From a virus (taxonomy: Duplodnaviria; Caudoviricetes): a DNA stretch of 61,494 nt. The stretch covers positions 1-61,494 of the IMG/VR virus record IMGVR_UViG_3300030099_003489; one strand, 5' to 3'. Below are positions 1 through 61,494 of this stretch, piece by piece. Positions within the stretch are counted from its first letter, which is position 1, and each line of letters opens with the position of its first letter. The translations under genes and the position numbers were made by a program. The notes under the pieces were generated by a model. The model worked only from the letters and a program-made list of their open reading frames with translations, searched no databases and had not been told where the DNA came from.

Positions 1-2
1 GC

Positions 3-3000
3 ATCATCAGCACCCACTCTATTGAAAGCAATACTCGCAACACTATCTCCATCGTTTGCGGCGGCTATCTGAGCAAACGTTGCATCTGATGTTTTTACAC
101 CATCTAGCGATACAGTCACTCTATCACTATGGTCTATTTTCATCACACCTGCACCATCATAGGTGAAAGTAGATTCTGCATTCATAGCATCTGCACCAGT
201 AGCAGTTAGAATACGATTGTTTGAACCGTTTGCCATAAAGTCAGATACATCTACATTGAAAGTGAGAGTATCAGTGTTGGCAGTTGTTGTGATATCAAGA
301 CCAGTTCCAGCAGATATTGTTAGGGTATCAGCAGAAGCATCAGCAACTATGTCATCTTGACCACTAACTGAGATTGTCTTGAATGTCTTGATTCCACCTG
401 CTCCACCATTGTCTACTGCGAAATCAGATAGATGTGCTAGTGAGATGTATGCCCATTCACCTGCACTATCATCCCATACAAGTAATTGGTCAGCAGTATT
501 TGCGGTTCTTTGTGCAGGGTTAGTAGCACTTCCATCTGCACCAGAACTCATCAAAGTGATGTTTGTGTTTACAGGGTCATCAATGCTGAATTCTGTACCA
601 CTTAACACTAGACCATTGTTAGACGCGGCGGTAAATGTTGTATCAGTAGATGCTATGGTTATTGCACCATTTGAAGCATTAGTAATACTAACATTGGTTC
701 CAGCAGTTAAAGTTCTATTAGAAAAAGCACCACTATCATCTGAGGTAATAATATGTCCTTGAGCAACATTGCTTAGAGTAACGTTACTCATTTCACCTAA
801 ACTATCTACTGTATCTACTTGAGCATCTACATATGTCTTTACTGCGGCAGAAGTTGGAACTAAAGTTGCTCCATTAGTTAACGTGGATTCAAATGCAGTA
901 ACTGTTATTGAACCATCAGATAAATTACCATATTGTACAGTTCCTCCTGTTGTTAATCCTCCAACCGTCAGAAGCCCACTACTAGGATTGTACGTTAGTC
1001 CTGTATCTGTTTCTGCTCCTTGTGTTCCTGTTTCTCCATCAACAAATAGAGGATAAACAGTCTCATCTGTAGAGTTATTTGCGCTTACTGTTACAGATGT
1101 TGCTAGTGTTGCGGTATCTGCGTTACCAGTAACATCTCCAGTTAAATTACCAGTAAAAGTACCTGCCTTCATTGAACCATAGTTTGAGCCTAATTTAAGT
1201 TCCAACACGTTACTAGCAGTTTGAAGAGTTATATCGTCAGAACTTCCTCCCTCAAATGTAAATCCAGTTCCATCTAGAACTCCACTTGCAGAGTTTCCAC
1301 TTGCTAATACTATGTTTTTATCTTCTACTGCAAGATTTGTAGTATCAAGAGTAGTAGTTGTTCCATTGACTGTAAGGTTTCCTGTTACTACTAAAGCACC
1401 AGAAGTTGTGAGAGTCACATCTGTTCCATCACCAATAGTTACACTCTCAGTAATATCAGTTAATCTAGAACGAAGATTTGTTTCTGATACGTTGACATCT
1501 GTGTTAGTTACTTTCGCATCATTCAGAGCGACTCTGTTTTCCAGTTTCCCGAATGCGGCTAGGATTGTGTCTGTTGCGGCTACTGTTCCACCACTACTAG
1601 TGTCGAGGTTAGTTAGAGCCTTGCCAGTTATCGCTGTAGCCGCAGTTGCGTTAGTTAGAGCAGTGGCAGTAGTGAAATCGCTATTGGTATTGCTGTAATT
1701 TGCAAGGTCATTGTCTACAGTAAATGTCAGGTCATACGGGTCAGCATCACTACCATCGCTTACATCCGTCCAGTTTATGTCAATCAAACCGCCTTCAACA
1801 AACTTGATTTCTTTGTCATTGGCAATCGTGAGTTCTGTGCCATCTCCATCTTCCAGTACAAATGACATTCCACCTACGCCACCGGGAATACTGTCTACAT
1901 ACGCCTTGACTGCCTTTGCAGTTACTAGTCCGGCGTGGTCATCAGTAATACTAGCAAGATTCTGCTCTAGTTGATTTATATCGCTTAGTCCTGTAACTGC
2001 TAGAGAAGTTAGATATGTATTAGTGTCTACTGTATAACTTCCTGCACCAGTTCTCTTCAAGAAACCATTAGATGTAAAATCACCATCCATCAATGCACCT
2101 GCCGCCGCTACATTAGTAGCATCAGTTACATCAGCAGAAGTTTCTATTCCAGATAGTTTGGTTCTCTCAGCAGAACTGATTACAGTACCGCTACCTAAAT
2201 CACTTAATCCACTTATTTTAGCAACAGTAACTTGATTGTTTCCTATGTGTGCAGTATCTATTGCTCCATCTACAATGTGTTCTGAGTCTATTGAATCATC
2301 AGCAATCTTAGCACTAGTGACGGCATCTGCGGCAATCTTAGCAGTAGTTACTCCTAGATTTGCCAACATCCCTGTTTCTACTGCTAGATTAGCAATAGTT
2401 AGAGTACCATCATTTGCAAGTGTAGCATCACCGGAAACAGCCACGTTGTTGTAATCAGTGCCATCTGCTACCATTATGTGAGTGCTAGTAACTCCTATTG
2501 AGTCATCAATAAAATCAATCTTTGCCCCTGTTACAGCGTCATCCGCAATCTTAGCAGTTGTTACTGCACTTGCGGCTAGTTTGCCAGTTGATATTGCTCC
2601 GCTATTTATTTTGCTAGTAATCACTGAGGAACTAGCCAACATACCGGAGGATACGGTTCCAGTATCTCCCGTTGTAACTATTGTACCAGTTACATCCGGA
2701 AGAGAAATTGTCCTATCTGCTGTTGGGTCAATTATACGAAGAGTAGTTTCATGGTCATCCGAAGTTGCTCCTTCAAATACCAAAGCATCTTGAACATTAA
2801 TTTCAGTCTGGTTTATTGTTGTTGTAGTTCCATCAACAAAGAGGTTCCCACGGACCCTAACAGTAGTATCATTGCCAGCGTCACCAATAAGAAGAGTGTC
2901 GCTCTCATCGAGAAGTCCAAGAGAAGCCACCACATTTGCTTTATCGGTAACATCTGCTTGTTCCTCGATTCCTGCTAGTTTATCAAATTGGTCGTCAGTC

Positions 3001-6000
3001 ATCAGACCATGAGCATCAGTTGTAGAATCTGGAATAGTGGCAGTAGTGGTAGTGCCATCTCTATGTGTCAAAGTTAGAGTTCCCTGATTGTATGATGCAG
3101 AGGCTACGTGCCCCTTACTTGTACTGTTAATCTGAATATGTCTATTAGTAGGGTCCACATTTAGAGAAATATCAAGTCCACCATCAATATCAATGAAATT
3201 TGTTAAATCACCTGTATTTTCTTCAAGTCTAATTTTAGCATTACCACTATTTTGTGCTAGTTTCAAATCGTATGACTTGATTTCTTGAGAGAAAATGTAG
3301 TCTTTTACTGCTCTAGCGGTAGGTATGTGTGAGTGACTTGATGAATTGTTAACTGCGGTAGTGAGACTTACGTTATCAGTTAAATCGGCTATTGCTACAG
3401 ATTCTAGTTTAGCATTCAATTGTGTTTGAATTGGTGATGTAACTCCGTCCAGATAACCTAATTCCGTTGTGGTTAATGTGCCTACAACACCATCTATTAG
3501 TTCTAATTCTGCTTCTGTTAGTGATGCATCACCTATTGTTATGCTACCTGTAAAAACTGGATTTGCAACAGGTGCTTTACTTGCTAGGTTTGAAACTAGG
3601 TCTGTCACTTTACTTTGAGCAATATTACCTGCTAGTTTTTGATTTGTTATTGATGAGTCTTTTATTGCTACATTACCACTATTCAATACAAAGTGGTCTG
3701 AACTAAAAGAGGCTACACCCCTATTACTACTGGTTGCTACCTCTGCATCTACAGTTAGAGTTCCCGCAGAATCATCATATGTTGTGGTAATTCCTTCTCC
3801 ATCTGTAATTAGAGCATTTACCCTATCATCTACCCTTTCATCAGTATAATATTTGTTGCTTCCTTCTGCGAAGTCATCTGTATCTAGAGTTAAACTTCCA
3901 CCTAAGTTTAACGTATTGCCATTCAATGTTACTCCTGAATTAACTAGTTTAGAGTTTGCAATGCTACCTGCAAGTTGTGCGTTAGTCACAGAAATATTAG
4001 TAACATTGCTACTCCAGTCAGCACCAACAGTAGCACTAGCGGCAATTCCATCAAGTTTCGTTTTTAGTGTGGACGTAAATACTTTGTTAGTCGTTCCATT
4101 AGCAATTTTGTCTGCATTGATTGCCGCAGTATTAGACACATCTGCATCTACTAATTTTGTCGCAGTAGCACGATAAGTAGCAGAAATATCTGGAATGTCA
4201 GAGGCAATCAACTTACTGAAAAGATTTGCTGGGTTTATTCTTCTCAACCCATTAGTAGCGTCATCGTACATTATGAAATCAGCACTTCTATCCATGCCGT
4301 TTTCAATTGTTAACCCATCAATATCTACTTTGAGAGTGGCATTAGTTCTATCTAAACCATCACCTATTGTCAGACTTGGCTCCTTACCACTCAAAGCACT
4401 AGTCAAACCACTAATCTTACTTTGAGCGATGGCGGCAGAGTTAGAGACTTTGGCATTGTCAATTGCTCCATTGTTTATCTTAGCGTTTGTTATTGCACTA
4501 TCAGCAATCTTTGCAGATGTTACTGCGTTGTTTGCTATAGTTGTCGCACCATCAGCACTTGAAGTGACATCACCACTATGGTTAGGGTGAACATACTTAT
4601 TCGCATCTGTTGCTCCTGTATATCCTAAATCTGCTAAAGTCAAAGTTCTCTTTGACATTGCTATAATGTGACCTGTATCATTTGTAGAAATAGCATCAAC
4701 TATTTCGGCTCCAGAAGTGTCAATATCCGTAGTGCCATGAAGAGGATGAACAAATGGGTTTGCTAATTCAGATGTTATAGGTAAATTATAGTAAGTAGTA
4801 CCGTCATTTGTGAATTCCCACCTATCACTACTTTCATTCCATCTGATATCTACGTTATTAGCAGAACCTCTCTCAATTGCTACTCCAGCGTTTTGAGAAG
4901 GAGTACCTGTAACGTCATTATTCAGTACGATTATGTTATCTCCTACTGCTAGAGTGTTGCTAGATATCGTTGTGGTCGTACCATTGACCGTTAGGTTTCC
5001 ACCAATTATCAAACCACCTGCAAATGTAGCGGTATGTGCCGCATTTGACCCGATTTGGAAGTTATCTCCCATATTGGAAGCGAGTCTAGTCTTGAGATTA
5101 GCAAGTGAGACATCAACATCAGTATTGGTATCCGTTTGATGAGTATCAATCATGCTTTTTATATCAGCAGGGGTAAATCTCTTGATAGCGGTAGAATTGC
5201 CCGCAGTTCTCTCAGCAGAGGAAACTTGAGGAACTCTATTATTGTAAGCAGTTTCTATTTCTGTGTCTGTTTGGTCAGCAGTTGCCCCATCTTCCGGGTC
5301 CGTTGACCAACTGTATAGAGTGTTGATGTCGGATTTTGTCTGGTCAGCAGTAGCATTTGCCTCTATGCCATCTAATTTTGTAATTTGAGTGGATGTAGCC
5401 AATCCTGTTTGACTTGCAGTAGCATTAGGTATGGCTGAAGTATATTCTATGTCTGATGTAAGCGCAATGGTTCCTGTCGAAGAAGGTAGAGTTAGAGTGG
5501 CTCCTCCCTTTGTTATTGTTCCTGCGGCGTTTAGTCTAACGGTTTCTGAACCAGAATTAATTATACTCAATCCTTGAGTAGTTTGGCTATGACCTAAGAA
5601 CTGCACTGGTCTATTTATTAAATCATCAGCACTATTTGCTACATATTTTACTATAGCAACAGGAATATCTCCTGCTGTTAAATTAGATACAGAAGCCGTG
5701 CTTCTTGTCTGTGCATCAACTCTTATTGCAAGAGCATTTGACGAGTTTACGACAATCATGGCATACCAGTCATTGCCGCTTCTAGGTCCAACTGATGTAG
5801 TCAGGGTAGCGTTTGATATGTCTACTAATAGACCATCACGGAATACTTTCCCTGCCGCAACTACATATTTAGTATAACTAACACTAGCATTGGATTGTGT
5901 TATGTTAAAACCACTTACTGTTCTATTACCTGCTGTAGCCTCATTTAGAGCATTTATAATTCCACTATGTATATTGTCAGTACCATCTACTATTCTAGCA

Positions 6001-6050
6001 TCGGGAGTAGTATGTAATTTTGAAATAAACCCCGGATTATCGTTCGACAT
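3..6050 (-). CDS. Long tail fibre / receptor-binding protein, partial (>=2016 aa, runs off left edge; absent from ORF track)
   Basis: ATG at 6050 overlaps the upstream stop (TAATG) and reads MSNDNPGFISKLHTTPDARIVDGTDNIHSG. Spot checks at ~4440, ~2280 and ~10 are open in the same frame. It contains fibre-type repeats (IAADAVTSAKIADDSIDSEH, GAIDNAKVS, ATADQT). Continuity was not checked codon by codon. Confidence 0.8.
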   Translation of the reverse strand, partial: MSNDNPGFISKLHTTPDARIVDGTDNIHSGIINALNEATAGNRTVSGFNITQSNASVSYTKYVVAAGKVFRDGLLVDISNATLTTSVGPRSGNDWYAMIVVNSSNALAIRVDAQTRSTASVSNLTAGDIPVAIVKYVANSADDLINRPVQFLGHSQTTQGLSIINSGSETVRLNAAGTITKGGATLTLPSSTGTIALTSDIEYTSAIPNATASQTGLATSTQITKLDGIEANATADQTKSDINTLYSWSTDPEDGATADQTDTEIETAYNNRVPQVSSAERTAGNSTAIKRFTPADIKSMIDTHQTDTNTDVDVSLANLKTRLASNMGDNFQIGSNAAHTATFAGGLIIGGNLTVNGTTTTISSNTLAVGDNIIVLNNDVTGTPSQNAGVAIERGSANNVDIRWNESSDRWEFTNDGTTYYNLPITSELANPFVHPLHGTTDIDTSGAEIVDAISTNDTGHIIAMSKRTLTLADLGYTGATDANKYVHPNHSGDVTSSADGATTIANNAVTSAKIADSAITNAKINNGAIDNAKVSNSAAIAQSKISGLTSALSGKEPSLTIGDGLDRTNATLKVDIDGLTIENGMDRSADFIMYDDATNGLRRINPANLFSKLIASDIPDISATYRATATKLVDADVSNTAAINADKIANGTTNKVFTSTLKTKLDGIAASATVGADWSSNVTNISVTNAQLAGSIANSKLVNSGVTLNGNTLNLGGSLTLDTDDFAEGSNKYYTDERVDDRVNALITDGEGITTTYDDSAGTLTVDAEVATSSNRGVASFSSDHFVLNSGNVAIKDSSITNQKLAGNIAQSKVTDLVSNLASKAPVANPVFTGSITIGDASLTEAELELIDGVVGTLTTTELGYLDGVTSPIQTQLNAKLESVAIADLTDNVSLTTAVNNSSSHSHIPTARAVKDYIFSQEIKSYDLKLAQNSGNAKIRLEENTGDLTNFIDIDGGLDISLNVDPTNRHIQINSTSKGHVASASYNQGTLTLTHRDGTTTTATIPDSTTDAHGLMTDDQFDKLAGIEEQADVTDKANVVASLGLLDESDTLLIGDAGNDTTVRVRGNLFVDGTTTTINQTEINVQDALVFEGATSDDHETTLRIIDPTADRTISLPDVTGTIVTTGDTGTVSSGMLASSSVITSKINSGAISTGKLAASAVTTAKIADDAVTGAKIDFIDDSIGVTSTHIMVADGTDYNNVAVSGDATLANDGTLTIANLAVETGMLANLGVTTAKIAADAVTSAKIADDSIDSEHIVDGAIDTAHIGNNQVTVAKISGLSDLGSGTVISSAERTKLSGIETSADVTDATNVAAAGALMDGDFTSNGFLKRTGAGSYTVDTNTYLTSLAVTGLSDINQLEQNLASITDDHAGLVTAKAVKAYVDSIPGGVGGMSFVLEDGDGTELTIANDKEIKFVEGGLIDINWTDVSDGSDADPYDLTFTVDNDLANYSNTNSDFTTATALTNATAATAITGKALTNLDTSSGGTVAATDTILAAFGKLENRVALNDAKVTNTDVNVSETNLRSRLTDITESVTIGDGTDVTLTTSGALVVTGNLTVNGTTTTLDTTNLAVEDKNIVLASGNSASGVLDGTGFTFEGGSSDDITLQTASNVLELKLGSNYGSMKAGTFTGNLTGDVTGNADTATLATSVTVSANNSTDETVYPLFVDGETGTQGAETDTGLTYNPSSGLLTVGGLTTGGTVQYGNLSDGSITVTAFESTLTNGATLVPTSAAVKTYVDAQVDTVDSLGEMSNVTLSNVAQGHIITSDDSGAFSNRTLTAGTNVSITNASNGAITIASTDTTFTAASNNGLVLSGTEFSIDDPVNTNITLMSSGADGSATNPAQRTANTADQLLVWDDSAGEWAYISLAHLSDFAVDNGGAGGIKTFKTISVSGQDDIVADASADTLTISAGTGLDITTTANTDTLTFNVDVSDFMANGSNNRILTATGADAMNAESTFTYDGAGVMKIDHSDRVTVSLDGVKTSDATFAQIAAANDGDSVASIAFNRVGADD

Positions 6051-6388
6051 TAACTCACCTCCAAACTAACTGTAAATGTAATCGTATCTGCCGAAGGGAT
6101 TACTCCTGTATTTGTGAAAGTAACTCTACTCAAGAGTTTATCCCCTGATGTCTTGAATATTCCCAACTCAGAAACACCTTGACTACCTACTTGTGCGCCT
6201 GTAAACTCAGCAGTCCAAACCAATTCTGAACCTATTACAGAAGGAGTTACTACTTTACTAGCAACCACAGCATCTAATTCCGTTTGACTGGCCGCAGTAT
6301 CCCCTCCTCCGTTTCCTATTTTTACTGTAGTGTATTGTGCCGCAATATACGCCAACGCAATGTCCTCACTTCCCTCATTAACTATCAT
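6050..6388 (-). CDS. Small tail-tip/fibre-attachment structural protein
   Basis: 112 aa, beta-rich, with an ELGIF...LLSRVTF motif reminiscent of tail-collar/baseplate fibre anchors; lies between the hub and fibre genes. Confidence 0.55.
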   Translation of the reverse strand: MIVNEGSEDIALAYIAAQYTTVKIGNGGGDTAASQTELDAVVASKVVTPSVIGSELVWTAEFTGAQVGSQGVSELGIFKTSGDKLLSRVTFTNTGVIPSADTITFTVSLEVS

Positions 6389-9300
6389 TCTACTGTACCT
6401 CCATAATCATCTTGTTCATAGAACTTGTCTCCATAACTCTTCTTAGTCACTGTACTGTGTTCAAACCCAACTTCTTCTGTAAAGCCTACCAAATCATCAA
6501 AACCCATGTTAGAATTATAGGACAATGCATTCGATGACCCTGTTACCACATAGGAAAGTCTTACGTTTTTTATATTAATAGCATCAGAAAGATGTTTACC
6601 TGCTGAAATCTTCATAGAATCCTTCTGAAATAAGGACGAAAAACCATCAGATTGCTTAGTATTCAACTCGCTTAGTCTTTCAGCAATTGACTTGTCAAAC
6701 GTACCCACTGTCATAGTCAAAACCCCCGTTAAAACATTAGTTATTTCAAATACTATGTAGTCATCATTTGGAATATCATGATTTGGGAAATTTAATCTAA
6801 CTATGTCTCCTGCTTCTAGTAATTCTAATCCTTGTTTATGCACTTTTATCGTAATTTTACGATGTTTCTTGTTGTGTAGTTTCAATAATTCAACTGCTCT
6901 AATTTCTGCATCAGTCTTCGTTTTTATTGTTGGGTCTACTTCTTGAATTACTCTAGTTTGAGTGTTTGTAGACCTCTCTAATTCATATTTTATCCTATCA
7001 CCTATGATGACTGCTTTGTTAGCAGTATCGAAAAGAGAAGTGTTATTTTCAACAGAAATAAGTCTATCCGATTCTGCGTATGATAGTGCATATTTGCGTA
7101 AACTACTCGTATCTTCTATGTTTCTTGCACTAAACTTACCGTTTCTAATGTTGTAGTCCAATCCGTTCTTAACCGCTAGAGCATTAATGGCAGTAAATAG
7201 GTTAACATCATCGAATTTTAACGCAGAAACGTATGTTTTCTTGTTTATCTTGATTAGTTCGTCATGTTGTATTGGAGTGAATTTTAAGTTAGTTGTGAAG
7301 GTTATAGTTTGAGAGGAAATACCCTGTATTTCACCTACCAAATGTCCATCATGTGTGTACAAAACATCTCCCGCAGAAATGTCTTCTGGGGTAGCCGAAC
7401 AGACTACTGTGTTAGAGGTCGCACTAGACACAATATTGCCTGTGGGTGTGATAAAACTACGTAAATCATCATATTCTAATCCTACTCCTTTGACTAGGTT
7501 TTCTATCTCATCGTTAACGTTTGAAGCAACAGTAAAACCTGTACCGATATGGCATTTTTTGATGTTTTTTAGTTTAGGTCGCCTACTTAGTGCAATATCA
7601 AAAACTTCACCGAATGACACTACACCATTGCCAAATAATTGCCCGTCAAATTTCATGCCCAAACCCGGTATTTTAGTGAAATTTATACTTGTATCGAAAG
7701 CAGTAGATGAATCTCTATCTAAGGGAAAGAAGTCTGTGAATGTTATATTCTTTACAGAGGAATTTAGGCCATCCGTGACGTTCATTGTCTTCTGAACCAA
7801 CGTGGTTCCGGTTCTCTTGAATTTGTGTGCGGCTTGAGTTGGCTCCCTCACATCAATAGTAGAATTATCATAGTTCATATGACCAGATTGTGTAGTATAA
7901 CCATCATTTGTCAAAGTATTTTCAGTCTGTGGGACTCCATCAACATCCAACAGTAAGAACATTTGATACAGGCTCTCTCTATAATGGTGTACTGCACCAG
8001 ATACGCTATCTGTATCTGCTCCAGATTCCCCAGTAAGGAAACTGCTTCTGGTAAACCTACTAACAGGCTCCATGACATTGAATCTGATGGAGTTTTCTTC
8101 ACCGTTGAACGTTACCTCTGATGGACGCATGAGTCTAAATTTGTGGGTTGAAGAGAAAATCGGTCTTAATGGTACATCTATCTTAATTGTGTGAGTTTCA
8201 TGATTACTTATTGTAGGTGCAGTTGAGACTGTATGTGACGTTATCCTAGTAATGGCTCTAGGGGCATCAATCCTAGTTGAGTTTCTCAAATCGCCGCCAT
8301 TAGCCTTAGACTCGCTAACTAGATAGTATCCTGTGAGATTTGGTAAGAAACTGAGGAAAGTGTGTTTACTGGAATTGTTCAAGGTAAATACCATAGTGTC
8401 TCCTATGCTTGTATTAGTTCCATTTGGAAAAGCCAAAGAGGTATCTGTAGCACCAACCACATAATTGCTTCCACCAGAAGTTGCCGCCTTTAGTTGAAAT
8501 ACTGGTTTTATTGCCATTTGTGCGGATACGACTAGTCCTTCATTGGCGGCATCAGATGCAAACTCAGTATGATGATTTTCTTGAGTATCTGTGGAAATTG
8601 CCTTCTTTTCGGATAGGAAATGTGATTCAGTTCTAGTTCCTATCATAGCAACTGTATTGTTAGCGTCATACTCCGCTACCTGCACGTTTCTATCATGTTG
8701 GTCTAGGTTAGCGTTAGTTGCTTCTGCCACGTAATCAACGTAATTTGCATTAGTATCCAACGCCAATGGTGCGCTAGTTATCTCTATCGTACCGGGGTCA
8801 ATCGTGTTGTCTGTCATTGCAACCTTTACGTCTTTGAAAACACCGATGCATCCCTCATATGGATGAGCAAATGGATATGTTCCATAACCTAGTCCGTATT
8901 TGTCTTGATGACTGATTGTGGTTCCTGAATCAGCACCGAATTTAGCACCTACAAGTGCATTTATCACTCTGGATGTATGAAGCCAATTAGTATTTTGATT
9001 TGCCCAATTATCCGGGTGATGAAATGGAGATATCTCTTTATTCTCATATGTAGAATCATCAGACAATTCACCTACGATTAACGGTAGAATTATGTTATGA
9101 GCGGAGAAAGCCTCTCCATTGTCTTCTAGATTCGCAAACTCAAATATTCCAGTATGAGTGAAAGGTCTAGTAATGTATACGTCAGTAAATCGGAAGTCAT
9201 GTCTTCGATTTGACCTATTCACAGTCATATGGTTAGTACTGGATGATGGTTTGCTTATCTTATCTAACAAGAAGGATTGGTTAGTATAGACATAGAATGG

Positions 9301-12300
9301 TTGAACACCGTAGTATTTTATCGTCCCACCATCATCATATCCATCAAATTGCCAAATATCATTGTATATTTCTGTGTGTCCGGTTCCGCTTAACGTTGAT
9401 GCATCTATGAGATTATTGTTACCAGAATCAGTATTGAAAGAACCAGAAGAACCGCTTTCCTTTACTGCTATGAAACCGTTTATCTGGTCTGGTGAACCAG
9501 TAAGTGTGGTGTGTTCTCTAAACGGATTTGACCCCATGTAGTCAGTAGTGTAGAACATATCTCCAAGTGTTTGTGTGGTAATGTTAGTACTAGACACATT
9601 CACATTCGCACCATCGGTTTCCCTTAGTTGAATTGTTTTACCAGTCAACTGGTCCGGGTTCTCAAACATTACATAATCAAAATACGGAATGGTGGGTATG
9701 GATTCTGATGCTAGTGTATTCTCCAAATCTACAGGATTAAAATGCCAGTCAAAGGTAGCCTCAACTAGTCTGATAACACCAAATCTAGAAATTTGATTAG
9801 TGGTTTGAGTTGCACTACTAATGCTTACAGATTCAAAGTTATTTTCAGATTTAGCAGTCTGTCTAGTAGTACCAACATATTCCTCATGTATGACAGTATC
9901 TCCTACTTCATCCTCATCCGACTCCAATAACATAGAGAAGTCTTCATAGTTTAGAGTATGATATCCAAGATTGTTATTTCTATTGTTAGAAGCGGGTAAT
10001 AAGTCACCAATGCCAAACCAATCGTAGTAGTCTGTTCTAGAGTCAATTTGTTCAAATGCTTCGTAATCAATATCGTATTCAAACGGGTCGCCTGTGTTCA
10101 AAGCATTAGGATAATACGATTTTATCAGGTTCGGAGTATCCGGAGTAGTAGACGAATCGTATGGTCCATAGAAATTACCAAGATAATTCCACCCATCTAA
10201 CGTATTGCTTCCATTTATTGGTCTATTAGTGTTTGAACTAGTGACGCTAATTGTTGAACCATCTGCTCTCACTCCATATCCTACTGCATATCCTTGTATC
10301 TTTTGAGGACTAACTCCAAAGTTATAGATTGAATCGTATTTTCTGTTTATCGTTCCGGGGTTTATCTTTTGGAAGTCCCAGTATCTTATGCAGTTACCAT
10401 CAATGTGGTCATTGTAGGAATTACCTACTCCTAATTTATGCACGAAGCCTCCAGTGTTCAAATTAGCATTTACGAAATACAATGAGCAATTTCCTCTTGT
10501 ATCAGAGGAATTAGATGCTACTCTTCCCATGACCACAGGGAAAGTAGGAGCAACACTGATAGTTGTTCCACCCTCTATCTTTTCATTTATCGTAACTACA
10601 TCAAAGGTTTCTTGCTTTACTGTACCAACGCTATTATGTGTGACACTAACACCATTTTCATTTCCTATTTTTATTGCAAAATTAGAGTCATTTGCATCTA
10701 TATTCTTGGGTGATGTAATGTCATATCCCAATGTTTTATCTTTGAGAACTCCACCAGTGTTTGATGTACCTACTAATTTGTCAGTAGTAAATGTGCTATT
10801 GGTATAATATGCATTAGCACTATCTGGAGAAATCAATCTAACTCCACCATCAAAGACTAGTCCTCTACCACTAACGGATAAGTCTGCAATACCATCTGTA
10901 ATATTTGGATTGCTACCAAGTGCCTTAGTCCCTGTAATGTATGTAGTGTGAGTAGTATCCGTGCTTAGATAAGTATACGGATGGTAGTATTTTAGGTTCA
11001 CACCTGAGTTATTGAAGGTAACTTGAGGCGGTCTGAATAGGGTAATTTCTTTGGGTGATGTAGTAAATGACTTAATTTCACCAACATACTTTCCATCGTG
11101 ATTCAGTAATATACCGAAAGGCTTGAGAGTTATACCACTAGTAGTTCCCCCGTAGGTTAGAACAGAACCATTTACACTAATAGTTCCAACAGAAAGTTCT
11201 GTTACGTTATTGACAATAGGGTCATGAGATGAGTGATGAATATCTGATAATACCGCAGTATTCTTATTTATTGTTTGTGAAATTAACTTGGATGTCTCAT
11301 CTCTGCCATTAATGGAGTAGGTAGTCATACCCATTTCTGTCTTACTGTTTGCATTTTCTATTATCCCATCAAATGCAGTATCACTTATAGCGTATCCTCC
11401 AGAGTAATAATAAAATCTATCTTTGGACTCATTGCTTCTTTGATAGAAAGTTCTTGTAGTATCTTGTATTTTAGCAAATTTGTTGTTTTTGTCCGTAATA
11501 TCTAGAAGATTATTGTGAGAAGTATTAGTGACAAAAACTAACCTAGCATCATTTAGTTTGGCATTGTTTTTATCAATAGTAACACCATCTATCGTAATTC
11601 TATCAGTAGTGTAGTCTATCTCAGTATCTGAAACTAAATCGTAATTCAAGACACCTGTGTATGGTGGAACAAAAAGTGTCTTCTGACTTATTGAATGAAC
11701 ATTAGAACTACCACTCCAAGTCGTTGCTGATTTTAACTTAGAATCTTTAACCTTTATTTTTTGAGTACCACCGGATTGAGCAAATACGGTGTGAACCACA
11801 TATAAATAACCATCAACTTCAATAATGTCATCAGTGCTTAATTTATGTCTAAGGTCAAACTCTTTGCTTATCTCCTTCATTTCTATGTTATCCGCAGTTC
11901 CAGTAACACTACTTGCCTTACCCTCTACAGGGTAATATTTCATGTTTGAATTGTATATGTTTCTTTGGACAAGTAATCTATCTTCTTCCTTTACTTTCAA
12001 GTGTGCTAGACCACTAGAATCCAACATAGAAAATGACGCTAATTGACTCATTTTATTTCTAGGGCTGTTTACATTAGCACTTTGCATCAAAGGTAACTTA
12101 TTATTCTTGAAATCACCCTTTTCAAATGTAATATATTTAGCAGGGCCAGTTAGATTTCCATCTAAACTATTAGAAGTATCACTAATCAAATTGCCAGTAT
12201 GTCTATGCATTCTAGGAAAACTGGTATTCCATTTATGTGCATCTGTAATTTCGTAATCATCTGTTTTGTTAGTATCTACAAGTACTGCATCTAACTTGTC

Positions 12301-13491
12301 ACTACCTAAATTTAGAATTGTATCATTAAATCTACTCTGAGTTCTAAACACTACATTAGTACAAGTCTTTCCTACTTTGTTAACTTGATTTCCAGAAAAA
12401 GGATTGATGGTTTGTCTAGCAAAATCAAGAAAAAATCTGTAGTCTGAACCACTAGTGTATTTTTGTTTTATATTTCCTAGAAGACTTCCATCTACATTGC
12501 TCCACAGTGATTGTCCTTCAACTAACTTTTCCCAATTAGTTTGTGATAATTGATAGTACTTGCTTGTGCTACCTGCTTCAAATTGTGCAAGTGTTCCAAC
12601 TATATCTGTGATACTAGTAGTGGTGTTTTCCCACCATCTCAAGTGAGTAGCGTTGTACTTGGTCATGTAATCTAATTGATTTTTCTCATCCAGTCTATCA
12701 TTATAGAAATACCAAGTAGGCAAACTACAAATATTTACTCTATCGTATTTAGGTGTAGTAGCACTAGTATCTCCTCTCAATCCATAACTAACAGCAACGA
12801 CACTTGTATCTGTTTTTGCTGGACCCTTGTATATCTCAAATTTGGTGTTCTTTGGTATGGCTGTAGGATATGATGGGCTAAATTCCAATCCATCTCCAAA
12901 TGTATCAAATGTGGTTATTCTAGTTATTTTAGCAAAGTGTGGTCTAACTTTATCATTACCTGCTTCAACTATCTGTGGATTAATTAGAATAAAATAATCA
13001 TAGTTTTCAACGTCTAGTCCTATCTCATCACTGTTAGGATAATTGCTAGTTGAATATATTAATCTTCTATTTGTCTCACTATTTGTTGTTGATATCTCTG
13101 AATCCATGACTTTTATTTTAAAGGCAGGAGTTTCTTCATTACAATTCGCATAACTTGCTAGGTTTTCGTTAGTAGGTAGAATTCTATTTCCTATCCTATC
13201 TGTTCCATCATTTGATATTGAGATAGCCCTAGAAGTATTTCTGATTTCCATAAAGTTAGCAGAATTTTTTAGAACGTCATGTCCTGTTTGATTATGTTGT
13301 ATGTTATTTTCATACTTTAGATTATTTTGAACAAAAGTAGGATTGACAGAGACACTAGTGTACGCTTTACTTTCATGAGCCGTGTGACTATCATAATCAT
13401 ATGTGCTTCCATCTACTATGATATCTTCATGTATACCTGAATTTAAAGGAAAAATTACTCGTCCAAAGTTTTCTTGCGTACCCATGTTCAA
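6385..13491 (-). CDS. Giant tail-tip/baseplate hub-like protein (2368 aa)
   Basis: S/T/N/G-rich; C-terminal DPTIKTKTDAEIRAVELL...LEAGDIVRLNFP resembles tail hub/central fibre proteins; located downstream of the tape measure. Confidence 0.65.
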   Translation of the reverse strand: MNMGTQENFGRVIFPLNSGIHEDIIVDGSTYDYDSHTAHESKAYTSVSVNPTFVQNNLKYENNIQHNQTGHDVLKNSANFMEIRNTSRAISISNDGTDRIGNRILPTNENLASYANCNEETPAFKIKVMDSEISTTNSETNRRLIYSTSNYPNSDEIGLDVENYDYFILINPQIVEAGNDKVRPHFAKITRITTFDTFGDGLEFSPSYPTAIPKNTKFEIYKGPAKTDTSVVAVSYGLRGDTSATTPKYDRVNICSLPTWYFYNDRLDEKNQLDYMTKYNATHLRWWENTTTSITDIVGTLAQFEAGSTSKYYQLSQTNWEKLVEGQSLWSNVDGSLLGNIKQKYTSGSDYRFFLDFARQTINPFSGNQVNKVGKTCTNVVFRTQSRFNDTILNLGSDKLDAVLVDTNKTDDYEITDAHKWNTSFPRMHRHTGNLISDTSNSLDGNLTGPAKYITFEKGDFKNNKLPLMQSANVNSPRNKMSQLASFSMLDSSGLAHLKVKEEDRLLVQRNIYNSNMKYYPVEGKASSVTGTADNIEMKEISKEFDLRHKLSTDDIIEVDGYLYVVHTVFAQSGGTQKIKVKDSKLKSATTWSGSSNVHSISQKTLFVPPYTGVLNYDLVSDTEIDYTTDRITIDGVTIDKNNAKLNDARLVFVTNTSHNNLLDITDKNNKFAKIQDTTRTFYQRSNESKDRFYYYSGGYAISDTAFDGIIENANSKTEMGMTTYSINGRDETSKLISQTINKNTAVLSDIHHSSHDPIVNNVTELSVGTISVNGSVLTYGGTTSGITLKPFGILLNHDGKYVGEIKSFTTSPKEITLFRPPQVTFNNSGVNLKYYHPYTYLSTDTTHTTYITGTKALGSNPNITDGIADLSVSGRGLVFDGGVRLISPDSANAYYTNSTFTTDKLVGTSNTGGVLKDKTLGYDITSPKNIDANDSNFAIKIGNENGVSVTHNSVGTVKQETFDVVTINEKIEGGTTISVAPTFPVVMGRVASNSSDTRGNCSLYFVNANLNTGGFVHKLGVGNSYNDHIDGNCIRYWDFQKINPGTINRKYDSIYNFGVSPQKIQGYAVGYGVRADGSTISVTSSNTNRPINGSNTLDGWNYLGNFYGPYDSSTTPDTPNLIKSYYPNALNTGDPFEYDIDYEAFEQIDSRTDYYDWFGIGDLLPASNNRNNNLGYHTLNYEDFSMLLESDEDEVGDTVIHEEYVGTTRQTAKSENNFESVSISSATQTTNQISRFGVIRLVEATFDWHFNPVDLENTLASESIPTIPYFDYVMFENPDQLTGKTIQLRETDGANVNVSSTNITTQTLGDMFYTTDYMGSNPFREHTTLTGSPDQINGFIAVKESGSSGSFNTDSGNNNLIDASTLSGTGHTEIYNDIWQFDGYDDGGTIKYYGVQPFYVYTNQSFLLDKISKPSSSTNHMTVNRSNRRHDFRFTDVYITRPFTHTGIFEFANLEDNGEAFSAHNIILPLIVGELSDDSTYENKEISPFHHPDNWANQNTNWLHTSRVINALVGAKFGADSGTTISHQDKYGLGYGTYPFAHPYEGCIGVFKDVKVAMTDNTIDPGTIEITSAPLALDTNANYVDYVAEATNANLDQHDRNVQVAEYDANNTVAMIGTRTESHFLSEKKAISTDTQENHHTEFASDAANEGLVVSAQMAIKPVFQLKAATSGGSNYVVGATDTSLAFPNGTNTSIGDTMVFTLNNSSKHTFLSFLPNLTGYYLVSESKANGGDLRNSTRIDAPRAITRITSHTVSTAPTISNHETHTIKIDVPLRPIFSSTHKFRLMRPSEVTFNGEENSIRFNVMEPVSRFTRSSFLTGESGADTDSVSGAVHHYRESLYQMFLLLDVDGVPQTENTLTNDGYTTQSGHMNYDNSTIDVREPTQAAHKFKRTGTTLVQKTMNVTDGLNSSVKNITFTDFFPLDRDSSTAFDTSINFTKIPGLGMKFDGQLFGNGVVSFGEVFDIALSRRPKLKNIKKCHIGTGFTVASNVNDEIENLVKGVGLEYDDLRSFITPTGNIVSSATSNTVVCSATPEDISAGDVLYTHDGHLVGEIQGISSQTITFTTNLKFTPIQHDELIKINKKTYVSALKFDDVNLFTAINALAVKNGLDYNIRNGKFSARNIEDTSSLRKYALSYAESDRLISVENNTSLFDTANKAVIIGDRIKYELERSTNTQTRVIQEVDPTIKTKTDAEIRAVELLKLHNKKHRKITIKVHKQGLELLEAGDIVRLNFPNHDIPNDDYIVFEITNVLTGVLTMTVGTFDKSIAERLSELNTKQSDGFSSLFQKDSMKISAGKHLSDAINIKNVRLSYVVTGSSNALSYNSNMGFDDLVGFTEEVGFEHSTVTKKSYGDKFYEQDDYGGTVE

Positions 13492-16253
13492 CCCTCAAAT
13501 TTGTAATAAAAAAGAATGTCACTATAACTTGGTGAAAGCGTCTTCAATGTTGTAGTGGGTATCTTGTTCTTAGTCATTGCAATTTCATATATCTCACCAA
13601 AGAATTGTTCCGCGTTAGAAGAACCCCTACCTATTTGACAATCACTAGCATCTAATTGCCATGTCGTTAATGTATGAGATTCCTTGACTAGTAGTTCATT
13701 ATCCATCCACAGTTCTATACTACCATTCTTGTGGTAAACTAGGCATATTTTATACATGTCCTCTAAGTAAAATGCTTCCTTTAGGTGGTCGGTGTATATT
13801 GTAGATGTAATATTAGTTGCAGGTGTATCTGTTAGAGCAATAGTAGTACCAGATACACTAGAAACGGTTCCAATCAATTTAGAAGAAGAATCGTATATCT
13901 TGTTTCCCTTTCCTATCTCTGAGGCTTCTCCTGAAGATACCTCTATGTCGTTGTTATTTGTTGCTGAGAAGTTACTAACTGAGGCTCCAGAACTTATTCC
14001 CGCTAAAGACATAACTGCACTACCCATAGCGGGTACATTTAATTTACAAGTCAAAACATTGCTAGAATCAGTTGTTATTATTGTGCCATTATGTCCATTA
14101 GTGCTATCTATTGCGACTTCTAGGTTTGCCGTTGTAGTATTGTTATCAGTCTCTCTCTTGAAATAGACATAACCATTTCCTGATGTTCCGTTTGCTCTTG
14201 TTGTGTCTGCTTTGTACTTCCTCAAAGTACCTTGTGAATCTGTTATTGAGATGTAAGCATCTGGTGTAGCACCATTGCTAAAATCAGTATCAGCGATGTT
14301 GGCTAAATTGTTTTGATTTATGCTAGTATTTCCGGCGGTTCCAGCAATATTTTGTGTTAGAGTTAATGTTCCTGATGAATTACTTACAAGTATGCTTCCA
14401 TTATGCCCATTAGCGTGTTCTATGGCCGTTTCTAGGTTAGCGGCAGTAGCAGTAGCATCTGCTCCTACTTGAAAGGCTACAGCCCCTGAAACAGACCCTA
14501 TTGTTTGAGTAGTAGCAGTAGCGATAGCATCTCCATTTGCTACAGGAACATACTTCTTTGTAACCGCAGAACCTGCCGCATCGGTCAACTCAATGAATGG
14601 AGTGTTTGTCTGATTGGCTTCATTCGTTCCTCCTGTAAAGTTACTACCAGAAATAGTAGCAACACTATCAGCAGTATTTGTTTTTGCTAGAGTTGCACTA
14701 TTGCCAGCAGTTCCTGTCAAATCATGGGTTAGCGTAATTACATTGTTAACTCTAGTTGCAGTAATTGTAGAACCATGCCCATTACCTGCATTTATTGCAG
14801 ATGTTAATGCCGCCGCCGCATTATTGTTATTACCACCCGAAGCCCATCTAAAATATCTTACAGAAACCGTACTTCCATCATCTAAGGTTCTAGTTCCTGT
14901 AGATGCAGTTGCTTGATTCGTGTTATCATGTGAAGGAAAGTAATTGCGAGTGTTTCCTGCACTATCTGTAATTGTAATATAATTGATGTTAGAATCAGCA
15001 GTATGCCCTGTAGTTTCACCCTGAATTAATTCATTTGCTCCACCACTTATCTGAACTCTAGTTATTTGGTTTGGTAAGCCGCTTCCTAGTGTAATATCAC
15101 CGTCTGCTCCTTTTCTGTTGGGCGCAGAACCAAATATGGCTCCAGTAAAACTAACAGTATTCGTAGGTGGAGATAGACTTGTATCAAATGGGTCTGCGCC
15201 AGCAGAAGCAGTACCTTTCCAACCATTGTCATATGCATTTATCGCATTTGCTAGATTAGTTACTAAGACCGATACATCAGTTGACCTTGTGTATGCTCTT
15301 GCACCTGCGGGCCAACTACCTCCTGTTAATGCGGCTCCATTCGTTGCTCCATCTACTGCAAACCACTTTGTCACAACTGAGCCATCTTCATTTGTTATCT
15401 GTATAAATTCAGTAGTATCAGTATGTGTAGCAGAATCAGGAATGGCTCCAAATTTGATGTGACCTCCTGTGCTTCCTGCCGGAAAAACATCGGTCTTGAA
15501 ATTAGCCTGACCTGCTATGGTTATCGTAGAAGTTGCTTGAATAGGAGAAACATAGTGAGTTGGTGTTCCACTGACCACTATTTGTCCAGTAGCCTTAACA
15601 TCTACGGGAAGATTATTGAAGTTACTTATTGTTATAGTTCCTTGCGGATTGCTACCTGTAGCACTAGTGGATACTCTTTGGTAAGATGTGCTTGCTATGT
15701 CATAATATGCAGAGGAATCATAGTAATTTCGTAGTGTTCCCACTGGCTTAATTACAGTATCAGATTGTATTATCTTTGTGACACCACCAGAAGTAACCTC
15801 TGCTACTATCTTGTATTCTGCGGGTTGGTTGTAAGAACTGCTAGTCGTGTTTTGTAAGTATAACTTTAGGTTGGTGTTGTGAAACAACATTAGTTTGTGA
15901 GTCAAATAAGCCGCAGATGTGCCTTCGCCTAGATATCCTACGCTTTCATATGTACTACTTCTATCGGATAGGGTATCGTTCGGATATGGTGGAGTCTTAG
16001 TAGAATCTAGAATGCCGTGCCTACCCGCAGTACCGCTTCCTATACCATTTACATCATATGGAGTAATTAGGGCTTCTAATGTAAATGTGTCTTTATGTGC
16101 CCATAGTGGTCTTAATCTCGCACTAGCGGCACTAGTGCTACTATCGCTACCTACAGTAACAGGTTCATCATGATTAATATTCAAGTAGCCCTTACACAAC
16201 AGGGGAAAAACCAATTTGTATGGTTTACCAACATATGCACTAACCATGTTCAC
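13488..16253 (-). CDS. Tail protein with split LamG/ConA-like domain and internal ~100-aa repeats
   Basis: N-terminal FTLEALITP and C-terminal ICLVYHKNGSIELWMDN...QIGRG...FFGEIYEIAM LamG-like motifs; four repeats of I.ITD..G...Y...AIN..NGH.G.I. Confidence 0.65.
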   Translation of the reverse strand: MNMVSAYVGKPYKLVFPLLCKGYLNINHDEPVTVGSDSSTSAASARLRPLWAHKDTFTLEALITPYDVNGIGSGTAGRHGILDSTKTPPYPNDTLSDRSSTYESVGYLGEGTSAAYLTHKLMLFHNTNLKLYLQNTTSSSYNQPAEYKIVAEVTSGGVTKIIQSDTVIKPVGTLRNYYDSSAYYDIASTSYQRVSTSATGSNPQGTITISNFNNLPVDVKATGQIVVSGTPTHYVSPIQATSTITIAGQANFKTDVFPAGSTGGHIKFGAIPDSATHTDTTEFIQITNEDGSVVTKWFAVDGATNGAALTGGSWPAGARAYTRSTDVSVLVTNLANAINAYDNGWKGTASAGADPFDTSLSPPTNTVSFTGAIFGSAPNRKGADGDITLGSGLPNQITRVQISGGANELIQGETTGHTADSNINYITITDSAGNTRNYFPSHDNTNQATASTGTRTLDDGSTVSVRYFRWASGGNNNNAAAALTSAINAGNGHGSTITATRVNNVITLTHDLTGTAGNSATLAKTNTADSVATISGSNFTGGTNEANQTNTPFIELTDAAGSAVTKKYVPVANGDAIATATTQTIGSVSGAVAFQVGADATATAANLETAIEHANGHNGSILVSNSSGTLTLTQNIAGTAGNTSINQNNLANIADTDFSNGATPDAYISITDSQGTLRKYKADTTRANGTSGNGYVYFKRETDNNTTTANLEVAIDSTNGHNGTIITTDSSNVLTCKLNVPAMGSAVMSLAGISSGASVSNFSATNNNDIEVSSGEASEIGKGNKIYDSSSKLIGTVSSVSGTTIALTDTPATNITSTIYTDHLKEAFYLEDMYKICLVYHKNGSIELWMDNELLVKESHTLTTWQLDASDCQIGRGSSNAEQFFGEIYEIAMTKNKIPTTTLKTLSPSYSDILFYYKFEG

Positions 16254-16960
16254 CCATCCAAGAAATTGTCTGACAACACAACGGCCTCTTCAAATTCTAG
16301 ACTGAAACTAACATTAGGAAACTCAGCACCAGAAATATTAGTGCTAAATGAACGTATAAAACCAGTTAATCCTACAGTTCCGTCTATTGTTTCATCAGAC
16401 TCATTTACTGTAAATGGTGTGAAGAATTTTGCATTTGCACCAAGAGATGCAAAGTCGTTGTCATATCCCCTATTCTTGAAAGTAAATGGAATCAATGGCA
16501 ATACCTCTATGTCATCGTTCTCAGCAGTACCATTATGATAGGCAAAGTTCTCATCTACCCTACTAGGAATCAGAACAATTAATCTGTTTAGGTTCTGGTC
16601 ATCTTGAAACGTACTTGAATCTACATAGGAATGTATGAGTTGCGCCATTTCATATGCAGTTAACCTTACGTTATCCTTTAGGCTATTAGCATCCTTCTGC
16701 TTTGATATTCTTTGGTCCATCAGCATCCCACTTAGACTCAGGTTCTTTCCTGCTTGACCTACATCGAAAGCGAGGTTGAGAGACTCACCTCTAACTGCAC
16801 CAGAGAATGGAACACCTGCGTTTATCACAAGTTTAGATGTGGAGATACTGATGTTATCCACAAATAGAGGAATACGGTTAACGTGACCGCTTCCTATGTC
16901 ATTTCTTCTACCTAGTTCCAAGAAACACTTGAAGTTCTGACCCTTGAAACCCTGTGACAT
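16250..16960 (-). CDS. Putative distal tail protein
   Basis: 236 aa immediately after the tape measure; ends in FSLEFEEA-type beta strands. Confidence 0.5.
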   Translation of the reverse strand: MSQGFKGQNFKCFLELGRRNDIGSGHVNRIPLFVDNISISTSKLVINAGVPFSGAVRGESLNLAFDVGQAGKNLSLSGMLMDQRISKQKDANSLKDNVRLTAYEMAQLIHSYVDSSTFQDDQNLNRLIVLIPSRVDENFAYHNGTAENDDIEVLPLIPFTFKNRGYDNDFASLGANAKFFTPFTVNESDETIDGTVGLTGFIRSFSTNISGAEFPNVSFSLEFEEAVVLSDNFLDG

Positions 16961-18375
16961 TATGCAAACCTCACAGTTGAACTACTTGTTCTGTTGACCT
17001 GAGTGTTGATTTCCCTTGCGACCTTGTTTGCTATGTCTCGTATTTCCATGTCTGATGCTCCAACTCTTCCTGTTACATTCACATTGATGACAGTTCCACC
17101 CATTCCTCTACTAGCAAAGTTAGAATGAACTCTAGCCCCTCTTGGTAATGATACTAGTTCTGGTCCACCCTCACCGACTATTGCCATACCAGAATTTGCC
17201 ATTACTCCGCCACTAGCAAATGTGTTCATATTCTGTCCTGCGGCCATCCTTTGCAAGAAGTGATTTCCTTGAGAGGCTCTTATTCCTCCATAAATAAGAC
17301 TCCCTTGTGCTATTTTATCCAATTGGTTCAGCCTCTTCTTAACACCGGATGATTTTTCTCCTAGATATTTGTCTATGGCTAGTCCAATGTCCTCGGCTAA
17401 TCCACCACTTACAACATAATCCTTTAACTCTACAAATTTCTCAAGGGCAAATTGTCCAACTACCTTTAGTAGTGCCATTATTCCTTCTCCTATAGGTACG
17501 AGAACTTTAGTGAGGTAGATTTTAAGTGCTTCTATTGGTTTTCCTTCAAAGATAGCAATCATCAACTCCTTTACTCCGCCTAGAATAGTAATTATCCTAT
17601 CTCTAGCATTAGCAAACTTCTGTCTTTGCTCTGGTGTTAGATTACGTACATATCCTACACCCCAACGTAGGATTTTGAACAGTAATGGAGCCAGTAGAAT
17701 AAGCAAGCCGAAACCGAATAATAACTTACCAAACACCATTAATCCTTTGAACAAGAAACTCGGTAACGCTTTGAAGGCTTTTTTGATATTGTCAAATTGT
17801 CTAGCAATCTTACCCATAAACCCCTGTTCTTTGTATTTTTCTTCTTTGACGTATGCTTCTATTTGAGCATCTAATTGGTCTTGTTGTATCTTAATCATGT
17901 CATCAAATTGTTTCTTGGTTGCCTCCATTGCAGATAAACCACCTAGAGATGCACCGCCTTGTTTCAAACGTTGATTGAGGGCTAATCTATCCTGAAATTC
18001 CTTTCCTTCCATTATTTCTAATGCGGCTTTCTTTTCTTCTAATCCCGTTAAGGCAGAACCATCTCTTTTGAACAGGCCCGTTTCTGGTATTTTCTTTGAT
18101 ATTTTAACAAAGTCTTCTGAGGCTTTTGTTAATTCTTTTTGTCTGTCTAATGCTCTTTTTTGAGTATCATACATCAAGATAAAACCATCATTTATTCCCT
18201 TCAATTTGTTTGATATTTTCCAAAAAGGACTACCTACGAACAATCTGTTCATCATAATCCAAGTACGGCTTTTTGCAATCTGCTTGTTAAACGAAAATGT
18301 TAGTTTATCAGTAGAACCTGCTAAGGCTTCGTTAGCCGCCGCCATGTTGTAGATTTCTTTTGTCTCATCCGCCAC
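16960..18375 (-). CDS. Tape measure protein
   Basis: Helical, with a central hydrophobic segment; C-terminal FASGG...IVGEGGPELV.LPRGA.V motif typical of tape measures; follows the chaperone pair. Confidence 0.75.
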   Translation of the reverse strand: MADETKEIYNMAAANEALAGSTDKLTFSFNKQIAKSRTWIMMNRLFVGSPFWKISNKLKGINDGFILMYDTQKRALDRQKELTKASEDFVKISKKIPETGLFKRDGSALTGLEEKKAALEIMEGKEFQDRLALNQRLKQGGASLGGLSAMEATKKQFDDMIKIQQDQLDAQIEAYVKEEKYKEQGFMGKIARQFDNIKKAFKALPSFLFKGLMVFGKLLFGFGLLILLAPLLFKILRWGVGYVRNLTPEQRQKFANARDRIITILGGVKELMIAIFEGKPIEALKIYLTKVLVPIGEGIMALLKVVGQFALEKFVELKDYVVSGGLAEDIGLAIDKYLGEKSSGVKKRLNQLDKIAQGSLIYGGIRASQGNHFLQRMAAGQNMNTFASGGVMANSGMAIVGEGGPELVSLPRGARVHSNFASRGMGGTVINVNVTGRVGASDMEIRDIANKVAREINTQVNRTSSSTVRFA

Positions 18376-18595
18376 TCTTTACCCTCCGTTTGATATTGTC
18401 TAACTCATCTGCTTGCATTTTCTCCGCTTCCCCATGTATGAGTAACATGTCTATCAACAAAGGCAACGGTGTATGTCGCGCTTCATTGGGACTGATGTTG
18501 AATGTTCTACAGTAGGTATACAATAGAATCTGCATACCTACTTTCAAATCAGTCTGTCTGCCTTGTAATCCCTTACGGATTAGTTGGCTTTTTTT
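18365..18595 (-). CDS. Tail assembly chaperone GT, -1 frameshift extension
   Basis: The -1 frame is open from the A7 run: KKSQLIRKGLQGRQTDLKVGMQILLYTYC...KSGG*. Confidence 0.75.
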   Translation of the reverse strand, partial: KKSQLIRKGLQGRQTDLKVGMQILLYTYCRTFNISPNEARHTPLPLLIDMLLIHGEAEKMQADELDNIKRRVKSGG

Positions 18596-18936
18596 GTATC
18601 AGCCTCCATCATCTCACCAAAGGGATTCGGAAGAACTTCCTTCAATTGTGACCCAATATAGGGACTCAATCTCAGCATTTCTATGGGAGACAACGAAGGT
18701 TCTGTTTTCTCAACGAACTCTTCTATCATATAACGATACATTTTATCCATGTTGATGTCAAGTTGTTGATTACCATCAACTTTCATCAAGGTTCCAAGTG
18801 CTTGTTCCACTTGAAGCCATGTGGGTTCCTTCACCCACACTTTCAATATATCGTCTGAATCAGGGCTAACCCTCAATTCATGGCATTCGGTATCACTTTT
18901 GGCAAATAGCCTACTCTTATCTTCTACTACTTTCAT
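18580..18936 (-). CDS. Tail assembly chaperone G (start reassigned to MKVVEDK)
   Basis: Lies between tube and tape measure; GGTGG RBS before ATG 18936; ends in a slippery run ACA AAA AAA GCC AAC TAA. Confidence 0.75.
   Translation of the reverse strand: MKVVEDKSRLFAKSDTECHELRVSPDSDDILKVWVKEPTWLQVEQALGTLMKVDGNQQLDINMDKMYRYMIEEFVEKTEPSLSPIEMLRLSPYIGSQLKEVLPNPFGEMMEADTKKAN
18589..18595 (-). other. -1 ribosomal frameshift slippery heptamer A_AAA_AAA
   Basis: X XXY YYZ heptamer two codons before the G stop; the -1 frame joins ORF 18365..18547. Confidence 0.75.
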
Positions 18937-18990
18937 GTTTCTTTCCACCTTCATAAAACCAACAAACAAACAATGTTGGTGGAAACTAAT

Positions 18991-19017
18991 GGGTATTCTT
19001 TTGCTTTTTGAATACCC
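18991..19017 (-). terminator. Hairpin just after the tail tube gene (terminator/processing element)
   Basis: GGGTATTC-N11-GAATACCC perfect 8-bp stem in the intergenic gap. Confidence 0.4.
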
Positions 19018-19019
19018 TC

Positions 19020-20663
19020 CTAATAATCTTGATTTATGATTGCCCACATTCCCTTGTACTTGCAAGAATGCAATGTTCTTGCTGATAGTGTTAGATTCAG
19101 TTCTACTGGTCCCTTGTCTTCTGGGAAGGGGAAATCTACTGATTGAGTTATGAAGTCCCTTAGTTCTATCTCTATGAAATCACCATCAGCAATGCCTACG
19201 TTCTCATCTGCTTGTAAGGTGTTGTCAGCATCCGAGTCAAACTCCAAATCCTTGCTGAATTTTAGTATTATCTTGTTGTCTGCACCTAGATGCTCTCCTT
19301 CCTGCCTAAGATAGTTGTAGATTTTCATGTCTGTTACAAGCATCGTGAAATTCAAATCGTAGGTTCTTTGTCCACCAATGTGTGCAGAAACCATGTCCTT
19401 GCTGTAATTTCCAATGTACCTGTGAGCAGTTAGGTTGTTATTGATAGTGAGACTTCCACTCTTTATCTTAGCCCAAGTTTGTCCATAAAGGGTGATTGTG
19501 CCGTCTGAGTAGAAATAAGGCTCTACGTTTCTATCTGGAGACATGGTGGCATTATCCCTGAAATTAGATAGTTTCTCCAGTTCATTCGTCTTACCGTTTC
19601 TAGGTGCGTATCCAGAGGGAACATCAAACAATCTTCTAGACATCAAATCCAGTGAACACTTGAGTTCCTGTCCTTCCTCAAAGTTCATGGTAAAAGTATT
19701 GATTTGACAACCCGTCACTATTCTTGTGAAGATATCTGCATATGGACTAGTATTATCTAGACCTCCTGTGAATCTTTGTGCGGCGGCTATATCCTCTTTC
19801 TCATAACTAACCTCGATTGCAAATGATGGAAGAGTTCCATCGTTTCTTTCGGTAAAGGTGTATAGCATGGCACTTGAACCCTCATCCGTGTCTAACTTCT
19901 CTAAGTCATTGTATGCCTCTAAAGCACCAGTCATTACTCCCTTAGTCCAAGTACTAGGGGCTGGAGGAAATATCTTGTTGCCTTCGATTCTGTATATTCT
20001 AGTGGTATCATGTGCGGGTACGGCAAATCCAGTGTATCCATCAGTAACTGCGGGTAAATCATCATCAGTTGTGTCAATGGATTCAATCCTACCCAATGCA
20101 TAATACAACCAAGCACCATGATTCATCGAGATATCCATTGATACACCTGTAACAGTGGAGCCTTTCTTGTATTGGTATGTGAGATTTCTAGTTCCGCCCA
20201 AAGCCAAGTTCATCTGTGCTATCTCAACTTCAAGTGAAGGAGGGGTGAAACTATTGACTAGACCTAGCCAATTGTCTGAGAGAAGAGAGGAAGTACCGTT
20301 TGTCGGGTTTACTGAGACACAGGGACTACCGTATGCTTCCAATGTAGCAGTTACACTAGTGGCATTGCCTGTATTTTCTCCCAATGCAACCTCTGCATTC
20401 TCATCAAAGGTGAAAGCAGTAGCAGTATTTGACTTAACCATGAAAGACATGGTTTTGCTTGAACCTGTGATTCTAATCATACAACCCTGATACAAATCTG
20501 GTACTAATACGTAGTTGTTAGTAAAATCTGCGTGAGGAGTCAATGTCGCTCCATCCAAATCTGCGTTGTTTCCCAAATATATGCTAGTTTCTGGAATGAA
20601 TGTAGCAGAAGCACCTGCACCCGACCACACCTCATTCTGAATTATACTGTTAGTTGTTGCCAT
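19020..20663 (-). CDS. Major tail tube protein
   Basis: 547 aa; GCQINTFTMNF, IKSGSLTINNNL...GGQRTYDLNFTM motifs like phage tube-2 family; precedes the G/GT chaperones. Confidence 0.7.
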   Translation of the reverse strand: MATTNSIIQNEVWSGAGASATFIPETSIYLGNNADLDGATLTPHADFTNNYVLVPDLYQGCMIRITGSSKTMSFMVKSNTATAFTFDENAEVALGENTGNATSVTATLEAYGSPCVSVNPTNGTSSLLSDNWLGLVNSFTPPSLEVEIAQMNLALGGTRNLTYQYKKGSTVTGVSMDISMNHGAWLYYALGRIESIDTTDDDLPAVTDGYTGFAVPAHDTTRIYRIEGNKIFPPAPSTWTKGVMTGALEAYNDLEKLDTDEGSSAMLYTFTERNDGTLPSFAIEVSYEKEDIAAAQRFTGGLDNTSPYADIFTRIVTGCQINTFTMNFEEGQELKCSLDLMSRRLFDVPSGYAPRNGKTNELEKLSNFRDNATMSPDRNVEPYFYSDGTITLYGQTWAKIKSGSLTINNNLTAHRYIGNYSKDMVSAHIGGQRTYDLNFTMLVTDMKIYNYLRQEGEHLGADNKIILKFSKDLEFDSDADNTLQADENVGIADGDFIEIELRDFITQSVDFPFPEDKGPVELNLTLSARTLHSCKYKGMWAIINQDY

Positions 20664-21211
20664 TACGCTACACCCCTACCCATTCGCTTCATCTCCACCG
20701 ATAACCTATAACCTAATAGTTTCTTTCCCCTATCATTTGCATCAGTTCGACTAGTTATTTTAATCGTATCGGCACTTTCTCTATATGTGGTTCCGCCTTC
20801 TGTAGTAGTTACCTGTGGTCGCAATGAATTGTTTTCTATGATATGCCTTACGATTCTATACAAATCTTGAAGCCTAGTTCTACCAGTAATCTTATTGCCA
20901 TCCGTGTTTACGAAGTCTCTACGGTATAGAACCCTTATGTGTACCGTAAAGGTAAACGTATCATTCCTGACTGAATGGTCAATAGTAGGGTAAGTGGTTG
21001 AGTTGCTATCCTCATAAATTACAATAATAGCACCACTATCCGCATCTGCTCTCCTTCCCTCATTTGCCTCAACTGAGCGTACATCAACGATTTGAGGAAC
21101 TGTTACTGCACCATGTATCTGATTAGCACTTGCTAACGCCACAGAGGAAGCAGACCAATTATCCTTGAGTAGCCTCACTAGAAAGGTTACTTCATCTAAT
21201 ATTACTACCAT
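20663..21211 (-). CDS. Putative tail terminator/completion protein
   Basis: 182 aa alpha/beta protein directly upstream of the tube gene. Confidence 0.55.
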   Translation of the reverse strand: MVVILDEVTFLVRLLKDNWSASSVALASANQIHGAVTVPQIVDVRSVEANEGRRADADSGAIIVIYEDSNSTTYPTIDHSVRNDTFTFTVHIRVLYRRDFVNTDGNKITGRTRLQDLYRIVRHIIENNSLRPQVTTTEGGTTYRESADTIKITSRTDANDRGKKLLGYRLSVEMKRMGRGVA

Positions 21212-21519
21212 TATTTTATCTCCTTTACCTTTGGAGCCTTTGACATCTTAAATGACTGTATCATTTTCTTATTGGCTTCTAGCATCAATTCTTTAGATTT
21301 GATTAGGGATTGCCTTACTGCGCTTTCTATTACCTCACTATCTGTACGGTAGTAGTTTTCTAACCCATGCTCTTTCAGATATTCTTCCATATCCATTTCT
21401 CTTCTAATGATGTCTTTTCGTAGAGTATCAACATCTGCGGCTTTAGTCATTAGTGCATTTACTTCCTCTATTGACATAATATCAGTCCACGAATACGATA
21501 GTCTCCTTCTTACCATCAA
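21211..21519 (-). CDS. Hypothetical protein (neck region)
   Basis: Translationally coupled ORF; true start is probably the MSIEE Met. Confidence 0.55.
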   Translation of the reverse strand: MMVRRRLSYSWTDIMSIEEVNALMTKAADVDTLRKDIIRREMDMEEYLKEHGLENYYRTDSEVIESAVRQSLIKSKELMLEANKKMIQSFKMSKAPKVKEIK

Positions 21520-22618
21520 TTATCTTATTCGCTTCCTCAATCAATATGTCATGTTTTGCTCGTAAGTCAATATTAGAGCCTGTCTCAGCAATTAGTATAG
21601 AGTTATCATCATGACGAATAACTTCTGCCGCTACAAATTTGGTTGCGGCATCATGAATAGAAGCAGGTACTCTAGCATCTCCAGCAACATAGGATACCTT
21701 CAAGGAATGGCTCCTACGGTATGGGTATTCTTGTCTGAATAGAACTATGCCCTCATCAGATAGTTTCCAGAAGTCTTCGTTTCTACCTTGATTCTCTATT
21801 GTGGAAAAGCCAGTTACCGTACCAAATGTAGAGGTCAAGACGTTATTCTTTCCGTCATCTCCCGGCAAGAGAGAAGTAATGCAAACAGTATCAGAATACT
21901 CTGTATCTACAGATGCATAGAAGAAATCAGACACATGGTAATTCTTGCCATTAACTACAATTGTACTGCCACTTGATGGGTCTACTGCTATGATAGATTT
22001 AGCACCATTCTCCATTGTAAATTTAGCAGTCTTTGCCGGAAACACTTCATTGATGCAATCAGCAATCTGACTTGCTGTTGTCTTAGGTCCGTAGTCATCA
22101 AAGAAATCTTGAACCGAAGATGTATTCTTCAAATCAAACCTTAACTTGGCAGGTAGCCCTACTGTCAATGATATTGTCCAATCGCTTGTTGTCGCTGTTG
22201 AGGGAACCTTTAGTTTAGCCGTCACACCTGCTAAATCTACGTATTCGCTTCCTTGCCAAGCCTCTAATCTCAATATTTTCTGTATCTTCCGATGTTGCAA
22301 TTTGATGAATCCTACGTAATCCTTCCACTCTCTAACAGGATAATGTGCCAGTCTGCCATAGTTGAAATCATGTACTTCATTATGATAAATAATAGGTCTG
22401 TAAGACATCTTGGTTTTCTCGTCTATCTTATCCTCTACTCTTTTGATTATCTTTCCTACTTCTGCCTTAGTAGGAGTTGTATTAGTGCCAAATGGGGCTA
22501 TTTGCAAGAGATTTGAGACATCTGTATGAGTAGTATAGAACCCATTACCCTCATCGTATTCTCCTGCGTTAATGTTTGTAAAATCACTAGGGGAACTAAC
22601 CTTGCCCATCTTAATCAC
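21482..22618 (-). CDS. Head-tail adaptor-like protein
   Basis: N-terminal YTTHTDV..LL...IIKRVEDKID and C-terminal VSYVAG...VPASIHDAATKFVA, the pattern of gp6/gp15-like adaptors, with a large insertion. Confidence 0.65.
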   Translation of the reverse strand: MIKMGKVSSPSDFTNINAGEYDEGNGFYTTHTDVSNLLQIAPFGTNTTPTKAEVGKIIKRVEDKIDEKTKMSYRPIIYHNEVHDFNYGRLAHYPVREWKDYVGFIKLQHRKIQKILRLEAWQGSEYVDLAGVTAKLKVPSTATTSDWTISLTVGLPAKLRFDLKNTSSVQDFFDDYGPKTTASQIADCINEVFPAKTAKFTMENGAKSIIAVDPSSGSTIVVNGKNYHVSDFFYASVDTEYSDTVCITSLLPGDDGKNNVLTSTFGTVTGFSTIENQGRNEDFWKLSDEGIVLFRQEYPYRRSHSLKVSYVAGDARVPASIHDAATKFVAAEVIRHDDNSILIAETGSNIDLRAKHDILIEEANKIIDGKKETIVFVD

Positions 22619-25001
22619 CTCTTCTGTTTCCTATTTTATCTATTAGTGATTTTAAGGTTTTGAGAGATTTATTCAATGTTAATAACAAAGTCTGATTCTT
22701 CTGTTGTAATGTTACTCTTCCTCTAGTTTTTGTTCTCTGTTGGGTAAATCTAGAAGTAGAACCTATGTCCCTTTGTAGTTCACCAGAAGGTATGGCCTTT
22801 ACTACAGCAATGTCCTGTTTGATTTGTTTGTCTATTCTTATTGCTACTACTCTTCCAGTCTGCTCAAAGTCTGCTTCGTATGGTGCAGTTTCCAAAAGAT
22901 GCTTGAATCTGTTCCAGAATCGTTGTTTGATTATCTTTATCTTTCTAACATATTGTTCTGGTGCTTCATCTGGATAATCTTGTATGTAATTTTGAAATAC
23001 TTCATCCGTAATGTAGGCTGTATCAGACATGTCAACAAGTCTAGGAGTAGTCTCATCTTCTGCATTATCAGATTCCTGACCTTCTTCCATTATGTTATCT
23101 AATTCTCTAGAATCAGACCTATAGTTACCTTCTAATTCGCTAGGATTAATATCAGTAACTTGACGTTGTTCTTCCTCTAATTCTTCGTCTATATCTGAGT
23201 CAAATACTTGTGAATACTGATAATCAGAAGCCTCTTCCAATCTTTCCTCTATTTCTCCCGGTTCTGTCTCATCTACAAATTTTTCATCAATCATGTATTC
23301 GTAGAATTTTATTGATGGTTTATCGAAATTAACTGATTCGTTATCACTAGTTATATCCTCAAGAAGTTCTCTATTCTTATTGGCTTCTACCTTTTCTTGG
23401 TCCTTTATTTGTTTACTCCTAACCTTAGTTTTTGAAGTAGTTCCTTGTGTGAAAAGATTCTTGAAAGTTAATGGGTCAGTCAAATTCTTAGTTACATTTC
23501 CAAGACTCATTTCATAATTCAAAGAGTACTCAAATATCAACACTCCTAAGTCTAATGTCATGTCTTTGGGCACTAGATATTCTTGTATCTCATAGTGATG
23601 TTCTGGTTTACTCAAGATATAACCGGACTCATCCCTTTCTCCAAAATTACCAGTTGTCTTTCTAATTGTATTTGAAATGAAAGCATCCTTGAAATTTTCA
23701 GATTGTTTCAATGAGTTCAGATAATTAATTATCTTTTTCAAATCATCGTAACTAGAATCTGGTTCATCGGTTGGCAAATCATATGTTTCTTTTTCCGCAA
23801 ATAGCCCAGTTGTTCTTATCTCACCTGATGCCTTATCTCCCATAATAGTTAATGAGTGTGTTCTAGGGTCACTAACAGTGAAATCTGTTGCCTTTGCACC
23901 ACGATAACTTTCTTTTCCATCCTGTCCCTTCTTTGGGTTTTGCACATAGTAAACATCAAAGAAACCAGATTCAGGGTCTTCCATTCTCTGAGTTTCATAC
24001 GCCATCAGTTCTTCTCTTTTGCTTTCTATTTTTCTTCTAGGAGTTCCATCTTCATTTTGTTCATTTGACGCTACATACTGTAGTCTGGGTTTTCCTTCTA
24101 TTTTGGTTCTTCTAATTCTTCTTGTCTTTTCATTTGTCTCTTTATCTGTAACTGTAGTTGACTTTAAATCCTTGAGTTTACCAAAACCATATTTCTCAAA
24201 CATCTTGTTCCAATACTCGTATGAATTAACAGTAACAACCATAGTAGGAGCATTATTGTTACCTTTTCTAGTCACACTAACGGATTGCCTGAGAATATCC
24301 TCATCTATAAGAGGACTTTCAGTAATAAAGAAGTTCATCATTTCTACTTGTCTTGACTCTTCGTCCTCCCTGCTCAATGCTGGTTTCTCTACTTGAGGTC
24401 CATAGGGTAGTCTCATTGTTCCTCTATCATAACTATAGCCAACTAATTGGCTTCTGTTTTCAATTAGTTCCTTTATGGACATATTGTCTAATGAGGGCAC
24501 ACCAGAATCAGATGATGTTATATTCATTTTTGACCTTAGATAGAACTTATCTCCATCTTCTACGTTAATCTGAAACTGTTGTTTTCTTTGCTCAAACTCT
24601 TCTCCATCTCGCACGACTTTAAATTTCTTGAGCAAGACATTCTCTCCGCCATCATCAGAATAAAGTGTCATATTTTCTATCTTATTTTGAAAATTCAATA
24701 AAGCCCTACGCCAAGCATCATTGGAAAACTTGTATTTTTCCGTATTCATTTCTGTAAATCTATGATTAAAGGTGATTCCTCGCATTGCTTTCTTAGCCTT
24801 TTTCATGGTGTTTGTTGGGTTTTGAGCCAAATCATGTAGAATGTATCCTACCATTAACTCAAAAATTCTGTTTCTTGTGTTTCCCTCTAGTAGTTCTAAG
24901 GCACTACGGTCCAATGCTCTTTCTGGAAGTGCTATTACTTCTTTGAGAGCATTAGGTATGGTGTTACCTTCCTCATCTACTAGTGGTATTCTGATGTCCA
25001 T
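22611..25001 (-). CDS. Large acidic hypothetical protein (796 aa)
   Basis: Long ORF in operon; E/D/K-rich; no recognised motif. Confidence 0.7.
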   Translation of the reverse strand: MDIRIPLVDEEGNTIPNALKEVIALPERALDRSALELLEGNTRNRIFELMVGYILHDLAQNPTNTMKKAKKAMRGITFNHRFTEMNTEKYKFSNDAWRRALLNFQNKIENMTLYSDDGGENVLLKKFKVVRDGEEFEQRKQQFQINVEDGDKFYLRSKMNITSSDSGVPSLDNMSIKELIENRSQLVGYSYDRGTMRLPYGPQVEKPALSREDEESRQVEMMNFFITESPLIDEDILRQSVSVTRKGNNNAPTMVVTVNSYEYWNKMFEKYGFGKLKDLKSTTVTDKETNEKTRRIRRTKIEGKPRLQYVASNEQNEDGTPRRKIESKREELMAYETQRMEDPESGFFDVYYVQNPKKGQDGKESYRGAKATDFTVSDPRTHSLTIMGDKASGEIRTTGLFAEKETYDLPTDEPDSSYDDLKKIINYLNSLKQSENFKDAFISNTIRKTTGNFGERDESGYILSKPEHHYEIQEYLVPKDMTLDLGVLIFEYSLNYEMSLGNVTKNLTDPLTFKNLFTQGTTSKTKVRSKQIKDQEKVEANKNRELLEDITSDNESVNFDKPSIKFYEYMIDEKFVDETEPGEIEERLEEASDYQYSQVFDSDIDEELEEEQRQVTDINPSELEGNYRSDSRELDNIMEEGQESDNAEDETTPRLVDMSDTAYITDEVFQNYIQDYPDEAPEQYVRKIKIIKQRFWNRFKHLLETAPYEADFEQTGRVVAIRIDKQIKQDIAVVKAIPSGELQRDIGSTSRFTQQRTKTRGRVTLQQKNQTLLLTLNKSLKTLKSLIDKIGNRRGD

Positions 25002-25002
25002 A

Positions 25003-25707
25003 TTATGCCAACCACTTCGCCCATGCGATACCCTTGCTCATTGCGTTTGCTAGACCAAGACCGCTTGACGGTGGGGTGTATGACATCTGACCAGTGTTAG
25101 GGTCAATCCAATACGGATTGTTCATGTTATCATAACCCGCAGGTGGTATAGGATATCCAGATTGATTATTGAAAGCCATCTGTTGTTGTTGCATCATTGC
25201 ATTCGCTTGAACAGAAGCGTTACCGCCAGTTATCATTGATGGGTCTACTCCACCGGGATTAGCAACAGGAGGTTGGCCTCCTCCTTGTGCTTGTGGAGAA
25301 GCAAAACCCTGAGATTCTAGATATTGTGCTTTAGCCATTCTTCTTTGCATTATCACTTCTGAGTTAATTGCAGAAGCAAGAAGCGTCTGTAAGTCTAGAT
25401 TTATGTTAGCCTCAGTTATTGAACCCATAGCGGCAACTGCATCTGGAGACATTGTTATGTCACCATTGTTATTTGTTACAAACGCTATTTGTGGTAACAT
25501 CTGACCCAATACCTTCTCTACAGTATCAGTCATCAACTGTGCTAGTGCGGCTAGAAACGCTTCTCCATGATACTGGAAGAAATCCTCTACGTGGTTCTCT
25601 TGCAAGGTCAACAGATTGTTCATTGTCTTGAACTGAGCCTGTTGATTACTTTGCATTGTATTCATTAAACTACTATTGCTTGTGCCAAATAATCCCATTT
25701 TATTCAC
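25003..25707 (-). CDS. Q/M/G/P-rich hypothetical protein
   Basis: 234 aa; low-complexity C-terminus ending in amphipathic KGIAWAKWLA. Confidence 0.7.
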   Translation of the reverse strand: MNKMGLFGTSNSSLMNTMQSNQQAQFKTMNNLLTLQENHVEDFFQYHGEAFLAALAQLMTDTVEKVLGQMLPQIAFVTNNNGDITMSPDAVAAMGSITEANINLDLQTLLASAINSEVIMQRRMAKAQYLESQGFASPQAQGGGQPPVANPGGVDPSMITGGNASVQANAMMQQQQMAFNNQSGYPIPPAGYDNMNNPYWIDPNTGQMSYTPPSSGLGLANAMSKGIAWAKWLA

Positions 25708-26377
25708 TTCCCTCTTCTTGTTCCTCTTCTATTCTCGCGCCTTCAGTCAATAAAACTTTCATTCTATCTCCTACTGCATTATGTTCTATGATTAATCTGA
25801 ACAACTCAGCCTCTTTAGTTTCTTCTGTTCCAGATGGAGGTTTGATTGTCCAACCCAATGCCGAGAGAGACTGTATATCTGATTCTTTCAGACTCTTTAG
25901 TGGCCCTGCTGACAACGGATTTAGCGTCTGCATAGTAGGAGCCTTTGGAATGTATGCGCTGAAAGACAGACCGTGTTCTTCTGCTAGTATCTGTTGCTCT
26001 AGCATTTCATACTGTCTGTGTATGGCGGCGTGTTTGTCACAATAAGTGCCTCTCATGGGATAGCCTTTACGTACCTTGTGTAATGGTAAAGGAGGTCTTA
26101 GATTATCACTAGCATCCCATACTTTGTGAGTACCGCATACTACACATCTATCTTTTATGTTGTATGCAAACTTGTATGGTACTTTCAGAAATGTCTTGTT
26201 TTCTGGTTTCAGCACCTTTACTATTTCTTTCAACTGTTTCTTTGGTTTTACGCTCTTGTACTCATATGTGGTAATCGGTCCAGAAGACCTTGCGGCATCT
26301 AGTTTATTCAGAAACACGGATGAAGCCGTTGGTGTTTCTGCCCCTATTAATGAGGGCATCTGGTATTGCATTGACAT
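25700..26377 (-). CDS. Hypothetical protein with putative Zn finger
   Basis: CVVC...CDKH ligand set. Confidence 0.65.
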   Translation of the reverse strand: MSMQYQMPSLIGAETPTASSVFLNKLDAARSSGPITTYEYKSVKPKKQLKEIVKVLKPENKTFLKVPYKFAYNIKDRCVVCGTHKVWDASDNLRPPLPLHKVRKGYPMRGTYCDKHAAIHRQYEMLEQQILAEEHGLSFSAYIPKAPTMQTLNPLSAGPLKSLKESDIQSLSALGWTIKPPSGTEETKEAELFRLIIEHNAVGDRMKVLLTEGARIEEEQEEGSE

Positions 26378-26389
26378 GTACTTCCCGTA

Positions 26390-27064
26390 TCAGTAGTCCT
26401 TTATCATTGTTAGGACACCCCTGTAAACCATCTCTGAGTCTGATTTAGCACTAACTATGTATTTGAAACAAGGTATTCCTTTGTCGTTTAACCTTTGCAT
26501 TCCATCTCTAAATGCAGAAAAAATTGGGTGTTTCTCTATTGGTCCATCGTAGTCATATCTGTCTTTCCACAAATCGTATTTGTTAGCCCATACTCCTACT
26601 GCTAGAGGATAGTCCGACTCTCTCTTCTTCTTTCTTTTACCGTTGGGTAGGCTCCATTCAGGTGAACAAATAGTATCTACTAGAAATGTCCAACATAACT
26701 GTTGTTCGATGTCATAGTGCTTGTTCATGTGCCTATCATCTATCATGAAAATAATGTATTTGACTCTACGACTTCTCATATCGTGTATCCAATCGTTCCA
26801 ATATGTTACTTGTCCACCGATATCAGCACTTTTTACAGTATGAGCATCACCATCTAGTTTGACATATTTCCTAGTTGCTCTACCCTTGCCGACTGTCCTT
26901 TCTCTAATATCAGGAACCTCACCTCTTGTTCTAAGTTGGTGATTCATTGTGGTTTTACCTGCTTGGGTAGCACCGTATATTCCAAAGTTAATTGCATGTA
27001 CCCTTTGGTATATTTTGTTTAGTCCCTCGACTATCAGAATAGCGAACCCTGCCATCACTGACAA
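26390..27064 (-). CDS. Small Ras/Arf-like GTPase
   Basis: G1 GATQAGKT, G2 RT, G3 DIGGQ, G4 NKYD, G5 SAK; hydrophobic N-terminal helix. Confidence 0.85.
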   Translation of the reverse strand: MSVMAGFAILIVEGLNKIYQRVHAINFGIYGATQAGKTTMNHQLRTRGEVPDIRERTVGKGRATRKYVKLDGDAHTVKSADIGGQVTYWNDWIHDMRSRRVKYIIFMIDDRHMNKHYDIEQQLCWTFLVDTICSPEWSLPNGKRKKKRESDYPLAVGVWANKYDLWKDRYDYDGPIEKHPIFSAFRDGMQRLNDKGIPCFKYIVSAKSDSEMVYRGVLTMIKDY

Positions 27065-27068
27065 GGTA

Positions 27069-27293
27069 TCACCACAGATGATTCCAGAAATCTACTGCTC
27101 CATTCCAAGCAATTGATAGAGTATTTATTCCTGCTATAGCAAATGCTTGTCCTAATACAAAACTAGTGAGAGATGCCACTCCACCCCAAAACCAGAATCT
27201 AGCCCTGAGAAACCAGATATCAGCAGAATGCGCCCTTTGTAAGTCATATGCGAGCGTAGACTCATCCATTCCGAATAGTATTTCGCTGACCAT
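27069..27293 (-). CDS. Small membrane protein
   Basis: 74 aa with hydrophobic WFWGGVASLTSFVLGQAFAIAGI segment. Confidence 0.65.
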   Translation of the reverse strand: MVSEILFGMDESTLAYDLQRAHSADIWFLRARFWFWGGVASLTSFVLGQAFAIAGINTLSIAWNGAVDFWNHLW

Positions 27294-27307
27294 ACATATT
27301 CCTCACA

Positions 27308-27727
27308 CTACTGTTCTACTGTCAAAAATGTTGGGTTAACACCTTGTGGTTCAGGTTCTAGGTTTGGTAGAGTGCTGTCACCGTATATGTTTGACATAGG
27401 ATTTGCTTGTTGGAATGACCTGATTGAATCCCTGACTCTCTTTCGGTTATCCTCTTCCCTAGCCATTCTCTGCCAATATGCGTCAATTCTTCTTTGAAGT
27501 AGCCATTCCTCTATGAAATCGTTGAGGAACAAATCAAAGAAGGCTTTGATACACATTATTCCTCCTACCGTCACTACTCCAAAGAGAAGCGCGTGTTCCA
27601 AATGTCCATAGGGAAATGAAATTCCGTATTGGGCATAGAAGAAAATATTCATTCCACTAATTGCACCAACAAATAGTATCGTCATTACTAGTCTTGTGTC
27701 TGTATCTATACTTGGCATATTACTCAC
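27308..27727 (-). CDS. Two-TM membrane protein with charged C-terminal tail
   Basis: Two hydrophobic segments (LVMTILFVGAISGMNIFFY; ALLFGVVTVGGIMCIKAFF) followed by a helical charged tail. Confidence 0.7.
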   Translation of the reverse strand: MSNMPSIDTDTRLVMTILFVGAISGMNIFFYAQYGISFPYGHLEHALLFGVVTVGGIMCIKAFFDLFLNDFIEEWLLQRRIDAYWQRMAREEDNRKRVRDSIRSFQQANPMSNIYGDSTLPNLEPEPQGVNPTFLTVEQ

Positions 27728-28026
27728 TCAAAGGTTATGGAGACTTGGCCTGTTCCTGCAATTTGAACGAATAGACCACTTCCCGCTATTGCCCCATGTG
27801 TGTCAATCTCAAAGTTGAATCCTTCTCCAGTGGAATGATTTCCTTTCGTCTGTATTCTAAACATCTCTACTTTACCAGTAGTGGTCGAATTATTAGAATC
27901 CCATATTTTAACACTGAATGTGCTACTACTACAATCCGCTATCGTAGTAGCACTTATGCTCATTAGTTTATGCTTAGATGTACATACTACTGTGCTTCCA
28001 GTAAGGACTCCACTTGTTGCTACCAT
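27724..28026 (-). CDS. Small beta-rich structural protein
   Basis: 100 aa, S/T/G-rich beta pattern. Confidence 0.6.
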   Translation of the reverse strand: MVATSGVLTGSTVVCTSKHKLMSISATTIADCSSSTFSVKIWDSNNSTTTGKVEMFRIQTKGNHSTGEGFNFEIDTHGAIAGSGLFVQIAGTGQVSITFE

Positions 28027-28028
28027 GC

Positions 28029-28499
28029 CTATGCCTCCGCTAGTCTCTCAATCAATTCTGCTTTTTTACCTTCCGTAGAAAGTCCTCTTTCCTCAAGTAG
28101 AGGTTTTAGTTGCTTTATGGTTAGTTTATCCAGTTTTGGAGGAAGAGGTTCTAACTTATCTTCCACCTCTGGTTCTGGTTCTGGTATTGCTTCCTTCTTT
28201 GGTTTGAGTTTCAATGTTGGCAGTTTCCTCTTAGCAACATTTCCACCTAGAAGTTTATCTACAACTTCATGGTAGTCCTTCAAACCAAACCACTTTACTA
28301 GTGATTTTTGTGTGGACTTTGGTGCGTTTACAATGTATTCCTTGTCGGATGCATCAAAAGTGGCTACCAAATCCTTGTGTCCGAAGACCATATCTATTAC
28401 CAACTTTGCTGGCATTTCTATTGTCTCGTCACGCCTCCACTTGTATGTTCCTCGTCCTAACTCCTTCGTTCCTATTCCTATATACTTCACTTTCGCCAT
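28029..28499 (-). CDS. SAP-domain protein (start reassigned to MAKVKY)
   Basis: C-terminal LDKLTIKQLKPLLEERGLSTEGKKAELIERL is a canonical SAP motif; GGTGA RBS before 28499. Confidence 0.8.
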   Translation of the reverse strand: MAKVKYIGIGTKELGRGTYKWRRDETIEMPAKLVIDMVFGHKDLVATFDASDKEYIVNAPKSTQKSLVKWFGLKDYHEVVDKLLGGNVAKRKLPTLKLKPKKEAIPEPEPEVEDKLEPLPPKLDKLTIKQLKPLLEERGLSTEGKKAELIERLAEA

Positions 28500-28516
28500 A
28501 GTTTCACCTGTCGTTA

Positions 28517-28555
28517 GGGGGTAGCAACCCCCTTCCTGTTGCTCTAGGAAGAGGG
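28517..28555 (-). terminator. Tandem hairpins after capsid/decoration genes
   Basis: GGGGG-tagcaa-CCCCC and CTTCCT-N8-AGGAAG stems in the intergenic region. Confidence 0.4.
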
Positions 28556-28574
28556 CCACTACTTTATGTTTTAC

Positions 28575-28952
28575 TCAGATTAAACCGTAAACACGGATTC
28601 TCAGTGTTGGCTCAAAGTTATCACCAGAGACTACTTCTGTATTAGCACCAGAAGCACCCTTGATTGCCCTTATCACGAATGATGAGGTAGAGGTAGAAGA
28701 ATCATCAGCCAACTCATATGCACCGCTTTGTACGGCTAGTTGCACATGATATGTGTGTGGCAAATCTGCCTGTCCGGTAATCATGACGGCATTGATTCTG
28801 CTCAGTCCCAATTCTGCACCTGTAACTAGAATACCGTCATCATAGTCGGTGTTTCCAGTATCCATGTCTACTACTGCGTCTACGTAGTATTCGTCACCCG
28901 ATACTTTGGGTGTGGTCATACCTTTGTGGTCTGCTAGAATGGTAATCGCCAT
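28575..28952 (-). CDS. Putative capsid decoration/minor head protein
   Basis: 125-aa beta-rich ORF directly after the MCP. Confidence 0.55.
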   Translation of the reverse strand: MAITILADHKGMTTPKVSGDEYYVDAVVDMDTGNTDYDDGILVTGAELGLSRINAVMITGQADLPHTYHVQLAVQSGAYELADDSSTSTSSFVIRAIKGASGANTEVVSGDNFEPTLRIRVYGLI

Positions 28953-28961
28953 CTAAACACC

Positions 28962-30410
28962 TCACGCACTCGTAATGTTGGTTATCTTTCCTTGTCCCTT
29001 GAAGAAGGAGCAACCAGTCTCACCGATGGTTCGGTACATGGCTTGGTTTCCTAGTTTCTTGACACCGAATGGGTTTCCACTATCAATACCATCCTCAAAG
29101 TACTGAGTAGGCTTGAGCATTGCAAGCCATAGATGGTCTGTATCTAGCATCAGTATGTCGCTTAGTTTGTTAGCGGCAGACTGTCCGGTCTGTGGCATAT
29201 CCTTGCATGGGATTAGGGGTATTCCGTAGTACGAAGCAACCCTGAAACCAACCTCAGAACCCTTGACACCCTTCACACCACCGTGTGTTGGTACTATTTC
29301 TGCGGTATCCATGAACCTCTCCTGAGACTGTAGTAGGTCCGAGATGTGCTGAATAGTATCATATCCAGTTAGCATAACCTTCGGGTTTCCACCGTTTAGC
29401 CTTATGTCGCGGATTACTGTGTTCAGAAGAGAGAGAGTTAGTGTCCTTCCCTGTGTTGAACCATATCCATCACCGAAGTTTACAACTGCATCCATGAAAG
29501 ATGGAGTTGCGGCATATCCACCGTCATTTCCAGACTGTAGGAACCTGTTTCCACTCTGTGTTTGAGTAGAGTCACCAGTTCTGTCATGAGAACCATAGAG
29601 CAGAGATAGTTTACTGTTTATGGTAGTATCAGTCGCGGAACTGTTGGTATCTTTGTCAAGGTGTATCATTCCACCTGCGTTAGCCATAGCCGCCAACTCA
29701 GCAGACGAAGAAACAACCTTCATGAGAGAAGTATAGTTCTTCTCCATCCCGTCAATACCGTTTATGTCGTAGTCCTCAAGAGGCATTAGTAGCATCTTGT
29801 TCTGCATCTCAGCATGGTGCTTTGCCATATCCTCACGGACAATAGCCCTAACATCACCTACACCGTCATCCATCTGTGCCATTTCTAGACCTAGTTCTGT
29901 GAACTCAAACATGTGAGCAACAGTCTTCGGACTCATGAACAGTTTGGTGTACTCTGGAGCAAGTGGCCTGAATCCATCGGACTCTAGAGCCGCATTCTCA
30001 CCAACACCACCAATGTGGTCTGGTCTGATGTTCTTTGCGTTAGCAGAAGTAAACGTAGAATCAAGAGCCTCGGTTCCTGTGGTAATCTTTGCACCTGAAC
30101 CACCTGCTGGCCTTGACTTTAGTATTCTCCAACCAGAAGAAGTGTAAGGTCGCTTAGAGAGCATTGCAAAAGCATTTACCTCTCTGTTTAGCATAGACCA
30201 AACTTTCTGTCCATACAGAACACCGTAAAGGTCGTTCAAACCTTCTGCGCCCGAAAACGCCGCAGACGTTACATCGTGTCCTATGCCATCGTAGTTTCCA
30301 CCGAAACCTCCAACGACACCTCCAGCCTTAAGAAGCGTATTACCGCTTCCCCCGCCAATCCCATAGGTTGCGGCTTCCAAATCTCTCATTGTCTTAATGT
30401 ATCCACTCAT
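28962..30410 (-). CDS. Major capsid protein (HK97-like)
   Basis: 482 aa directly after the protease; HK97-type segments (KTVAHMFEFTEL, NGGNPKVMLTG, YYGIPLIPCKDMP, DILMLDTDHL). Confidence 0.85.
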   Translation of the reverse strand: MSGYIKTMRDLEAATYGIGGGSGNTLLKAGGVVGGFGGNYDGIGHDVTSAAFSGAEGLNDLYGVLYGQKVWSMLNREVNAFAMLSKRPYTSSGWRILKSRPAGGSGAKITTGTEALDSTFTSANAKNIRPDHIGGVGENAALESDGFRPLAPEYTKLFMSPKTVAHMFEFTELGLEMAQMDDGVGDVRAIVREDMAKHHAEMQNKMLLMPLEDYDINGIDGMEKNYTSLMKVVSSSAELAAMANAGGMIHLDKDTNSSATDTTINSKLSLLYGSHDRTGDSTQTQSGNRFLQSGNDGGYAATPSFMDAVVNFGDGYGSTQGRTLTLSLLNTVIRDIRLNGGNPKVMLTGYDTIQHISDLLQSQERFMDTAEIVPTHGGVKGVKGSEVGFRVASYYGIPLIPCKDMPQTGQSAANKLSDILMLDTDHLWLAMLKPTQYFEDGIDSGNPFGVKKLGNQAMYRTIGETGCSFFKGQGKITNITSA

Positions 30411-30415
30411 TTACT

Positions 30416-31696
30416 TCACCTTCCCTCCGTAATTCTGTGTATGTCATCCCATGACATATCAGCCGCTTCATCTAGCGTAGTTGGGAATCCTTCTGGAAGT
30501 TCAAAAGAAACTTCCTGTGTCTTGCGAATCTCACCATCATTTTCTGATAGTGACTTTCGGAGTTCTGCAAACTCTTCCTTTAGTAGAGAAACTTCGCTCC
30601 TTGCATCGTATTCTGCTCTCTCAGCAGATTCCTTTCTTACTTCTCTCTCAGCCTCAAACCTCTCAGCAAACTGCTTTTGCAGGTCATCGTATGCAATCTT
30701 CTCCAATTGCTCTGCCTTGAAAGCCTCGTAAGCCTTCTCCACATTCTCTACAGATAAGTTCAGAGTTGAGAAGTCTCCATCCTCAAATCCCTTTAGGGCA
30801 ATTGTGGATGCCGCAGGGGTTCCGCCACTTACGACTTCTGTACCTGCTTCATTCCTTGCACCTTCTTCATCAAGAGCCGCATTCTTGTCTGATGCGCCTC
30901 CTTCTCCTTTCTTATCATCGTCAGAATCATCTTTGTCCTCTTTGGCAGTATAGTCAGCATACTCCATGCTTTCCTTGTCCTCATAGTTCATGTTCATCTC
31001 ACGGTCATCTTTTTCAGGCATTTCCATGATGTCTTTCTCATCCATACGACTCATTTCCTTTGCCATCTCATCATTTCCTTCCTTACGAATCTCATTGACT
31101 TGACCAATCAAATCATTGAGTTCAGTAAGGGCTTTTTCCAGTTTTTCACTCATTTGTCTTTCACCTCCAACATCTTGTTTCAAAATGTCGAATTTTGCTT
31201 CGGGGTTAATTCCTTTTTCACAGATTGTTACTTCATGTAGTTCTAACTTGTCTATTTCGTTGTACGTTCCTAGACTGTCAGATGTTCTGCTTTTCTTAGA
31301 AATTGCTTGCCCTCCTATACTAAATGACCTAAGTGTCCCTTTTCGGATACCTCTAGAAATCTCCTTTGCCTTTTCTATGTCATCTCTCATCTTAATGACG
31401 ACATAGAAACCAACGTCATCTACACCAGTCTTGTGTAGTATACCGTTGTTATCTCGGTAGTTTTCTATTACCTCCCCGACTTGAACATTTGAATGGTTAG
31501 ACATTACATTCCTGTATTTTTGTTCTCCCATGTATTTGTTAACTGCATCATCTAGTGCTTCTAGTGTAATCAGGTCGTTCTGCTTGTCAACAACCTCTAT
31601 TGATGCATACCCTCCGATTACTAGTCCACTTGCTGATTTTAGTATGTCAAAAAATCCTTCACCACTCTTCAATAGTATTCCCTCGGAGGCTAACAC
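30416..31696 (-). CDS. Prohead protease fused to scaffold
   Basis: N-terminal HK97-type protease (GYASIEVVDKQND, MSNH, SFSIGG, ELHEVTICEKGINPEA) followed by an acidic coiled-coil C-terminus. Confidence 0.9.
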   Translation of the reverse strand: MLASEGILLKSGEGFFDILKSASGLVIGGYASIEVVDKQNDLITLEALDDAVNKYMGEQKYRNVMSNHSNVQVGEVIENYRDNNGILHKTGVDDVGFYVVIKMRDDIEKAKEISRGIRKGTLRSFSIGGQAISKKSRTSDSLGTYNEIDKLELHEVTICEKGINPEAKFDILKQDVGGERQMSEKLEKALTELNDLIGQVNEIRKEGNDEMAKEMSRMDEKDIMEMPEKDDREMNMNYEDKESMEYADYTAKEDKDDSDDDKKGEGGASDKNAALDEEGARNEAGTEVVSGGTPAASTIALKGFEDGDFSTLNLSVENVEKAYEAFKAEQLEKIAYDDLQKQFAERFEAEREVRKESAERAEYDARSEVSLLKEEFAELRKSLSENDGEIRKTQEVSFELPEGFPTTLDEAADMSWDDIHRITEGR

Positions 31697-31735
31697 TCCC
31701 CGAAAATCTAAAGTTTTACTATATCAACGATTTGG

Positions 31736-34303
31736 TTATTCTGGAAATGGTAAAATAGCAAATCTATCTTTAGTAATGTCTCTCAATTCCTCATCTCCCT
31801 TATTTGTAAGCATATCCTGTTTCTTTCCTGTCCATGCTAACCAAGTTCTCTTTTCATTTACAGGTATCACTCTAAAGTGCATACGAGTCTTGAATTTATC
31901 ACCATCTAAACGATACTCATGATACCCTTCTTTCTGCATTCCAAACTTCAAGTCTCCCTCATCAATTGTAATCCCATCTCCCGTAGTCTTAGCAACTATT
32001 GCAGGATACTTACCAGACTTACCAAACAAGTCGTATATATCTGCTGATTTCTCCAACCTAATAGTCCATGCATTTGTGGAGTCGCCCAACTTGATAATGA
32101 AATCTAAATTACCATCCTCTCTTTTTTTTAGAATGAAAGTTCCCTCATCGGTTTCTTCTTTAATTATTATACCCTCATCGGTTTTGAAAGTCATATTCTT
32201 ACCATCAAAAACTAATCCGTGTTTATCTTGAGATTGTAGGAATTGTAACAATTCATTATCGTTACTCTCAAATATATCCTTAAATGGCTCTTCTAGATTT
32301 ATCTTTACCCAATCGAGTATTTCATTGAAATGCATGGGCTTATTTCCCTTTCTCCTAATGTAATCCATTACTCCAACTCTAAAATCCTCAGTAGCCTTTT
32401 CTAGCATTTCATCTAGTTGGTTCTTCCAGAGTTCAAGGTTGTATAGTGCGTTTTTCTGCATCAACTTATCGCCTTCAAATCCATATATCGTGTATCCTTC
32501 GTAATTGGACTTGAGAATTATTTCTGCCTCTCCATGTATGTTGTCTGTGATATAGAAGGACTTCTTCTCTTCCTTCCTATTTTTGAGTCCACTTCTAACC
32601 TTGAATGCCCTCCCTACATCTCTAGACAGTTCTGGTAGTTCAGTAACCAACGATAGTGATTTCTTTGTTTTCTTAGATAATTTCTCTAATGTTTCTATTT
32701 TGTCCGGTAGTTCTACTTCAGGTATCTCAATAAGTTTCGCAGAATAAAGACTGTAGCCGTCTTTTTTCTTCTTTACCTCATCTACTTTGACTCTGATGAT
32801 TGAACCTACCTGTACCGACTTCTTTGTATTGAGAGCCTTACCTACCACCAGATACTCTTCCCCATCTAGGACAACGGTATTCATTCCCTCCGCATCTTCT
32901 TCCATCAATGGTCCTATTCCCATAGTGTACGAATGCAGATTATTTCCCGTCTTACTCTTATCTAGGACTATTACATCCAAATCAACAAACTTCTTCCATT
33001 TAATCCATTTTGGATTCTTCTTGACTCCACGATAGTATGTGGATTCTATGTCCTTTATCACCACTCCCTCAGAAGCAGGTAGTTCCATTATTGCCTGTGA
33101 GTACTCTTCTACTTCATCAATAGAGTCAGCAATCCTAGTATCCTTTTTGGATGGGAAAGCCAAATCTTCTGATGAATGTTCTGCATATTGGTAGAAAAGT
33201 ATGTTGATTCTTTCTCTGAGAGTGTCCTCTATGATAGATTTGTCATCATGTTTCATTATGTCAAAAACGTGCGCTCTCAAATCACCATCGGTTCCTTTCT
33301 TGAATACGTGCTTGACTGTATCTGCTCTATGAAGAGGCTCACCATCCTTGAACAATAGTAGTTCTGCATCCAATATGCAATTTTGGAATGCCTTGTTCTT
33401 CATCGCCTCGACTTGCTTTGGGCATTTATCTGTGATGTCTTTCTCATTGAAGGAATATATCTTTATCTTGTCCTTTATCTTGTGAATCTGTATTCTCATA
33501 CCATCATACTTCTCTTGTACGATGAACTCTCCACTTAACCCCTTCAATGATTTCATGTCGTCAATCTCAAATATTCTGTACATCGGCTTATTGGGTATTA
33601 GGAAACCTAATTTCTCATCCTCTGATTTTTCTGCCTTAGCAACGTCCAACTGCACTAGATTCTTCCAGTCCTCTCCACCGTATTTCTCATTGAATAGTTC
33701 CTTCAAGTCCCTATACAGAGTCTTGAACTTGGATTTCAATCTCTTAGTGTCTTTGTCATCCCCATAGTGTTCTGAGATGTATAGTGGAATGTCCTTTGGT
33801 TCTAAGTCCAAACCCGGAACTCCCATCGTTATTTCATCGGGTTTGAAACCATGCTTATCCAATAGTTTGTCCGGTAGTGTGTTTGAATGAGAGCGTAGTG
33901 CATAGTGAATGAAGGAAATAAACAAGGAATCATTTTCAAGTAGTGCATCAACTACCTTGTCGTTTCCTATCTGCTTACCAAATGGGTCACTAACCTCATC
34001 TGATTTGAAACGCATCTCTTTGATTGCCTTGTATAATTTCTCAGCCTGTACACTTTCTGGATTCATGGCTTCCTTTTCAAAAGGCAGTTTTTCGTCTATG
34101 TACTTCTTTAGTTCTCTTGCGAAATCATTCAGAGAATCAAATTGCTTCTGTATTGACTTTACCGTTTCTCTCCACTTACTGCCATACTCAGCAGGGTCTT
34201 CCTTTGCGGAAAGATATGAGAATCTAACTTTCTCAAAAAACGTTAGTATACGCTTGGTTAGATGCTTGTCTTTCTTGTCAAACATTAAACCGGAACGTGG
34301 CAT
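31736..34303 (-). CDS. lig: ATP-dependent DNA ligase with N- and C-terminal extensions
   Basis: Motif I QEKYDGMRIQIH, motif III ILDAEL, IIIa VFDIM, IV EGVVIKD, V WIKWKK, then an OB fold. Confidence 0.9.
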   Translation of the reverse strand: MPRSGLMFDKKDKHLTKRILTFFEKVRFSYLSAKEDPAEYGSKWRETVKSIQKQFDSLNDFARELKKYIDEKLPFEKEAMNPESVQAEKLYKAIKEMRFKSDEVSDPFGKQIGNDKVVDALLENDSLFISFIHYALRSHSNTLPDKLLDKHGFKPDEITMGVPGLDLEPKDIPLYISEHYGDDKDTKRLKSKFKTLYRDLKELFNEKYGGEDWKNLVQLDVAKAEKSEDEKLGFLIPNKPMYRIFEIDDMKSLKGLSGEFIVQEKYDGMRIQIHKIKDKIKIYSFNEKDITDKCPKQVEAMKNKAFQNCILDAELLLFKDGEPLHRADTVKHVFKKGTDGDLRAHVFDIMKHDDKSIIEDTLRERINILFYQYAEHSSEDLAFPSKKDTRIADSIDEVEEYSQAIMELPASEGVVIKDIESTYYRGVKKNPKWIKWKKFVDLDVIVLDKSKTGNNLHSYTMGIGPLMEEDAEGMNTVVLDGEEYLVVGKALNTKKSVQVGSIIRVKVDEVKKKKDGYSLYSAKLIEIPEVELPDKIETLEKLSKKTKKSLSLVTELPELSRDVGRAFKVRSGLKNRKEEKKSFYITDNIHGEAEIILKSNYEGYTIYGFEGDKLMQKNALYNLELWKNQLDEMLEKATEDFRVGVMDYIRRKGNKPMHFNEILDWVKINLEEPFKDIFESNDNELLQFLQSQDKHGLVFDGKNMTFKTDEGIIIKEETDEGTFILKKREDGNLDFIIKLGDSTNAWTIRLEKSADIYDLFGKSGKYPAIVAKTTGDGITIDEGDLKFGMQKEGYHEYRLDGDKFKTRMHFRVIPVNEKRTWLAWTGKKQDMLTNKGDEELRDITKDRFAILPFPE

Positions 34304-34312
34304 TCATTTCAC

Positions 34313-34528
34313 TCAGCCTTCGTTAATTTCTCCGGCTTGGGCTTTATTTGCATCTTTGGGAATCTTAGTCTTCTCTTCTTGCGCCTTTGGCCTCTTGACC
34401 TTTACAATCTCAGATTCATCCTTCACCATCATGCCATTATTCTCTCCTAGTTCAACTAGGAGTTCCTTTGCCTTAGCGATAGCCGCTTCTGCTAATTCCA
34501 ACTTTTTTGTGTTCTTTCCATAATCCAT
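34313..34528 (-). CDS. Hypothetical protein
   Basis: 71-aa coupled ORF. Confidence 0.6.
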   Translation of the reverse strand: MDYGKNTKKLELAEAAIAKAKELLVELGENNGMMVKDESEIVKVKRPKAQEEKTKIPKDANKAQAGEINEG

Positions 34529-34532
34529 CTTA

Positions 34533-34763
34533 TCACTTCAAATTTCCAGCCATCTTGTGTATTTCATCCCAAGACATTTCTCCTACGGTATCAGTAGTAA
34601 TGCCACTCGTAGGAGTGTTCTCTATATGTGGCTTTGGGCTTTCATGTACCACAAACCCTGACTTCATCAACAAGTTATCCTTGTTGTATACCGCTTGTTC
34701 TAGATTCTTCACCTTGTCTACTAGTTCCTTTAGTAGAATTAACATTTCATTTTGTTCTGTCAT
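34533..34763 (-). CDS. Small coiled-coil protein ending in scaffold-like MSWDEIHKM
   Basis: C-terminus matches the protease/scaffold C-terminus MSWDDIHRI. Confidence 0.7.
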   Translation of the reverse strand: MTEQNEMLILLKELVDKVKNLEQAVYNKDNLLMKSGFVVHESPKPHIENTPTSGITTDTVGEMSWDEIHKMAGNLK

Positions 34764-34772
34764 CTTATCATC

Positions 34773-34976
34773 TCATTGTAGTAGTACGCTTACTTTTCCT
34801 AGTGCATCGCTAAGTTCTTTCATTTCCTCAGTGGACATTTCATCCAAATCGGTATCTTCCATCTTCATTTCCATGTCTTCTAGTTCCCGAATAACGTTAG
34901 CAATATCCACTTTTAAGTGACTTCTAGCGCGTTCTCTGGTTCCATCATATTCTTTCAAAATACCTTCCCAAGTCAT
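34773..34976 (-). CDS. W-tag small protein (MTWEGILK)
   Basis: Start reassigned to ATG 34976 after GTGATAAG. Confidence 0.65.
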   Translation of the reverse strand: MTWEGILKEYDGTRERARSHLKVDIANVIRELEDMEMKMEDTDLDEMSTEEMKELSDALGKVSVLLQ

Positions 34977-34980
34977 CTTA

Positions 34981-35157
34981 TCACTCATATTCAAACCTCT
35001 TGTTTAACGCATCTTTTCTTCTGTCACAGCCACAGTCTTTACCTGTCTTTTCTGAGATATAATCAACTGCCTTCTTTATCCCTGTAGCAGTAGTAATTCT
35101 CTCGATGGTATCTCCTAAGCCTTTGTCGTCTTTTAGAAGTGCATCTTTCCAACTCAT
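34981..35157 (-). CDS. W-tag small protein, 58 aa (not in ORF track)
   Basis: MSWKDALLKDDKGLGDTIERITTATGIKKAV...KDCGCDRRKDALNKRFEYE; ATGA overlap with upstream gene. Confidence 0.75.
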   Translation of the reverse strand: MSWKDALLKDDKGLGDTIERITTATGIKKAVDYISEKTGKDCGCDRRKDALNKRFEYE

Positions 35158-35474
35158 TTCTTTTCCACCTTCTTTTGCTTAGGATAAATTAGTTTTCTCA
35201 TTTGTTCGTACAATACTTCGTAGTCCTTACGCACCTCTGCGGCAGATGCAAGTATTTCTAGGTTCTTCTCTTCAAAGACTTCTATCTTCTTCTGTAGTCT
35301 TTCATCCTTTTTCATATCCAGACTCTTGAATTCATCCAATAGTGAAGATAACTTAGTCATGTCCTGCCCAAAGAACTCAGAGGGTTGTGATGCCTGTAGT
35401 AGTTTTTTTAATCTCTTTCTCTTCTTGGAATCAACCTTTTCCAAAACCGAAGACTTGAGAATTTCCTGCCACAT
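35154..35474 (-). CDS. W-tag protein (MWQEILKS)
   Basis: 106-aa helical ORF. Confidence 0.7.
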   Translation of the reverse strand: MWQEILKSSVLEKVDSKKRKRLKKLLQASQPSEFFGQDMTKLSSLLDEFKSLDMKKDERLQKKIEVFEEKNLEILASAAEVRKDYEVLYEQMRKLIYPKQKKVEKK

Positions 35475-35478
35475 AATA

Positions 35479-35736
35479 TCACTTCAATGCGTTACTTAGC
35501 ATACCAATAGCACCCAAAACATCGTCTAACGGACTATATCCGTATCCAACGTTAGTTTCTGTTGTTGATTTAATCCCTTCGGATTTCATCTCCTGTAAAA
35601 TAGACTCTAGACCTCTTAATGCGGTTTCTATTTTCTTTAGTAAATCTGGAGATAATGGAGCCGCTTGACCTGCTTCACGCATAGCCGCAAAGTTCGGGTC
35701 ACTTTCTATCTTAGGCGGTACTCTCTGCTTAGTCAT
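35479..35736 (-). CDS. Hypothetical protein
   Basis: 85-aa coupled ORF. Confidence 0.6.
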   Translation of the reverse strand: MTKQRVPPKIESDPNFAAMREAGQAAPLSPDLLKKIETALRGLESILQEMKSEGIKSTTETNVGYGYSPLDDVLGAIGMLSNALK

Positions 35737-37502
35737 GTTTCTGTGCCTCGTTGTCTACTTTGCCAATTTTCTGGGTTTTCCAAAATAGTCCTAACTCTTT
35801 CAGATAACAAACCAGCAAATGAGTCTTCTAAATCAGCGTATGACATGTTATTCTGCCTCAAAATACTCGGAGAAACTTGTATATGATTTGACGGTTCTAG
35901 GTTCTCATTGATGTATTTTGCAATATATGCTAGTTTACCATAGAAATCTCCGACTTTCTGTAACGACTCATCTGCCATGTCCTTGCCTTCTTGAGTGATT
36001 TTGTTTTGTTGCACATCTCTATCAGTAGGCATCACATCTTTCTTGTTTCTATATGTCTTCTCAGTTAGGAATAGTAGTTGTTGTATATGTCTATGTGAAT
36101 CTGCACCAGTAATGTAATTTACATCATCATCCGGGTCATTACTTTCTAGAATTCTCTCTAATTCTATCATGTCCCTCTCCAATTTAGGAACCTCACTTCT
36201 TGCAGAGCGTATTCTCTCAAATGTGTCTGTCATCGGTTCTCTGACCTTTTGAGGCAACATGATGTCCTTTTCCCTTAGTATAGTTCTCAATATCTGCCAA
36301 CCGTTCTGCCCATTGGAGTATGTGTCTAACAATACCTTCCTATCCTTTTTGTCTAGTTTGATTCCTTTGAAAACAGGAATTCTGTTTCCTTCGCTGTCCA
36401 TAGCGGGACTATCACCATATTCCGTCTTTCTCTTTACTGCATTCAGATATTGTTCCTTCTTGCTTCCCCTGAAATACTTCCTTATCAATATCTTCCAAAC
36501 GGTCTGGTAACTTTGTCCTGTGGCCTTTGTCTCCAGAAGTGTTCTCATCAAACTAGGTCCATCTCTTTGTTGCAAGGTGCGAGAATCTTCCATCTCACCG
36601 GATTCTGTTCGGTCTATACTATAGATTACCTTACCAAATATCTGTTGTGCCTTCTTCAATTTCTCCAGTTCTTCTTTTAATTTAGGTAGGATTCTCTCTC
36701 TTCCCTGTACCTCTATTCCTTGAAACATAGGAGACTGATAGGTTTTAATTCGCTCTTGAGTATCTCTTATCTTATCCTGTATCTCACGATTTAGTGGCCT
36801 TTGTAATCGCCTAACAGTATCCCACTTTGTGACAGTTTGACTAAGAGTATCATTTAATCTAAAATCTAGCATTGTTCTTCTTGCTTGTTTCAACTCGTTT
36901 TTTTGACTCTCGGTAACTTTGCTTTCTAGCATATCATACAGGCTCATTTCCTGTCCATCTTCTTCTGGTTCTTGCTCTGGTCTTTCTCTAGGTTGACTAG
37001 GAGGATTCATTTCTTGTATTGTTTCTAACTGTTTTATTGCATCTCTCACCGCTAACAGATTAGCATACTTTTGTTTTTGTGTTTTGCTTAACTTACCACT
37101 AGATATTTTTTCCTCGTAGAATGCATCTGGTTTTCTGAATCTAGATACTTCCTTCTTGTAATAATCTAGTCTTTTTTCAACTAATGCTAATACTCTTTCT
37201 AATGGTACTGACGTTGAGACTCTTTCTTTAGTTCCTAAAGGTTTAGTTCGTAGTCTTGTCGAAGATGACATTGGGGTTTCAAAAAACTCCTCCCTCTTCT
37301 TATCATAGAATTTCTGTTCTTCTTTTGTTCTCTTTTTACTGGGAACCCTTGTTATCTTTGGCTTTGGATTTTCTTTCTCTTTTTCTTCCTTTGTTCTCTT
37401 GACGTATTCTTCACTACGCTTTCTTCGTCCCTCCAAATACTCGTCAAGTTCCTTGTACTTGAGGATATCAAAGAAGGAGTCCTCTAAAACCATGTATCTC
37501 AC
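35733..37502 (-). CDS. Large charged hypothetical protein (FFDILK near N-terminus)
   Basis: 589-aa K/E/R-rich helical ORF. Confidence 0.7.
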   Translation of the reverse strand: MRYMVLEDSFFDILKYKELDEYLEGRRKRSEEYVKRTKEEKEKENPKPKITRVPSKKRTKEEQKFYDKKREEFFETPMSSSTRLRTKPLGTKERVSTSVPLERVLALVEKRLDYYKKEVSRFRKPDAFYEEKISSGKLSKTQKQKYANLLAVRDAIKQLETIQEMNPPSQPRERPEQEPEEDGQEMSLYDMLESKVTESQKNELKQARRTMLDFRLNDTLSQTVTKWDTVRRLQRPLNREIQDKIRDTQERIKTYQSPMFQGIEVQGRERILPKLKEELEKLKKAQQIFGKVIYSIDRTESGEMEDSRTLQQRDGPSLMRTLLETKATGQSYQTVWKILIRKYFRGSKKEQYLNAVKRKTEYGDSPAMDSEGNRIPVFKGIKLDKKDRKVLLDTYSNGQNGWQILRTILREKDIMLPQKVREPMTDTFERIRSARSEVPKLERDMIELERILESNDPDDDVNYITGADSHRHIQQLLFLTEKTYRNKKDVMPTDRDVQQNKITQEGKDMADESLQKVGDFYGKLAYIAKYINENLEPSNHIQVSPSILRQNNMSYADLEDSFAGLLSERVRTILENPENWQSRQRGTET

Positions 37503-37727
37503 TTAATAAAACGGTATATTTTCTCGATTGCCCTTTTTCTTTCTTGGGTTTATTCCAACGTTAGGGACTTCTTTGGGTGCTACTCTCTTTTCCTCGGTCT
37601 TCTGTGGAACTCCAATTGCAAAGTCCTTGCTAACTGTAATGTTAGAGTTATTTGCCCGTCTTTCTTCCATTCTTGCTTTATTGAGTTCTGCTCTCAATTC
37701 TTTTACTCCTCTCTTTTCTTCACTCAT
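37503..37727 (-). CDS. Basic hypothetical protein
   Basis: 74-aa coupled ORF. Confidence 0.6.
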   Translation of the reverse strand: MSEEKRGVKELRAELNKARMEERRANNSNITVSKDFAIGVPQKTEEKRVAPKEVPNVGINPRKKKGNRENIPFY

Positions 37728-37839
37728 CTTTTTTCCTCCTTAGTTCTTGGAAATCCTTTGCGTCAATGTCTCCATCATCATCCACATCAAGATTTTTCTT
37801 TTGCTTTTCTGTCAACTTCAATATTTTTTGCCATTCCAT
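37720..37839 (-). CDS. W-tag micro-protein with EF-hand-like loop, 39 aa (not in ORF track)
   Basis: MEWQKILKLTEKQKKNLDVDDDGDIDAKDFQELRRKKDE; GGAGGAAGG upstream. Confidence 0.7.
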   Translation of the reverse strand: MEWQKILKLTEKQKKNLDVDDDGDIDAKDFQELRRKKDE

Positions 37840-37940
37840 ATTCCTTCCTCCACGAATAATCTGATTCTCTCATCTGTCTCTGCATTCAATTTGTCAATCT
37901 CTTCTTTCCATTTCCTTGCTATCTCAAGCAGTCTGCTCAA
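37818..37940 (-). CDS. Micro-protein, 40 aa (not in ORF track)
   Basis: TTG start overlaps the portal stop; MSRLLEIARKWKEEIDKL... Confidence 0.45.
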   Translation of the reverse strand: MSRLLEIARKWKEEIDKLNAETDERIRLFVEEGIWNGKKY

Positions 37941-39643
37941 CCAACCCGCCTCTCAGTTCTTCTGTCCACATTCTCATTTCCTGCTTCTCTTGGTAATCCT
38001 GTAAGTCTTTTATCTGGACCAACACTCATACTTGGTTTGGCTCTAGCGGCAGGTGGGTTTTCTTGAGGTTTTCCTTCACCCTCTCCTTTTACCTTAGCAG
38101 GTAGTCCCTCTTCCTCTAGAGTTGTATTTCTCTGTCCTGCCTCCATCATTTCTCCTAATCTAGATTGGTCTATGTTCGTACCTGCGTATGGGTCTGGTTT
38201 GAAATCTCCACCTCCACCTGCATCGGAACCCATTGCACCCTGTGCCTTACCTTCTCCTTCTGGTCTTTCCTTTGTAAAGATGAATCTACCCTCATCATCC
38301 ATATCTACCTCAAACCCTAGATTCTTTATTTGTCCTGCAATACCCACTTCGATTTCTCTCAGTCTCTTCTCAGCAACTTGGTCTTCTTCTTCTGATGGTG
38401 GTAGTTGTAGTTCCCAATCTGTTATTCCGAATTGCTCTGTGACAAATGGAAACACGTAATTATTCCAGATGGTCTGTGCCATTTCTACTGCTCTGTTTGT
38501 AACTAGAATCTGTAGTCCTTCGTTGTTTAACCCACCACTAGTGGATGGGTCATTCTGGAATATCTTACTAACACCATAGAATGCAGAAATCCTGTCTCTC
38601 AGGTCTTCCTTGACTGCAATGTAATCCATTTCCTTGATGCTATCCATGAAGTTGACCCACTCAACTGAACCTTTTCCTCCTTCTGCTTCTATACCCATTA
38701 CAGGAATGAAGTGTGGGTCTTGCTCCATTTTCTCCTTGACGCTACGCCAAAATGATTTCATCGAATCCATATTTCTAGTTTGAACCGCAAGCAATCCTCT
38801 AGGCATACGTGCTTTGGTGTATGATGAATTGACGTAGTTCTCCATTGCAATTAGAGTAGTAATGTGATTCCACAGTGTTAGAACAGGAGATTGCCCATAG
38901 AGCCTACTTGGTGAGTACTTGCTGAAATGCAATACTTCTCCCTTGATGAAATATTGGTCATCTCCCTTTGCTCTATTGACATAATGAACAGGATGTAGTC
39001 TGCCTTGACATTCTTCACACATGCCACCTGCTTCTTCGGAGAAATAGTTTCTGTGTCTGAGACAAGTGTATCCATTAACACCCTTCTGTCCCAACTCATC
39101 AGCAAAGATATGCATAGTTACAGGGTCGCCTCTGTATATCTCCTTGATTCGATGCATCTTGATTTCACTATCACTATCCATGAAGTATTCCTTGACTAAA
39201 ACGAGATAAGCATCATCCATGATGTTCAAGTCATCCTCTAGTTCCTTCAATACGTCTATGAATAACTGCTCGGATTTGTTTACGTACCTCTCCATGAACT
39301 TATGAGCGTAAGTCAATTGTTTCGGGTCCGGTTTCTTTAGATTAGTTGAGCCACAGTCAATACATTGCTTAGTAGCACTTTTGTGTTCCTTACCACAGTC
39401 TGCACATTTGACCGTGAATTTCTCTTCCCACACGTAACCTCTTCTGAATATCTCATTCTTCAACTGCGTAATACAAGTTCTCAGAATTACGGACTGAGTT
39501 GACATATGAAACAGAATCGGAGCCGTAATCATATAGTTCGTGCTTCTTTCCTGTATTCCGGGATTGTACACGTTTCTGTCTACAGGTTTAGGAGTTGTTC
39601 TCCTAAACAGGTTAGTTATGCTAAATCGTCTTTTTTCTACCAT
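37937..39643 (-). CDS. Portal protein
   Basis: EVLHF..YSPSRLYGQSPV, MPRGLL, MDYIAVKEDLRDRISAFYGVS portal motifs; two Cys-rich insertions. Confidence 0.9.
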   Translation of the reverse strand: MVEKRRFSITNLFRRTTPKPVDRNVYNPGIQERSTNYMITAPILFHMSTQSVILRTCITQLKNEIFRRGYVWEEKFTVKCADCGKEHKSATKQCIDCGSTNLKKPDPKQLTYAHKFMERYVNKSEQLFIDVLKELEDDLNIMDDAYLVLVKEYFMDSDSEIKMHRIKEIYRGDPVTMHIFADELGQKGVNGYTCLRHRNYFSEEAGGMCEECQGRLHPVHYVNRAKGDDQYFIKGEVLHFSKYSPSRLYGQSPVLTLWNHITTLIAMENYVNSSYTKARMPRGLLAVQTRNMDSMKSFWRSVKEKMEQDPHFIPVMGIEAEGGKGSVEWVNFMDSIKEMDYIAVKEDLRDRISAFYGVSKIFQNDPSTSGGLNNEGLQILVTNRAVEMAQTIWNNYVFPFVTEQFGITDWELQLPPSEEEDQVAEKRLREIEVGIAGQIKNLGFEVDMDDEGRFIFTKERPEGEGKAQGAMGSDAGGGGDFKPDPYAGTNIDQSRLGEMMEAGQRNTTLEEEGLPAKVKGEGEGKPQENPPAARAKPSMSVGPDKRLTGLPREAGNENVDRRTERRVG

Positions 39644-41010
39644 TATGCTATCACACCTTCAAGTCTATCCATTTCTACCATCTTGGAATTCCCATGCAAT
39701 TTTGCAACGGTGTCAATGTTAATGTCATATTGTGAAAAGTCGTATCCCACATGGTCCTTGTGGTTTTCGTATTTCATCAATTTGAATAGTTCGTCCTTTC
39801 TCTGGTCATACCACTCTGCCTTCTTATGGGATTTCTTCATTCGTATGAGTTCTAGAAGAATCTCAGCATTTGCCTTCTTCATCTTGAAGTGAGGTAAGCA
39901 CTTTGTTAGTAGTTCCTTTACGTCATCCATAGCATAGAAGTTCAATCTGTTTACTGGTCTTGTGTCCTGTGGTGATTTCTGGTCTAAATGCAGTCTGCCT
40001 ACTCCAAGAGACTTATGCATCTCCGTCATGAATGCCTTTCCTCTATCTCCAGTAGCAACAAGACCAACTCTAGGATTGTAGTTCTTGTCCATTGTGATGT
40101 ATCCGTCTGAGTCAATGAATGCGGCAGTATAGGCATAGATATCTTTCTTTATTTCATCGCTAAATTTGTACAATTGTCCTCTAACATTCGTGATGTTTTG
40201 ACTAGTAGCCATTTTGGATATGATAGTGGGTGATGTTTTCTTTTGTAGGGGTCTGGGTAGTCTGTCATGTATCTGCCTGACTGAGATACCGGGGTCATCA
40301 CAAACGTAAGTGAGAATCTGTTTCTTAATCTCATCTTTCTCAGACCAGTTAGCAAGATATTTCTTCTGATTCTTGAGTATTTTCTTGAATTCCTTCTTAG
40401 CCGATGTCATTTCCTTCGTCAATACACTATGGTCATATCCATATCTCAAACCACTACGGTCAATCTTGGCTTCCCAATACTTACAAAGAGTATCTATCAC
40501 TTCTCTCCGAGTATCTTCATCATCTATCTTAGATAGAGAGAGTAAGTTATCCTCTGAGCAAACCATGTCTTGCACTATTGGCTTGTACTTCTTGACCCAA
40601 TATATTTCATCAATGCTCTTACTCAAATGGTCACTGTATGCGTCAATGAGATTGTCAATTGACTGTGTAAATTCTACTTTTGTGTCACCTTTTAGAGTTC
40701 TTCTGTGGTATCTGAGGTCTTTCACGATATCTGGAATTGACTTGTCCTGTATCGTGTACTTAACCAACGGACTCTCTAAGGCTTTACGAGCCTCAGAGAG
40801 AGAAACCTTGTTTTCTCTAGCATAGTTTTTCTCGATGTCAAAATGACTACTGAGTGGTTGTTCTCCTAACCAATTTAAAATCATTAAATCCTTAGCCTTT
40901 TGTTGAGCCTTTTCTTTTTCATTATCAAACTCTTCAGCATTTTCTGCCAAATCACCGTACCTTTCTGATAAATCTCTAAGTTCATCGGCTTTTGACATTT
41001 TCATCACCAA
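39643..41010 (-). CDS. Single-motif LAGLIDADG endonuclease-like protein with long N-terminal extension
   Basis: YTAAFIDSDGYI motif, then ...LGVGRL...LLTKCLPHFKMKK; preceded by a wHTH-like segment (ILTYVCDDPGISVRQIHDRL). Confidence 0.8.
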   Translation of the reverse strand: MVMKMSKADELRDLSERYGDLAENAEEFDNEKEKAQQKAKDLMILNWLGEQPLSSHFDIEKNYARENKVSLSEARKALESPLVKYTIQDKSIPDIVKDLRYHRRTLKGDTKVEFTQSIDNLIDAYSDHLSKSIDEIYWVKKYKPIVQDMVCSEDNLLSLSKIDDEDTRREVIDTLCKYWEAKIDRSGLRYGYDHSVLTKEMTSAKKEFKKILKNQKKYLANWSEKDEIKKQILTYVCDDPGISVRQIHDRLPRPLQKKTSPTIISKMATSQNITNVRGQLYKFSDEIKKDIYAYTAAFIDSDGYITMDKNYNPRVGLVATGDRGKAFMTEMHKSLGVGRLHLDQKSPQDTRPVNRLNFYAMDDVKELLTKCLPHFKMKKANAEILLELIRMKKSHKKAEWYDQRKDELFKLMKYENHKDHVGYDFSQYDINIDTVAKLHGNSKMVEMDRLEGVIA

Positions 41011-42443
41011 TTAAGACCGAATATACCTTCGGCTACGGGTTTCGGAGATGGAGGGGCTTCATCAAAGATTCCCATGTCATCCAACAAAACAAACTGTTCT
41101 GATGGATTTTGTGTGGCGGCATTAGCAAGTGCTAAACTCATCACCAAATCGTCATGTGCGCCAACTCCCTCAAACTTTCCAGATTGGGTAATTGAGAACA
41201 TGGACAACTCTTCGATTAGTTTGTTCATTACCCTCCTACTAGCCTCATCCCCATAGGGGAACCTCATTTTACCATTCTCGATATTCATCTGGAGATTGAG
41301 AATTATCTCCTGTTTCTTCTTTCTAGTGGTATTGAAATCATGTATGTTCAAATCGGAGATGTTCCTCAGTTCTTGAGTGAATGCCTTAGCGAACGTATTA
41401 GTCTCATAGAATATTGCCTCTGGTTGGAATATCTTACCTATCAGTCTAATCTTATCCAGATTCTCTCTGAACTCAACATTCTTAGCACGGTCAATATGAA
41501 CGATAGTCTTGTTCATCTCGGCATCTACCTCAATGACCGTTATCACGTTATAGTCACCATCGGTTGAGATAGCCGGGTCAACTCCGACATAGTATTTGTA
41601 TCCCTTATCCTTCCTATGTCCTAGTTTTAACACGTAGTCCTTGTTCTTACAAGCCTCTACGAAATCTGGATTGAACAAAGATGTCCCGGTAGAGATGGGA
41701 ACACATAGGTATTCTCTTGTAAACTTGAGAGAACCTATCTCTGCTTTTCTCTGCATGAGTGCATCGTAGTCCCATCTATCAGGCCATAGTGGTTCATTCA
41801 ATGCGTTCAAACATGGGTATCTTCTAACTGTATATGCAGGGTTTTCCTCTAATTGTGCGAAGATGTCGGTATATGTGAATGGCGTTCCTATCATCCTTAG
41901 ATTAGCCGTATGATGTAGAGTGGGTATCATATCCCCGAAGAACCAATCCGTCACTCTTTGAATAGCAACAAGGCTGAACTCCTTCAAAGGGTCGTCAATG
42001 ATAATCTCCTGTGGGTGAAGACCACGAATCTGAGAACCTACCGACCTCTCAAGAACTGCATTACCATTAGTCAGTTGAATGTTACCGATAGCCCATCCAC
42101 GACTAGGTTTAAATTGCTTTAGTGCCGGATGATTGAAGTATCTGTCAATCTCCCTCATGTGAACTAGTGTCTGCTTCTGGTTAGATGAGATGTATAGCAT
42201 CTGATACGGTGGTTCTTGGAATATTAGATTCCACACTACCCAACTGTGCATGAATACTGATTTTCCGTGGTCACGACTACAAACTATAACAGTCCTGTCA
42301 GTGGAACTCATTGTATCCAACCATTCTTCCATGTATTTCGGAAACATCATTCCGAGTACGTTCTGAAAGAAATATGGGAAGGAGGTCTTGGATATCTCCA
42401 TATCCATCTCAGACATGAAATCCATGCCTTCTAACTCAACCAT
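41004..42443 (-). CDS. terL: Terminase large subunit
   Basis: Walker A SRDHGKS, Walker B IIIDD, motif C GTP, RNase H-like YVGVDPA and HDDLVMSLALA. Confidence 0.93.
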   Translation of the reverse strand: MVELEGMDFMSEMDMEISKTSFPYFFQNVLGMMFPKYMEEWLDTMSSTDRTVIVCSRDHGKSVFMHSWVVWNLIFQEPPYQMLYISSNQKQTLVHMREIDRYFNHPALKQFKPSRGWAIGNIQLTNGNAVLERSVGSQIRGLHPQEIIIDDPLKEFSLVAIQRVTDWFFGDMIPTLHHTANLRMIGTPFTYTDIFAQLEENPAYTVRRYPCLNALNEPLWPDRWDYDALMQRKAEIGSLKFTREYLCVPISTGTSLFNPDFVEACKNKDYVLKLGHRKDKGYKYYVGVDPAISTDGDYNVITVIEVDAEMNKTIVHIDRAKNVEFRENLDKIRLIGKIFQPEAIFYETNTFAKAFTQELRNISDLNIHDFNTTRKKKQEIILNLQMNIENGKMRFPYGDEASRRVMNKLIEELSMFSITQSGKFEGVGAHDDLVMSLALANAATQNPSEQFVLLDDMGIFDEAPPSPKPVAEGIFGLNW

Positions 42444-42449
42444 ATAGAT

Positions 42450-45230
42450 TCACCGGAAATTTCCCTTGACATAATAGACAACCTCAGTTGGAACACCGTA
42501 TGCCTTGCTTATGCTTTCATGGGAATCCCTTTCATCTACTATGCCTTCGATTTCAAAAGGAGTAAGATTGACCTTGAATCTCTTCTCGATTTTCTCTATG
42601 GTCGAATTGACATGGTTGAAGTTATCCACCTTTCTGGTATTGTAGTATATCGGTTGGTCTGCCATTTTGCGTATTGCATCATGTGCATCTAATAGTTTCA
42701 AGTCTATCTCTGCCTTAGCGATATTCAAATCACGTATTGCAGACATGAATCTCTTGTGAACTTCGTTATCTGCATCTTTGGAACCTGCATCTTCTGCCGC
42801 GTATTGAATTGATTGTACTTGTGTGATAACTGCTTCCAATGGTAGGAGAATCGTGCCTTTCTCGGTATCGCTCGCTTGCTTGGGATACAAATCATCGAAC
42901 ATTTCCTTCCACTCACTAGTGGGTCTACCATTGAATACTATCTCCTTTCTGATATTATTCAATCTTAGGTTCTCGTCTAGAGAAGCACCCATTTCTATAT
43001 TCGCTTGCCTAGTAACATCGCCAACAGGACCAAACAACTCAACTAGAACGCTCACTACTTCCTCATACTTGTCTACTACGTCATCCAAGTCTTCATCGAG
43101 GTCTTCTTGAGCCAGTTCCTCTAATACTCTAGTTATATCATTCAATGCGTATTCGTCTACTGCTTCGTAGGCAGATTCAAGGTCTAGCATCAACATTAGT
43201 TTCAACGCATCAGCAAATTGCTCTTGAGAGTCATCTCTCTTGTAGGCTAGGAAGGAAGAATATGAAGCACTAGCCCACTTTGGCATATCTCCATCAAAAG
43301 GTAATAGTCTACTACGGTTAGGTGTAATGTAATATGATACCACTACTTTTAGTAAATCTCTAAATGCACTCACGAAATCCTTCAAGTCTTCCTTGACTTC
43401 ATCCGCTTCTGCTTCATCTATCAAATCTCTTGCACGACCTTCTATACCGGGAGCAACGTGATGTCTAACTGGAGTACCACCAACTATTGATTGCTGTGGA
43501 TTGACAAGAGTTGGCTTCCTAGATTTATCTGCTCTCTTACCCCATTGCAAGAAATCCTCTATTGCCTGTAGATACTTAGAGATACTAGCGTCATTATCTG
43601 CATAGTTCATTCTAGGGTTAGCATCCATTACCTCAGTTTTCAGTTTCTCAGTCAGAGGCAAATACAGATTCTCAGATTCATATGAATAGTCCTTGACTAC
43701 CTCATCGTTTATCTTCTTTAGGTGACGTTTCAAATCCTTCATTCCAGAGTCATTCTCAAACTTAGTTAGTCCTCCTACCTTAGCATAATAGTACACTTCA
43801 TTCTTTATTTTGTTCCAATTCTGTAGAAAGACAGCAGATTTCTGAAATAACTTATCGTTCTGATTATAATAGATATAGAAGAACAATGGGTCAGCAACTC
43901 CAGTACCAAATTCCTTTATCTCTTCGTCCAAGTCTTCGGAATCTGGTGCTTCATTACCATAGTCTATCTGCCCAACCTGCCCTACCCTTTGTCCATCCTC
44001 TATCTGTTCGTATCCGGCTAGTTCCTCTCCTTCACGGAAAGAGTCCTGTACCATCCGAGGAGTCAATCCCTCAGACTCTGCAAAGGTAGAGATATCATCA
44101 CTTCTATCTATTTTCATGTACTGTGCAAGTATCTTATGTGCCATTTCTGTGTCATCATCAATTGTCTTGATTTGGAATTTCTTCTTGTATTGTGCAGTAT
44201 CCGTATCAAATTTGTGAATGTACGAGAATTTATTCTGAGTAATTGTAGAATTGTGTTGAGCCTTGTAGTTCTCTATGGCCCTCTTCATCTCAGAATCTAG
44301 AAGACCATTCAATATTGAATCTGGAATTGAATCAGCCAAAGCGTAGAAACGTTCTGCTTTCTGTACCAAATCAGATTCAAGATTCTTCTTGGTGTTCCAA
44401 TAAGTGTAGATTCTATCTCTACGAGCATATTTCTTCAAATCCAATTTAGCGATGTACTCATCCACTTCCAATACGGTCATTCTTGATTTGCCCTTAGCCG
44501 ATAGCGCAGTTAATCTAGCCACTAATGGAGACAATTGTGTCCTACTTCCATAGGTATCCATGTACTCTTCGATTTCCTTTTTCATCTCTAAGTACTGTTC
44601 ATCGGTTTTTAGTCTAGCAGGGTCTATCTCACTAGCCTTGATGTTCATGGGTATTTTTTCTGGTGTCTTTACCTCTTTTCCTCTAAACAAAAACTCCGAG
44701 AGAATCGGTCTTAATGAATCAGTAGCAAGACCTCCTTCCATAGTTACTTCTTCATCTGAAACACGACCAAATCTATCAAAACCCGGCAATGTCTTGATTT
44801 TCTTAATCAGTCTGTTAAAGAGAACCTGCTTTGCATTTTGTGGGGTTCTGGTATCTCTAGAGGTAAACAATACAAACTTGTTCTCTAGCCAATTTCTAAT
44901 TGATTCAGGGTTGATTTTCTTAACAGAACCGTGAGATGAACTAGTAAATTGGTAGATATCCTCTTTACCAGCACGATAGAATAGAAAATCAGGGCTATTT
45001 ACTTCTGGTCTAGTTTCTGTAGTAGACATCTCAATTATCATTTCTATAATATCATCTTGTAGTTGTGAATTAGTAGCAACTCCTGTCAAATACTCTTCTT
45101 GTAATCTATCACTAGTTACTTCCCTTTCAGCGTCACTTATGTCTCCGTAATCATAGTCGTACTCATAGTAGTCGTCAACTCCCTCGGACCCTTCTTTGAT
45201 GAAAGCCTCATTCAGTTTCGCTGTTGTCAT
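42450..45230 (-). CDS. Large acidic hypothetical protein (926 aa), possible internal virion protein
   Basis: Long ORF; C-terminal HTH-like HESISKAYGVPTEVVYYVK. Confidence 0.7.
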   Translation of the reverse strand: MTTAKLNEAFIKEGSEGVDDYYEYDYDYGDISDAEREVTSDRLQEEYLTGVATNSQLQDDIIEMIIEMSTTETRPEVNSPDFLFYRAGKEDIYQFTSSSHGSVKKINPESIRNWLENKFVLFTSRDTRTPQNAKQVLFNRLIKKIKTLPGFDRFGRVSDEEVTMEGGLATDSLRPILSEFLFRGKEVKTPEKIPMNIKASEIDPARLKTDEQYLEMKKEIEEYMDTYGSRTQLSPLVARLTALSAKGKSRMTVLEVDEYIAKLDLKKYARRDRIYTYWNTKKNLESDLVQKAERFYALADSIPDSILNGLLDSEMKRAIENYKAQHNSTITQNKFSYIHKFDTDTAQYKKKFQIKTIDDDTEMAHKILAQYMKIDRSDDISTFAESEGLTPRMVQDSFREGEELAGYEQIEDGQRVGQVGQIDYGNEAPDSEDLDEEIKEFGTGVADPLFFYIYYNQNDKLFQKSAVFLQNWNKIKNEVYYYAKVGGLTKFENDSGMKDLKRHLKKINDEVVKDYSYESENLYLPLTEKLKTEVMDANPRMNYADNDASISKYLQAIEDFLQWGKRADKSRKPTLVNPQQSIVGGTPVRHHVAPGIEGRARDLIDEAEADEVKEDLKDFVSAFRDLLKVVVSYYITPNRSRLLPFDGDMPKWASASYSSFLAYKRDDSQEQFADALKLMLMLDLESAYEAVDEYALNDITRVLEELAQEDLDEDLDDVVDKYEEVVSVLVELFGPVGDVTRQANIEMGASLDENLRLNNIRKEIVFNGRPTSEWKEMFDDLYPKQASDTEKGTILLPLEAVITQVQSIQYAAEDAGSKDADNEVHKRFMSAIRDLNIAKAEIDLKLLDAHDAIRKMADQPIYYNTRKVDNFNHVNSTIEKIEKRFKVNLTPFEIEGIVDERDSHESISKAYGVPTEVVYYVKGNFR

Positions 45231-46989
45231 TCAGTATTCCTCCTTCATCTTCTAACCATTTCTTAGTAGGTGTACCAACAGTCTTAGATTCCTCTACCAT
45301 AACTTCTTTAATAGCGTTTATGAAAGACTTACGAATTCTATCATAGTTTTCTTTTACTCCCTTTAGTAAAGTATCAATGCCATCACTAAATGTAGGTTGT
45401 CTTCTCATGTTAGACATAACCATGTTCAGAGAATTAGTACCAGTATAGGCATACTCTATTTCACGTAATAGTTCTATTACATCTTCGACTCTCAATCTGT
45501 TAATATCGTATTGCTCATCTTTTAGAAGATGAAACAGGGTTTTTAGTTTCAATGATGCAACAGTTGACCTTTCATCACCATACTTCATTGAAAGCAAATC
45601 TTTCATCTTACCCGCCCTGAAAAATAAATCCTGTAGTATCTCCGTGCTATCTGGTGTTGCTCTCCTTGTGCCATCATTCAATTCCTTCATGTTAGAGAAT
45701 GCCGCCCTTCTTGTCTCATCCTTGAAGAAATTTCTAACATCCTTCGTGCTAGTTAGATTTCCAATTGGCAAGGCACTACGAATGTCTGCATCTGCTTGTC
45801 TTCTTTCATCTCTCCTATTGGGGTCATAATGTATGGTTTGCCAATCATTCAGCGAGTTCCACTTGTCACTAGATACCTTAGATTTTCCAGTTACATCAAA
45901 GGACTTTATCCAATTATTCCAATTTTGCTTGAGTTTTCCGGGATTACCATCTTTATCTTCATCGTTCTCTATTTCCTCAAAGAACTTACTTAGGTTTCTT
46001 GTTCTACCTACGGTTGGTATAGCCTTTGAACCAGTTTTTCTATAACCCGACTGTACCTCTACAAGTTCGTTGAATTTTTCTTGTACATTAGCAGGAACTT
46101 CAGCAGAAGTAGTACCACTCATTGCCCTTTTCTTTCTTCGCTCCTCATCACCTAATACACCGATTTCCTTAGTTGCTTCTTTTCCCGCATCGGTTATCTT
46201 TCTGAATGCTAAGTCCCGTATTGCCATTGCTTGTTGCGTTGTTCCCTTTACCTCGATATTGAAATCATCACTATCTAAATCGAAGTCCTCCTTATCTAGA
46301 ATGTAGTTTAACGCAGGTGGCATTCTGATTGTAGATTTCTGCGTAATAGACTTCAACGGCTGATTCTCAAAGGTCTTAGGGAACAGTTCTCTTCTTTGCT
46401 TTCCAGAAAACTGCTTATCTAGAATAGTAAATTTGAAGAATTTTATGGCTTTTTCTGCTGTGATTCTATCTGGACTAGTCTGAGGCTCCATCTCTGATGG
46501 AGGTTTGAAATCTAAAACTTGTCCTACTACACTAGAATGTAATGAAGGGTTATCCCTAACGTAAGCATATATTTTTTCTTTCAAGTTTAACTGTCTAATC
46601 ATATTCTTGAATTTTCTCCTATTCTCAAAGGTCTGCGCTCTCTGAGTATTCTTACCAGCAACTAGGTCTTCTAACGGTTGGTGTTCTCCTTCTAGATACC
46701 GATTGATGAATTGAGCAACTCTATCTCTGTTGATATCTCTTTGACGATATCTTCCTTCATCTTCCAATTCCGTCAATACCTGTTTCGCTCTAGCGATGAT
46801 TGGTGAGTACATTTGCTCATCAAGCCCAGTTGAAGGCCAATCAAACTCCACAATTTTCTTCATTGCGGTTTTTACTGGTCGTGCTTTTCTTTGATTGTTC
46901 TTAACATCCTGAATTAGTTTGTCCTTTATTTCATCCGTAGCAACATCTGTTGTGTTTGGATAACTTGCTTTCAAGATTTCATGCCACAT
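45208..46989 (-). CDS. W-tag large protein (MWHEILKA)
   Basis: 593-aa ORF with GGTGA RBS. Confidence 0.7.
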   Translation of the reverse strand: MWHEILKASYPNTTDVATDEIKDKLIQDVKNNQRKARPVKTAMKKIVEFDWPSTGLDEQMYSPIIARAKQVLTELEDEGRYRQRDINRDRVAQFINRYLEGEHQPLEDLVAGKNTQRAQTFENRRKFKNMIRQLNLKEKIYAYVRDNPSLHSSVVGQVLDFKPPSEMEPQTSPDRITAEKAIKFFKFTILDKQFSGKQRRELFPKTFENQPLKSITQKSTIRMPPALNYILDKEDFDLDSDDFNIEVKGTTQQAMAIRDLAFRKITDAGKEATKEIGVLGDEERRKKRAMSGTTSAEVPANVQEKFNELVEVQSGYRKTGSKAIPTVGRTRNLSKFFEEIENDEDKDGNPGKLKQNWNNWIKSFDVTGKSKVSSDKWNSLNDWQTIHYDPNRRDERRQADADIRSALPIGNLTSTKDVRNFFKDETRRAAFSNMKELNDGTRRATPDSTEILQDLFFRAGKMKDLLSMKYGDERSTVASLKLKTLFHLLKDEQYDINRLRVEDVIELLREIEYAYTGTNSLNMVMSNMRRQPTFSDGIDTLLKGVKENYDRIRKSFINAIKEVMVEESKTVGTPTKKWLEDEGGILNDNSETE

Positions 46990-46993
46990 ACTA

Positions 46994-47155
46994 TCACCCT
47001 ATCACTTGTCTGAAACCACATTCAGAACATTCATACTTTGCCCTTCCTGTTTTTTTCGCTCTGTTAGAATAACTTCCCGGTTTCATACTAAAAGTTCCTT
47101 TGGCCCCACACTTAGGACAATTCAATCCTTTTCTTACTCCCTCAAACCAACTCAT
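46994..47155 (-). CDS. W-tag Zn-ribbon micro-protein, 53 aa (not in ORF track)
   Basis: MSWFEGVRKGLNCPKCG...YECSECGFRQVIG; ATGA overlap. Confidence 0.75.
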   Translation of the reverse strand: MSWFEGVRKGLNCPKCGAKGTFSMKPGSYSNRAKKTGRAKYECSECGFRQVIG

Positions 47156-47415
47156 TCTCTCTTCTCCTCTAATTGAGGATGAAACTTCAAAGTCACCTTC
47201 TTAGCATCCTTCTTGATAGATTTACCATCAACTAGAACCTCAACTGGATATGGCTTATGCTTGTCATACCAATATGCAACTTCATAACCTCCATTTTTCA
47301 AAAGTTCAACAAGTAGTCCTCTATCATATTCTTTATCTTCTGCTTGTAGGACTTTCTGAGTTCCTCTTGGTAGAGTTAAATCAGATTTTTTCTTAATGAT
47401 AGATTCCCAACTCAT
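47152..47415 (-). CDS. W-tag protein (MSWESIIKK)
   Basis: 87-aa coupled ORF. Confidence 0.7.
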   Translation of the reverse strand: MSWESIIKKKSDLTLPRGTQKVLQAEDKEYDRGLLVELLKNGGYEVAYWYDKHKPYPVEVLVDGKSIKKDAKKVTLKFHPQLEEKRE

Positions 47416-47897
47416 TGCATCTTCTCCTTCATTTTCTCAGCGTGTTGTATTCTCTCTTCGTTTGAATAGAACTGTGCAGTAGTTTCCATTAATTGATTAA
47501 ATTGTTCAGGTGAAGCGTAGTTAACCCCATCACTCGTAAAGTCATCATAACCGACAAACTCTAGTTCTCCAATCAATTCATCTATTGCTTCCTTAACTTC
47601 TTTATCCGAAATCAAAGTATAGTCTAACTTACCCATACCCGCCATTGTTTTTTCAGGGTCATCTTTCAAGTCAATGTCTTCTTCGGTTTCTTTTGCTTGC
47701 TTTATTGTAGGTTTTCCTATATCTTTCATAGGTCTTTTTGTATTGGCCTCCGAACCGTAGACAGCATAAACTACGGCTTGATTAAAGTAAGGTGTCCAGT
47801 AGCCCGTATCTTCTTCTGATTGGCTTCCTTGATATAAAAAGGGAGTTTCTGTTCCACCAACGGAATATGGCTTCTTCAATATGGTTTGCCAACTCAT
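47412..47897 (-). CDS. W-tag protein (start reassigned to MSWQTILKK)
   Basis: ATGA overlap with upstream stop at 47894. Confidence 0.7.
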   Translation of the reverse strand: MSWQTILKKPYSVGGTETPFLYQGSQSEEDTGYWTPYFNQAVVYAVYGSEANTKRPMKDIGKPTIKQAKETEEDIDLKDDPEKTMAGMGKLDYTLISDKEVKEAIDELIGELEFVGYDDFTSDGVNYASPEQFNQLMETTAQFYSNEERIQHAEKMKEKMQ

Positions 47898-48577
47898 TGC
47901 ATCTTTTCCTCCATTTGCTTTCTGATATCTAGCCAAACATCCGGATGGTTTTGTGCTAGAACCTCCTTGATAACTTGCATCTGATGCACGACAATTGTGT
48001 CTTGTCTCTTATGCACCAGTTTACCCTTGAACTCCATTAGATATTTCAAACTCTCTCTAACCTCTTTCGCTAGTTTGGTAAGTGAGTCTATTGCCTTTGG
48101 ACTCATATCATCATCATTCATTAGAACGTCCAACTTGGAATTCAAGTGACCTATGTTGTGACTTAGGGTATCTATCTCATTGACTTCCCTAGTTGCAATC
48201 AAGTTCGCCGCAGATTGTTGTACTAGGGGTTGAAGATGCTTCTTCGTATGACGTAGAACCTGTTGCTCGGAACAACCCAACATCTCAGAAACCTCAGTTG
48301 CGGAAATCTCACCTTCGTACAATGACTTCTCTAGTTGCAATCTGTTAGGATGCGTACATAGAACACACCTAGTGTTTGAGGAATCAACATAGTGTCCCAT
48401 GTGGTTTCTCTGGTGTTTGGCAGAAGTTCCACTAGGCCAACCCATCTGCCTGTCTAATTCCTCACAAGAGATGTTCATATCCTCGATGTCCTTCTCAAAT
48501 ATCTCCCTGTCCTCATGTGTGCAAAGTCTGCATCTCTTTCTGATAATCATGACGAAGCCTCCAGTATCTTCTTCCAT
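47894..48577 (-). CDS. Tandem Zn-finger/HTH protein, terminase small subunit candidate
   Basis: Two repeats of RCxLCTH...HTH...HxxxH followed by coiled coil; lies upstream of terL; true start is probably MIIRK. Confidence 0.5.
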   Translation of the reverse strand: MEEDTGGFVMIIRKRCRLCTHEDREIFEKDIEDMNISCEELDRQMGWPSGTSAKHQRNHMGHYVDSSNTRCVLCTHPNRLQLEKSLYEGEISATEVSEMLGCSEQQVLRHTKKHLQPLVQQSAANLIATREVNEIDTLSHNIGHLNSKLDVLMNDDDMSPKAIDSLTKLAKEVRESLKYLMEFKGKLVHKRQDTIVVHQMQVIKEVLAQNHPDVWLDIRKQMEEKMQ

Positions 48578-49311
48578 TGTTCTCCCATTCTCTTTTGTTC
48601 AGGGTCTGTAGTAGAAGATTGTAGGACATCAACCCATTCTGCAATCTTTGCTTTGTTATTGATAGGTTTACCCTCCATCATATTCTGTTGGGCTTCTGTT
48701 AGCATCATGTTTACTTTTGCCGCTATTACCGCTTGTGCTTCTGGATACGCAGAACTTGATGGTGGTTTGTAATTAACCGCGCTTTGAATTACTGGTTGTA
48801 TTGCTTCTCCTGCTACGTCCTTTACCTTTTTTGCTCCCGACACTACTTTGTCTTTAGCACCCTGTATTTTTTGTTGTAGGTTAGTGACTTCTCCATATCC
48901 TTCTCTATCACGTAATCTTGGGTTGCTAATGTCCGGCTTTCCTTCTAATCTTCTTCGTTTGAGGTCTGGACTATCTCCAGTATCGTATTTGTCATACTCA
49001 TCTAGTATTTCTTGGTCTGTTCTCTTTTTCTTCTTGCCTGATGTTTCCTTTGTGTTACCTTCATCTCTCTCTATTATAGGACCGAAAGTACTTGATAGAT
49101 TACCCAATGATGCTTCTCTTCGTTTAGTTCGCTTTTCAGCAAATTCCGCATTTTCCTCATTTTCCTCTGCTAACCTTCTTTCAGCCTCAGACACCCCATC
49201 GTCTACCTGCTGTTCTACATCCCTACGTATATTCTCATCAAGAAGGTCATCCTCATCCTCATTCTTGAGAACTCTAACCCAAGAGCCATCATCCCAAGAA
49301 GAAAAAGACAT
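48547..49311 (-). CDS. Charged hypothetical protein (SWVRVLK near N-terminus, WKKIL at C-terminus)
   Basis: 254-aa ORF. Confidence 0.65.
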   Translation of the reverse strand: MSFSSWDDGSWVRVLKNEDEDDLLDENIRRDVEQQVDDGVSEAERRLAEENEENAEFAEKRTKRREASLGNLSSTFGPIIERDEGNTKETSGKKKKRTDQEILDEYDKYDTGDSPDLKRRRLEGKPDISNPRLRDREGYGEVTNLQQKIQGAKDKVVSGAKKVKDVAGEAIQPVIQSAVNYKPPSSSAYPEAQAVIAAKVNMMLTEAQQNMMEGKPINNKAKIAEWVDVLQSSTTDPEQKRMGEQWKKILEASS

Positions 49312-49315
49312 GCCT

Positions 49316-49492
49316 CTATCCCTCCTGAAACCTTCTGCATTGTCCTCTATTGTCTACTGTAACTTCAGGTAATGTGCAATTTCTGTTTTCATTCTGTATG
49401 CAAGACGTAGCCTCACACAATGATATCTTGCATTCTGCCTCTCCTACTGGAAACATAGGCCCGACTTTTCTAATCCTATCTTCCCAAGTCAT
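49316..49492 (-). CDS. W-tag protein with DUF1540-like Cys motif
   Basis: MTWEDRIRK...CEATSCIQNENRNC...V.V....CRRF. Confidence 0.65.
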   Translation of the reverse strand: MTWEDRIRKVGPMFPVGEAECKISLCEATSCIQNENRNCTLPEVTVDNRGQCRRFQEG

Positions 49493-49496
49493 TTTA

Positions 49497-49853
49497 TCAC
49501 CTAAACTCAAAATATACTATTGGCGTTTCATCTGATTTATCCTTATAGACACTATCGGGTATAAAATTACCAAAAGCAAATGCTTTTCCAGATACATCTG
49601 TCTGAATTTCATCGTCAAACACAGTACCATCGTCAAAAATAATCCTTGCTACTCCTACACCCATTTCTCTAATGTGATTTTCTCTAGGGACTACTTGAAA
49701 ACTCCAATTAATCATACATTGTCCATCTCTTTCAGTTCCATCTTTTTCTTCCCATCTTAAAATTTCTACTCTACTTTCAAAACCCTCTATAGTGACTACT
49801 CCACCGTTTTGCTTTACCTCTAGACTTTTTCTAACTATATCTTCCCAAGTCAT
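49497..49853 (-). CDS. W-tag protein (MTWEDIVRKS)
   Basis: 118-aa ORF flanked by 29-bp direct repeats. Confidence 0.7.
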   Translation of the reverse strand: MTWEDIVRKSLEVKQNGGVVTIEGFESRVEILRWEEKDGTERDGQCMINWSFQVVPRENHIREMGVGVARIIFDDGTVFDDEIQTDVSGKAFAFGNFIPDSVYKDKSDETPIVYFEFR

Positions 49854-49857
49854 TTAA

Positions 49858-50112
49858 TCACCTAAATAATTCTGCAAGAATTTCAAGATTGTCAATCATC
49901 TCTCTATCAGCAATTTTTACCAATCTTTTTTCATCATCTTCTATGCGTTCCAATACTGATTCAGTAAGTAATTCATGCCCCTCAACTACTGCCGGGGAAA
50001 AACCTTCTTCAATAGCCATCTTTATTTCTCTTACAATTTCAGCCGCCAACATTAACTTGTTGAAGCCTTCATTACTTCCAAAAGAATCCTTGAGTAAATT
50101 TTCCCAACTCAT
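49858..50112 (-). CDS. W-tag protein (MSWENLLKD)
   Basis: 84-aa coupled ORF. Confidence 0.7.
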   Translation of the reverse strand: MSWENLLKDSFGSNEGFNKLMLAAEIVREIKMAIEEGFSPAVVEGHELLTESVLERIEDDEKRLVKIADREMIDNLEILAELFR

Positions 50113-50915
50113 CAGAAATCCCCTAATCCTGTTTGCTTCTTACCACGCATCTGTCTTTCTCTTTCTGCAATCTCTCTTCTAGTCCTGTGATACTCAGCAT
50201 TCTCTGGTGTAGAAGCCTCAGTAGTTGCATCTCTTGATGGTTTTAACATACTTCTTTTTGCATTTTTTTCTCTTGCTTCTCTCTCCAGCGTTTCAGAATC
50301 TTTTAGTTGTCTCACACCGTTCACTATCATGTATGGGTCAAGTCCATGTCTACTAGCAAAAGCGGCATTTTCATTCCTACTCATTAGTTTCTCCCTGAGT
50401 TCTCTCTCTTTTGGGTCTGTCATAGTTCTCTTAGTTGCCTCTGGGTCTTGACCTGTAGAACGAGTCGTACGCATTCTCTTCATTCGGTCATCTTCCTTTT
50501 GCAATACTGCTTTCCACATATTCTCTATCATGTTATTTCCTGCCTTCTCATTATCTCTTTCCAACTGTATGTCATCCAGATACGCCTCAAGGTTATCCCA
50601 ATCGGAGTCGAATTCCTCCTTGAACCATTCTGCGAATGAGTGTTCTGATAAGTCGTCTTCTATTCTATCGTTCGTGTAATGCTTCATATCCAGAGTTCTA
50701 CGAAAGACATCATACTTGTCTTGCCACATTTCTGGTTCTTGAAGCATTATGTCGAAGAACTTAGCCTGTTCCTTCTTGCTCCAATTATGAACGTCAAATA
50801 AAATCTGTATGAACTTGGCAGTATCCTTATCGAGTGTTGACTTCCACCCATTCTTCTGCCTCTCTTTGCTACCCTTGAATGGAAAAGAGTTAGTTGCATC
50901 AGCCTTTTTCATCAT
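50112..50915 (-). CDS. Hypothetical protein with internal MWKAVLQK
   Basis: 267-aa ORF. Confidence 0.65.
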   Translation of the reverse strand: MMKKADATNSFPFKGSKERQKNGWKSTLDKDTAKFIQILFDVHNWSKKEQAKFFDIMLQEPEMWQDKYDVFRRTLDMKHYTNDRIEDDLSEHSFAEWFKEEFDSDWDNLEAYLDDIQLERDNEKAGNNMIENMWKAVLQKEDDRMKRMRTTRSTGQDPEATKRTMTDPKERELREKLMSRNENAAFASRHGLDPYMIVNGVRQLKDSETLEREAREKNAKRSMLKPSRDATTEASTPENAEYHRTRREIAERERQMRGKKQTGLGDF

Positions 50916-50917
50916 AA

Positions 50918-51139
50918 TTACCTATCCAAATCATCTAAAAAATCTAAATTAATATGGCCGTAGCCTACTTTCTTCAACGCATTACGAATGAAAGATTTTT
51001 TATTTTTAATTGAACCCTTGCTTGAAGCGAATTCATGCAATAGTTTAGCGTAGTGTCTTGCTTTACCTAAACTATCTTGCATTCCTAATTTATCCCATTG
51101 AGGATATTTTTTTGATTTGACTATTTCCTGCCAACTCAT
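50918..51139 (-). CDS. W-tag protein (MSWQEIVKS)
   Basis: 73-aa coupled ORF. Confidence 0.7.
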   Translation of the reverse strand: MSWQEIVKSKKYPQWDKLGMQDSLGKARHYAKLLHEFASSKGSIKNKKSFIRNALKKVGYGHINLDFLDDLDR

Positions 51140-51462
51140 TCTTCATCACTTAGTTTATCTTTCCTCGGTTTAATAGTATAATTACCTATGAATTTTTCAT
51201 CAGCCCGCTTACCACGTGCATCACCATATTTGGCTTCATTCTCTAACTCATCGTCTATTTTATCCAATGCCCTTCGGATATTTTCCATAAGATAGTCTGT
51301 GTTCACTGGCAGGTCATCTAAATCAGCCAATTTCTTTTCTAATTCGTTAAAATGATAGTATACTTCTTTTAAGCGCGTAGGTGTCAACATTGTAGCATAT
51401 CTACTCATCTCCGATGGCGGTCCCTGATATTTTGCTTTCTTTATTTCTTTTTTCCAACTCAT
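51136..51462 (-). CDS. W-tag protein (MSWKKEIKK)
   Basis: 108-aa coupled ORF. Confidence 0.7.
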   Translation of the reverse strand: MSWKKEIKKAKYQGPPSEMSRYATMLTPTRLKEVYYHFNELEKKLADLDDLPVNTDYLMENIRRALDKIDDELENEAKYGDARGKRADEKFIGNYTIKPRKDKLSDEE

Positions 51463-51641
51463 TCTTTCATCGCCTCAATTTTAGCCTTCAATTTTTCAAG
51501 TTTATCTAGCGTTTTTTGATGTATTGAGTTAGGAACTTTCCCGTATGCGTTAACAGGAATTTTGTATCCATCTACCGTTATATGTCTAACGACCTTCTCA
51601 GGGTCAGGCTCTTGTTTGTTCAGTTTTTCTTTCCAACTCAT
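51459..51641 (-). CDS. W-tag protein (MSWKEKLNK)
   Basis: 60-aa coupled ORF. Confidence 0.65.
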   Translation of the reverse strand: MSWKEKLNKQEPDPEKVVRHITVDGYKIPVNAYGKVPNSIHQKTLDKLEKLKAKIEAMKE

Positions 51642-51736
51642 TTTTCATCACTCCAATTCCGATAACAGTAGGGGCAACCTGTTGGCGCACCTACGTTATT
51701 ATTATCTAAACTTATTCCAGCACCACAACAACTCAT
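51638..51736 (-). CDS. Cys-rich micro-peptide, 32 aa (not in ORF track)
   Basis: MSCCGAGISLDNNNVGAPTGCPYCYRNWSDEK; ATGA overlaps at both ends fill the gap exactly. Confidence 0.55.
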   Translation of the reverse strand: MSCCGAGISLDNNNVGAPTGCPYCYRNWSDEK

Positions 51737-52905
51737 CTTACCAACACCGTTCTCCAATCCATCTTAGTAGTTGTATCTGGTGCTTCCTCAACCATTCCTT
51801 GTGTCTGTGCCGTAACCTCTTGCTCTTCGTTCCTCTGGAAACCTGCCATATTAGCAATCTGATTGATTTGGTTCTTGGGTATTGCTAGGTACACGGACCT
51901 TACACCTACTGGATAATCTGCATTGACTGATTCCATTATTCTCAACATCAATTGGCTATCTCCCTCATCCTGTAGGTCTACTTTGTTCTTCAAGAAGAAA
52001 TTCCTAGCCTTAGTCGCTGAGAAGTTACCTGCCGAAGTTCGATAACTACTATCCTGTACTGCTCTTGTGAACCAATCTCTAACAGGTTCTAACTCATTGA
52101 ATATTGCCTGTGCCGCACCTAGACCCTCAATGGCTATTGGTGTAGATTCAAGAACATCCATGACTCCTTCAACTTCAAGTGCATCAGTAACGATAGTCAA
52201 TAGAGAATCTCCAACACCCTCAAACAACTTGTCTCCATCACCATACAATGCTTGCCACATAGGGGGTTCTGCCGTATCTGGTTGGTCGCTGTACCAATCA
52301 GAATTCACAGCATCCATCTCAGCCTCTTTTCTCTTTATCTCTCTCCTATAGTCAACATAGGTCTGAGTTCTGTAATGCCCATAGATTACACCCTTTCTGG
52401 TTCTGTGTCTGGGATTCCCGTCTTTGTCAACTAGAACCTCGCCATCTTTTTCCATAGGACTTGGATTCCAACCTTTGATGTCACTTTGCCAACTCATGTT
52501 TCTGGGGTTCATCTTACTACCATCTGCACCCTCATTATCCATCACGTTCTTTACTGACTGTAAGAGTTCCTTAGTCTGTGGTCCCATGTCTCCCCCGAAA
52601 ATGGTTTCACAAGCAGGTAGCAGATACGAGCCGCCCTGCCCCGACTTCTTCTGCTCTGCTTCTCTTGCTTCTCCCCCCTTACCATATACGATTCTCTTAC
52701 TGTTGCCATGTTTCAGAAGACTGTCCCAAAGACTAGTTTCCTCTCTCATTACACCTATGTCCTCACCAGACAATTCCTCACAACGGTCCTTCCAATTGTC
52801 ATACCTCTCCTTGACATTACTGTAGTCAAAGTTAACTTCAACATTGTATGGACCAACACGATAGGTATTGTCTTTCTTAACCATGATTAATTCCCAAGCC
52901 CCCAC
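51733..52905 (-). CDS. Hypothetical protein (390 aa; C-terminal MDWRTVLVR)
   Basis: Long ORF in operon. Confidence 0.7.
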   Translation of the reverse strand: MGAWELIMVKKDNTYRVGPYNVEVNFDYSNVKERYDNWKDRCEELSGEDIGVMREETSLWDSLLKHGNSKRIVYGKGGEAREAEQKKSGQGGSYLLPACETIFGGDMGPQTKELLQSVKNVMDNEGADGSKMNPRNMSWQSDIKGWNPSPMEKDGEVLVDKDGNPRHRTRKGVIYGHYRTQTYVDYRREIKRKEAEMDAVNSDWYSDQPDTAEPPMWQALYGDGDKLFEGVGDSLLTIVTDALEVEGVMDVLESTPIAIEGLGAAQAIFNELEPVRDWFTRAVQDSSYRTSAGNFSATKARNFFLKNKVDLQDEGDSQLMLRIMESVNADYPVGVRSVYLAIPKNQINQIANMAGFQRNEEQEVTAQTQGMVEEAPDTTTKMDWRTVLVR

Positions 52906-53624
52906 TCTATCTCAATTTCATGTGTCCAATCCTTTGGTTCTGTAGAATTATGGCAGTCAATTATGAATTCATCCACTTCATTGACATTAATCCTATAATT
53001 ACCTGAGTTTACGCTATTTTTTATTTTCAGCGCATCAGGTTTTGTGGCTTCTGTAGTGTCAACTCTCAATCTTATGTCCAAAGGAGAATAATCCCTGTCT
53101 GTCATTCTGTAAGACTTTGGGCCACCTTGCTCATAGCCTTGACCCGGATTATATTTTTCACCAAAATTATTATGCTCATAATCTATGTTAAAATCATAAG
53201 TCATACTTGTGATAGTCGTATAGACATCAATTGGGGCCGTCTGACCTTTTCCACTAGTATCTATTGTAACATTGCCTTTCAGAACAAGATTAGTGATAGT
53301 CGTATCGTCTTCTACGGAGTCAAATCTGCTAGGTTTATCTTCACCGGGTTCCTCTCTATACCTTCTACTCCATACTTCTGGAATATTTTTCATCTCAACA
53401 CTAAAGCGCGGTTTATCCATGTCAAATTCTACTGGTTTACCCTTCTTGTCTTCTAAGTCATCAAAGATGTCTCTCTTCTTCACCTTATGCTCAAACAAGT
53501 AGTCTGATGCATCATCAACGGAACTCCACTCATGCTCAGACAAATCATAATTATCAGCAACTTCCTCAAGGTCATCTATAGCCTCATCTACAGGCTCTTT
53601 CTTGAACAAATCAAACCATTTCAT
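52887..53624 (-). CDS. W-tag protein (MKWFDLFKK)
   Basis: 245-aa acidic ORF. Confidence 0.7.
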   Translation of the reverse strand: MKWFDLFKKEPVDEAIDDLEEVADNYDLSEHEWSSVDDASDYLFEHKVKKRDIFDDLEDKKGKPVEFDMDKPRFSVEMKNIPEVWSRRYREEPGEDKPSRFDSVEDDTTITNLVLKGNVTIDTSGKGQTAPIDVYTTITSMTYDFNIDYEHNNFGEKYNPGQGYEQGGPKSYRMTDRDYSPLDIRLRVDTTEATKPDALKIKNSVNSGNYRINVNEVDEFIIDCHNSTEPKDWTHEIEIEWGLGN

Positions 53625-54130
53625 CGTCTTGTCACTCTCGCTCCACTAACACTATCACCATCATCTAAATCTGGACTGGTTAATATTCTTTCTACATAAT
53701 CCATATTTAGAGGACTTGGAAAAGTCAATTCTCCTTCTCTTCCTCTAAAGTAAGGGTTATTTGGAAATTCACTCTTTCTCTGGTCATACAGTTCCATAAT
53801 ATTTCTTTGCATCGCTTTCCAATCAAAGCCCATCAACCATTCTCTGACTCCCTTTGCAATTGCACTATTGGGGATTCTCTTGTCCGTCACTAAATTGGTT
53901 ATTTTTCTCGTATAATCATCTAAATTCTCTCTGTATTCCTTAACTGATGTGTAAATTGGACCCCATTCTTCAGGTACGGATGAAAATTCCTTAGTGCGTG
54001 AATCTCTTTTTGGTGTAAACACTAATTTCTCTCCAAAATTAACCATTGAGTTAAGATAATCGCCTATATCGTTTAACACATTGAATAATTCTAAGGATGA
54101 GTCTACTTTCACTATGTCAAACCATCCCAT
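53621..54130 (-). CDS. W-tag protein (MGWFDIVK), first gene of the late operon
   Basis: 169-aa ORF. Confidence 0.7.
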   Translation of the reverse strand: MGWFDIVKVDSSLELFNVLNDIGDYLNSMVNFGEKLVFTPKRDSRTKEFSSVPEEWGPIYTSVKEYRENLDDYTRKITNLVTDKRIPNSAIAKGVREWLMGFDWKAMQRNIMELYDQRKSEFPNNPYFRGREGELTFPSPLNMDYVERILTSPDLDDGDSVSGARVTRR

Positions 54131-54214
54131 GACCCATCCAAACGAGTCTAACTAAAAGTCCTTGCGAAAAAACCGGACTCAAAAACGAAAAGAAACCGTC
54201 CAACGGTTTGTAAC

Positions 54215-54238
54215 AATTAATTTATACCTTCTTTTTCA
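54215..54238 (-). promoter_or_regulatory. Candidate archaeal BRE/TATA promoter for the late operon
   Basis: Minus strand reads GAAAAAGAAGG-TATAAATT about 90 bp upstream of the first late gene. Confidence 0.35.
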
Positions 54239-54311
54239 AAAAATGGGCTGGAATTTTTTTACCACTAGCGAAATTCTTTTTTTTGGTTTTTTTCCATTCC
54301 CAGAATAAAAT

Positions 54312-54465
54312 CCACAGGGGGTATACTAGGGGGTATCTCCACAGGGGGGTACTCTAGACACCTCTACAGGGGGTATTCCTAGCGCACCCGGCGGAAAATA
54401 GTGCTTTTTGTAGTCCCACAGGGGCAAAGTGGGGGTTATTATCCCCCTACAGGATACTCAGGGGA
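54312..54465 (+). repeat. Cluster of (CAC/TAC)AGGGGGTA-like G-tract repeats
   Basis: G4-6 runs at 54317, 54329, 54344, 54369, 54421, 54431 and 54461 in non-coding DNA. Confidence 0.75.
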
Positions 54466-54528
54466 AACAACACCTGTAGATACCCACAAGTTAATTTTCT
54501 GTGTAAAACAAATTTTTTGTCCTAACGG

Positions 54529-54538
54529 ACCATATGGT
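54529..54538. repeat. ACCATATGGT palindrome, copy 1
   Basis: Perfect 10-bp palindrome; right arm tgtga-g-ACTTTGT-g-tcaca. Confidence 0.9.
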
Positions 54539-54630
54539 GTGAGACTTTGTGTCACAGTGAGAGGAACTGGTTCATGGGGTGGGAGGAGTCTTGGGTCATC
54601 GGAGATGAGGTGTAAGACCCTCAAATCCGC

Positions 54631-54906
54631 TCAACGATAGTTATCATCTACATACTTCTCGATAACTTCGTATGCTCCCTCTGACATTCTCCTGATTTTC
54701 CTCATTGCCTCCTGTCTAGCAGGAGAATTCGGAGTCAACCAACCATTCTTCCTCAACCATTCTCCTAAAGGAATGGCATCCGACATATTGTACTCTGCGG
54801 CTACTCTATCGGCTTTCTGTTTGTAGTGGAAATATTCCTCTTCGGTATACTCATGTTCCTCTACATACTGTTCTTTCTTTCTTACTATCCATACACTTCT
54901 TGCCAT
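54631..54906 (-). CDS. Small hypothetical protein (start MARSVW)
   Basis: TATA-like TTTACATTTAGG about 25 bp upstream. Confidence 0.6.
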   Translation of the reverse strand: MARSVWIVRKKEQYVEEHEYTEEEYFHYKQKADRVAAEYNMSDAIPLGEWLRKNGWLTPNSPARQEAMRKIRRMSEGAYEVIEKYVDDNYR

Positions 54907-54982
54907 AGTATCCGTGGAGCAAACCACCTAAATGTAAAGGATAGTGGGGTCGGGGCTATCGCCCCTTCGTCACTTCGTTCCG

Positions 54983-54992
54983 ACCATATGGT
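54983..54992. repeat. ACCATATGGT palindrome, copy 2
   Basis: Hairpin arms on both sides; divergent TATA-like boxes. Confidence 0.9.
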
Positions 54993-55043
54993 TGCAGACG
55001 CTAGTACTACAACCCTATATGATTAGGTAACTGAGGTACAGGC

Positions 55044-55358
55044 ATGAGTGAAGAAATAGAATGGGAGACTGTAAAGGGCGTAGACTTGAAGGATGCTGAT
55101 GGGGGTCCATTGAGAACTAGGATAGTGTACACCCATAGTGAGGACTCCTTAGAAGAATTAGTTGGGTTCTTTGGAATAAGAGCGCAAGAGGCATTGTGGA
55201 AGTATAGAGACACGACCCTACCTGATATGGAGAGCGTGAAGATGGGACATAACAGCAAGGAAGAGGTAGAGGTAATTCAGATGGCAATGAACATCACATG
55301 GCAGATGGAGAGATTCCTAAGATTACCTAAGTATCCTAATGAGAGGTGGGAACCATGA
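55044..55358 (+). CDS. Small hypothetical protein
   Basis: 104 aa with GAGGT RBS. Confidence 0.65.
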   Translation: MSEEIEWETVKGVDLKDADGGPLRTRIVYTHSEDSLEELVGFFGIRAQEALWKYRDTTLPDMESVKMGHNSKEEVEVIQMAMNITWQMERFLRLPKYPNERWEP

Positions 55359-55528
55359 CAACATACAAGATAATACGATTCAGGTTTGAAGGGAATGACA
55401 GAGTTATCAAGAGAGGACTTACTCTTGAAGAGGCTCAAGAGCATTGCAAAGACCCGGAGACATCCGGTAGTACTTGCTCAGACTTGAAGAAGCGTGGTCA
55501 GTGGTTTGATGGCTACGCGGAAGAGTGA
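55355..55528 (+). CDS. Small viral protein (GLTLEEAQEHC.DPETS...WFDGY)
   Basis: ATGA overlap; followed by a GC-rich hairpin at 55537-55569. Confidence 0.65.
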   Translation: MTTYKIIRFRFEGNDRVIKRGLTLEEAQEHCKDPETSGSTCSDLKKRGQWFDGYAEE

Positions 55529-55597
55529 ACTCAAAGGACGGGAGGGCATGCCATAGGCTCTCTCGTCCCACATGGGGTACTTTTACTAGAGTCTAGT

Positions 55598-55607
55598 ACC
55601 ATATGGT
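55598..55607. repeat. ACCATATGGT palindrome, copy 3
   Basis: Hairpin arms 55576-55600 and 55605-55634. Confidence 0.9.
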
Positions 55608-55853
55608 TCCAGCACTTTGTAGCGATAAAGAACCTTGATATTTGGTTTGGAGATACCATGCTATGAGTTTATGCTATTTTCTGTTTTATTTAGGGGGTAG
55701 TGGCAAAATACCCATAATGTTGTAGTTTGTATTTTCATTATCTCCTATTTAGCATGGTATCTCCCTTCACTTGATTGACGGTCAAGTGGTCTGTGAGTCT
55801 GAATGTGCCCGAAAGGGTCGGAATGGAGTCATTCAGTCAGAGAAGTTCCAGTA

Positions 55854-56513
55854 TCAGTTGGAACCTCCCCTTGTTGGTGCAGGTGTGTAGGTGGTTGCCA
55901 TCACCATTACACCGTCTATTTCGGTCAGCGTTATGTCGGACCCGTTGTTCTTTGGGTCTGCGGTTACTAGGTATCCGTGTGTTGCCTTGCCACTAGCAAG
56001 TTCGGTCCAAGTTCTCTTGACTCTCCCCACGTATGAGTCAGTTTCTTTCTTAGCAAGGACTGCGATAGCCGCGTCTTCGTCCTCGTAAGTGGATAGTTGT
56101 ACTCCCTTCTTGTCGTGATTATGGGTGAGTAGGTATCGGTTGTTTGATATGAACTCTACCCAGTTATCGTATCTGCTCTGTATAGAGCGAACCGACTGGT
56201 TTACTGCGTTTGGTAGGTTGGAAACCTTACCCATTACTCTACTGCATAGTCCACCAAGAACAGATTGCGTCTTGGGAATTACAGATAGGGTGTTCTCCAA
56301 CTGGTCTACAGCAAAAGTTAGATTCATTCTCTGCGAATCGTCTGCTTTCTTGAGGTCTGCATCTACTGCCTCCCAGTATTCTTCCAACCTGTTGAGTTGT
56401 TCCTTTGCTGAACGGTGGTAAGGGTCATCTTCGTTGTACTCTCCCTTAGCCAACCATTCGTTCGTCTGGTTAATCCTGTCTTCTATTTTCGTTAATTTAC
56501 TTTCATCAATCAT
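55854..56513 (-). CDS. Hypothetical protein (start reassigned to MIDESK)
   Basis: GGAG RBS; TATA-like CTTTATATTTGGG upstream at ~56577-56590. Confidence 0.65.
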   Translation of the reverse strand: MIDESKLTKIEDRINQTNEWLAKGEYNEDDPYHRSAKEQLNRLEEYWEAVDADLKKADDSQRMNLTFAVDQLENTLSVIPKTQSVLGGLCSRVMGKVSNLPNAVNQSVRSIQSRYDNWVEFISNNRYLLTHNHDKKGVQLSTYEDEDAAIAVLAKKETDSYVGRVKRTWTELASGKATHGYLVTADPKNNGSDITLTEIDGVMVMATTYTPAPTRGGSN

Positions 56514-56640
56514 GTTATCGTTCTCCGTTGTTTGTGCCTCCAGTCCGACCCTATCGAACACCTGTAGAGCCAACAACCCAAATATAAAGCGAGGTCTGTT
56601 ATATGGCTTACAAAGTAGCCAAGAGTATGCTTCGCATACG

Positions 56641-56650
56641 ACCATATGGT
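56641..56650. repeat. ACCATATGGT palindrome, copy 4
   Basis: Right arm GGTTGTA-aa-ACGCTGTA-cg-TACAACC. Confidence 0.9.
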
Positions 56651-56804
56651 TGTAAAACGCTGTACGTACAACCCCCCGGAGGGCGGAGAGGTGGTCGTGG
56701 CATACCTTCACCTCTCCGTTTCACCTTGTCGAAGGCTACTTCCTCCTTTGCTTCACTCTAGGTTTTCTTTGTCCTCCGGTTGTGGACTACCTAGACCGTG
56801 CGAC

Positions 56805-57017
56805 TCAGATACTGGCTAGATACTTGAGATAAGCACCGTGCCACCTGTTGTGTTTGAATGCTTCGTTGGTGTTCGCTAATTCCCAACCAATCAAACCTAT
56901 CTCCACTGGTGTCAATTGTCTTCCTGTAATTTCTGTGAGTTTCACAGTGAGAACCCAGTTCAGATATTCAAACTGACATCTTGTTAACCTCGGATGGTCT
57001 TGCGGGTACTCGGTCAT
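56805..57017 (-). CDS. Small hypothetical protein (start MTEYPQ)
   Basis: GGAGGT RBS. Confidence 0.55.
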   Translation of the reverse strand: MTEYPQDHPRLTRCQFEYLNWVLTVKLTEITGRQLTPVEIGLIGWELANTNEAFKHNRWHGAYLKYLASI

Positions 57018-57018
57018 T

Positions 57019-57324
57019 CTACTGTACCTCCCTAAGATGGACATTGATTGAACAACCCTTCTCCCCGTCATTGTTGATAATAAGATAAAGCCGCATCAAG
57101 TCCCATACTTTCTTCTGACCTATCAGTTGATTCATTTGGACAAACTGAGTTTCTTTCGTCATGTTTACGTCCGTCCCATAGTTAACAAAAATGGCATCGA
57201 GTTTTTTCTGTGTCTTTTCAATATCCTCTTGTACAATCACCATCAAATCGTCATGTGCATCACGGTATCCCTCTTTGTACCCCTTTTCTTGGTAGTATTC
57301 ATATTCTTCTTTACTGACCATCAT
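57019..57324 (-). CDS. Small hypothetical protein
   Basis: 101 aa with GGAGG RBS. Confidence 0.6.
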   Translation of the reverse strand: MMVSKEEYEYYQEKGYKEGYRDAHDDLMVIVQEDIEKTQKKLDAIFVNYGTDVNMTKETQFVQMNQLIGQKKVWDLMRLYLIINNDGEKGCSINVHLREVQ

Positions 57325-57539
57325 TCTTCCTCCTTGAATCCTGCGGGTATCGTGGTTATGTCATCAAGATGAAAGAGAATACTTTCAGGGTGTCGAGAAC
57401 TTATGCTATTCTTTAACAACCACATTAGAATATTTATCTGTCCCATGCAATAAGTCATGTGAGATATTCTCTCTTCATCACGGTATTCGTCTGCTTTCGC
57501 TTCTATTTCTTCTATCTTATCTAGTAATTTTATCATCAC
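57321..57539 (-). CDS. Small hypothetical protein
   Basis: 72 aa with GGAGG RBS. Confidence 0.6.
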   Translation of the reverse strand: MMIKLLDKIEEIEAKADEYRDEERISHMTYCMGQINILMWLLKNSISSRHPESILFHLDDITTIPAGFKEEE

Positions 57540-57548
57540 TTTTCCTCC

Positions 57549-57695
57549 TTAATTCCCATTGTTTTCCTTAATGCGCTCAACTAGTGAGACAGCAAAGCAT
57601 CTTCTGCAAATGTGGTTATCATGTGGGAACGTAACTGAGAACTCTCCCTTGAGCCAGCATGCATCACATATTCGTGGTTCTGGGTCTTCTTTCAT
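57549..57695 (-). CDS. Zn-finger micro-protein, 48 aa (not in ORF track)
   Basis: MKEDPEPRICDACW...HICRRCF; TATA-like box about 25 bp upstream. Confidence 0.6.
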   Translation of the reverse strand: MKEDPEPRICDACWLKGEFSVTFPHDNHICRRCFAVSLVERIKENNGN

Positions 57696-57751
57696 GTCAA
57701 CCCCTAACAAAACCCAAACTTAACCGGGTAGTCTATACGAAAGTTCTTGCT

Positions 57752-57761
57752 ACCATATGGT
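57752..57761. repeat. ACCATATGGT palindrome, copy 5
   Basis: Hairpin arms on both sides. Confidence 0.9.
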
Positions 57762-57802
57762 TCGGCACTTTGTAGCCAAAGGAACCCCAGAGGACAGGAT
57801 TT

Positions 57803-58009
57803 TCACCTGCGCCTCTGTAGTTTCTTGTATCTGATGTGCGCCTTGCGTATCTCCTTCTGAATTCTACCCACTGAATGTCTTTTCAGGGTGGGGGTCTTAT
57901 CATTAGGGTGGTTTTCGATGTGTTCTCGTATCTTCTGATTGAGATTGGCTCTTTCAGTCTCATCTCCTATGTGAATCCTGATGTTTTTTGCTGTTCCTCG
58001 ATTCGTCAT
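57803..58009 (-). CDS. Small basic protein
   Basis: 68 aa with GGTGA RBS. Confidence 0.6.
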   Translation of the reverse strand: MTNRGTAKNIRIHIGDETERANLNQKIREHIENHPNDKTPTLKRHSVGRIQKEIRKAHIRYKKLQRRR

Positions 58010-58213
58010 CTACTCATCACCTGCAATAATAGCGTCAAGTCTCTTGAGCATGGCTTCAACAATCTGTAAAGTCTCTACAGGGTCATCACTGTGTACTTTC
58101 ATACTCTTGATTATCAAAACATGGTCAGAACCGGACTTAGAATGTCCGATGTCAATAGATGTCTTGTACGGTCGTAGTTCTTGCGTGGCTTGGGGTGTTA
58201 TCTCCATGCCCAT
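58010..58213 (-). CDS. Small hypothetical protein (start reassigned to MGMEITPQ)
   Basis: TATA-like CTCATATTTGGG just upstream. Confidence 0.55.
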   Translation of the reverse strand: MGMEITPQATQELRPYKTSIDIGHSKSGSDHVLIIKSMKVHSDDPVETLQIVEAMLKRLDAIIAGDE

Positions 58214-58261
58214 ATCCCATACAACCCAAATATGAGGGTACATTACGCTCAAAGTGCTAGT

Positions 58262-58271
58262 ACCATATGGT
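58262..58271. repeat. ACCATATGGT palindrome, copy 6
   Basis: Right arm GGTTGTTGA-ACGCTCGTA-TTAACAACC. Confidence 0.9.
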
Positions 58272-58464
58272 TGTTGAACGCTCGTATTAACAACCCTCCG
58301 AGGGTCGAGGGTCTGGGGATTAACCCAGATAAAACACTCCGGTATCCAACCCGGAAAGAGAATTTTAAAAATTGGTACATTTTGTACCAAAAAAGATCAT
58401 TGGGTGAACTAAACCCTTTCTCTTTGCTGTGTCCCTCGTTAGTTTGTGTGGGGGGTCAACCTGT

Positions 58465-58926
58465 CTACGACTTGTCTTCCTCCCCGGCTACTCTCTTAGC
58501 GCGGTTTATGAGTATGTCAAGAACTTGCTCCCCCGTTAGTTCCCTCCCGGCTTCTTTCGTGCCGTCTTTCTTGGTCTTCGTGTTTGCCTTGAGGAATCTC
58601 TTCCCCTTCGCATCTGAGTCATTGTATGCGGAAACATCGAAGCAAGCGTTCAGTAGTTCAAGCAATCCTGAGAAGTCAGTATTGATTTTCTCAGAATTGA
58701 ATGCTGGAGGCTTGTAAGAGAACAGAGGAATATCCTTCTCGTCCTTTAGGAGTTGGTTGCACACGTTCAGAACGTGCTTGGTTATTCCTTCCTCTATCTT
58801 CAAGGTGAAGTATAGATACTCTTCCTTCCCCTTTACCCCGGCTACCTTGTGTGTGGCTAGGAAAGCACTGAAGGCCGCAATTAGCCCCAATGCTTTCTTA
58901 TCGTTTTTTGGTTCGTATTCTGTCAT
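58465..58926 (-). CDS. Hypothetical protein (start MTEYEPK)
   Basis: GGAG RBS; TATA-like CTTACATTTAGG upstream. Confidence 0.65.
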   Translation of the reverse strand: MTEYEPKNDKKALGLIAAFSAFLATHKVAGVKGKEEYLYFTLKIEEGITKHVLNVCNQLLKDEKDIPLFSYKPPAFNSEKINTDFSGLLELLNACFDVSAYNDSDAKGKRFLKANTKTKKDGTKEAGRELTGEQVLDILINRAKRVAGEEDKS

Positions 58927-59020
58927 TGTTATCGCTCCTGTCGCTGTGGTTTTACCCCCCACAACAAATATTACCCTAAGTGCCTAAATGTAAGGTCACT
59001 GTGTACTAGAGTTTTGAGTG

Positions 59021-59030
59021 ACCATATGGT
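59021..59030. repeat. ACCATATGGT palindrome, copy 7
   Basis: Left arm (minus strand) GGTCACT-caaa-ACTCTAGTA-cac-AGTGACC. Confidence 0.9.
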
Positions 59031-59234
59031 ACGATACTTCGGAGTATGAGAATTCTAATCGGGAAGGCCGTTTGAAATCGCCGGACTCCCTTTAAGTTTG
59101 GGCGGCGGGTTCTCAGGCTGTAGAAAAGTCACTTCAAACGTGTTTATTTTCTAGCCATAGTTTAAACATCAACACACAAAAGTCACAATTAGTTGTTTAC
59201 TCAAATGGCAACCTTTACTAATGAGCCTAGTCGT

Positions 59235-59645
59235 TCATCTCATATTAATATAATATTAGTATAGAATTGAATATCAGTATCAGTATTCGATAATCAATAT
59301 CATTAGCCAGTCAAAGAGTGAGTCAATATGACTCACTTTCTCAATATTCTCATCGAAGTGAGAAAATAGGAGGTGGGCGTAGACGGACAGAAGGGACGAA
59401 TTAAAGAAGAAAAATGATATAAAATATCATATATTCTCATATTCTCATATTCTCTCTTCTTCTACTACCCCTCTCTTCTTCTTCTTCTTCTTCTTCCCCT
59501 GAGAGGGGTGAGAAAATGAGAAAATGAGAAAACCAACAAATCTGAGAACTGAAAATGTGGAGCAGTATTTTGTTTCCCAAAGTGTTCTCAGTATTCTCAC
59601 TGGGTGAGAAAACCACCCAAATGAGAATATTAACTATAATTCTCG
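59235..59645. repeat. Origin-like region: AT-rich tract plus inverted arrays of ATTCTCA/TGAGAA repeats around a (CTT)n tract
   Basis: ATTCTCAT tandem copies at 59433-59454, (CTT)n at ~59475-59496, TGAGAAAA x3 at ~59509-59532, further copies to 59645; 9-bp inverted repeat at 59317-59337. Confidence 0.55.
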
Positions 59646-60713
59646 CTAGGACATCGAAGACAGAAGTAGCGGTACTTCGTAGATGACCTATCGTTCAATG
59701 AGGTTTTAGACCTGAATAAAAATGTGAAAAGATACCGGAGTTGTTGCAGGTAGTTTAGTGACTACCGAAGAGAGAACTTGCTTGATTCTGAATGGTTAAG
59801 CAACTGTGCGCTATAAAATGGATTCAATCCCATCAGTAGTCGTTCTCTACACATGAAAGAGTAACAAAGTCACGGACCCTTCTCTTCGGAGCGGGCTGTA
59901 AGTAGTGTTTCTTCCTACCAGAAGATATTGCGAAAGCATATGTCTACTATGGTTACTGTTTGCAAACTGTATAGTCGGAAGCAGTTCATTCCCTCCAGTG
60001 GTCAGGGGCATAGCACCCAAGCATTCCTCATGAAATATTTATCTAACATTCATCCCTTCGGGGATAATGGAGGTATGCTAGGTAACAAGTTCTGCTTGTT
60101 TCAAAAACGGATAATTCTTCGTTGTTTCTGTATTGCTACGCATTGACTACCTACTAGCATTTGGGGTTCGTTACCCATCCGTTGCCTCCACTCACACTCT
60201 ACCCCTAGAGTCGGGTTTGTCAAATAAAAAAACTGGAAAGTGTACATCATCAATCATATTACCGTAGACAAAGGGAGTTTCGTTTTCTTCCTCCAGTTCC
60301 CGATTTCTAAGGATATCACAGATGCTTTGCATCGCCACTTAATATAGTCTCGATTACATTATACTCATAAGTCGGTTTGAATCCGACAGAGTAGGAGTTT
60401 TACAACGAATAAAAAAAGACAAATTCTTCATACACTAGTTGTTGAGGGGTTCTGGGTTACCTCAAGTCTTTTCTCTTACTAATCACACTCAAAGTCGGTT
60501 TATCACAAGTCTTTGACATATTTTCCGACCGACTAATCAAATTGAGCAAGGTTGTATCAACTATGATGGTAACATCGTAGTAAAAAGACGAACTGCGTTG
60601 AGACATTTTCTTAGCAATCAAACTCCGCAGGAAAGACACTGGCCTGTTTTTCGATACAAGGTACTACCTGTCTTCCTTGCTAATCACACTCCTATTACGG
60701 AGGTAATAAAAAT

Positions 60714-61494
60714 ATGAATGGAACACAAGAACAGAAAGAAATATGGAAAGAAATGGAAAATGGTAATGACCACATGATGGTGTATGCTGGAGCCGGAACA
60801 GGCAAAACGTATACCATTGTTGCAGGTGCGAAACTAGTTGATGGAAAGAAGGGTTTTCTTTGCTTCAACAAGTCAATCCAAACTGAACTAGATGCTAAGT
60901 TGCCTGATGATTGTGACGCAATGACGTTTCACAGTCTAGGTTACTCAGCAGTTAGAATGCACAAGAGAAACTGCCGAATGGATGGTAGGAAGACTTGGAA
61001 TATCGTCAAGGATATTCTAGGTGAGAACTACCAGTCGGTATCTCAGGTGGTCAAACTAATCAGTCAACTGAAGAGCAGTATGGCAGATTGGGAAGACAGG
61101 GATATGATTGAGTATATCCTTGAGAGATTTGACATAGAGTTTGATAGTGTCATTGACAAGAATGAGGCGATTGCCCTACTACCAATACTCAAGGAGTCAT
61201 GCAAGGATGCAACCACAGTTGATTTTGATGATATGGTTTGGCTACCAGTCGAATTGAATCTACCAGTGAAGCACTACGATGTTGTCTTTGTTGATGAGGC
61301 TCAGGATTTCAATGAGGTTCAGCGAAGATTAATTCTCAAGGCTTGTAATGGTGGTAGAATGATTGTAGTCGGTGACCCGAAGCAAGCAATCTATGGTTTC
61401 CGTGGAGCAGATTCTGCTAGTATGGATTTGTTCAAGAGGGAACTTGAGAACAGTAGCAGGAGTGTATCTAACTATACTCTATCCATTACATGGA
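60714..61494 (+). CDS. UvrD/Rep-like SF1 helicase, partial (not in ORF track; runs off right edge)
   Basis: MNGTQEQ Q-motif, AGAGTGKT Walker A, TFHSLG, VFVDEAQD Walker B, VVGDPKQAIYGFRGAD; GGAGGT RBS. Confidence 0.92.
   Translation, partial: MNGTQEQKEIWKEMENGNDHMMVYAGAGTGKTYTIVAGAKLVDGKKGFLCFNKSIQTELDAKLPDDCDAMTFHSLGYSAVRMHKRNCRMDGRKTWNIVKDILGENYQSVSQVVKLISQLKSSMADWEDRDMIEYILERFDIEFDSVIDKNEAIALLPILKESCKDATTVDFDDMVWLPVELNLPVKHYDVVFVDEAQDFNEVQRRLILKACNGGRMIVVGDPKQAIYGFRGADSASMDLFKRELENSSRSVSNYTLSITW

What the first reader, a model, noticed from the sequence alone, without database searches (positions are those of the whole stretch)
28962..54130. N-terminal W-x-x-I-L-K tag on about 15 unrelated proteins: candidate capsid cargo-loading and cleavage signal
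Seen, as protein starts: MGWFDIVK (54130), MKWFDLFK (53624), MSWKEKLNK, MSWKKEIKK, MSWQEIVKS, MSWENLLKD, MTWEDIVRKS, MTWEDRIRK, MSWQTILKK, MSWESIIKK, MSWFEGVRK, MWHEILKA, MEWQKILK, MWQEILKS, MSWKDALLKD, MTWEGILKE. The bodies behind the tag are unrelated. The protease/scaffold ends in MSWDDIHR and has ILLKS, FFDILKS and KFDILKQ at its domain borders; the MCP has TLLKA near its N-terminus. None of the tail or early genes starts this way. Established: T4 internal proteins carry an N-terminal capsid-targeting sequence removed by the prohead protease, HK97 protease cleaves after Lys, and scaffold C-termini bind the shell interior. Inference: the tag is a scaffold-mimicking helix that loads a variable protein payload into the head and is then clipped after K, so the payload is delivered with the DNA.
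Basis: partly seen in the sequence, partly recalled or inferred. Interest (0 to 1): 0.85.

Follow-up and report, generated by a model that had tools for sequence, protein, structure and literature searches.

The report
Shared head-loading tag on magrovirus proteins
Sixteen otherwise unrelated genes beside the head-assembly genes of this ocean archaeal virus start with the same eight-residue peptide, which looks like the virus's own scaffold tail joined to its likely head-protease cutting site, so it is probably a removable label that loads a fast-changing set of proteins into the capsid, though neither loading nor cutting has been shown.

Summary
All 16 listed gene starts exist. W sits at residue 2 or 3 in 16 of 50 genes (binomial 7e-16). 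The contig is a magrovirus, a tailed virus of marine group II archaea.

The tag M-[S/T]-W-x-[D/E/N]-[I/V]-[L/I]-K is family-wide: 117 ORF starts in 80 related loci. It is selected at the amino-acid level. It joins conserved bodies through linkers of variable length. It is confined to the head block: 16 of 31 genes against 0 of 19 MCP and tail genes, and none in the replication arms of three relatives.

Its first half matches the conserved scaffold C-terminus, MSWxDIH. Its last residues, [I/L]-L-K, match invariant sites flanking the protease domain and one in the MCP N-terminus. ILK is depleted inside tagged proteins, 0 seen against 4.3 expected, but not in tail or replication proteins.

Best reading (0.55): a capsid-targeting tag that the protease removes, working like the T4 CTS. 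Packaging, cleavage and delivery are all unproven.

This scan reached the same reading on at least nine other magrovirus windows. I found nothing in print.

The parts
53621..54130 (-). tagged gene, 169 aa, MGWFDIVK
   Evidence: no Pfam/PHROG hit
52887..53624 (-). tagged gene, 245 aa, MKWFDLFK (weak tag)
51459..51641 (-). tagged gene, 60 aa, MSWKEKLNK (degenerate tag)
51136..51462 (-). tagged gene, 108 aa, MSWKKEIKK
50918..51139 (-). tagged gene, 73 aa, MSWQEIVK
49858..50112 (-). tagged gene, 84 aa, MSWENLLK
49497..49853 (-). tagged gene, 118 aa, MTWEDIVRK
49316..49492 (-). tagged gene, 58 aa, MTWEDRIRK, Cys-rich (weak DUF1540 hit)
47412..47897 (-). tagged gene, 161 aa, MSWQTILKK (best PSSM score)
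47152..47415 (-). tagged gene, 87 aa, MSWESIIKK
46994..47155 (-). tagged gene, 53 aa zinc ribbon, MSWFEGVRK
45208..46989 (-). tagged gene, 593 aa, MWHEILKA; largest candidate cargo, no family found
37720..37839 (-). tagged gene, 39 aa, MEWQKILK, with Ca-binding dockerin/EF-hand-like motif; just after portal
   Evidence: 41-aa counterparts in L005, L009, L013
35154..35474 (-). tagged gene, 106 aa, MWQEILKS; conserved family in which tag and body are joined by a linker of 0-39 residues
   Evidence: alignment A2
34981..35157 (-). tagged gene, 58 aa, MSWKDALLK
   Evidence: tagged homologue in G2
34773..34976 (-). tagged gene, 67 aa, MTWEGILK
35733..37493 (-). 586-aa post-portal protein with F-variant of the tag at residues 6-12 (SFFDILK); the same position in L074/L045 is held by larger proteins that begin MSWEDILK/MDWEDILK (no BLAST similarity to the 586-aa protein was found)
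48547..49311 (-). 254-aa protein with offset tag (SWVRVLK, residues 10-16) and W-K-K-I-L near its C-terminus
34533..34763 (-). 76-aa helical protein; C-terminus MSWDEIHK (nt 34554-34577) copies the scaffold tail; N-terminus has LILLK; conserved in G1 and G2
30416..31696 (-). S78 prohead protease fused to scaffold (426 aa)
   Evidence: PF04586 35.8 bits, above cut-off 21; phrog_23555; long helix 316-397 and terminal helices 408-412, 416-425 in the model
31637..31654 (-). FFDILK, residues 15-20, just before the protease domain: candidate cut site
   Evidence: F16, I18, K20 invariant in 38 sequences; F.ILK in 63 of 63
31178..31192 (-). FDILK, residues 169-173, at the end of the protease domain before a variable linker: candidate cut site
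   Evidence: EA[KR]FD[IV]LK in 63 of 63 sequences
30434..30457 (-). MSWDDIHR, residues 414-421, scaffold C-terminal motif that the tag resembles
   Evidence: W416 invariant
28962..30410 (-). major capsid protein (482 aa)
   Evidence: PF17236, phrog_24667; 919 relatives
30327..30338 (-). TLLK, MCP residues 25-28: candidate maturation cut site
   Evidence: GN.[LV][LI]K[SA] present in all 80 relatives (79 LLK, 1 LIK, 1 VLK)
30114..30134 (-). GWRILKS, MCP residues 93-99: second conserved tag-like motif, role unknown
   Evidence: W94, R95, L97 invariant

Best explanation
The eight-residue leader M-[S/T]-W-x-[D/E/N]-[I/V]-[L/I]-K is a capsid-targeting sequence that is later removed. Its first half (MSWxDI) copies the conserved C-terminal motif of the protease/scaffold fusion. 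In tailed viruses that end of the scaffold docks on the inner face of the capsid shell, so tagged proteins would be carried into the assembling procapsid. Its last residues ([I/L]-L-K) copy the sites where the S78 prohead protease is inferred to cut itself (before and after its catalytic domain) and the MCP (after K28). The protease would therefore free the cargo after K8. The cargo is a fast-changing set of 7 to 16 mostly small soluble proteins per genome, and it would leave the head with the DNA.

Shown here: the motif, its amino-acid-level selection, its modularity, its restriction to the head module, its likeness to the scaffold tail and to the conserved [I/L]LK sites, and ILK avoidance inside cargo.

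Inferred: docking on the MCP, cleavage, packaging and ejection.
For: 1. The motif is real and family-wide. There are 16 starts in the window, 117 ORF-start hits on the coding strand of 80 related loci against 1 hit on the other strand, and at least 135 DNA-pattern stretches in IMG/VR.

2. Selection acts on the amino acids. I, L and K codons are mixed (ATA 52, ATT 20, ATC 5; six Leu codons; AAA 70, AAG 38), and conservation stops at K8.

3. The tag also occurs where no translation starts. The scaffold C-terminus MSW[GSD]DIH is conserved in relatives, with Ser coded by both codon families (TCT 15, TCA 13, TCG 6, AGT 4). The 76-aa protein ends in MSWDEIHK. W..[ILV][ILVH] occurs at 14.7 per 1000 residues in N-termini, 4.0 in C-termini and 0.57 inside proteins.

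4. The tag is modular. In the 22-member family of the 106-aa protein, the tag is separated from the conserved body by 0 to 39 residues.

5. The tag is confined to the head block. 16 of 31 head-block genes carry it against 0 of 19 MCP and tail genes (Fisher 8.7e-5). In complete relatives G1 and G2, and in G8, all tags lie on the structural strand upstream of the ligase and protease. None lies in a replication arm. One doubtful 47-aa ORF in G1 is the only exception.

6. The candidate cut sites are conserved. F.ILK before the S78 domain and EA[KR]FD[IV]LK at its end occur in 63 of 63 proteases, each followed by variable sequence. GN.[LV][LI]K[SA] occurs in 80 of 80 MCPs.

7. ILK is avoided in tagged bodies. 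With one protein per cluster (70 clusters, 9,842 residues), ILK is 0 seen against 4.3 expected (P 0.012) and [IL]LK is 4 against 11.1 (P 0.0125). The reverse motif and the [IL]LE control are not depleted. Tail ORFs show 5 against 3.5 and replication ORFs 6 against 4.7.

8. The scaffold assignment fits the model: a long helix at 316-397 (pLDDT 66-89) and two short terminal helices.

9. There are working precedents. The T4 CTS loads diverse internal proteins (PMC3012670, passages). The N-terminal 30 residues of P1 DarB direct a reporter into capsids (PMC9024508, abstract and passages).
Against: There is no direct evidence for binding, packaging, cleavage or ejection.

The AlphaFold models of the MCP (mean pLDDT 50.3) and of the protease domain (below 50) are too poor to locate a docking site or to judge whether the candidate cut sites are exposed.

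The Ser codon at tag position 2 is AGT in 74 of 76 cases. Background use is 24%, and untagged genes with Ser at position 2 use AGT 47% of the time. Part of the signal is therefore at nucleotide level, from start context or from common descent of the 5' ends.

The ILK depletion is modest (P about 0.012), and its three motif tests overlap.

Several tags are degenerate (MSWKEKLNK, MSWFEGVRK, MTWEDRIRK) and lack the I/L pair.

The scaffold tail has H-[N/K/R] where the tag has L-K, so the likeness covers only five or six residues.

The tagged proteins have no common charge (pI 4.4 to 9.8) and almost no known domains (6 weak hits in 93 proteins), so nothing about their bodies says they belong in a virion.

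The cultured relative HVTV-1 has no such tag in the 21 head-region proteins I read, so no virion proteome can be carried over.

In T4 the CTS is thought to bind the scaffolding core rather than the shell (PMC3012670 passage), so the partner here is uncertain.
Confidence: 0.55

Rival explanations
1. The leader is only a substrate site. The prohead protease, or another protease, removes eight residues to activate or inactivate these proteins. The peptide has no role in carrying them into the capsid.
For: The tag shares [I/L]-L-K with the invariant sites flanking the protease domain and in the MCP. ILK is avoided inside tagged proteins.
Against: It does not explain why M-S-W, which lies upstream of the shared cut-site core, is conserved. 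It also does not explain why that part recurs at the uncleavable C-termini of the scaffold and of the 76-aa protein. S78 proteases are known to act inside procapsids (recalled), so substrates must get there anyway.
Confidence: 0.15
2. The leader is a docking peptide for a partner other than the capsid shell. Candidates are the scaffold core (as proposed for T4), the portal, the 586-aa post-portal protein, or the virus-encoded chaperonin that some magroviruses carry.
For: The tag is terminal, modular and helix-compatible. T4 internal proteins are said to be encapsidated into the scaffolding core (PMC3012670 passage). Magroviruses encode thermosome genes (PMC5434244 figure legend).
Against: A scaffold or portal partner would still give capsid loading, so this rival differs mainly in the contact. 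A chaperonin partner would not explain the restriction to the head block or the [I/L]LK ending. No thermosome gene lies in this window.
Confidence: 0.15
3. The conservation is a nucleic-acid feature: a start-region element for translation, or a junction used for recombinational shuffling of gene cassettes. The peptide would be a by-product.
For: ATG-AGT-TGG is nearly fixed, with AGT in 74 of 76 Ser codons. The Shine-Dalgarno signal is stronger than in control genes (0.6-0.76 against 0.2-0.42 bits). Tagged genes turn over fast: 2 of 16 have homologues in G1 or G2, against 5 of 10 untagged neighbours.
Against: Codons 4 to 8 vary synonymously while the residues are kept. The same peptide occurs at C-termini with other Ser codons. 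There is no long conserved sequence upstream of the ATG (at most 0.76 bits). Conservative replacements follow amino-acid chemistry: I/V/L, K/R, D/E/N. Shuffling at the shared 5' end may well occur in addition.
Confidence: 0.05
4. The shared N-terminus is a relic of common descent. On this view one gene family has diverged beyond recognition, and the peptide has no present function.
For: Some relatives hold tandem paralogues that carry the tag: G2 at 33682-35188, and three genes in G8.
Against: The 16 bodies in the window share nothing detectable (best E 0.11). Their lengths run from 39 to 593 aa and they include zinc ribbons and Ca-binding motifs. Eight residues staying fixed while everything else decays requires selection on the peptide.
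Confidence: 0.03

Closest known systems
Capsid targeting sequence (CTS) of phage T4 internal proteins (PMC3012670 passages; Mullaney and Black 1996 seen only as a reference)
   Same: A short N-terminal peptide is shared by otherwise diverse proteins. The diverse proteins form a hypervariable set. The peptide directs them into the prohead and is removed by the prohead protease. Its end coincides with the protease's cutting motif (this last point is recalled).
   Different: This is an archaeal virus with an HK97-type S78 protease fused to the scaffold, not the T4 gp21 type. I saw no sequence likeness to the T4 peptide as I recall it, and this was not tested. Here the tag copies the scaffold's own C-terminal motif, which is not described for T4. 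Function is unproven here.
N-terminal packaging signal of phage P1 DarB and the Dar internal proteins (PMC9024508 abstract and passages; PMC12810830 passages)
   Same: An N-terminal signal is sufficient to load a protein into the capsid. The cargo is anti-defence proteins co-ejected with the DNA. DarA is clipped by the prohead protease.
   Different: In P1 the signal is about 30 residues long and is not a motif shared by many proteins. Loading there is stepwise and depends on other Dar proteins.
C-terminal capsid-targeting tail of the HK97 maturation protease, and scaffold C-termini of P22, P2 gpO and lambda Nu3 (Duda, Oh and Hendrix 2013: title seen in a reference list; content recalled; the paper is not held)
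   Same: A short terminal segment of the protease or scaffold docks on the inside of an HK97-fold shell and suffices to encapsidate passengers. The MSWxDIH tail here sits in the same place on a protease/scaffold fusion.
   Different: In those systems the signal is not copied onto a family of other genes.
Encapsulin cargo-loading peptides (recalled)
   Same: A short terminal peptide on unrelated cargo enzymes binds the interior of an HK97-fold shell.
   Different: Encapsulins are cellular compartments with no protease release and no DNA. Their peptide is usually C-terminal and has a different motif.

Membership tests
T4-type capsid targeting sequence (functional class) | Short N-terminal peptide shared by otherwise unrelated proteins of one virus | tested here: met
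   16 genes in the window with no BLAST likeness between bodies; 70 clusters among 145 tagged proteins of relatives
T4-type capsid targeting sequence (functional class) | Peptide ends at a prohead-protease cleavage site and is removed | tested here: inconclusive
   The tag ends in [I/L]-L-K, like the invariant sites flanking the S78 domain and in the MCP N-terminus. ILK is depleted in bodies. No cleavage data exist.
T4-type capsid targeting sequence (functional class) | Peptide is sufficient to encapsidate a foreign protein; cargo is found in virions and ejected | not testable with these tools
   The host is uncultured and I know of no virion proteome. The one complex prediction gave no verdict.
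T4-type capsid targeting sequence (homology) | Descent from the T4 system (T4-type protease and core proteins) | tested here: not met
   The protease matches Pfam S78 (PF04586, HK97 type) and is fused to a scaffold. The head genes are nearest to haloarchaeal tailed viruses.
Peptidase S78 prohead protease | Profile match above the curated cut-off, encoded next to the MCP | tested here: met
   PF04586: 35.8 bits against cut-off 21, residues 26-174. The gene ends 6 nt before the MCP start.
Magroviruses (viruses of marine group II archaea) | Halovirus-like MCP, portal and protease; ATP-dependent DNA ligase and an endonuclease embedded in the structural module; about 100-kb genomes | tested here: met
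   Portal is 28% identical to HCTV-5 and HVTV-1. The ligase lies at 31736-34303 between portal and protease, and an HNH-like ORF lies between terminase and portal. Complete relatives are 95.6 and 98.4 kb. The description is in PMC5434244 (passages). Host assignment is taken from that paper and was not tested.
Signal peptide or membrane anchor | Hydrophobic core after the N-terminus | tested here: not met
   The residues after the tag are polar or charged in all 16 proteins.

The most novel reading that the evidence does not exclude
Magroviruses run a portable capsid-loading code. The code is an eight-residue address made of the scaffold's own docking motif fused to the head protease's cutting site. 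Any protein that acquires it at its N-terminus is loaded into the head, released inside and injected with the genome. The near-fixed ATG-AGT-TGG 5' end also serves as a recombination handle. Through it, the 7 to 16 cargo genes per genome are swapped between viruses as an arsenal against Poseidoniales defences.
Probability: 0.3. Interest if true: 0.8.

Novelty: new variant of a known kind. Interest (0 to 1): 0.62.

Why it matters
Magroviruses are among the most abundant archaeal viruses of the surface ocean, and their hosts cannot be grown. Most of their genes therefore have no assigned role. If the tag is a loading label, it gives a location and a timing to a third or more of the unknown genes on the structural arm: inside the head, delivered at the first moment of infection. 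It would also point to them as the likely host-takeover or anti-defence set.

It would be the first capsid-targeting code described in an archaeal virus. It would also be an unusually clear one, because the address appears to be built from two parts with recognisable sources: the scaffold tail and the protease site.

The idea can be tested without the host, by co-expressing MCP, protease/scaffold and a tagged reporter. A short self-removing loading tag for an HK97-fold shell is also of practical use for protein packaging.

Tried and rejected
Complex prediction (collected): MCP (alignment A1, 54 rows) with residues 1-35 of the 106-aa tagged protein (alignment A2). The result was no verdict (score 0.00, mark 0.32, controls not run). 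It counts neither for nor against binding.

AlphaFold2 of the MCP: mean pLDDT 50.3, and residues 1-99 are below 50. This is too poor for a fold search or for judging whether TLLK or GWRILKS is exposed, so no fold search was run.

AlphaFold2 of the protease/scaffold: the protease domain is below 50. Only the helical scaffold part is usable.

ESM Atlas look-up of the 593-aa tagged protein: no usable hit.

Pfam and PHROGs on the window's 50 proteins, and Pfam on 93 tagged proteins of relatives chosen by hand from 129 distinct ones: almost nothing for the tagged genes.

HVTV-1 as an experimental anchor: it has no tag, and its protease C-terminus is different.

tRNA and Rfam scans: nothing found.

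Charge of cargo: no trend towards basic, DNA-binding proteins.

Considered and rejected: a signal peptide or membrane anchor (no hydrophobic stretch) and a PCNA-type interaction motif (replication genes are untagged).

The 184.7-kb IMG/VR contig with tag matches looked like a different, larger virus. It holds two MCP copies about 91.5 kb apart, so it is most likely two magrovirus genomes joined.

G008 has tag matches but no MCP match. It is a magrovirus contig that ends just after the portal.

The information-content table includes loci selected by my DNA pattern, so I use only its upstream part.

Full report
WHAT THE WINDOW IS

The window is a whole 61,494-base virus record. From about 54,130 down to base 3, every gene lies on the minus strand.

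Profile searches name the following genes:
- large terminase, 41004-42443
- an HNH-like endonuclease, 39643-41004
- portal, 37937-39643
- an ATP-dependent DNA ligase, 31736-34303
- an S78 prohead protease with a long C-terminal extension, 30416-31696
- the major capsid protein (MCP), 28962-30410
- a tail module ending in proteins of 2,366 and more than 2,015 residues

The portal is 28% identical to those of haloarchaeal viruses HCTV-5 and HVTV-1. The MCP has more than 599 relatives in IMG/VR at about 60% identity or better, on contigs of up to about 100 kb. A ligase and an endonuclease embedded in a halovirus-like structural module is the published signature of magroviruses, the viruses assigned to marine group II archaea (PMC5434244, passages read). 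I take the host from that paper.

All 16 quoted N-termini are at ATG starts preceded by Shine-Dalgarno-like GGAGG or GGTGAT.
- A loose regex finds 15 matches in six frames, all on the coding strand and 14 of them at ORF starts. Shuffled DNA gives a mean of 0.92 and residue-shuffled proteins give 0.26.
- W sits at residue 2 or 3 in 16 of 50 genes, against a W frequency of 0.94% (P 7e-16).
- I built a PSSM from 100 tags of relatives and scored it with the M ignored. Its eight best scores among 17,229 positions all fall at residue 1 of tagged genes.
- The bodies share nothing detectable by BLAST (best E 0.11). They range from 39 to 593 residues and from pI 4.4 to 9.8.

Only KFDILK is at a domain border.

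THE TAG IS A FAMILY-WIDE, AMINO-ACID-LEVEL, MODULAR FEATURE

Across 80 related loci (957 kb) the regex hits split as follows:
- 117 ORF starts with at least 35 codons downstream
- 13 short ORF starts, several of them a spurious 22-codon frame
- 16 internal sites on the coding strand
- 1 site on the other strand

The consensus is M-S-W-[Q/E/K]-[D/N/E]-[I/V/T]-[L/I]-K. Conservation stops dead after K8.

Codon use argues for selection on the peptide. In 111 distinct tag sites from the MCP-anchored loci and the window, Ile, Leu and Lys codons are mixed roughly as in the background. Ser at position 2 is the exception. It is AGT in 74 of 76 cases, against 24% background use and 47% for Ser at position 2 of untagged genes. 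Part of the signal is therefore at nucleotide level.

The upstream DNA holds a somewhat stronger Shine-Dalgarno signal than control genes do, and no long conserved junction (upstream part only).

In the one tagged family with many members in my loci (the 106-aa protein, 22 sequences), the tag is joined to the conserved body by a linker of 0 to 39 residues. That is what a portable address looks like.

WHERE THE TAG OCCURS

In the window, 16 of 31 genes from 54130 down to the protease carry the tag, against 0 of 19 from the MCP onward (Fisher 8.7e-5). I fetched two complete relatives (98.4 and 95.6 kb) and one 76-kb contig. In all three, the tagged genes lie on the structural strand, either upstream of the terminase or between the portal and the ligase. 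The tail modules and the replication arms have none. The only exception is one doubtful 47-codon ORF in G1.

Tagged genes turn over quickly. Only 2 of the 16 have BLAST homologues in G1 or G2, against 5 of 10 untagged genes in the same blocks.

WHAT THE TAG RESEMBLES

Two things, and both lie in the head-maturation genes.

First, the protease/scaffold ends in MSWDDIHR. In relatives this terminal motif is M-S-W-[G/S/D]-[D/E]-I-H, nearly always with M and S kept although no start codon is needed there. Its Ser is coded by both codon families: TCT 15, TCA 13, TCG 6, AGT 4. A conserved 76-aa helical protein (34533-34763) ends in the same way, MSWDEIHK. The model of the protease/scaffold is poor in the protease domain. 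It does give a long confident helix at 316-397 and two short terminal helices, which fits a scaffold.

Second, the tag's ending recurs at three invariant places:
- F-x-I-L-K-[S/A]-[D/E], just before the S78 domain
- E-A-[K/R]-F-D-[I/V]-L-K at the end of that domain, followed by a variable linker (both in 63 of 63 sequences)
- G-N-x-[L/V]-[L/I]-K-[S/A] at MCP residues 23-29 (80 of 80, LLK in 79)

Sites that bracket a protease domain and sit near the MCP N-terminus are where maturation cuts are expected. The 586-aa protein after the portal starts with SFFDILK. In two relatives the protein at that position starts with MSWEDILK or MDWEDILK.

A NEW INDIRECT TEST

If tagged proteins meet a protease that cuts at I-L-K, they should avoid that triplet. 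With one protein per BLAST cluster (70 clusters, 9,842 residues, first 10 residues removed):
- ILK is seen 0 times against 4.3 in residue shuffles (P 0.012)
- [IL]LK is seen 4 times against 11.1 (P 0.0125)
- the reverse motif (5 against 4.3) and [IL]LE (12 against 11.3) are not depleted

Tail-module ORFs show ILK 5 against 3.5, and replication-arm ORFs show 6 against 4.7. The effect is modest and the motif tests overlap, but it goes the way the model predicts.

MECHANISM PROPOSED

The leader combines the scaffold's docking motif with the protease's cutting site. Tagged proteins ride into the procapsid as the scaffold does, and they are freed after K8 when the protease fires. This is the logic of the T4 capsid targeting sequence (PMC3012670, passages) and of the P1 DarB signal (PMC9024508, abstract and passages). 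Here it sits in an archaeal virus with an HK97-type protease. That HK97-type proteases cut after Lys, and that protease and scaffold C-termini dock on the shell, is recalled knowledge. The key paper (Duda et al. 2013) is not held.

Docking, cleavage, packaging and ejection are all inferences.

WHAT SPEAKS AGAINST, AND WHAT FAILED

- There are no direct data.
- The MCP model was too poor to use.
- The AGT bias shows a nucleotide-level component.
- Some tags are degenerate.
- The scaffold tail differs from the tag at positions 7 and 8.
- The cargo has no recognisable functions: 6 weak Pfam hits in 93 proteins and no Atlas hit.
- HVTV-1 lacks the tag.
- The partner could be the scaffold core or the portal rather than the shell.

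KNOWN OR NEW

Term searches inside three magrovirus papers found no mention of an N-terminal motif, cargo or capsid targeting. No paper in the library combines 'capsid targeting sequence' with 'archaeal virus'.

Within this scan, the same tag and the same reading were recorded on at least nine other magrovirus windows. One of those reports was later marked 'part of it fell', without saying which part. I formed my reading before seeing them.

I class the finding as a new variant of a known kind of system.

Noticed in passing
window 34533-34763 (-): A conserved 76-aa helical protein has a C-terminus (MSWDEIHK) that copies the scaffold tail and an N-terminus that holds LILLK. It may be a second, small scaffold-like or head-internal protein. 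Homologues exist in G1 and G2 (about 60% identity).
   Followed up: partly
window 30114-30134 (-), MCP residues 93-99: GWRILKS is a second tag-like motif inside the MCP, with W94, R95 and L97 invariant in 54 sequences. It could be a second cut site, which would make a roughly 98-residue propeptide, or simply part of the fold. The model was too poor to tell.
   Followed up: partly
window 51733-52884 (-): An untagged 383-aa protein, conserved in G1 and G2, carries MSWQSDIK internally at residue 130 and ends in KMDWRTVLVR.
   Followed up: no
window 50112-50915 (-): This is the only internal regex hit in the window: MWKAVLQK at residue 134 of a 267-aa ORF (nt 50519). It could be a nested start or a domain border.
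   Followed up: no
window 31736-34303 (-): An 855-aa ATP-dependent DNA ligase is embedded between the portal and the protease. This is a known magrovirus feature (PMC5434244).
   Followed up: partly
window 60714-61493 (+): An open-ended ORF on the other strand has Walker A (GAGTGKT) and DEAQD motifs and looks like a UvrD-type helicase. It probably starts the replication arm. The 54.1-60.7 kb stretch between the arms holds only small untagged ORFs, no tRNA and no Rfam match.
   Followed up: partly
window 3-13485 (-): Two giant tail-end proteins (2,366 aa and more than 2,015 aa, the latter running off the contig) have no Pfam match. Counterparts in G1 and G2 reach 3,262 and 3,720 aa.
   Followed up: no
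G006 (IMG/VR contig of 184,733 bases, reached through L117): It holds two MCP copies about 91.5 kb apart. It is most likely two magrovirus genomes joined in assembly, or a concatemer, rather than a larger virus.
   Followed up: partly
G008 58648-60374 (loci L230-L231): Three neighbouring genes end in the same ...MQERLQ just before a downstream MSW start. A similar ...EKMQ ending precedes two tagged starts in the window (47897, 47415). These repeated gene junctions could serve cassette shuffling.
   Followed up: partly
G2 33682-35188; G8 56099-57372 and 67706-68392: Tandem or dispersed paralogues carry the tag (for example MWFDILKNEMR / MTWFNILKNEMR). In relatives, therefore, not all tagged bodies are unrelated.
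   Followed up: no

Follow-up and report, generated by a model that had tools for sequence, protein, structure and literature searches.

The palindrome ACCATATGGT probably marks the promoter/operator cassettes of a hypervariable cluster of accessory genes; recombination between the shared palindromes would shuffle them, much like the promoter-early stem-loops (PeSLs) of T4-type phages. The stretch of DNA analysed here (the window) is an incomplete genome of a marine tailed archaeal virus of the magrovirus type and makes up the complete record of 61494 bases, so that the seven copies found in it are also the record total. An exact search returned ACCATATGGT at 54529, 54983, 55598, 56641, 57752, 58262 and 59021 and nowhere else, in agreement with the earlier note, whilst only 0.04 copies were expected from 100 dinucleotide shuffles (maximum 1; none of the 100 reached seven) and a one-mismatch search of the record added a single site, at 927. 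That every copy is intergenic, as had also been proposed, holds after moving two gene starts: the gene at 55854–56510 replaces a version starting from GTG at 56711, and that at 58010–58213 one starting from TTG at 58390. The end of an RNA contig at 56559 is consistent with the shorter form of the first of these. By manual reading of ORFs and sequence, rather than with a gene caller, we counted 1, 2, 1, 4, 2 and 1 small genes in the six successive intervals, found a single interval on the + strand (54993–55597) and placed TATA-like boxes beside p2 (both sides), p3 (+ side), p4, p5, p6 and p7, which bears out the description of one to four small genes per interval, boxes next to palindromes and one oppositely oriented module. 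The features, in order along the window, are as follows.

54529–54538, no strand: palindrome p1, left array edge; CTTTG arm on the + side (gtgagaCTTTG), outer (left) side without arm
54631–54906, − strand: module 1 gene, 91 aa, no family
54927–54939, − strand: TATA-like box CTTTACATTTAGG of the p2(−) promoter, 23 nt ahead of the ATG at 54906
54983–54992, no strand: palindrome p2, divergent promoter hub flanked on either side by a TATA-like box
55015–55027, + strand: TATA-like box CTATATGATTAGG of the p2(+) promoter, ahead of the ATG at 55044
55044–55528, + strand: module 2, the sole + strand module; two genes, 55044–55358 (104 aa) and 55355–55528 (57 aa)
55598–55607, no strand: palindrome p3; CTTTG arm and box TTGATATTTGG (55635–55645) on the + side
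55854–56510, − strand: module 3 gene, 218 aa, covered by RNA contigs
56577–56589, − strand: TATA-like box CTTTATATTTGGG of the p4(−) promoter; box centre 24 nt from an RNA contig end (56559)
56641–56650, no strand: palindrome p4, promoter toward the − strand; small hairpins inserted between palindrome and TATA box
56805–57695, − strand: module 4, four small genes, 56805–57071, 57019–57324, 57321–57539 and 57549–57695
57713–57725, − strand: TATA-like box GGTTAAGTTTGGG of the p5(−) promoter, ahead of the ATG at 57695
57752–57761, no strand: palindrome p5, promoter toward the − strand, driving the four-gene module
57803–58213, − strand: module 5, two genes, 57803–58009 and 58010–58213; RNA contig coverage
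58225–58236, − strand: TATA-like box CTCATATTTGGG of the p6(−) promoter, ahead of the ATGs at 58213 and 58207
58262–58271, no strand: palindrome p6, promoter toward the − strand
58465–58926, − strand: module 6 gene, 153 aa, no family; RNA contig coverage
58983–58995, − strand: TATA-like box CCTTACATTTAGG of the p7(−) promoter; box centre 24 nt from an RNA contig end (58965)
59021–59030, no strand: palindrome p7, right array edge, promoter toward the − strand

Homologues of the 57-aa protein of module 2 were found in the arrays of seven relatives and those of the second gene of module 5 (58010–58213) in the arrays of nine. The 218-aa protein of module 3 gave a weak profile match (E 2e-4) to an array-core helical protein family that is present in 47 of 54 related arrays. 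Beyond the + side box TTGATATTTGG of p3 lie only tiny ORFs and a long inverted repeat, and past the module 6 gene there is a terminator-like hairpin (58366–58395) with T and A runs. Three modules are covered by RNA contigs from two metatranscriptome runs of one study, and two contig ends fall 24 nt from TATA-box centres, contigs alone being proof of neither starts nor strands.

Each half of the palindrome is the leading element of a directional archaeal promoter. From the centre outward, the half-site consists of CATATGGT, N4–10, CTTTG, N8–14, ACC, a TATA-like box, ∼22 nt and ATG, with aligned examples of the form CTTTG..ACC(C/T)(C/T)ATATA..ATG. TTTG is concentrated 3–12 nt outside the palindrome on both sides, and, where an ORF of ≥ 40 aa follows, the distance between the palindrome and its first ATG peaks at 45–54 nt (126 of 371 such sides). 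A+T content rises to 0.72–0.87 at −26 to −22 from the ATG, and a TATA-like pentamer occurs on 78 of 142 palindrome sides compared with 100 of 636 random ATGs. This fixed geometry relative to TATA and ATG fits the more conservative alternative offered by the earlier note, a repeated operator/promoter of a regulon, which is probably the primary function of the element. CTTTG arms travel with the modules: at the array edges, they are present on the inner sides of 51/62 and 56/62 copies and on the outer sides of only 23/62 and 22/62.

We examined 80 related loci, found through an SF1 helicase gene (43–91 % identical), and exact copies of ACCATATGGT were present in 63 of these (374 copies in 1.40 Mb). 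For 16 of the 17 loci lacking one, < 2.2 kb is available upstream of the helicase; the last, L048, has a variant element, namely six co-oriented ACCATATG|CTTTGGCA-N8–9-TATATAT-∼22 nt-ATG units, each preceded by a run of T7–8, which represent an asymmetric, co-oriented version. In all five complete relatives, every copy (6, 5, 7, 8 and 11) falls within one cluster of 2.4–4.9 kb upstream of the SF1 helicase gene, and the reversed motif, used as a control, was not found in these genomes. The composite CAAAG-N4–10-palindrome-N4–10-CTTTG occurs in at least 120 IMG/VR stretches. No description of a magrovirus version of this palindrome system was found in the literature searched.

The modules themselves are extensively rearranged. 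We grouped 316 modules into 193 families, 66 of which occur in two or more loci, and 33 of these 66 have more than one type of neighbour; for example, the order in L065 is 12-13-14-0-15-61-1 and that in L070 is 12-13-14-0-62-61-15-1. Same-family pairs are inverted in 41 cases and co-oriented in 381, and members of the array-core protein family occur equally often in the two orientations (+ strand, 53; − strand, 53). High-identity matches end ≤ 20 nt from a palindrome centre in 93 of 227 cases, against 6.9 % for random places, a null that does not set palindromes apart from other boundaries between genes, at which matches are prone to stop in any case. Of 32 junction pairs that share one flank but are unrelated in the other, 24 lose identity 0–1 nt past the palindrome; the pairs were compared ungapped, so that some may be indels rather than swaps. 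The check put forward by the earlier note turns out in its favour at the family level: modules bounded by palindromes differ among relatives by gain, loss, inversion and permutation, and homology often ends at the palindrome. The nearest relative (∼93 % identical) gave a different picture: it is colinear over 53500–59997 with module order kept, and its two replacements (55358–55534 and 57350–57706, the latter, in module 4, exchanged for 345 other letters) are not at palindromes. The array is stable at short evolutionary distance. Furthermore, a gene that divergent relatives (helicase genes 70 % identical) share at 92 % identity has moved without its palindrome flanks.

Such swaps at gene boundaries without palindromes, together with the fixed promoter geometry and the random-place null of the breakpoint analysis, speak for a purely regulatory reading, in which the palindromes are operators or promoters with no special role in recombination and merely lie in intergenic regions that tolerate any recombination. 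We consider this unlikely, as identity bounded by the core, permutation of whole modules complete with both arms and the presence of the same families in both orientations are the predictions of exchange at a shared element.

For the PeSL-like cassettes that we favour, the following mechanism is proposed. ACCATATGGT would be the common core of two back-to-back, family-specific upstream promoter elements, serving a cluster of small, fast-evolving accessory genes between the morphogenesis and replication arms. The archaeal promoter would yield leaderless or short-leader mRNA, with the palindrome centre ∼50–60 nt upstream of the start, or further where hairpins are inserted. A sequence-specific protein would best account for a core that hardly varies even among very divergent relatives; a viral Aca-like repressor/activator or a conserved host factor may switch the whole cluster together, and expression may be early; no obvious small regulator was seen among 25 of 45 Pfam families (101 ORFs of one complete relative). 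Since otherwise unrelated modules have only this element in common, and its sequence is identical in either strand, recombination from copy to copy, within one genome or between co-infecting genomes, could permute, invert, replace and exchange whole modules, amounting to modular shuffling of the PeSL type. A core of 10 bp offers little length for ordinary homologous recombination, and exchange may proceed by general or short-homology recombination.

Quite improbable, in our view, is a dedicated cassette system, in which an unrecognised virus or host enzyme would cut and rejoin the symmetric centre (ACCAT|ATGGT or the ATAT core), with modules excised, inserted and flipped in the manner of integrons or invertases and the promoter role secondary. 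It would account for homology stopping at the core itself in clean cases, for inversion of whole modules, for arms that belong to modules rather than junctions, and for a core that is almost invariant (374 exact versus 88 one-mismatch copies in array zones). The two ends of a module are also slightly more alike than in a permuted control (0.465 versus 0.433, SD 0.004), whereas the two sides of a junction are not (0.419 versus 0.423). Relatives also encode structure-specific nucleases (ERCC4/XPF-HhH2 and Cas4-like PD-(D/E)XK) and the near-universal array-core protein. A weak sequence match of this protein to the HIV integrase core (E 0.04) finds no support in its predicted model, which is all helical and gave no Foldseek PDB match at E ≤ 0.001. 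The search for a recombinase beyond the window, as had been suggested, found the tyrosine, serine, rve-DDE and HUH Y1 families (PF00589, PF00239, PF00665 and PF01797) each in none of the five complete relatives, and for the related family Aoguangviridae the part of the ICTV profile used here likewise reports no identifiable integrase or transposase (PMC10768690). Also against such a system, every module has its own promoter, some gene swaps occur away from palindromes, and L048 uses its asymmetric variant tied to TATA and ATG. The integron- or mini-transposon-like capture initially envisaged is disfavoured by the same observations.

Extremely improbable is a structural role in DNA or RNA, whether as cruciforms or paired hairpins that terminate transcription or insulate, or as part of an origin by the helicase gene: stems anchored on GGT...ACC are enriched (mean 1.57 versus 0.55 extra base pairs in the control), CCCC-GAA-GGGG-type hairpins are frequent on non-promoter sides and the array is situated where the two divergent arms of the genome, morphogenesis and replication, meet, but core-adjacent hairpins with ≥ 3 extra base pairs are far from universal (172/762 sides versus 40/762 in the permuted control), stems are commoner upstream of starts, on the promoter sides, than where the palindrome faces the end of a gene, copies are dispersed over 2.4–4.9 kb and interleaved with genes, the T-runs of L048 serve as terminators well upstream of its element, and other, more origin-like repeat clusters flank the array.

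In terms of known systems, the array resembles integron attC/IntI cassettes in its small accessory-gene units, its recurrent symmetric, hairpin-capable site and a unit content that varies among relatives. It is not, however, an integron: no IntI or other tyrosine recombinase is present in the five complete relatives, each unit brings its own promoter and two arms and may lie in either orientation, and the site is defined by a perfectly palindromic sequence, not, as in integrons, by the structure of an imperfect repeat. In the parts of Bhoobalan-Chitty et al. (2024; PMC11065993) drawn on here, which contain no occurrence of magroviruses, early/anti-defence small genes in archaeal viruses are preceded by consensus regulatory sequences, the repressors being Aca8 or leucine-zipper proteins. 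Those genes are similarly small, poorly conserved and mostly single, each with a near-identical regulatory sequence around BRE/TATA, and in some of the viruses inverted repeats are taken as repressor sites. Those viruses are crenarchaeal. In our case, it is sequence upstream of BRE/TATA that is conserved, and no Aca homologue or known Acr is established. The haloarchaeal myovirus HGTV-1, another tailed archaeal virus, carries a conserved TATA-box and inverted-repeat motif before ORFs that was likened to PeSLs, with a role in regulation and shuffling proposed (Sencilo et al., 2013, as summarized in the portion of PMC3950731 used); it differs in host group and is one genome against dozens of relatives here, the comparison being by description, not sequence. 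Closest are the PeSLs of T4-type phages (Arbiol et al., 2010, PMC2839356; Comeau et al., 2014, PMC4122927). In the sections of PMC2839356 relied upon, these are likewise repeated composite intergenic motifs of promoter plus stem-loops, concentrated in a hyperplastic region of small function-unassigned genes, at which insertions, deletions and replacements between relatives end. By contrast with those sigma-70 promoters, of which there are ∼50 in several regions, the promoter here is of the archaeal TATA type, the shared 10-bp core is perfectly palindromic and retained throughout an order-level virus group, all copies lie in one cluster and modules are also inverted. Related viruses have swapped and flipped gene blocks between promoter marks, much as T4-like phages do at their early promoters.

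The palindrome ACCATATGGT occurs exactly at positions 54529, 54983, 55598, 56641, 57752, 58262 and 59021 of the window (copies p1 to p7; together, the array) and nowhere else in it, with 0.04 copies expected and none of 100 shuffles of the window attaining seven. When one mismatch was allowed a single extra site was found, at 927, which is unrelated. Once two gene starts had been shifted, to ATGs at 56510 and 58213, all seven copies were intergenic, and the six intervals between them (modules 1 to 6) were seen to hold 1, 2, 1, 4, 2 and 1 genes, in that order, all of them small and with only the second interval on the + strand. The earlier note had described such a seven-palindrome array, and the positions, intergenic placing and gene content it gave were all correct; the repeats are real and far above chance. 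No protein encoded in the window's array (11 in all) reached a Pfam curated cut-off, homologues in the arrays of relatives were found for only two of the 11, and no DNA-level relatives of the window's own modules were present among the related loci. The window is the entire IMG/VR record of 61494 bases, for which completeness is estimated at 66 %.

On its − strand the window encodes a large terminase subunit, a portal, a prohead protease, a major capsid protein and a ligase-like protein; the + strand carries an SF1 helicase gene whose start is at 60714. Using the helicase as a query, we retrieved 80 related loci from IMG/VR, the longest contigs carrying them reaching about 100 kb; five full-length related genomes (the complete relatives) measure 92-101 kb. 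One of these, G001 (99 kb), carries genes for a TFIIB/TFB-like protein, an RFC-like clamp loader, an ATP-dependent ligase and a split family-B DNA polymerase, as well as ERCC4/XPF-HhH2 and Cas4-like nucleases. The magrovirus gene map outlined in PMC10768690 comprises an SF1 helicase, TFB, RFC, a split PolB and two divergent arms and, because the G001 gene set matches it, the host is predicted, from gene content, to be archaeal and presumably belongs to marine group II. As in Magrovirales, the relatives have genomes of ~90-100 kb, divergent arms and an archaeal-type replisome, the window itself being without the replication arm. A TFB/TFIIB-like gene with a Zn ribbon and cyclin repeat is found in all five complete relatives (L088:7156-8145 in G001; L090-L094) and forms part of the ICTV magrovirus gene map as outlined in the same source (PMC10768690). 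The GenBank phage collection yielded no DNA matches to 54000-61494 and only remote matches, confined to terminase and helicase; a related-locus search with the 390-aa protein at 51733-52905 found nothing, and a tRNA scan found zero tRNAs. The morphogenesis arm closes with two giant ORFs, at 3-6050 (−, >2016 aa) and 6385-13491 (−, 2368 aa), which have a 2432 aa counterpart in G001 (L089:11928-19226). Both were without a match in Pfam and PDB sequence searches, and the idea of an N4-like or crAss-like virion RNA polymerase with hairpin promoters was dropped on this ground. In the same arm, between the portal and protease genes, a protein of 855 aa that bears an ATP-dependent ligase-like domain is encoded (31736-34303, −); this domain is matched by two ORFs in G001.

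Of the 80 related loci, 63 contain exact copies of ACCATATGGT, which total 374 in 1.40 Mb. Sixteen of the 17 loci without an exact copy have <2.2 kb upstream of the helicase, and the remaining one, L048, carries a variant. The complete relatives have 6, 5, 7, 8 and 11 copies, each set in one cluster of 2.4-4.9 kb and zero elsewhere in 92-101 kb, and in array zones overall 374 exact copies were counted versus 88 with one mismatch. The palindrome is kept perfect, at 10 bp, among relatives with helicases only 43-65 % identical. Its composite form, flanked by CAAAG and CTTTG arms, was found in IMG/VR in at least 120 stretches. A scan of prokaryote genomes (596 Gb) with this composite form gave 29 stretches, where ~27 are estimated by chance under equal base use; apart from one contig, L234, these were lone sites scattered in unrelated bacteria, with none in Poseidoniales. 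The composite site was on this count rejected as a host-genome feature, although hosts may have sites consisting of the bare 10-mer. A 14.7-kb contig from a MAG labelled Altibacter (L234) has four composite sites within 2 kb, and is probably a magrovirus contig mis-binned into a bacterial MAG.

Moving outward from the core, each side presents TTTG, usually as CTTTG, 3-12 nt off, followed another 8-16 nt on by ACC(C/T); on sides facing a gene start a TATA-like box comes next, with the ATG ~22 nt beyond. Core-to-first-ATG distance for ORFs of ≥ 40 aa peaks at 45-54 nt (126 of the 371 sides having such an ORF), A+T content is maximal at −26 to −22 relative to the ATG, and a TATA-like pentamer is present at 78/142 distinct sides compared with 100/636 random ATGs. 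The archaeal TATA box is located about 25 nt upstream of the start, and the layout is that of a predicted archaeal promoter giving leaderless or short-leader mRNA. The boxes in the window are as follows.

54927-54939, − strand: TATA-like box
55015-55027, + strand: TATA-like box
55635-55645, + strand: TATA-like box
56577-56589, − strand: TATA-like box
57713-57725, − strand: TATA-like box
58225-58236, − strand: TATA-like box
58983-58995, − strand: TATA-like box

Two metatranscriptome runs, both belonging to a single study, gave RNA contigs that cover modules 3, 5 and 6; as assembled contigs, these show the presence of modules in RNA libraries, and uncovered stretches are uninformative. Contig ends at 56559 and 58965 each lie 24 nt from the centre of a TATA-like box, contig ends being weak evidence. 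A Bacteroidetes-type promoter (TTTG / TAnnTTTG) was dropped as a reading of the boxes, given that the relatives have TFB, RFC, split PolB and ERCC4 and that the box-to-ATG spacing fits archaeal leaderless mRNA. The variant locus L048 has six co-oriented units in which ACCATATG directly abuts CTTTGGCA, followed by 8-9 nt, TATATAT, ~22 nt and the ATG, with a T7-8 run ahead of each unit. From this arrangement it follows that the element unit is directional and promoter-tied, and the palindrome of the other viruses consists of two such units back to back, sharing CATATG. TFB binds adjacent to TATA, not 20-30 nt upstream of it; separately, the viral TFB-like gene could define a second, virus-specific promoter class.

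At middle copies of the palindrome CTTTG arms are present in 220/253 cases on one side and 222/253 on the other, and edge copies have the inner arm in 51/62 and 56/62 cases and the outer arm in only 23/62 and 22/62. Because edge copies mostly have no outer arm, the arms belong to the adjoining module, and a module has an arm at either end. As regards terminal inverted repeats particular to each unit, such as MITEs have, the two ends of one module resemble each other only slightly more than a permuted control (likeness of 0.465 vs 0.433). Stems anchored by GGT...ACC with covarying arms were enriched (mean extra pairs 1.57 vs 0.55), with three or more extra pairs at 172/762 sides vs 40/762 in the permuted control, the majority of sides being without them. 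These anchored stems are commoner on promoter sides; tight CCCC-GAA-GGGG hairpins are frequent on gene-end-facing sides, and GC hairpins occur on 25 % of non-promoter sides.

Several other features were observed around the array. Between the start of the morphogenesis arm (54130, − strand) and the first palindrome lie iteron-like repeats TCCACAGGGGGTAT at 54311-54424 (3-4 copies, 25-27 nt spacing, inverted partners to 54491), which may be a control region or origin. Just downstream of the p3 + side promoter a 15-nt inverted repeat, GGAGATACCATGCTA at 55649-55664 and TAGCATGGTATCTCC at 55750-55764, surrounds ~85 nt, and no ORF of >20 aa is present thereafter; it could act as a terminator in both directions where convergent units meet, or else form a small structured RNA. 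The 1.7-kb ORF-poor spacer from the last palindrome to the helicase gene contains an A+T-rich block at 59338-59634, in which TGAGAAAA / ATGAGAATA words recur in either orientation and positions 59455-59500 form a (TCT)n run. About 120 nt (59416-59532) are weakly conserved in four relatives, and the block is a candidate replication origin. Further along this spacer, a metatranscriptome contig at 59749-59903, continuing to about 60000, has a depth of 187 versus 5-24 for the module contigs and may represent an abundant non-coding RNA. An Rfam search of 53500-61494, this contig included, returned no credible match (best symR, 28 bits vs a cut-off of 61).

When 64 arrays were cut at their palindromes we obtained 316 modules in 193 families, of which 66 occur in at least two loci; 33 of these 66 have more than one kind of neighbour. 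Module orders of close relatives illustrate this: 12-13-14-0-15-61-1 in L065, 12-13-14-0-15-62-152 in L067 and 12-13-14-0-62-61-15-1 in L070, with whole-module permutation also seen between L017 and L019 and in L023, L024 and L026. At the L065/L067/L070 junctions identity of the shared flank extends as far as the core; on the other side the sequences differ from the very first base. Among junction pairs with one shared flank, identity stops 0-1 nt beyond the core in 24/32, in an ungapped comparison where some may be indels. Furthermore, in uncut arrays 93/227 match ends (≥ 80 % identity) fall no more than 20 nt from a core, compared with 6.9 % for random places, a null that does not tell palindromes and other intergenic sites apart. 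Pairs of modules from the same family are inverted in 41 cases vs 381 co-oriented, and the commonest array protein family has 53 members on each strand. There are counter-examples to breakpoints at palindromes. A relative ~93 % identical to the window is colinear with it over 53500-59997, apart from two replacements (55358-55534 and 57350-57706) that end at gene boundaries, away from palindromes. Likewise, a gene of a family (MRKITQEA...) found in 23 arrays is 92 % identical between L022:5545-5842 and L050:6494-6791, in opposite orientation, in two viruses with 70 % identity between their helicase genes. In one virus the gene is headed by a palindrome promoter of its own; in the other it is inverted and comes second in an operon. 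The limit of homology is the ORF, not the palindromes. Identity this high between these two viruses points to recent gene-level transfer inside the virus family.

As for an enzyme that might act on these sites, tyrosine recombinase (PF00589) was found in none of the five complete relatives (control matched in 14/14 genomes), nor was serine recombinase, rve-type DDE (PF00665) or HUH Y1 (PF01797), each 0/5, with control searches for each recombinase family positive in well-known genomes. None of the large ORFs adjoining the array in the window, a 66 % complete record, matches tyrosine recombinase, and the Pfam inventory of 101 G001 ORFs has no recombinase, HTH or RHH family among the 25 of 45 families listed. 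These searches thus found neither an IntI beside the array, as an integron would have, nor a DDE or HUH transposase of the PF00665 or PF01797 families, as for a MITE or transposon. Most arrays (47/54) do encode one to four copies of a protein of ~170 aa with an acidic C-terminal tail and conserved RRGRES and PHG..GG motifs, termed here the array-core protein.

L072:5609-6115, − strand: array-core protein ORF, with 105 further ORFs in the family

The 218-aa protein of the window (55854-56510, −) is a weak profile match to this family (E 2e-4), which has no Pfam match. Its AlphaFold model (pLDDT 90.9) is all helical, and a Foldseek search of the PDB with this model gave no match at E ≤ 0.001. 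That the array-core protein is an integrase, as a weak hit to the HIV integrase core (E 0.04) might suggest, was rejected in view of the all-helical model, the lack of a Foldseek match and the 0/5 result for rve.

Collectively, we consider the palindromes to be the cores of a predicted family-specific promoter/operator element in a hypervariable accessory-gene cluster of magrovirus-type viruses. The earlier note had proposed an integron-like or mini-transposon-like cassette array, and the cassette part of this idea held at the family level, where modules are permuted, inverted and replaced with breakpoints often at cores; the integron- or transposon-like machine did not, and is disfavoured, no enzyme for it having been found among the families searched. 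The cassette-like behaviour appears best explained by recombination between shared regulatory elements, in the manner of the promoter and stem-loop composites (PeSLs) of T4-type phages. Recombination between copies of the element would shuffle the modules; we infer that a binding factor would act on the element, as we do the timing of expression. The sharp breakpoints could also be read as an orientation-free exchange of cassettes, with crossover at the palindrome and an enzyme, not of a recognized kind, cutting at the ATAT centre. This enzyme could be the helical protein found in nearly all arrays, or else a viral nuclease of XPF or Cas4 type, which would work on extruded hairpins. Given the recombinase searches and the homology limits away from palindromes, we regard this exchange as quite improbable. 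If true, the virus population would trade and flip ready-to-express accessory genes, possibly anti-defence, in a viral counterpart of the integron with promoters carried within the recombination sites.

Magroviruses, which infect marine group II archaea, are abundant and uncultured; to our knowledge nothing is known of their gene regulation. The promoter/operator element is almost invariant and easy to search, and in every genome it marks a single cluster with 5-11 promoters. It therefore offers a handle to list magrovirus accessory genes, as candidate host-takeover or anti-defence genes, a defined DNA probe to capture the factor binding it, and a natural system for promoter-repeat-driven modular exchange in archaeal viruses, including inversions allowed by the symmetric junction. 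The main text of the magrovirus papers searched and of the ICTV profile mentions no palindrome, promoter motif or cassettes, and literal ACCATATGGT occurs, among the literature matches listed, in unrelated papers only, where it looks like a primer or cloning sequence.

Comparable elements are described elsewhere. In the accounts cited, T4-type phage PeSLs are composites of an early promoter and a stem-loop in hyperplastic regions, where their recombination reassorts ORFans and gives rise to mini-circles (PMC2839356; PMC4122927), and a TATA-plus-inverted-repeat motif of the haloarchaeal virus HGTV-1 has been compared to them (PMC3950731). Crenarchaeal viruses are described as having consensus regulatory sequences before early, small, mostly single genes, with inverted repeats read as repressor sites in some (PMC11065993). 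As with PeSLs, we found a repeated intergenic motif with a predicted promoter (the palindrome-CTTTG-ACC-TATA-ATG geometry), breakpoints at the motifs, with the ~93 % relative and the L022/L050 gene as counter-examples, and a hypervariable setting in which the genes have no known function (0/11 in Pfam; 316 modules in 193 families). Particular to the magrovirus element are the perfect 10-bp palindrome, the single cluster per genome and the two-armed modules in either orientation. Integrons hold mostly promoterless, co-oriented cassettes with a common Pc and one attC each; unlike these, magrovirus modules have their own TATA-like box at a fixed distance from the ATG, occur in both orientations and bear arms at both ends.

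Follow-up and report, generated by a model that had tools for sequence, protein, structure and literature searches.

Promoter-early stem-loop (PeSL) cassettes have been described in T4-like phages (Arbiol 2010, PMC2839356; Comeau 2014, PMC4122927). In the halovirus HGTV-1, a TATA-like stretch together with an inverted repeat stands before the majority of ORFs on one arm of the genome (Sencilo 2013 in PMC3950731), a motif that its authors likened to PeSLs (PMC3950731). Early and anti-defence genes of archaeal viruses carry consensus regulatory sequences, and flanking inverted repeats have been proposed as repressor sites (PMC11065993). Statements on these motifs, here and below, follow excerpts of the published texts. 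The PeSL cassettes and the HGTV-1 motif are the closest published kinds to the element reported here, a palindrome flanked by hairpin arms that recurs in a 61,494-nt stretch of viral DNA (IMG/VR record IMGVR_UViG_3300030099_003489, the window).

The core palindrome and its setting

The window comes from an uncultured, tailed, marine archaeal virus, of which it is a fragment, and the virus fits the group-B magroviruses. For the portal protein, the best cultured relatives were tailed viruses of haloarchaea (28% identity, E 2e-58). All five complete relatives, with genomes of 92-101 kb, have a split PolB, a trait of group-B magroviruses in the excerpted account (Philosof 2017, PMC5434244), and all five encode a TFIIB zinc-ribbon (TFB-like) protein. 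An RNA polymerase domain was not found in the large ORFs of the window.

The 8-base core CCATATGG occurred seven times in the window compared to 0.70 expected, and the maximum in 100 shuffled sequences was three copies. Each of the seven was part of the full 10-bp ACCATATGGT, and they were confined to 54529-59030 (Table 1). The site at 54529, the left arm at 54948-54985 and the composite left side of the site at 56641 were absent from the original prediction. Among 80 related IMG/VR loci examined, 61 carried 3-13 copies of the palindrome, clustered upstream of a helicase gene; in all five complete relatives, the 5-11 copies lay within a single cluster. The two-armed form was present in at least 120 IMG/VR stretches. 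In related loci the 10-bp core was invariant amid variable surroundings, the first site, CAAAG(C)CATATGGT, was conserved in 57 of 61 loci, and an A/T-rich run adjoined the start of the array. Iteron-like repeats also adjoin the array in the window and are absent from the relatives. The palindromes and their arms are genuine and conserved, and they mark boundaries between small genes.

Table 1. Cores, arms and adjacent signals of the seven sites in the window
Feature	Position	Strand	Remarks
Site 0, core ACCATATGGT	54529..54538	.	leftmost; adjoins A/T-rich run
Site 0, right side	54536-54558		short TGTGA/TCACA stem enclosing ACTTTGT
Site 1, core palindrome	54983..54992	.	divergent genes either side
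Site 1, left arm	54948..54985	-	GGTCGG...CCGACC foot, long loop; MFE -6.8, z -1.21
Site 1, left arm, downstream TATA-like TTTACATTTA	54938-54929	-	then ATG 54906
Site 1, right arm	54990..55014	+	z -1.50; best CM match, 17 bits
Site 1, right arm, downstream TATA-like CTATATGATTA	55015-55025		ATG 55044, 29 nt past foot
Site 2, core palindrome	55598..55607	.	convergent genes either side
Site 2, left arm	55576..55600	-	faces end of + strand gene 55355-55528; z -0.45
Site 2, right arm	55605..55634	+	tip ACTTTGTA; z +0.25
Site 2, right arm, downstream TATA-like TTGATATTTGG	55635-55645		without subsequent ORF of at least 35 codons
Site 3, core palindrome	56641..56650	.	
Site 3, composite left side	56579..56640	-	small hairpin 56625-56639; GGCT-ACTTTGTA-AGCC 56605-56620
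Site 3, left side, TATA-like TATATTTG	56586-56579	-	RNA contig end 56559; ATG 56513
Site 3, right arm	56648..56673	+	MFE -5.7, z -2.82; faces end of - strand gene 56805-57071
Site 4, core palindrome	57752..57761	.	
Site 4, left arm	57727..57754	-	z +0.17
Site 4, left arm, downstream TATA-like TTAAGTTTGGG	57713-57703	-	then ATG 57695
Site 4, right arm	57759..57786	+	abuts end of - strand gene 57803-58009; z -1.75
Site 5, core palindrome	58262..58271	.	
Site 5, left arm	58237..58264	-	z +0.55
Site 5, left arm, downstream TATA-like TCATATTTGGG	58235-58225	-	ATG 58207, 29 nt past foot
Site 5, right arm	58269..58295	+	faces end of - strand gene 58465-58962; z -2.35
Site 6, core palindrome	59021..59030	.	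rightmost; right side without GGT...ACC stem
Site 6, left side	58985..59023	-	arm 58994-59023; z -1.67
Site 6, left side, TATA-like TACATTTA	58992-58985	-	RNA contig end 58965
Site 6, leftward gene start		-	GTG 58962 or ATG 58926

Folding and covariation of the arms

The nine arms of the original prediction all read as it gave them, in position and strand. Together with 54948-54985 and 54536-54560, they were folded as single-stranded DNA. The minimum free energies of these 11 arms ranged from -0.8 to -6.8 kcal/mol and the z-scores from +0.55 to -2.82, with two arms below -2 and five above -1.1. The proposed fold-back was thus weak in the window alone, but it stood well above chance across homologues. 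At least five consecutive Watson-Crick pairs, counted from the GGT, were formed by 36% of 719 distinct arms compared to 3.6% of 4118 control ATGGT sites, and swapping partners between arms reduced the fraction from 37% to 10.8% (20 swaps, largest 13%). In stemmed arms, the mean free energy was -6.4 kcal/mol versus -3.3 kcal/mol with the interior shuffled.

Covariation was assessed in 424 arms for which pairing had not been a selection criterion. Rungs 4, 5 and 6 paired in 78%, 56% and 50% of these, compared to 43%, 28% and 31% after swapping; rung 4 paired with its own 3' half in 78% and with the 5' half of the sister arm in 30%. The variable stems therefore stay paired in hundreds of arms, as the original prediction had supposed. 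Among 17 near-identical pairs of arms, a small set, substitutions fell at 21 of 282 paired and 7 of 160 unpaired positions, with no deficit at the paired ones. Isolated mismatches were distributed asymmetrically between the strands (G:T 18 versus A:C 6; G:A plus A:G 28 versus T:C plus C:T 1), a spectrum that favours folding of a single strand and is unexpected for a plain double-stranded operator. The preference of the original prediction for an ssDNA, cruciform or RNA structure over such an operator is partly supported, by the covariation and the mismatches; none of the analogues it named passed.

CTTTG is the tip conserved throughout the family, and in every case it reads on the strand leading away from the core. 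It was present in 85-95% of stemmed arms, compared to about 1% for CAAAG. Of the 424 stemmed arms with this motif, 348 had the TTT in the apical loop. The apex, C(TTT)G, and the clamp, C(GAA)G, are each a C-closed triloop; triloops of this type are especially stable in DNA. The AC-N3/4-GTA tip previously held to be shared is present in the window, but only as a local variant of this C-TTT-G.

Gene starts and gene ends

In stemmed arms the ACC foot is followed by yTAWnWWW, a TATA-like sequence, and the ATG of an ORF of at least 40 codons lay 26-31 nt past the foot in 103 of 477 cases. Upstream of start codons, position -1 was C or T and positions -10 to -16 were A/T-rich. Two metatranscriptome contigs, from two runs of one study, ended at 56559 and 58965, both 20 nt beyond the last base of the TATA-like 8-mer, contig ends being a weak hint of RNA ends. 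Gene size, position in the genome and analogy suggest that the cluster holds early genes.

Arms at gene ends resembled those at gene starts. Stems of at least 4 bp were found in 69% and 73-75%, respectively, and CTTTG in 89% of both. Of 348 two-armed sites, 29 lay between convergent and 44 between divergent genes. A terminator role fits poorly, because the outward strand was the more stable in 71% of arms facing incoming genes compared to 72% of promoter arms, and because an oligo-T run often already precedes the arm at gene ends. Lineage L048 has working-looking promoters, ACCATATG-CTTTGG, with the layout ACCATATG-CTTTGGCA-N-TATA and without stems; the hairpin is therefore dispensable for the promoter itself.

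Probable exchange of cassettes at the core

Of 311 distinct homology end-points, 28% lay no more than 20 nt from the centre of a core compared to 4.7% of random positions, and 14% compared to 2.4% lay within 10 nt. This precision is partly built in, since the end-points of BLAST alignments accumulate at any short motif that sequences have in common. Two cassettes occur in swapped order in L065 and L070, with breaks at the cores. In L056 a cassette of about 300 bp interrupts the core of a site that L055 has intact; the cassette has CATATG on both sides, and its inner arms are reduced to CTTTG. Only the 10 bp and CTTTG are common to the sites, but the breaks are precise, which fits a site-specific mechanism better than recombination of the PeSL type.

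Proposed mechanism and alternatives

On balance, and with some reserve, we favour the reading that each arm is one half of an element that bounds transcription units in the family's cluster of small, variable genes, an archaeal counterpart of the PeSL shuffling cassettes. The element comprises the perfect 10-bp palindrome and two imperfect hairpins that face outward, one on either side; each has GGT and ACC at its foot, a stem that covaries and C-TTT-G at its apex. At gene starts, the ACC foot would abut an archaeal TATA box and host RNA polymerase would start about 20 nt beyond the box, usually at or beside the ATG, to give a leaderless mRNA; we regard this promoter step as very probable. At gene ends, the arm just comes next after the stop codon or an oligo-T run. 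The core itself is probably the joint for insertion, permutation or replacement of arm-gene-arm cassettes among related viruses, and a dimeric protein common to the whole family most likely binds it. More tentatively, the hairpins may function where the nucleic acid is single-stranded, as extruded DNA or as core-crossing RNA, insulating the units or marking the joint.

Integron-like recombination would go further: the arms would fold in single-stranded DNA, on the strand leading away from the core, and a structure-specific enzyme, viral or host, would exchange strands inside CATATG, so that arm-gene-arm cassettes are captured, excised and inverted, with an attI-like first site and the promoters riding along. 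The pile-up of break-points on the 10-bp core despite dissimilar flanking arms, the exact insertion in L056, the strand-asymmetric mismatches, the triloops at apex and clamp and the retention of the first site all speak for this, as do the two orientations in which cassettes occur, which a palindromic crossover would permit. We nonetheless consider it unlikely. None of the five complete genomes has a tyrosine recombinase, a serine recombinase or a Y1 HUH enzyme, no circular cassette or excision product was seen, the precision of the end-points is in part an effect of the short shared motif, and recombination at very short homologies in archaea or viruses could yield the same pattern. We find it harder still to credit a plain operator or an upstream activating site in double-stranded DNA, with a dimeric regulator on ACCATATGGT, a second contact at CTTTG and a functionless complementarity of the arms that is kept, for example, by quasi-palindrome template-switch correction. 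Such an operator would suit the invariant core, the stemless layout of L048, the weak hairpins of the window and, as excerpted, the shared regulatory sequences and repressor sites of archaeal-virus early genes (PMC11065993). The covariation is strong and arm-specific, however, the distance of 8 to 18 nt between core and CTTTG suits a rigid protein poorly, the mismatches are strand-asymmetric, and where genes converge the sites have no promoter to control.

The two remaining readings have little probability. Hairpin promoters in the style of phage N4, in which a special polymerase or a viral TFB-like factor would read the extruded hairpin and start at a fixed distance, would explain why the elements are limited to one class of genes, with a fixed distance from foot to ATG, and a TFB-like protein is indeed encoded by all five complete genomes. 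Its gene lies in the replication module, so the protein would have to be packaged to act on the first genes. Moreover, between foot and start there is a TATA-like box, spaced as is usual in archaeal promoters, the non-template strand folds better, arms at gene ends are equally common and the large ORFs of the window lack an RNA polymerase domain; this reading is very improbable. Sites of replication or priming, where unwinding of the AT centre exposes the inner strands and hairpins on the outer strands recruit primase or helicase, agree with the symmetric layout, in which the outward strands fold on both sides, with the A/T-rich run at the start of the array and with the iteron-like repeats nearby in the window. 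At 5-13 copies in 3-5 kb, one per gene boundary, and with relatives free of such repeats, this is barely credible.

Comparison with known systems

The original prediction had named integron attC sites, HUH/REP substrates and N4 hairpin promoters as analogues. Membership of the first two classes was rejected, the tyrosine recombinase and the Y1 HUH transposase, respectively, being found in none of the five complete relatives. The N4 comparison failed on both the position of the arms, upstream of the TATA-like box and not near -12, and the strand that folds better. An archaeal host, the TATA-like box at the arm foot with its fixed distance to the start codon, and the core as a cassette joint were absent from that prediction.

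With attC sites the element shares its position at cassette boundaries, imperfect inverted repeats of variable length with conserved ends and a variable interior, and folding of one strand, for which there is evidence here. It differs in having no IntI-type recombinase and no RYYYAAC/GTTRRRY boxes, in the two hairpins that flank a palindromic core (attC has one hairpin per cassette), in the promoter that each cassette carries and in its archaeal-virus setting. N4 hairpins have a stem of 5-7 bp and a 3-nt loop on the template strand, centred near -12. Both systems tie small hairpins to one class of presumably early genes, but the N4 hairpin is the promoter itself, whereas the present arms are placed upstream of a TATA-like box and their non-template strand folds better.

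The motifs of other archaeal viruses, as excerpted, likewise accompany clustered small single-gene units, each with the same promoter-containing sequence (PMC11065993). They are sequence-conserved BRE/TATA cores from Sulfolobales viruses, whereas here the BRE position is taken by a variable stem ending in WACC and 20-40 nt separate the TATA box from the shared part upstream of it. HGTV-1 is also an archaeal tailed virus, and its motif, in the excerpted description, precedes about 25 small genes and combines a hairpin and a TATA sequence at a fixed distance from the ATG. The HGTV-1 sequence shows a stem conserved between copies, a single hairpin and a T-run, and it lacks a central palindrome; there is no sequence similarity between that motif and the present element.

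The PeSL cassettes, within what the excerpts cover, are likewise short composite intergenic motifs, promoter plus stem-loop, in regions of small ORFans, and insertions, deletions and replacements among related viruses break at them. Their promoter is of the sigma-70 type, compared to an archaeal host and promoter (TATA box, leaderless start) here, and their poly-G/poly-C is conserved, whereas the present stems covary. The present element is centred on a perfect 10-bp palindrome flanked by two mirrored arms. Only some 15 bases are common to its copies, versus the approximately 100 bp that underlie homologous recombination of the PeSL type. Arms also stand here where no promoter is needed, and a terminator role fits them poorly. 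Overall, the element would be a PeSL-like promoter/stem-loop cassette rebuilt from archaeal parts around a palindromic core.

Distribution of the palindrome

In the 61.5-kb window, copies of the 10-bp palindrome ACCATATGGT (the core) are confined to the positions in the table below, and its 8-base core, for which 0.7 copies would be expected, was seen 7 times. Among 80 related loci retrieved via the helicase, 61 carried 3 to 13 exact copies clustered upstream of the helicase gene. The five complete genomes contained 6, 7, 5, 8 and 11 copies, all in one cluster each. The cluster spans 2.5-5 kb and its gene content differs between loci. The two-armed form of the site (one core plus its flanking arms) was present in at least 120 IMG/VR stretches, and the full palindrome preceded GGT-N-CTTTG-N-ACC in 518 of 722 matches (1.46 Mb). 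Nothing near a gathering score was returned by Rfam, and the literature yielded the palindrome in cloning primers only.

At the first site of the array, CAAAG(C)CATATGGT follows an A/T-rich run and is conserved in 57 of 61 loci; the left arm of this site has shrunk to CAAAG. Just left of the first palindrome of the window are four iteron-like (C/T)(C/T)ACAGGGGG repeats, which nearly all of the relatives examined lack at this position. A diverged lineage (locus L048) has six one-sided sites of the form ACCATATG-CTTTGGCA-N-TATATAT that have neither stems nor a second arm, with a T-rich run before each. In a contig scan of genomes, 57 of 58 stretches held a single palindrome match in unrelated organisms, which we read as chance. 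Five two-armed sites of the virus family lie on one 14.7-kb contig from a Flavobacteriaceae MAG bin (L125); the contig is probably mis-binned viral sequence and hence is not evidence of a host.

Features of the window and of related virus loci, with their positions
Feature	Locus	Position	Strand or sequence
ACCATATGGT starts	window	54529, 54983, 55598, 56641, 57752, 58262, 59021	
Long left arm	window	54948-54985	
TATA-like boxes	window		TACATTTA, TATATTTG, TAAGTTTG, CATATTTG, TATATGAT
Metatranscriptome contig ends	window	56559, 58965	
Iteron-like repeats	window	54311-54425	
Perfect inverted repeat	window	55651-55665 / 55751-55765	
Interval without ORF of 60 aa or more	window	59031-60713	
GAGAAAA/TTCTCA repeats	window	about 59420-59620	
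Deepest metatranscriptome contig	window	59749-59903	
Small candidate DNA binders (68 and 48 aa)	window	57803-58009 and 57549-57695	-
Morphogenetic module	window	1 to about 54000	-
Two giant ORFs	window	3-13491	-
UvrD-type helicase gene start	window	60714	
First site of array (example)	L055	3712	
One-sided sites	L048	3908-7765	
All-alpha cassette gene (example)	L007	7975-8448	
TFB/TFIIB-like gene (example)	L011	17629-18618	
Two-armed sites in mis-binned contig	L125	2127-4176	

Pairing and covariation of the arms

The original prediction described nine arms, outward hairpins beside the core that begin with GGT and end in an ACC foot, and proposed that their variable stems keep pairing. All nine match the window exactly in sequence and coordinates; the site at 54529, a long left arm and the composite left side of the site at 56641 had been overlooked. 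Folded alone as single-stranded DNA, the window arms gave minimum free energies (MFE) of -0.8 to -6.8 kcal/mol and z-scores of +0.55 to -2.82. With z below -2 in 2 of 11 arms, the window by itself would be too little to uphold the claim, given the refuting condition set by the prediction that stems be no better than shuffled controls; the support across homologues is strong.

For that comparison 762 arms were taken and 719 distinct arms were kept. At least five Watson-Crick pairs in a row, starting exactly at the G of GGT, were formed by 36% of the arms compared to 3.6% at 4118 other ATGGT sites, and when 3' halves were swapped between arms the paired fraction fell from 37% to 10.8% (largest swap, 13%). 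Pairing was also scored in 424 arms that have a single ACC in range and were chosen regardless of pairing. Rungs 4 to 9 (pairs numbered from the GGT) were paired in 78, 56, 50, 37, 39 and 41% of these unselected arms and, after swapping, in 43, 28, 31, 26, 27 and 29%, with several pair types seen at each rung. The 3' half of an arm fits its own 5' half and not that of the sister arm (78% compared to 30% at rung 4), and arms within one genome differ all along the stem. Among near-identical arms, the analysis of substitutions was limited to 17 pairs.

An ungapped alignment of 39 arms from relatives, each 20 nt from foot to foot and preselected for at least four pairs, had 81% paired cells compared to 68.8% in shuffles (0 of 500 as high), a count that is partly circular for the fourth pair because of the preselection. 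The covariation score was 0.327 compared to 0.139. In a search with a covariance model from these 39 preselected arms, which is tiny, six window arms were among the top seven matches, at weak E-values of 0.064-3.5, and eight of the nine predicted arms were found at E ≤ 10. The existence of the arms is confirmed, strongly across homologues, and the expectation that variable stems keep pairing is borne out by their covariation, including the loss from 78% to 43% on swapping at rung 4.

The apex and the folding strand

A shared AC-N3/4-GTA tip had also been proposed. It is present in the window as AC(T/G)(C/T)T..GTA but is only a local variant; the family-wide apex is CTTTG, always on the strand running 5' to 3' away from the core. 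In three context classes of stemmed arms, CTTTG was present in 93 of 103, 204 of 241 and 127 of 133 arms and CAAAG in 1, 2 and 0, respectively. CTTTG lies 8-18 nt from the centre, most often 10 nt. MFE folds placed TTT in the apical loop of 348 of 424 arms, 128 of them as a C(TTT)G triloop, and the mean fold energy was -6.4 kcal/mol compared to -3.3 kcal/mol with shuffled interiors.

Isolated mismatches in otherwise perfect stems were unevenly divided between the strands: G:T exceeded A:C (18 to 6), G:A plus A:G exceeded T:C plus C:T (28 to 1) and T:T exceeded A:A (12 to 5). The outward strand was the more stable in about 70% of arms, alike at gene starts and gene ends, and a C(GAA)G mini-hairpin often follows gene-end-facing arms on the same strand. 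The mismatch asymmetry, the bias in strand stability and the mini-hairpins point to an outward strand that is single-stranded on both sides of the core. This strand pattern is predicted neither by a plain duplex operator nor by a simple terminator for incoming RNA, and the strand preference of the gene-end arms would argue against a simple terminator.

Putative promoters and transcription

The ACC foot is followed directly by yTAWnWWW, and in 103 of 477 stemmed arms an ORF of at least 40 codons opens with an ATG 26-31 nt beyond the foot. Sequence logos show C or T at position -1 and A/T-rich sequence from -10 to -16. In the archaeal promoter consensus, transcription begins at the ATG on a pyrimidine-purine initiator, about 25 nt downstream of an A/T-rich box; the logos and the peak of ATG offsets at 26-31 nt agree with this TATA/leaderless arrangement. 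Compared by geometry with this general consensus, the boxes are read as putative archaeal TATA promoters that would give leaderless or short-leader mRNAs. Both metatranscriptome contigs that reach a promoter in the window end 20 nt past the last box base, a weak hint of a start at box distance. Other metatranscriptome contigs cover genes of the cassettes (arm-gene-arm units of small variable genes). RNA contigs of runs X19 and X20 covered no arm or core, from which we draw no inference.

Two further intervals of the window are of interest for transcription. From the last palindrome to the helicase gene, 1.7 kb lack an ORF of 60 aa or more and contain GAGAAAA/TTCTCA repeats; a metatranscriptome contig there reaches a depth of 187, exceeding every other RNA contig on the window by a factor of about six or more. 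No Rfam family matched this interval, and it may encode an abundant non-coding RNA. A perfect inverted repeat, with 15-bp halves separated by about 85 nt, follows the right arm's TATA-like box at site 55598, where there is no credible ORF.

Probable cassette exchange

When arms were sorted by ORF context, using a crude classifier, stems were present in 69% of gene-end arms and 73-75% of gene-start arms, and CTTTG in 89% of both. The 348 two-armed sites comprised 142 tandem (end/start), 44 divergent and 29 convergent sites and 133 with an unclear side; convergent examples had oligo-T runs just before both arms. The arms are more than a promoter element.

Differences in cassette order and content are visible in pairs of related loci. 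Two cassettes are in swapped order in L065 relative to L070, with homology blocks that start and stop at cores. Relative to L055, L056 has an insertion of about 300 bp that falls exactly within the core and leaves CATATG on both sides, the new inner arms being reduced to CTTTG. Over all locus pairs there were 311 distinct homology end-points, 28% of them within 20 nt of a core centre (4.7% at random) and 14% within 10 nt (2.4% at random). Relative to the core centre, block starts concentrate between -10 and 0, and block ends between 0 and +20.

The commonest cassette gene belongs to a paralogous family of all-alpha proteins, with 139 ORFs spread over 59 loci at 1-5 per locus and five copies in L029. 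The AF2 model of the family had a pLDDT of 87.8, and neither a PDB fold match (E ≤ 0.001) nor a Pfam family was obtained. The small cassette proteins gave nothing above the Pfam cut-off; by eye, two of them are candidate DNA binders, one of 68 aa having a basic tail and an RHH-like N-terminus and the other, of 48 aa, having CxxC...CxxC.

The virus and its host

The window, an IMG/VR virus record, is linear, with an estimated completeness of 66% and 39.8% G+C. Among its genes is one for an HTH protein at 47894-48577. Its minus-strand morphogenetic module encodes terminase, portal, protease, capsid, tail-tube, ATP-dependent ligase and giant ORFs without a family match. The two giant ORFs (>2016 aa and 2368 aa), at the tail end of the structural module, gave no Pfam or PDB sequence match, and one matches an unannotated PHROG family. 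The nearest cultured relatives of the portal are haloarchaeal siphoviruses and a Methanomassiliicoccales virus. No DNA similarity to the window was found among GenBank phages, no PDB sequence match for four window proteins, no relatives of a 390-aa neighbouring protein, no usable match in the Atlas search and no tRNAs.

All five complete relatives (92-101 kb) carry a split family-B polymerase; the window ends before the polymerase. The replication module of each also encodes a TFB/TFIIB-like protein (295-339 aa) that combines a zinc ribbon and a weak cyclin repeat. From the split polymerase and TFB-like protein in all five, the host is concluded to be archaeal. In the part of the magrovirus report available, the split polymerase is a trait unique to group-B magroviruses, halovirus-like morphogenetic genes are also listed, and the viruses are said to be both numerous and widely distributed in surface oceans, with presumed hosts that are uncultured (PMC5434244). 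Compared with these published traits, the split polymerase of the relatives and the portal nearest haloviruses would place the virus in group B. TFB or TFIIB is not mentioned in the main text of some magrovirus-related papers.

An initial reading, suggested by TAnnTTTG-like boxes and giant ORFs, was a Bacteroidota/crAss-like phage with -33 TTTG / -7 TAnnTTTG promoters. It was excluded by the halovirus-like portal, relatives with a TFB-like protein and split polymerase, giant ORFs without DFDxD, and a family-wide box after the ACC that lacks the G. Since that reading is rejected, the crAss paper (bioRxiv 10.1101/2020.03.07.982082), in the part of its text available, is irrelevant here.

Comparison with known systems

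The original prediction viewed the arms as structured and more than an operator, which holds, and listed integron attC sites, REP/HUH substrates and N4 promoters as possible analogues, none of which fits. Like attC sites, the arms form imperfect inverted repeats with a variable interior at cassette boundaries. The attC core boxes R''/R', RYYYAAC ... GTTRRRY, are absent, the conserved ends here being GGT...ACC beside CATATG, and a PF00589 tyrosine recombinase was found in 0 of 5 complete virus relatives compared to 14 of 14 control genomes; a host might still supply such an enzyme. Serine recombinases were likewise found in none of the five. REP/BIME copies in one genome are nearly identical in sequence, whereas arms of the same genome vary throughout the stem, and none of the 5 complete relatives had the Y1 HUH transposase (PF01797) expected for REP/BIME-RAYT or IS200/IS605 ends. 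The N4 promoter is the template-strand hairpin itself, about 12 nt upstream of the start; here 26-31 nt, including a TATA-like box, separate the foot from the ATG, and it is the outward, non-template strand that folds better. An N4-type system would also have a virion-packaged single-subunit RNA polymerase; no RNAP domain or DFDxD was detected in the three large ORFs of the window, and no PDB sequence match for its two largest, the window being a fragment and the proteins very divergent.

The best explanation, which we hold to be somewhat probable, is a boundary cassette of an archaeal virus resembling the PeSLs of T4-like phages. PeSLs are described, in the portions of the two reports available, as small promoter-plus-stem-loop cassettes in ORFan-rich regions, recombination between which shuffles genes (PMC2839356, PMC4122927). 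The present element is likewise an intergenic composite of promoter and stem-loop, although the promoter is archaeal and not sigma-70; its copies are packed in a region of small variable genes, and related loci differ by indels and replacements whose ends fall at the motif. A PeSL stem-loop would also be expected to act as a terminator, a role that the strand preference of the gene-end arms would speak against. The PeSL model leaves unexplained the covarying, strand-biased hairpins with an invariant apex. The most interesting rival is an integron-like site-specific system of the magroviruses' own, which we consider unlikely. Single-stranded DNA of the arms, on the strand that runs away from the core, would fold, and a recombinase of an unrecognised family (neither tyrosine, serine nor HUH) would exchange strands in CATATG; with the first site as a capture platform, the repertoire of presumed early genes would therefore be reshuffled by structure-specific, site-specific recombination. 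If the hairpins are recognition structures for recombination or regulation, they would represent a new mechanism in archaeal viruses. The element predicts leaderless archaeal promoters and shows where variable genes are exchanged, and ACCATATGGT plus CTTTG can serve as a sequence handle by which genes of this class are located in contigs from any member of the family.

Related arrangements are described in the available parts of reports on other archaeal viruses. In halovirus HGTV-1 a TATA-like region and inverted repeat precede most ORFs of one genome arm, and the authors liken them to PeSLs (PMC3950731); in sequence, that region has a T-run, a single hairpin of fixed sequence and a TATA box, with no palindromic core. 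Viruses of Sulfolobales have shared regulatory sequences before early or anti-defence genes (PMC11065993). In the main texts of the magrovirus literature examined, 'promoter' and 'palindrom' are absent, and one of the papers uses 'motif' solely for a helix-turn-helix protein. The present element belongs to the same general type as these known viral systems, and differs from them in its palindromic core, its mirrored covarying arms, its invariant apex and strand bias, and its precise joints, which are supported by very little shared sequence.
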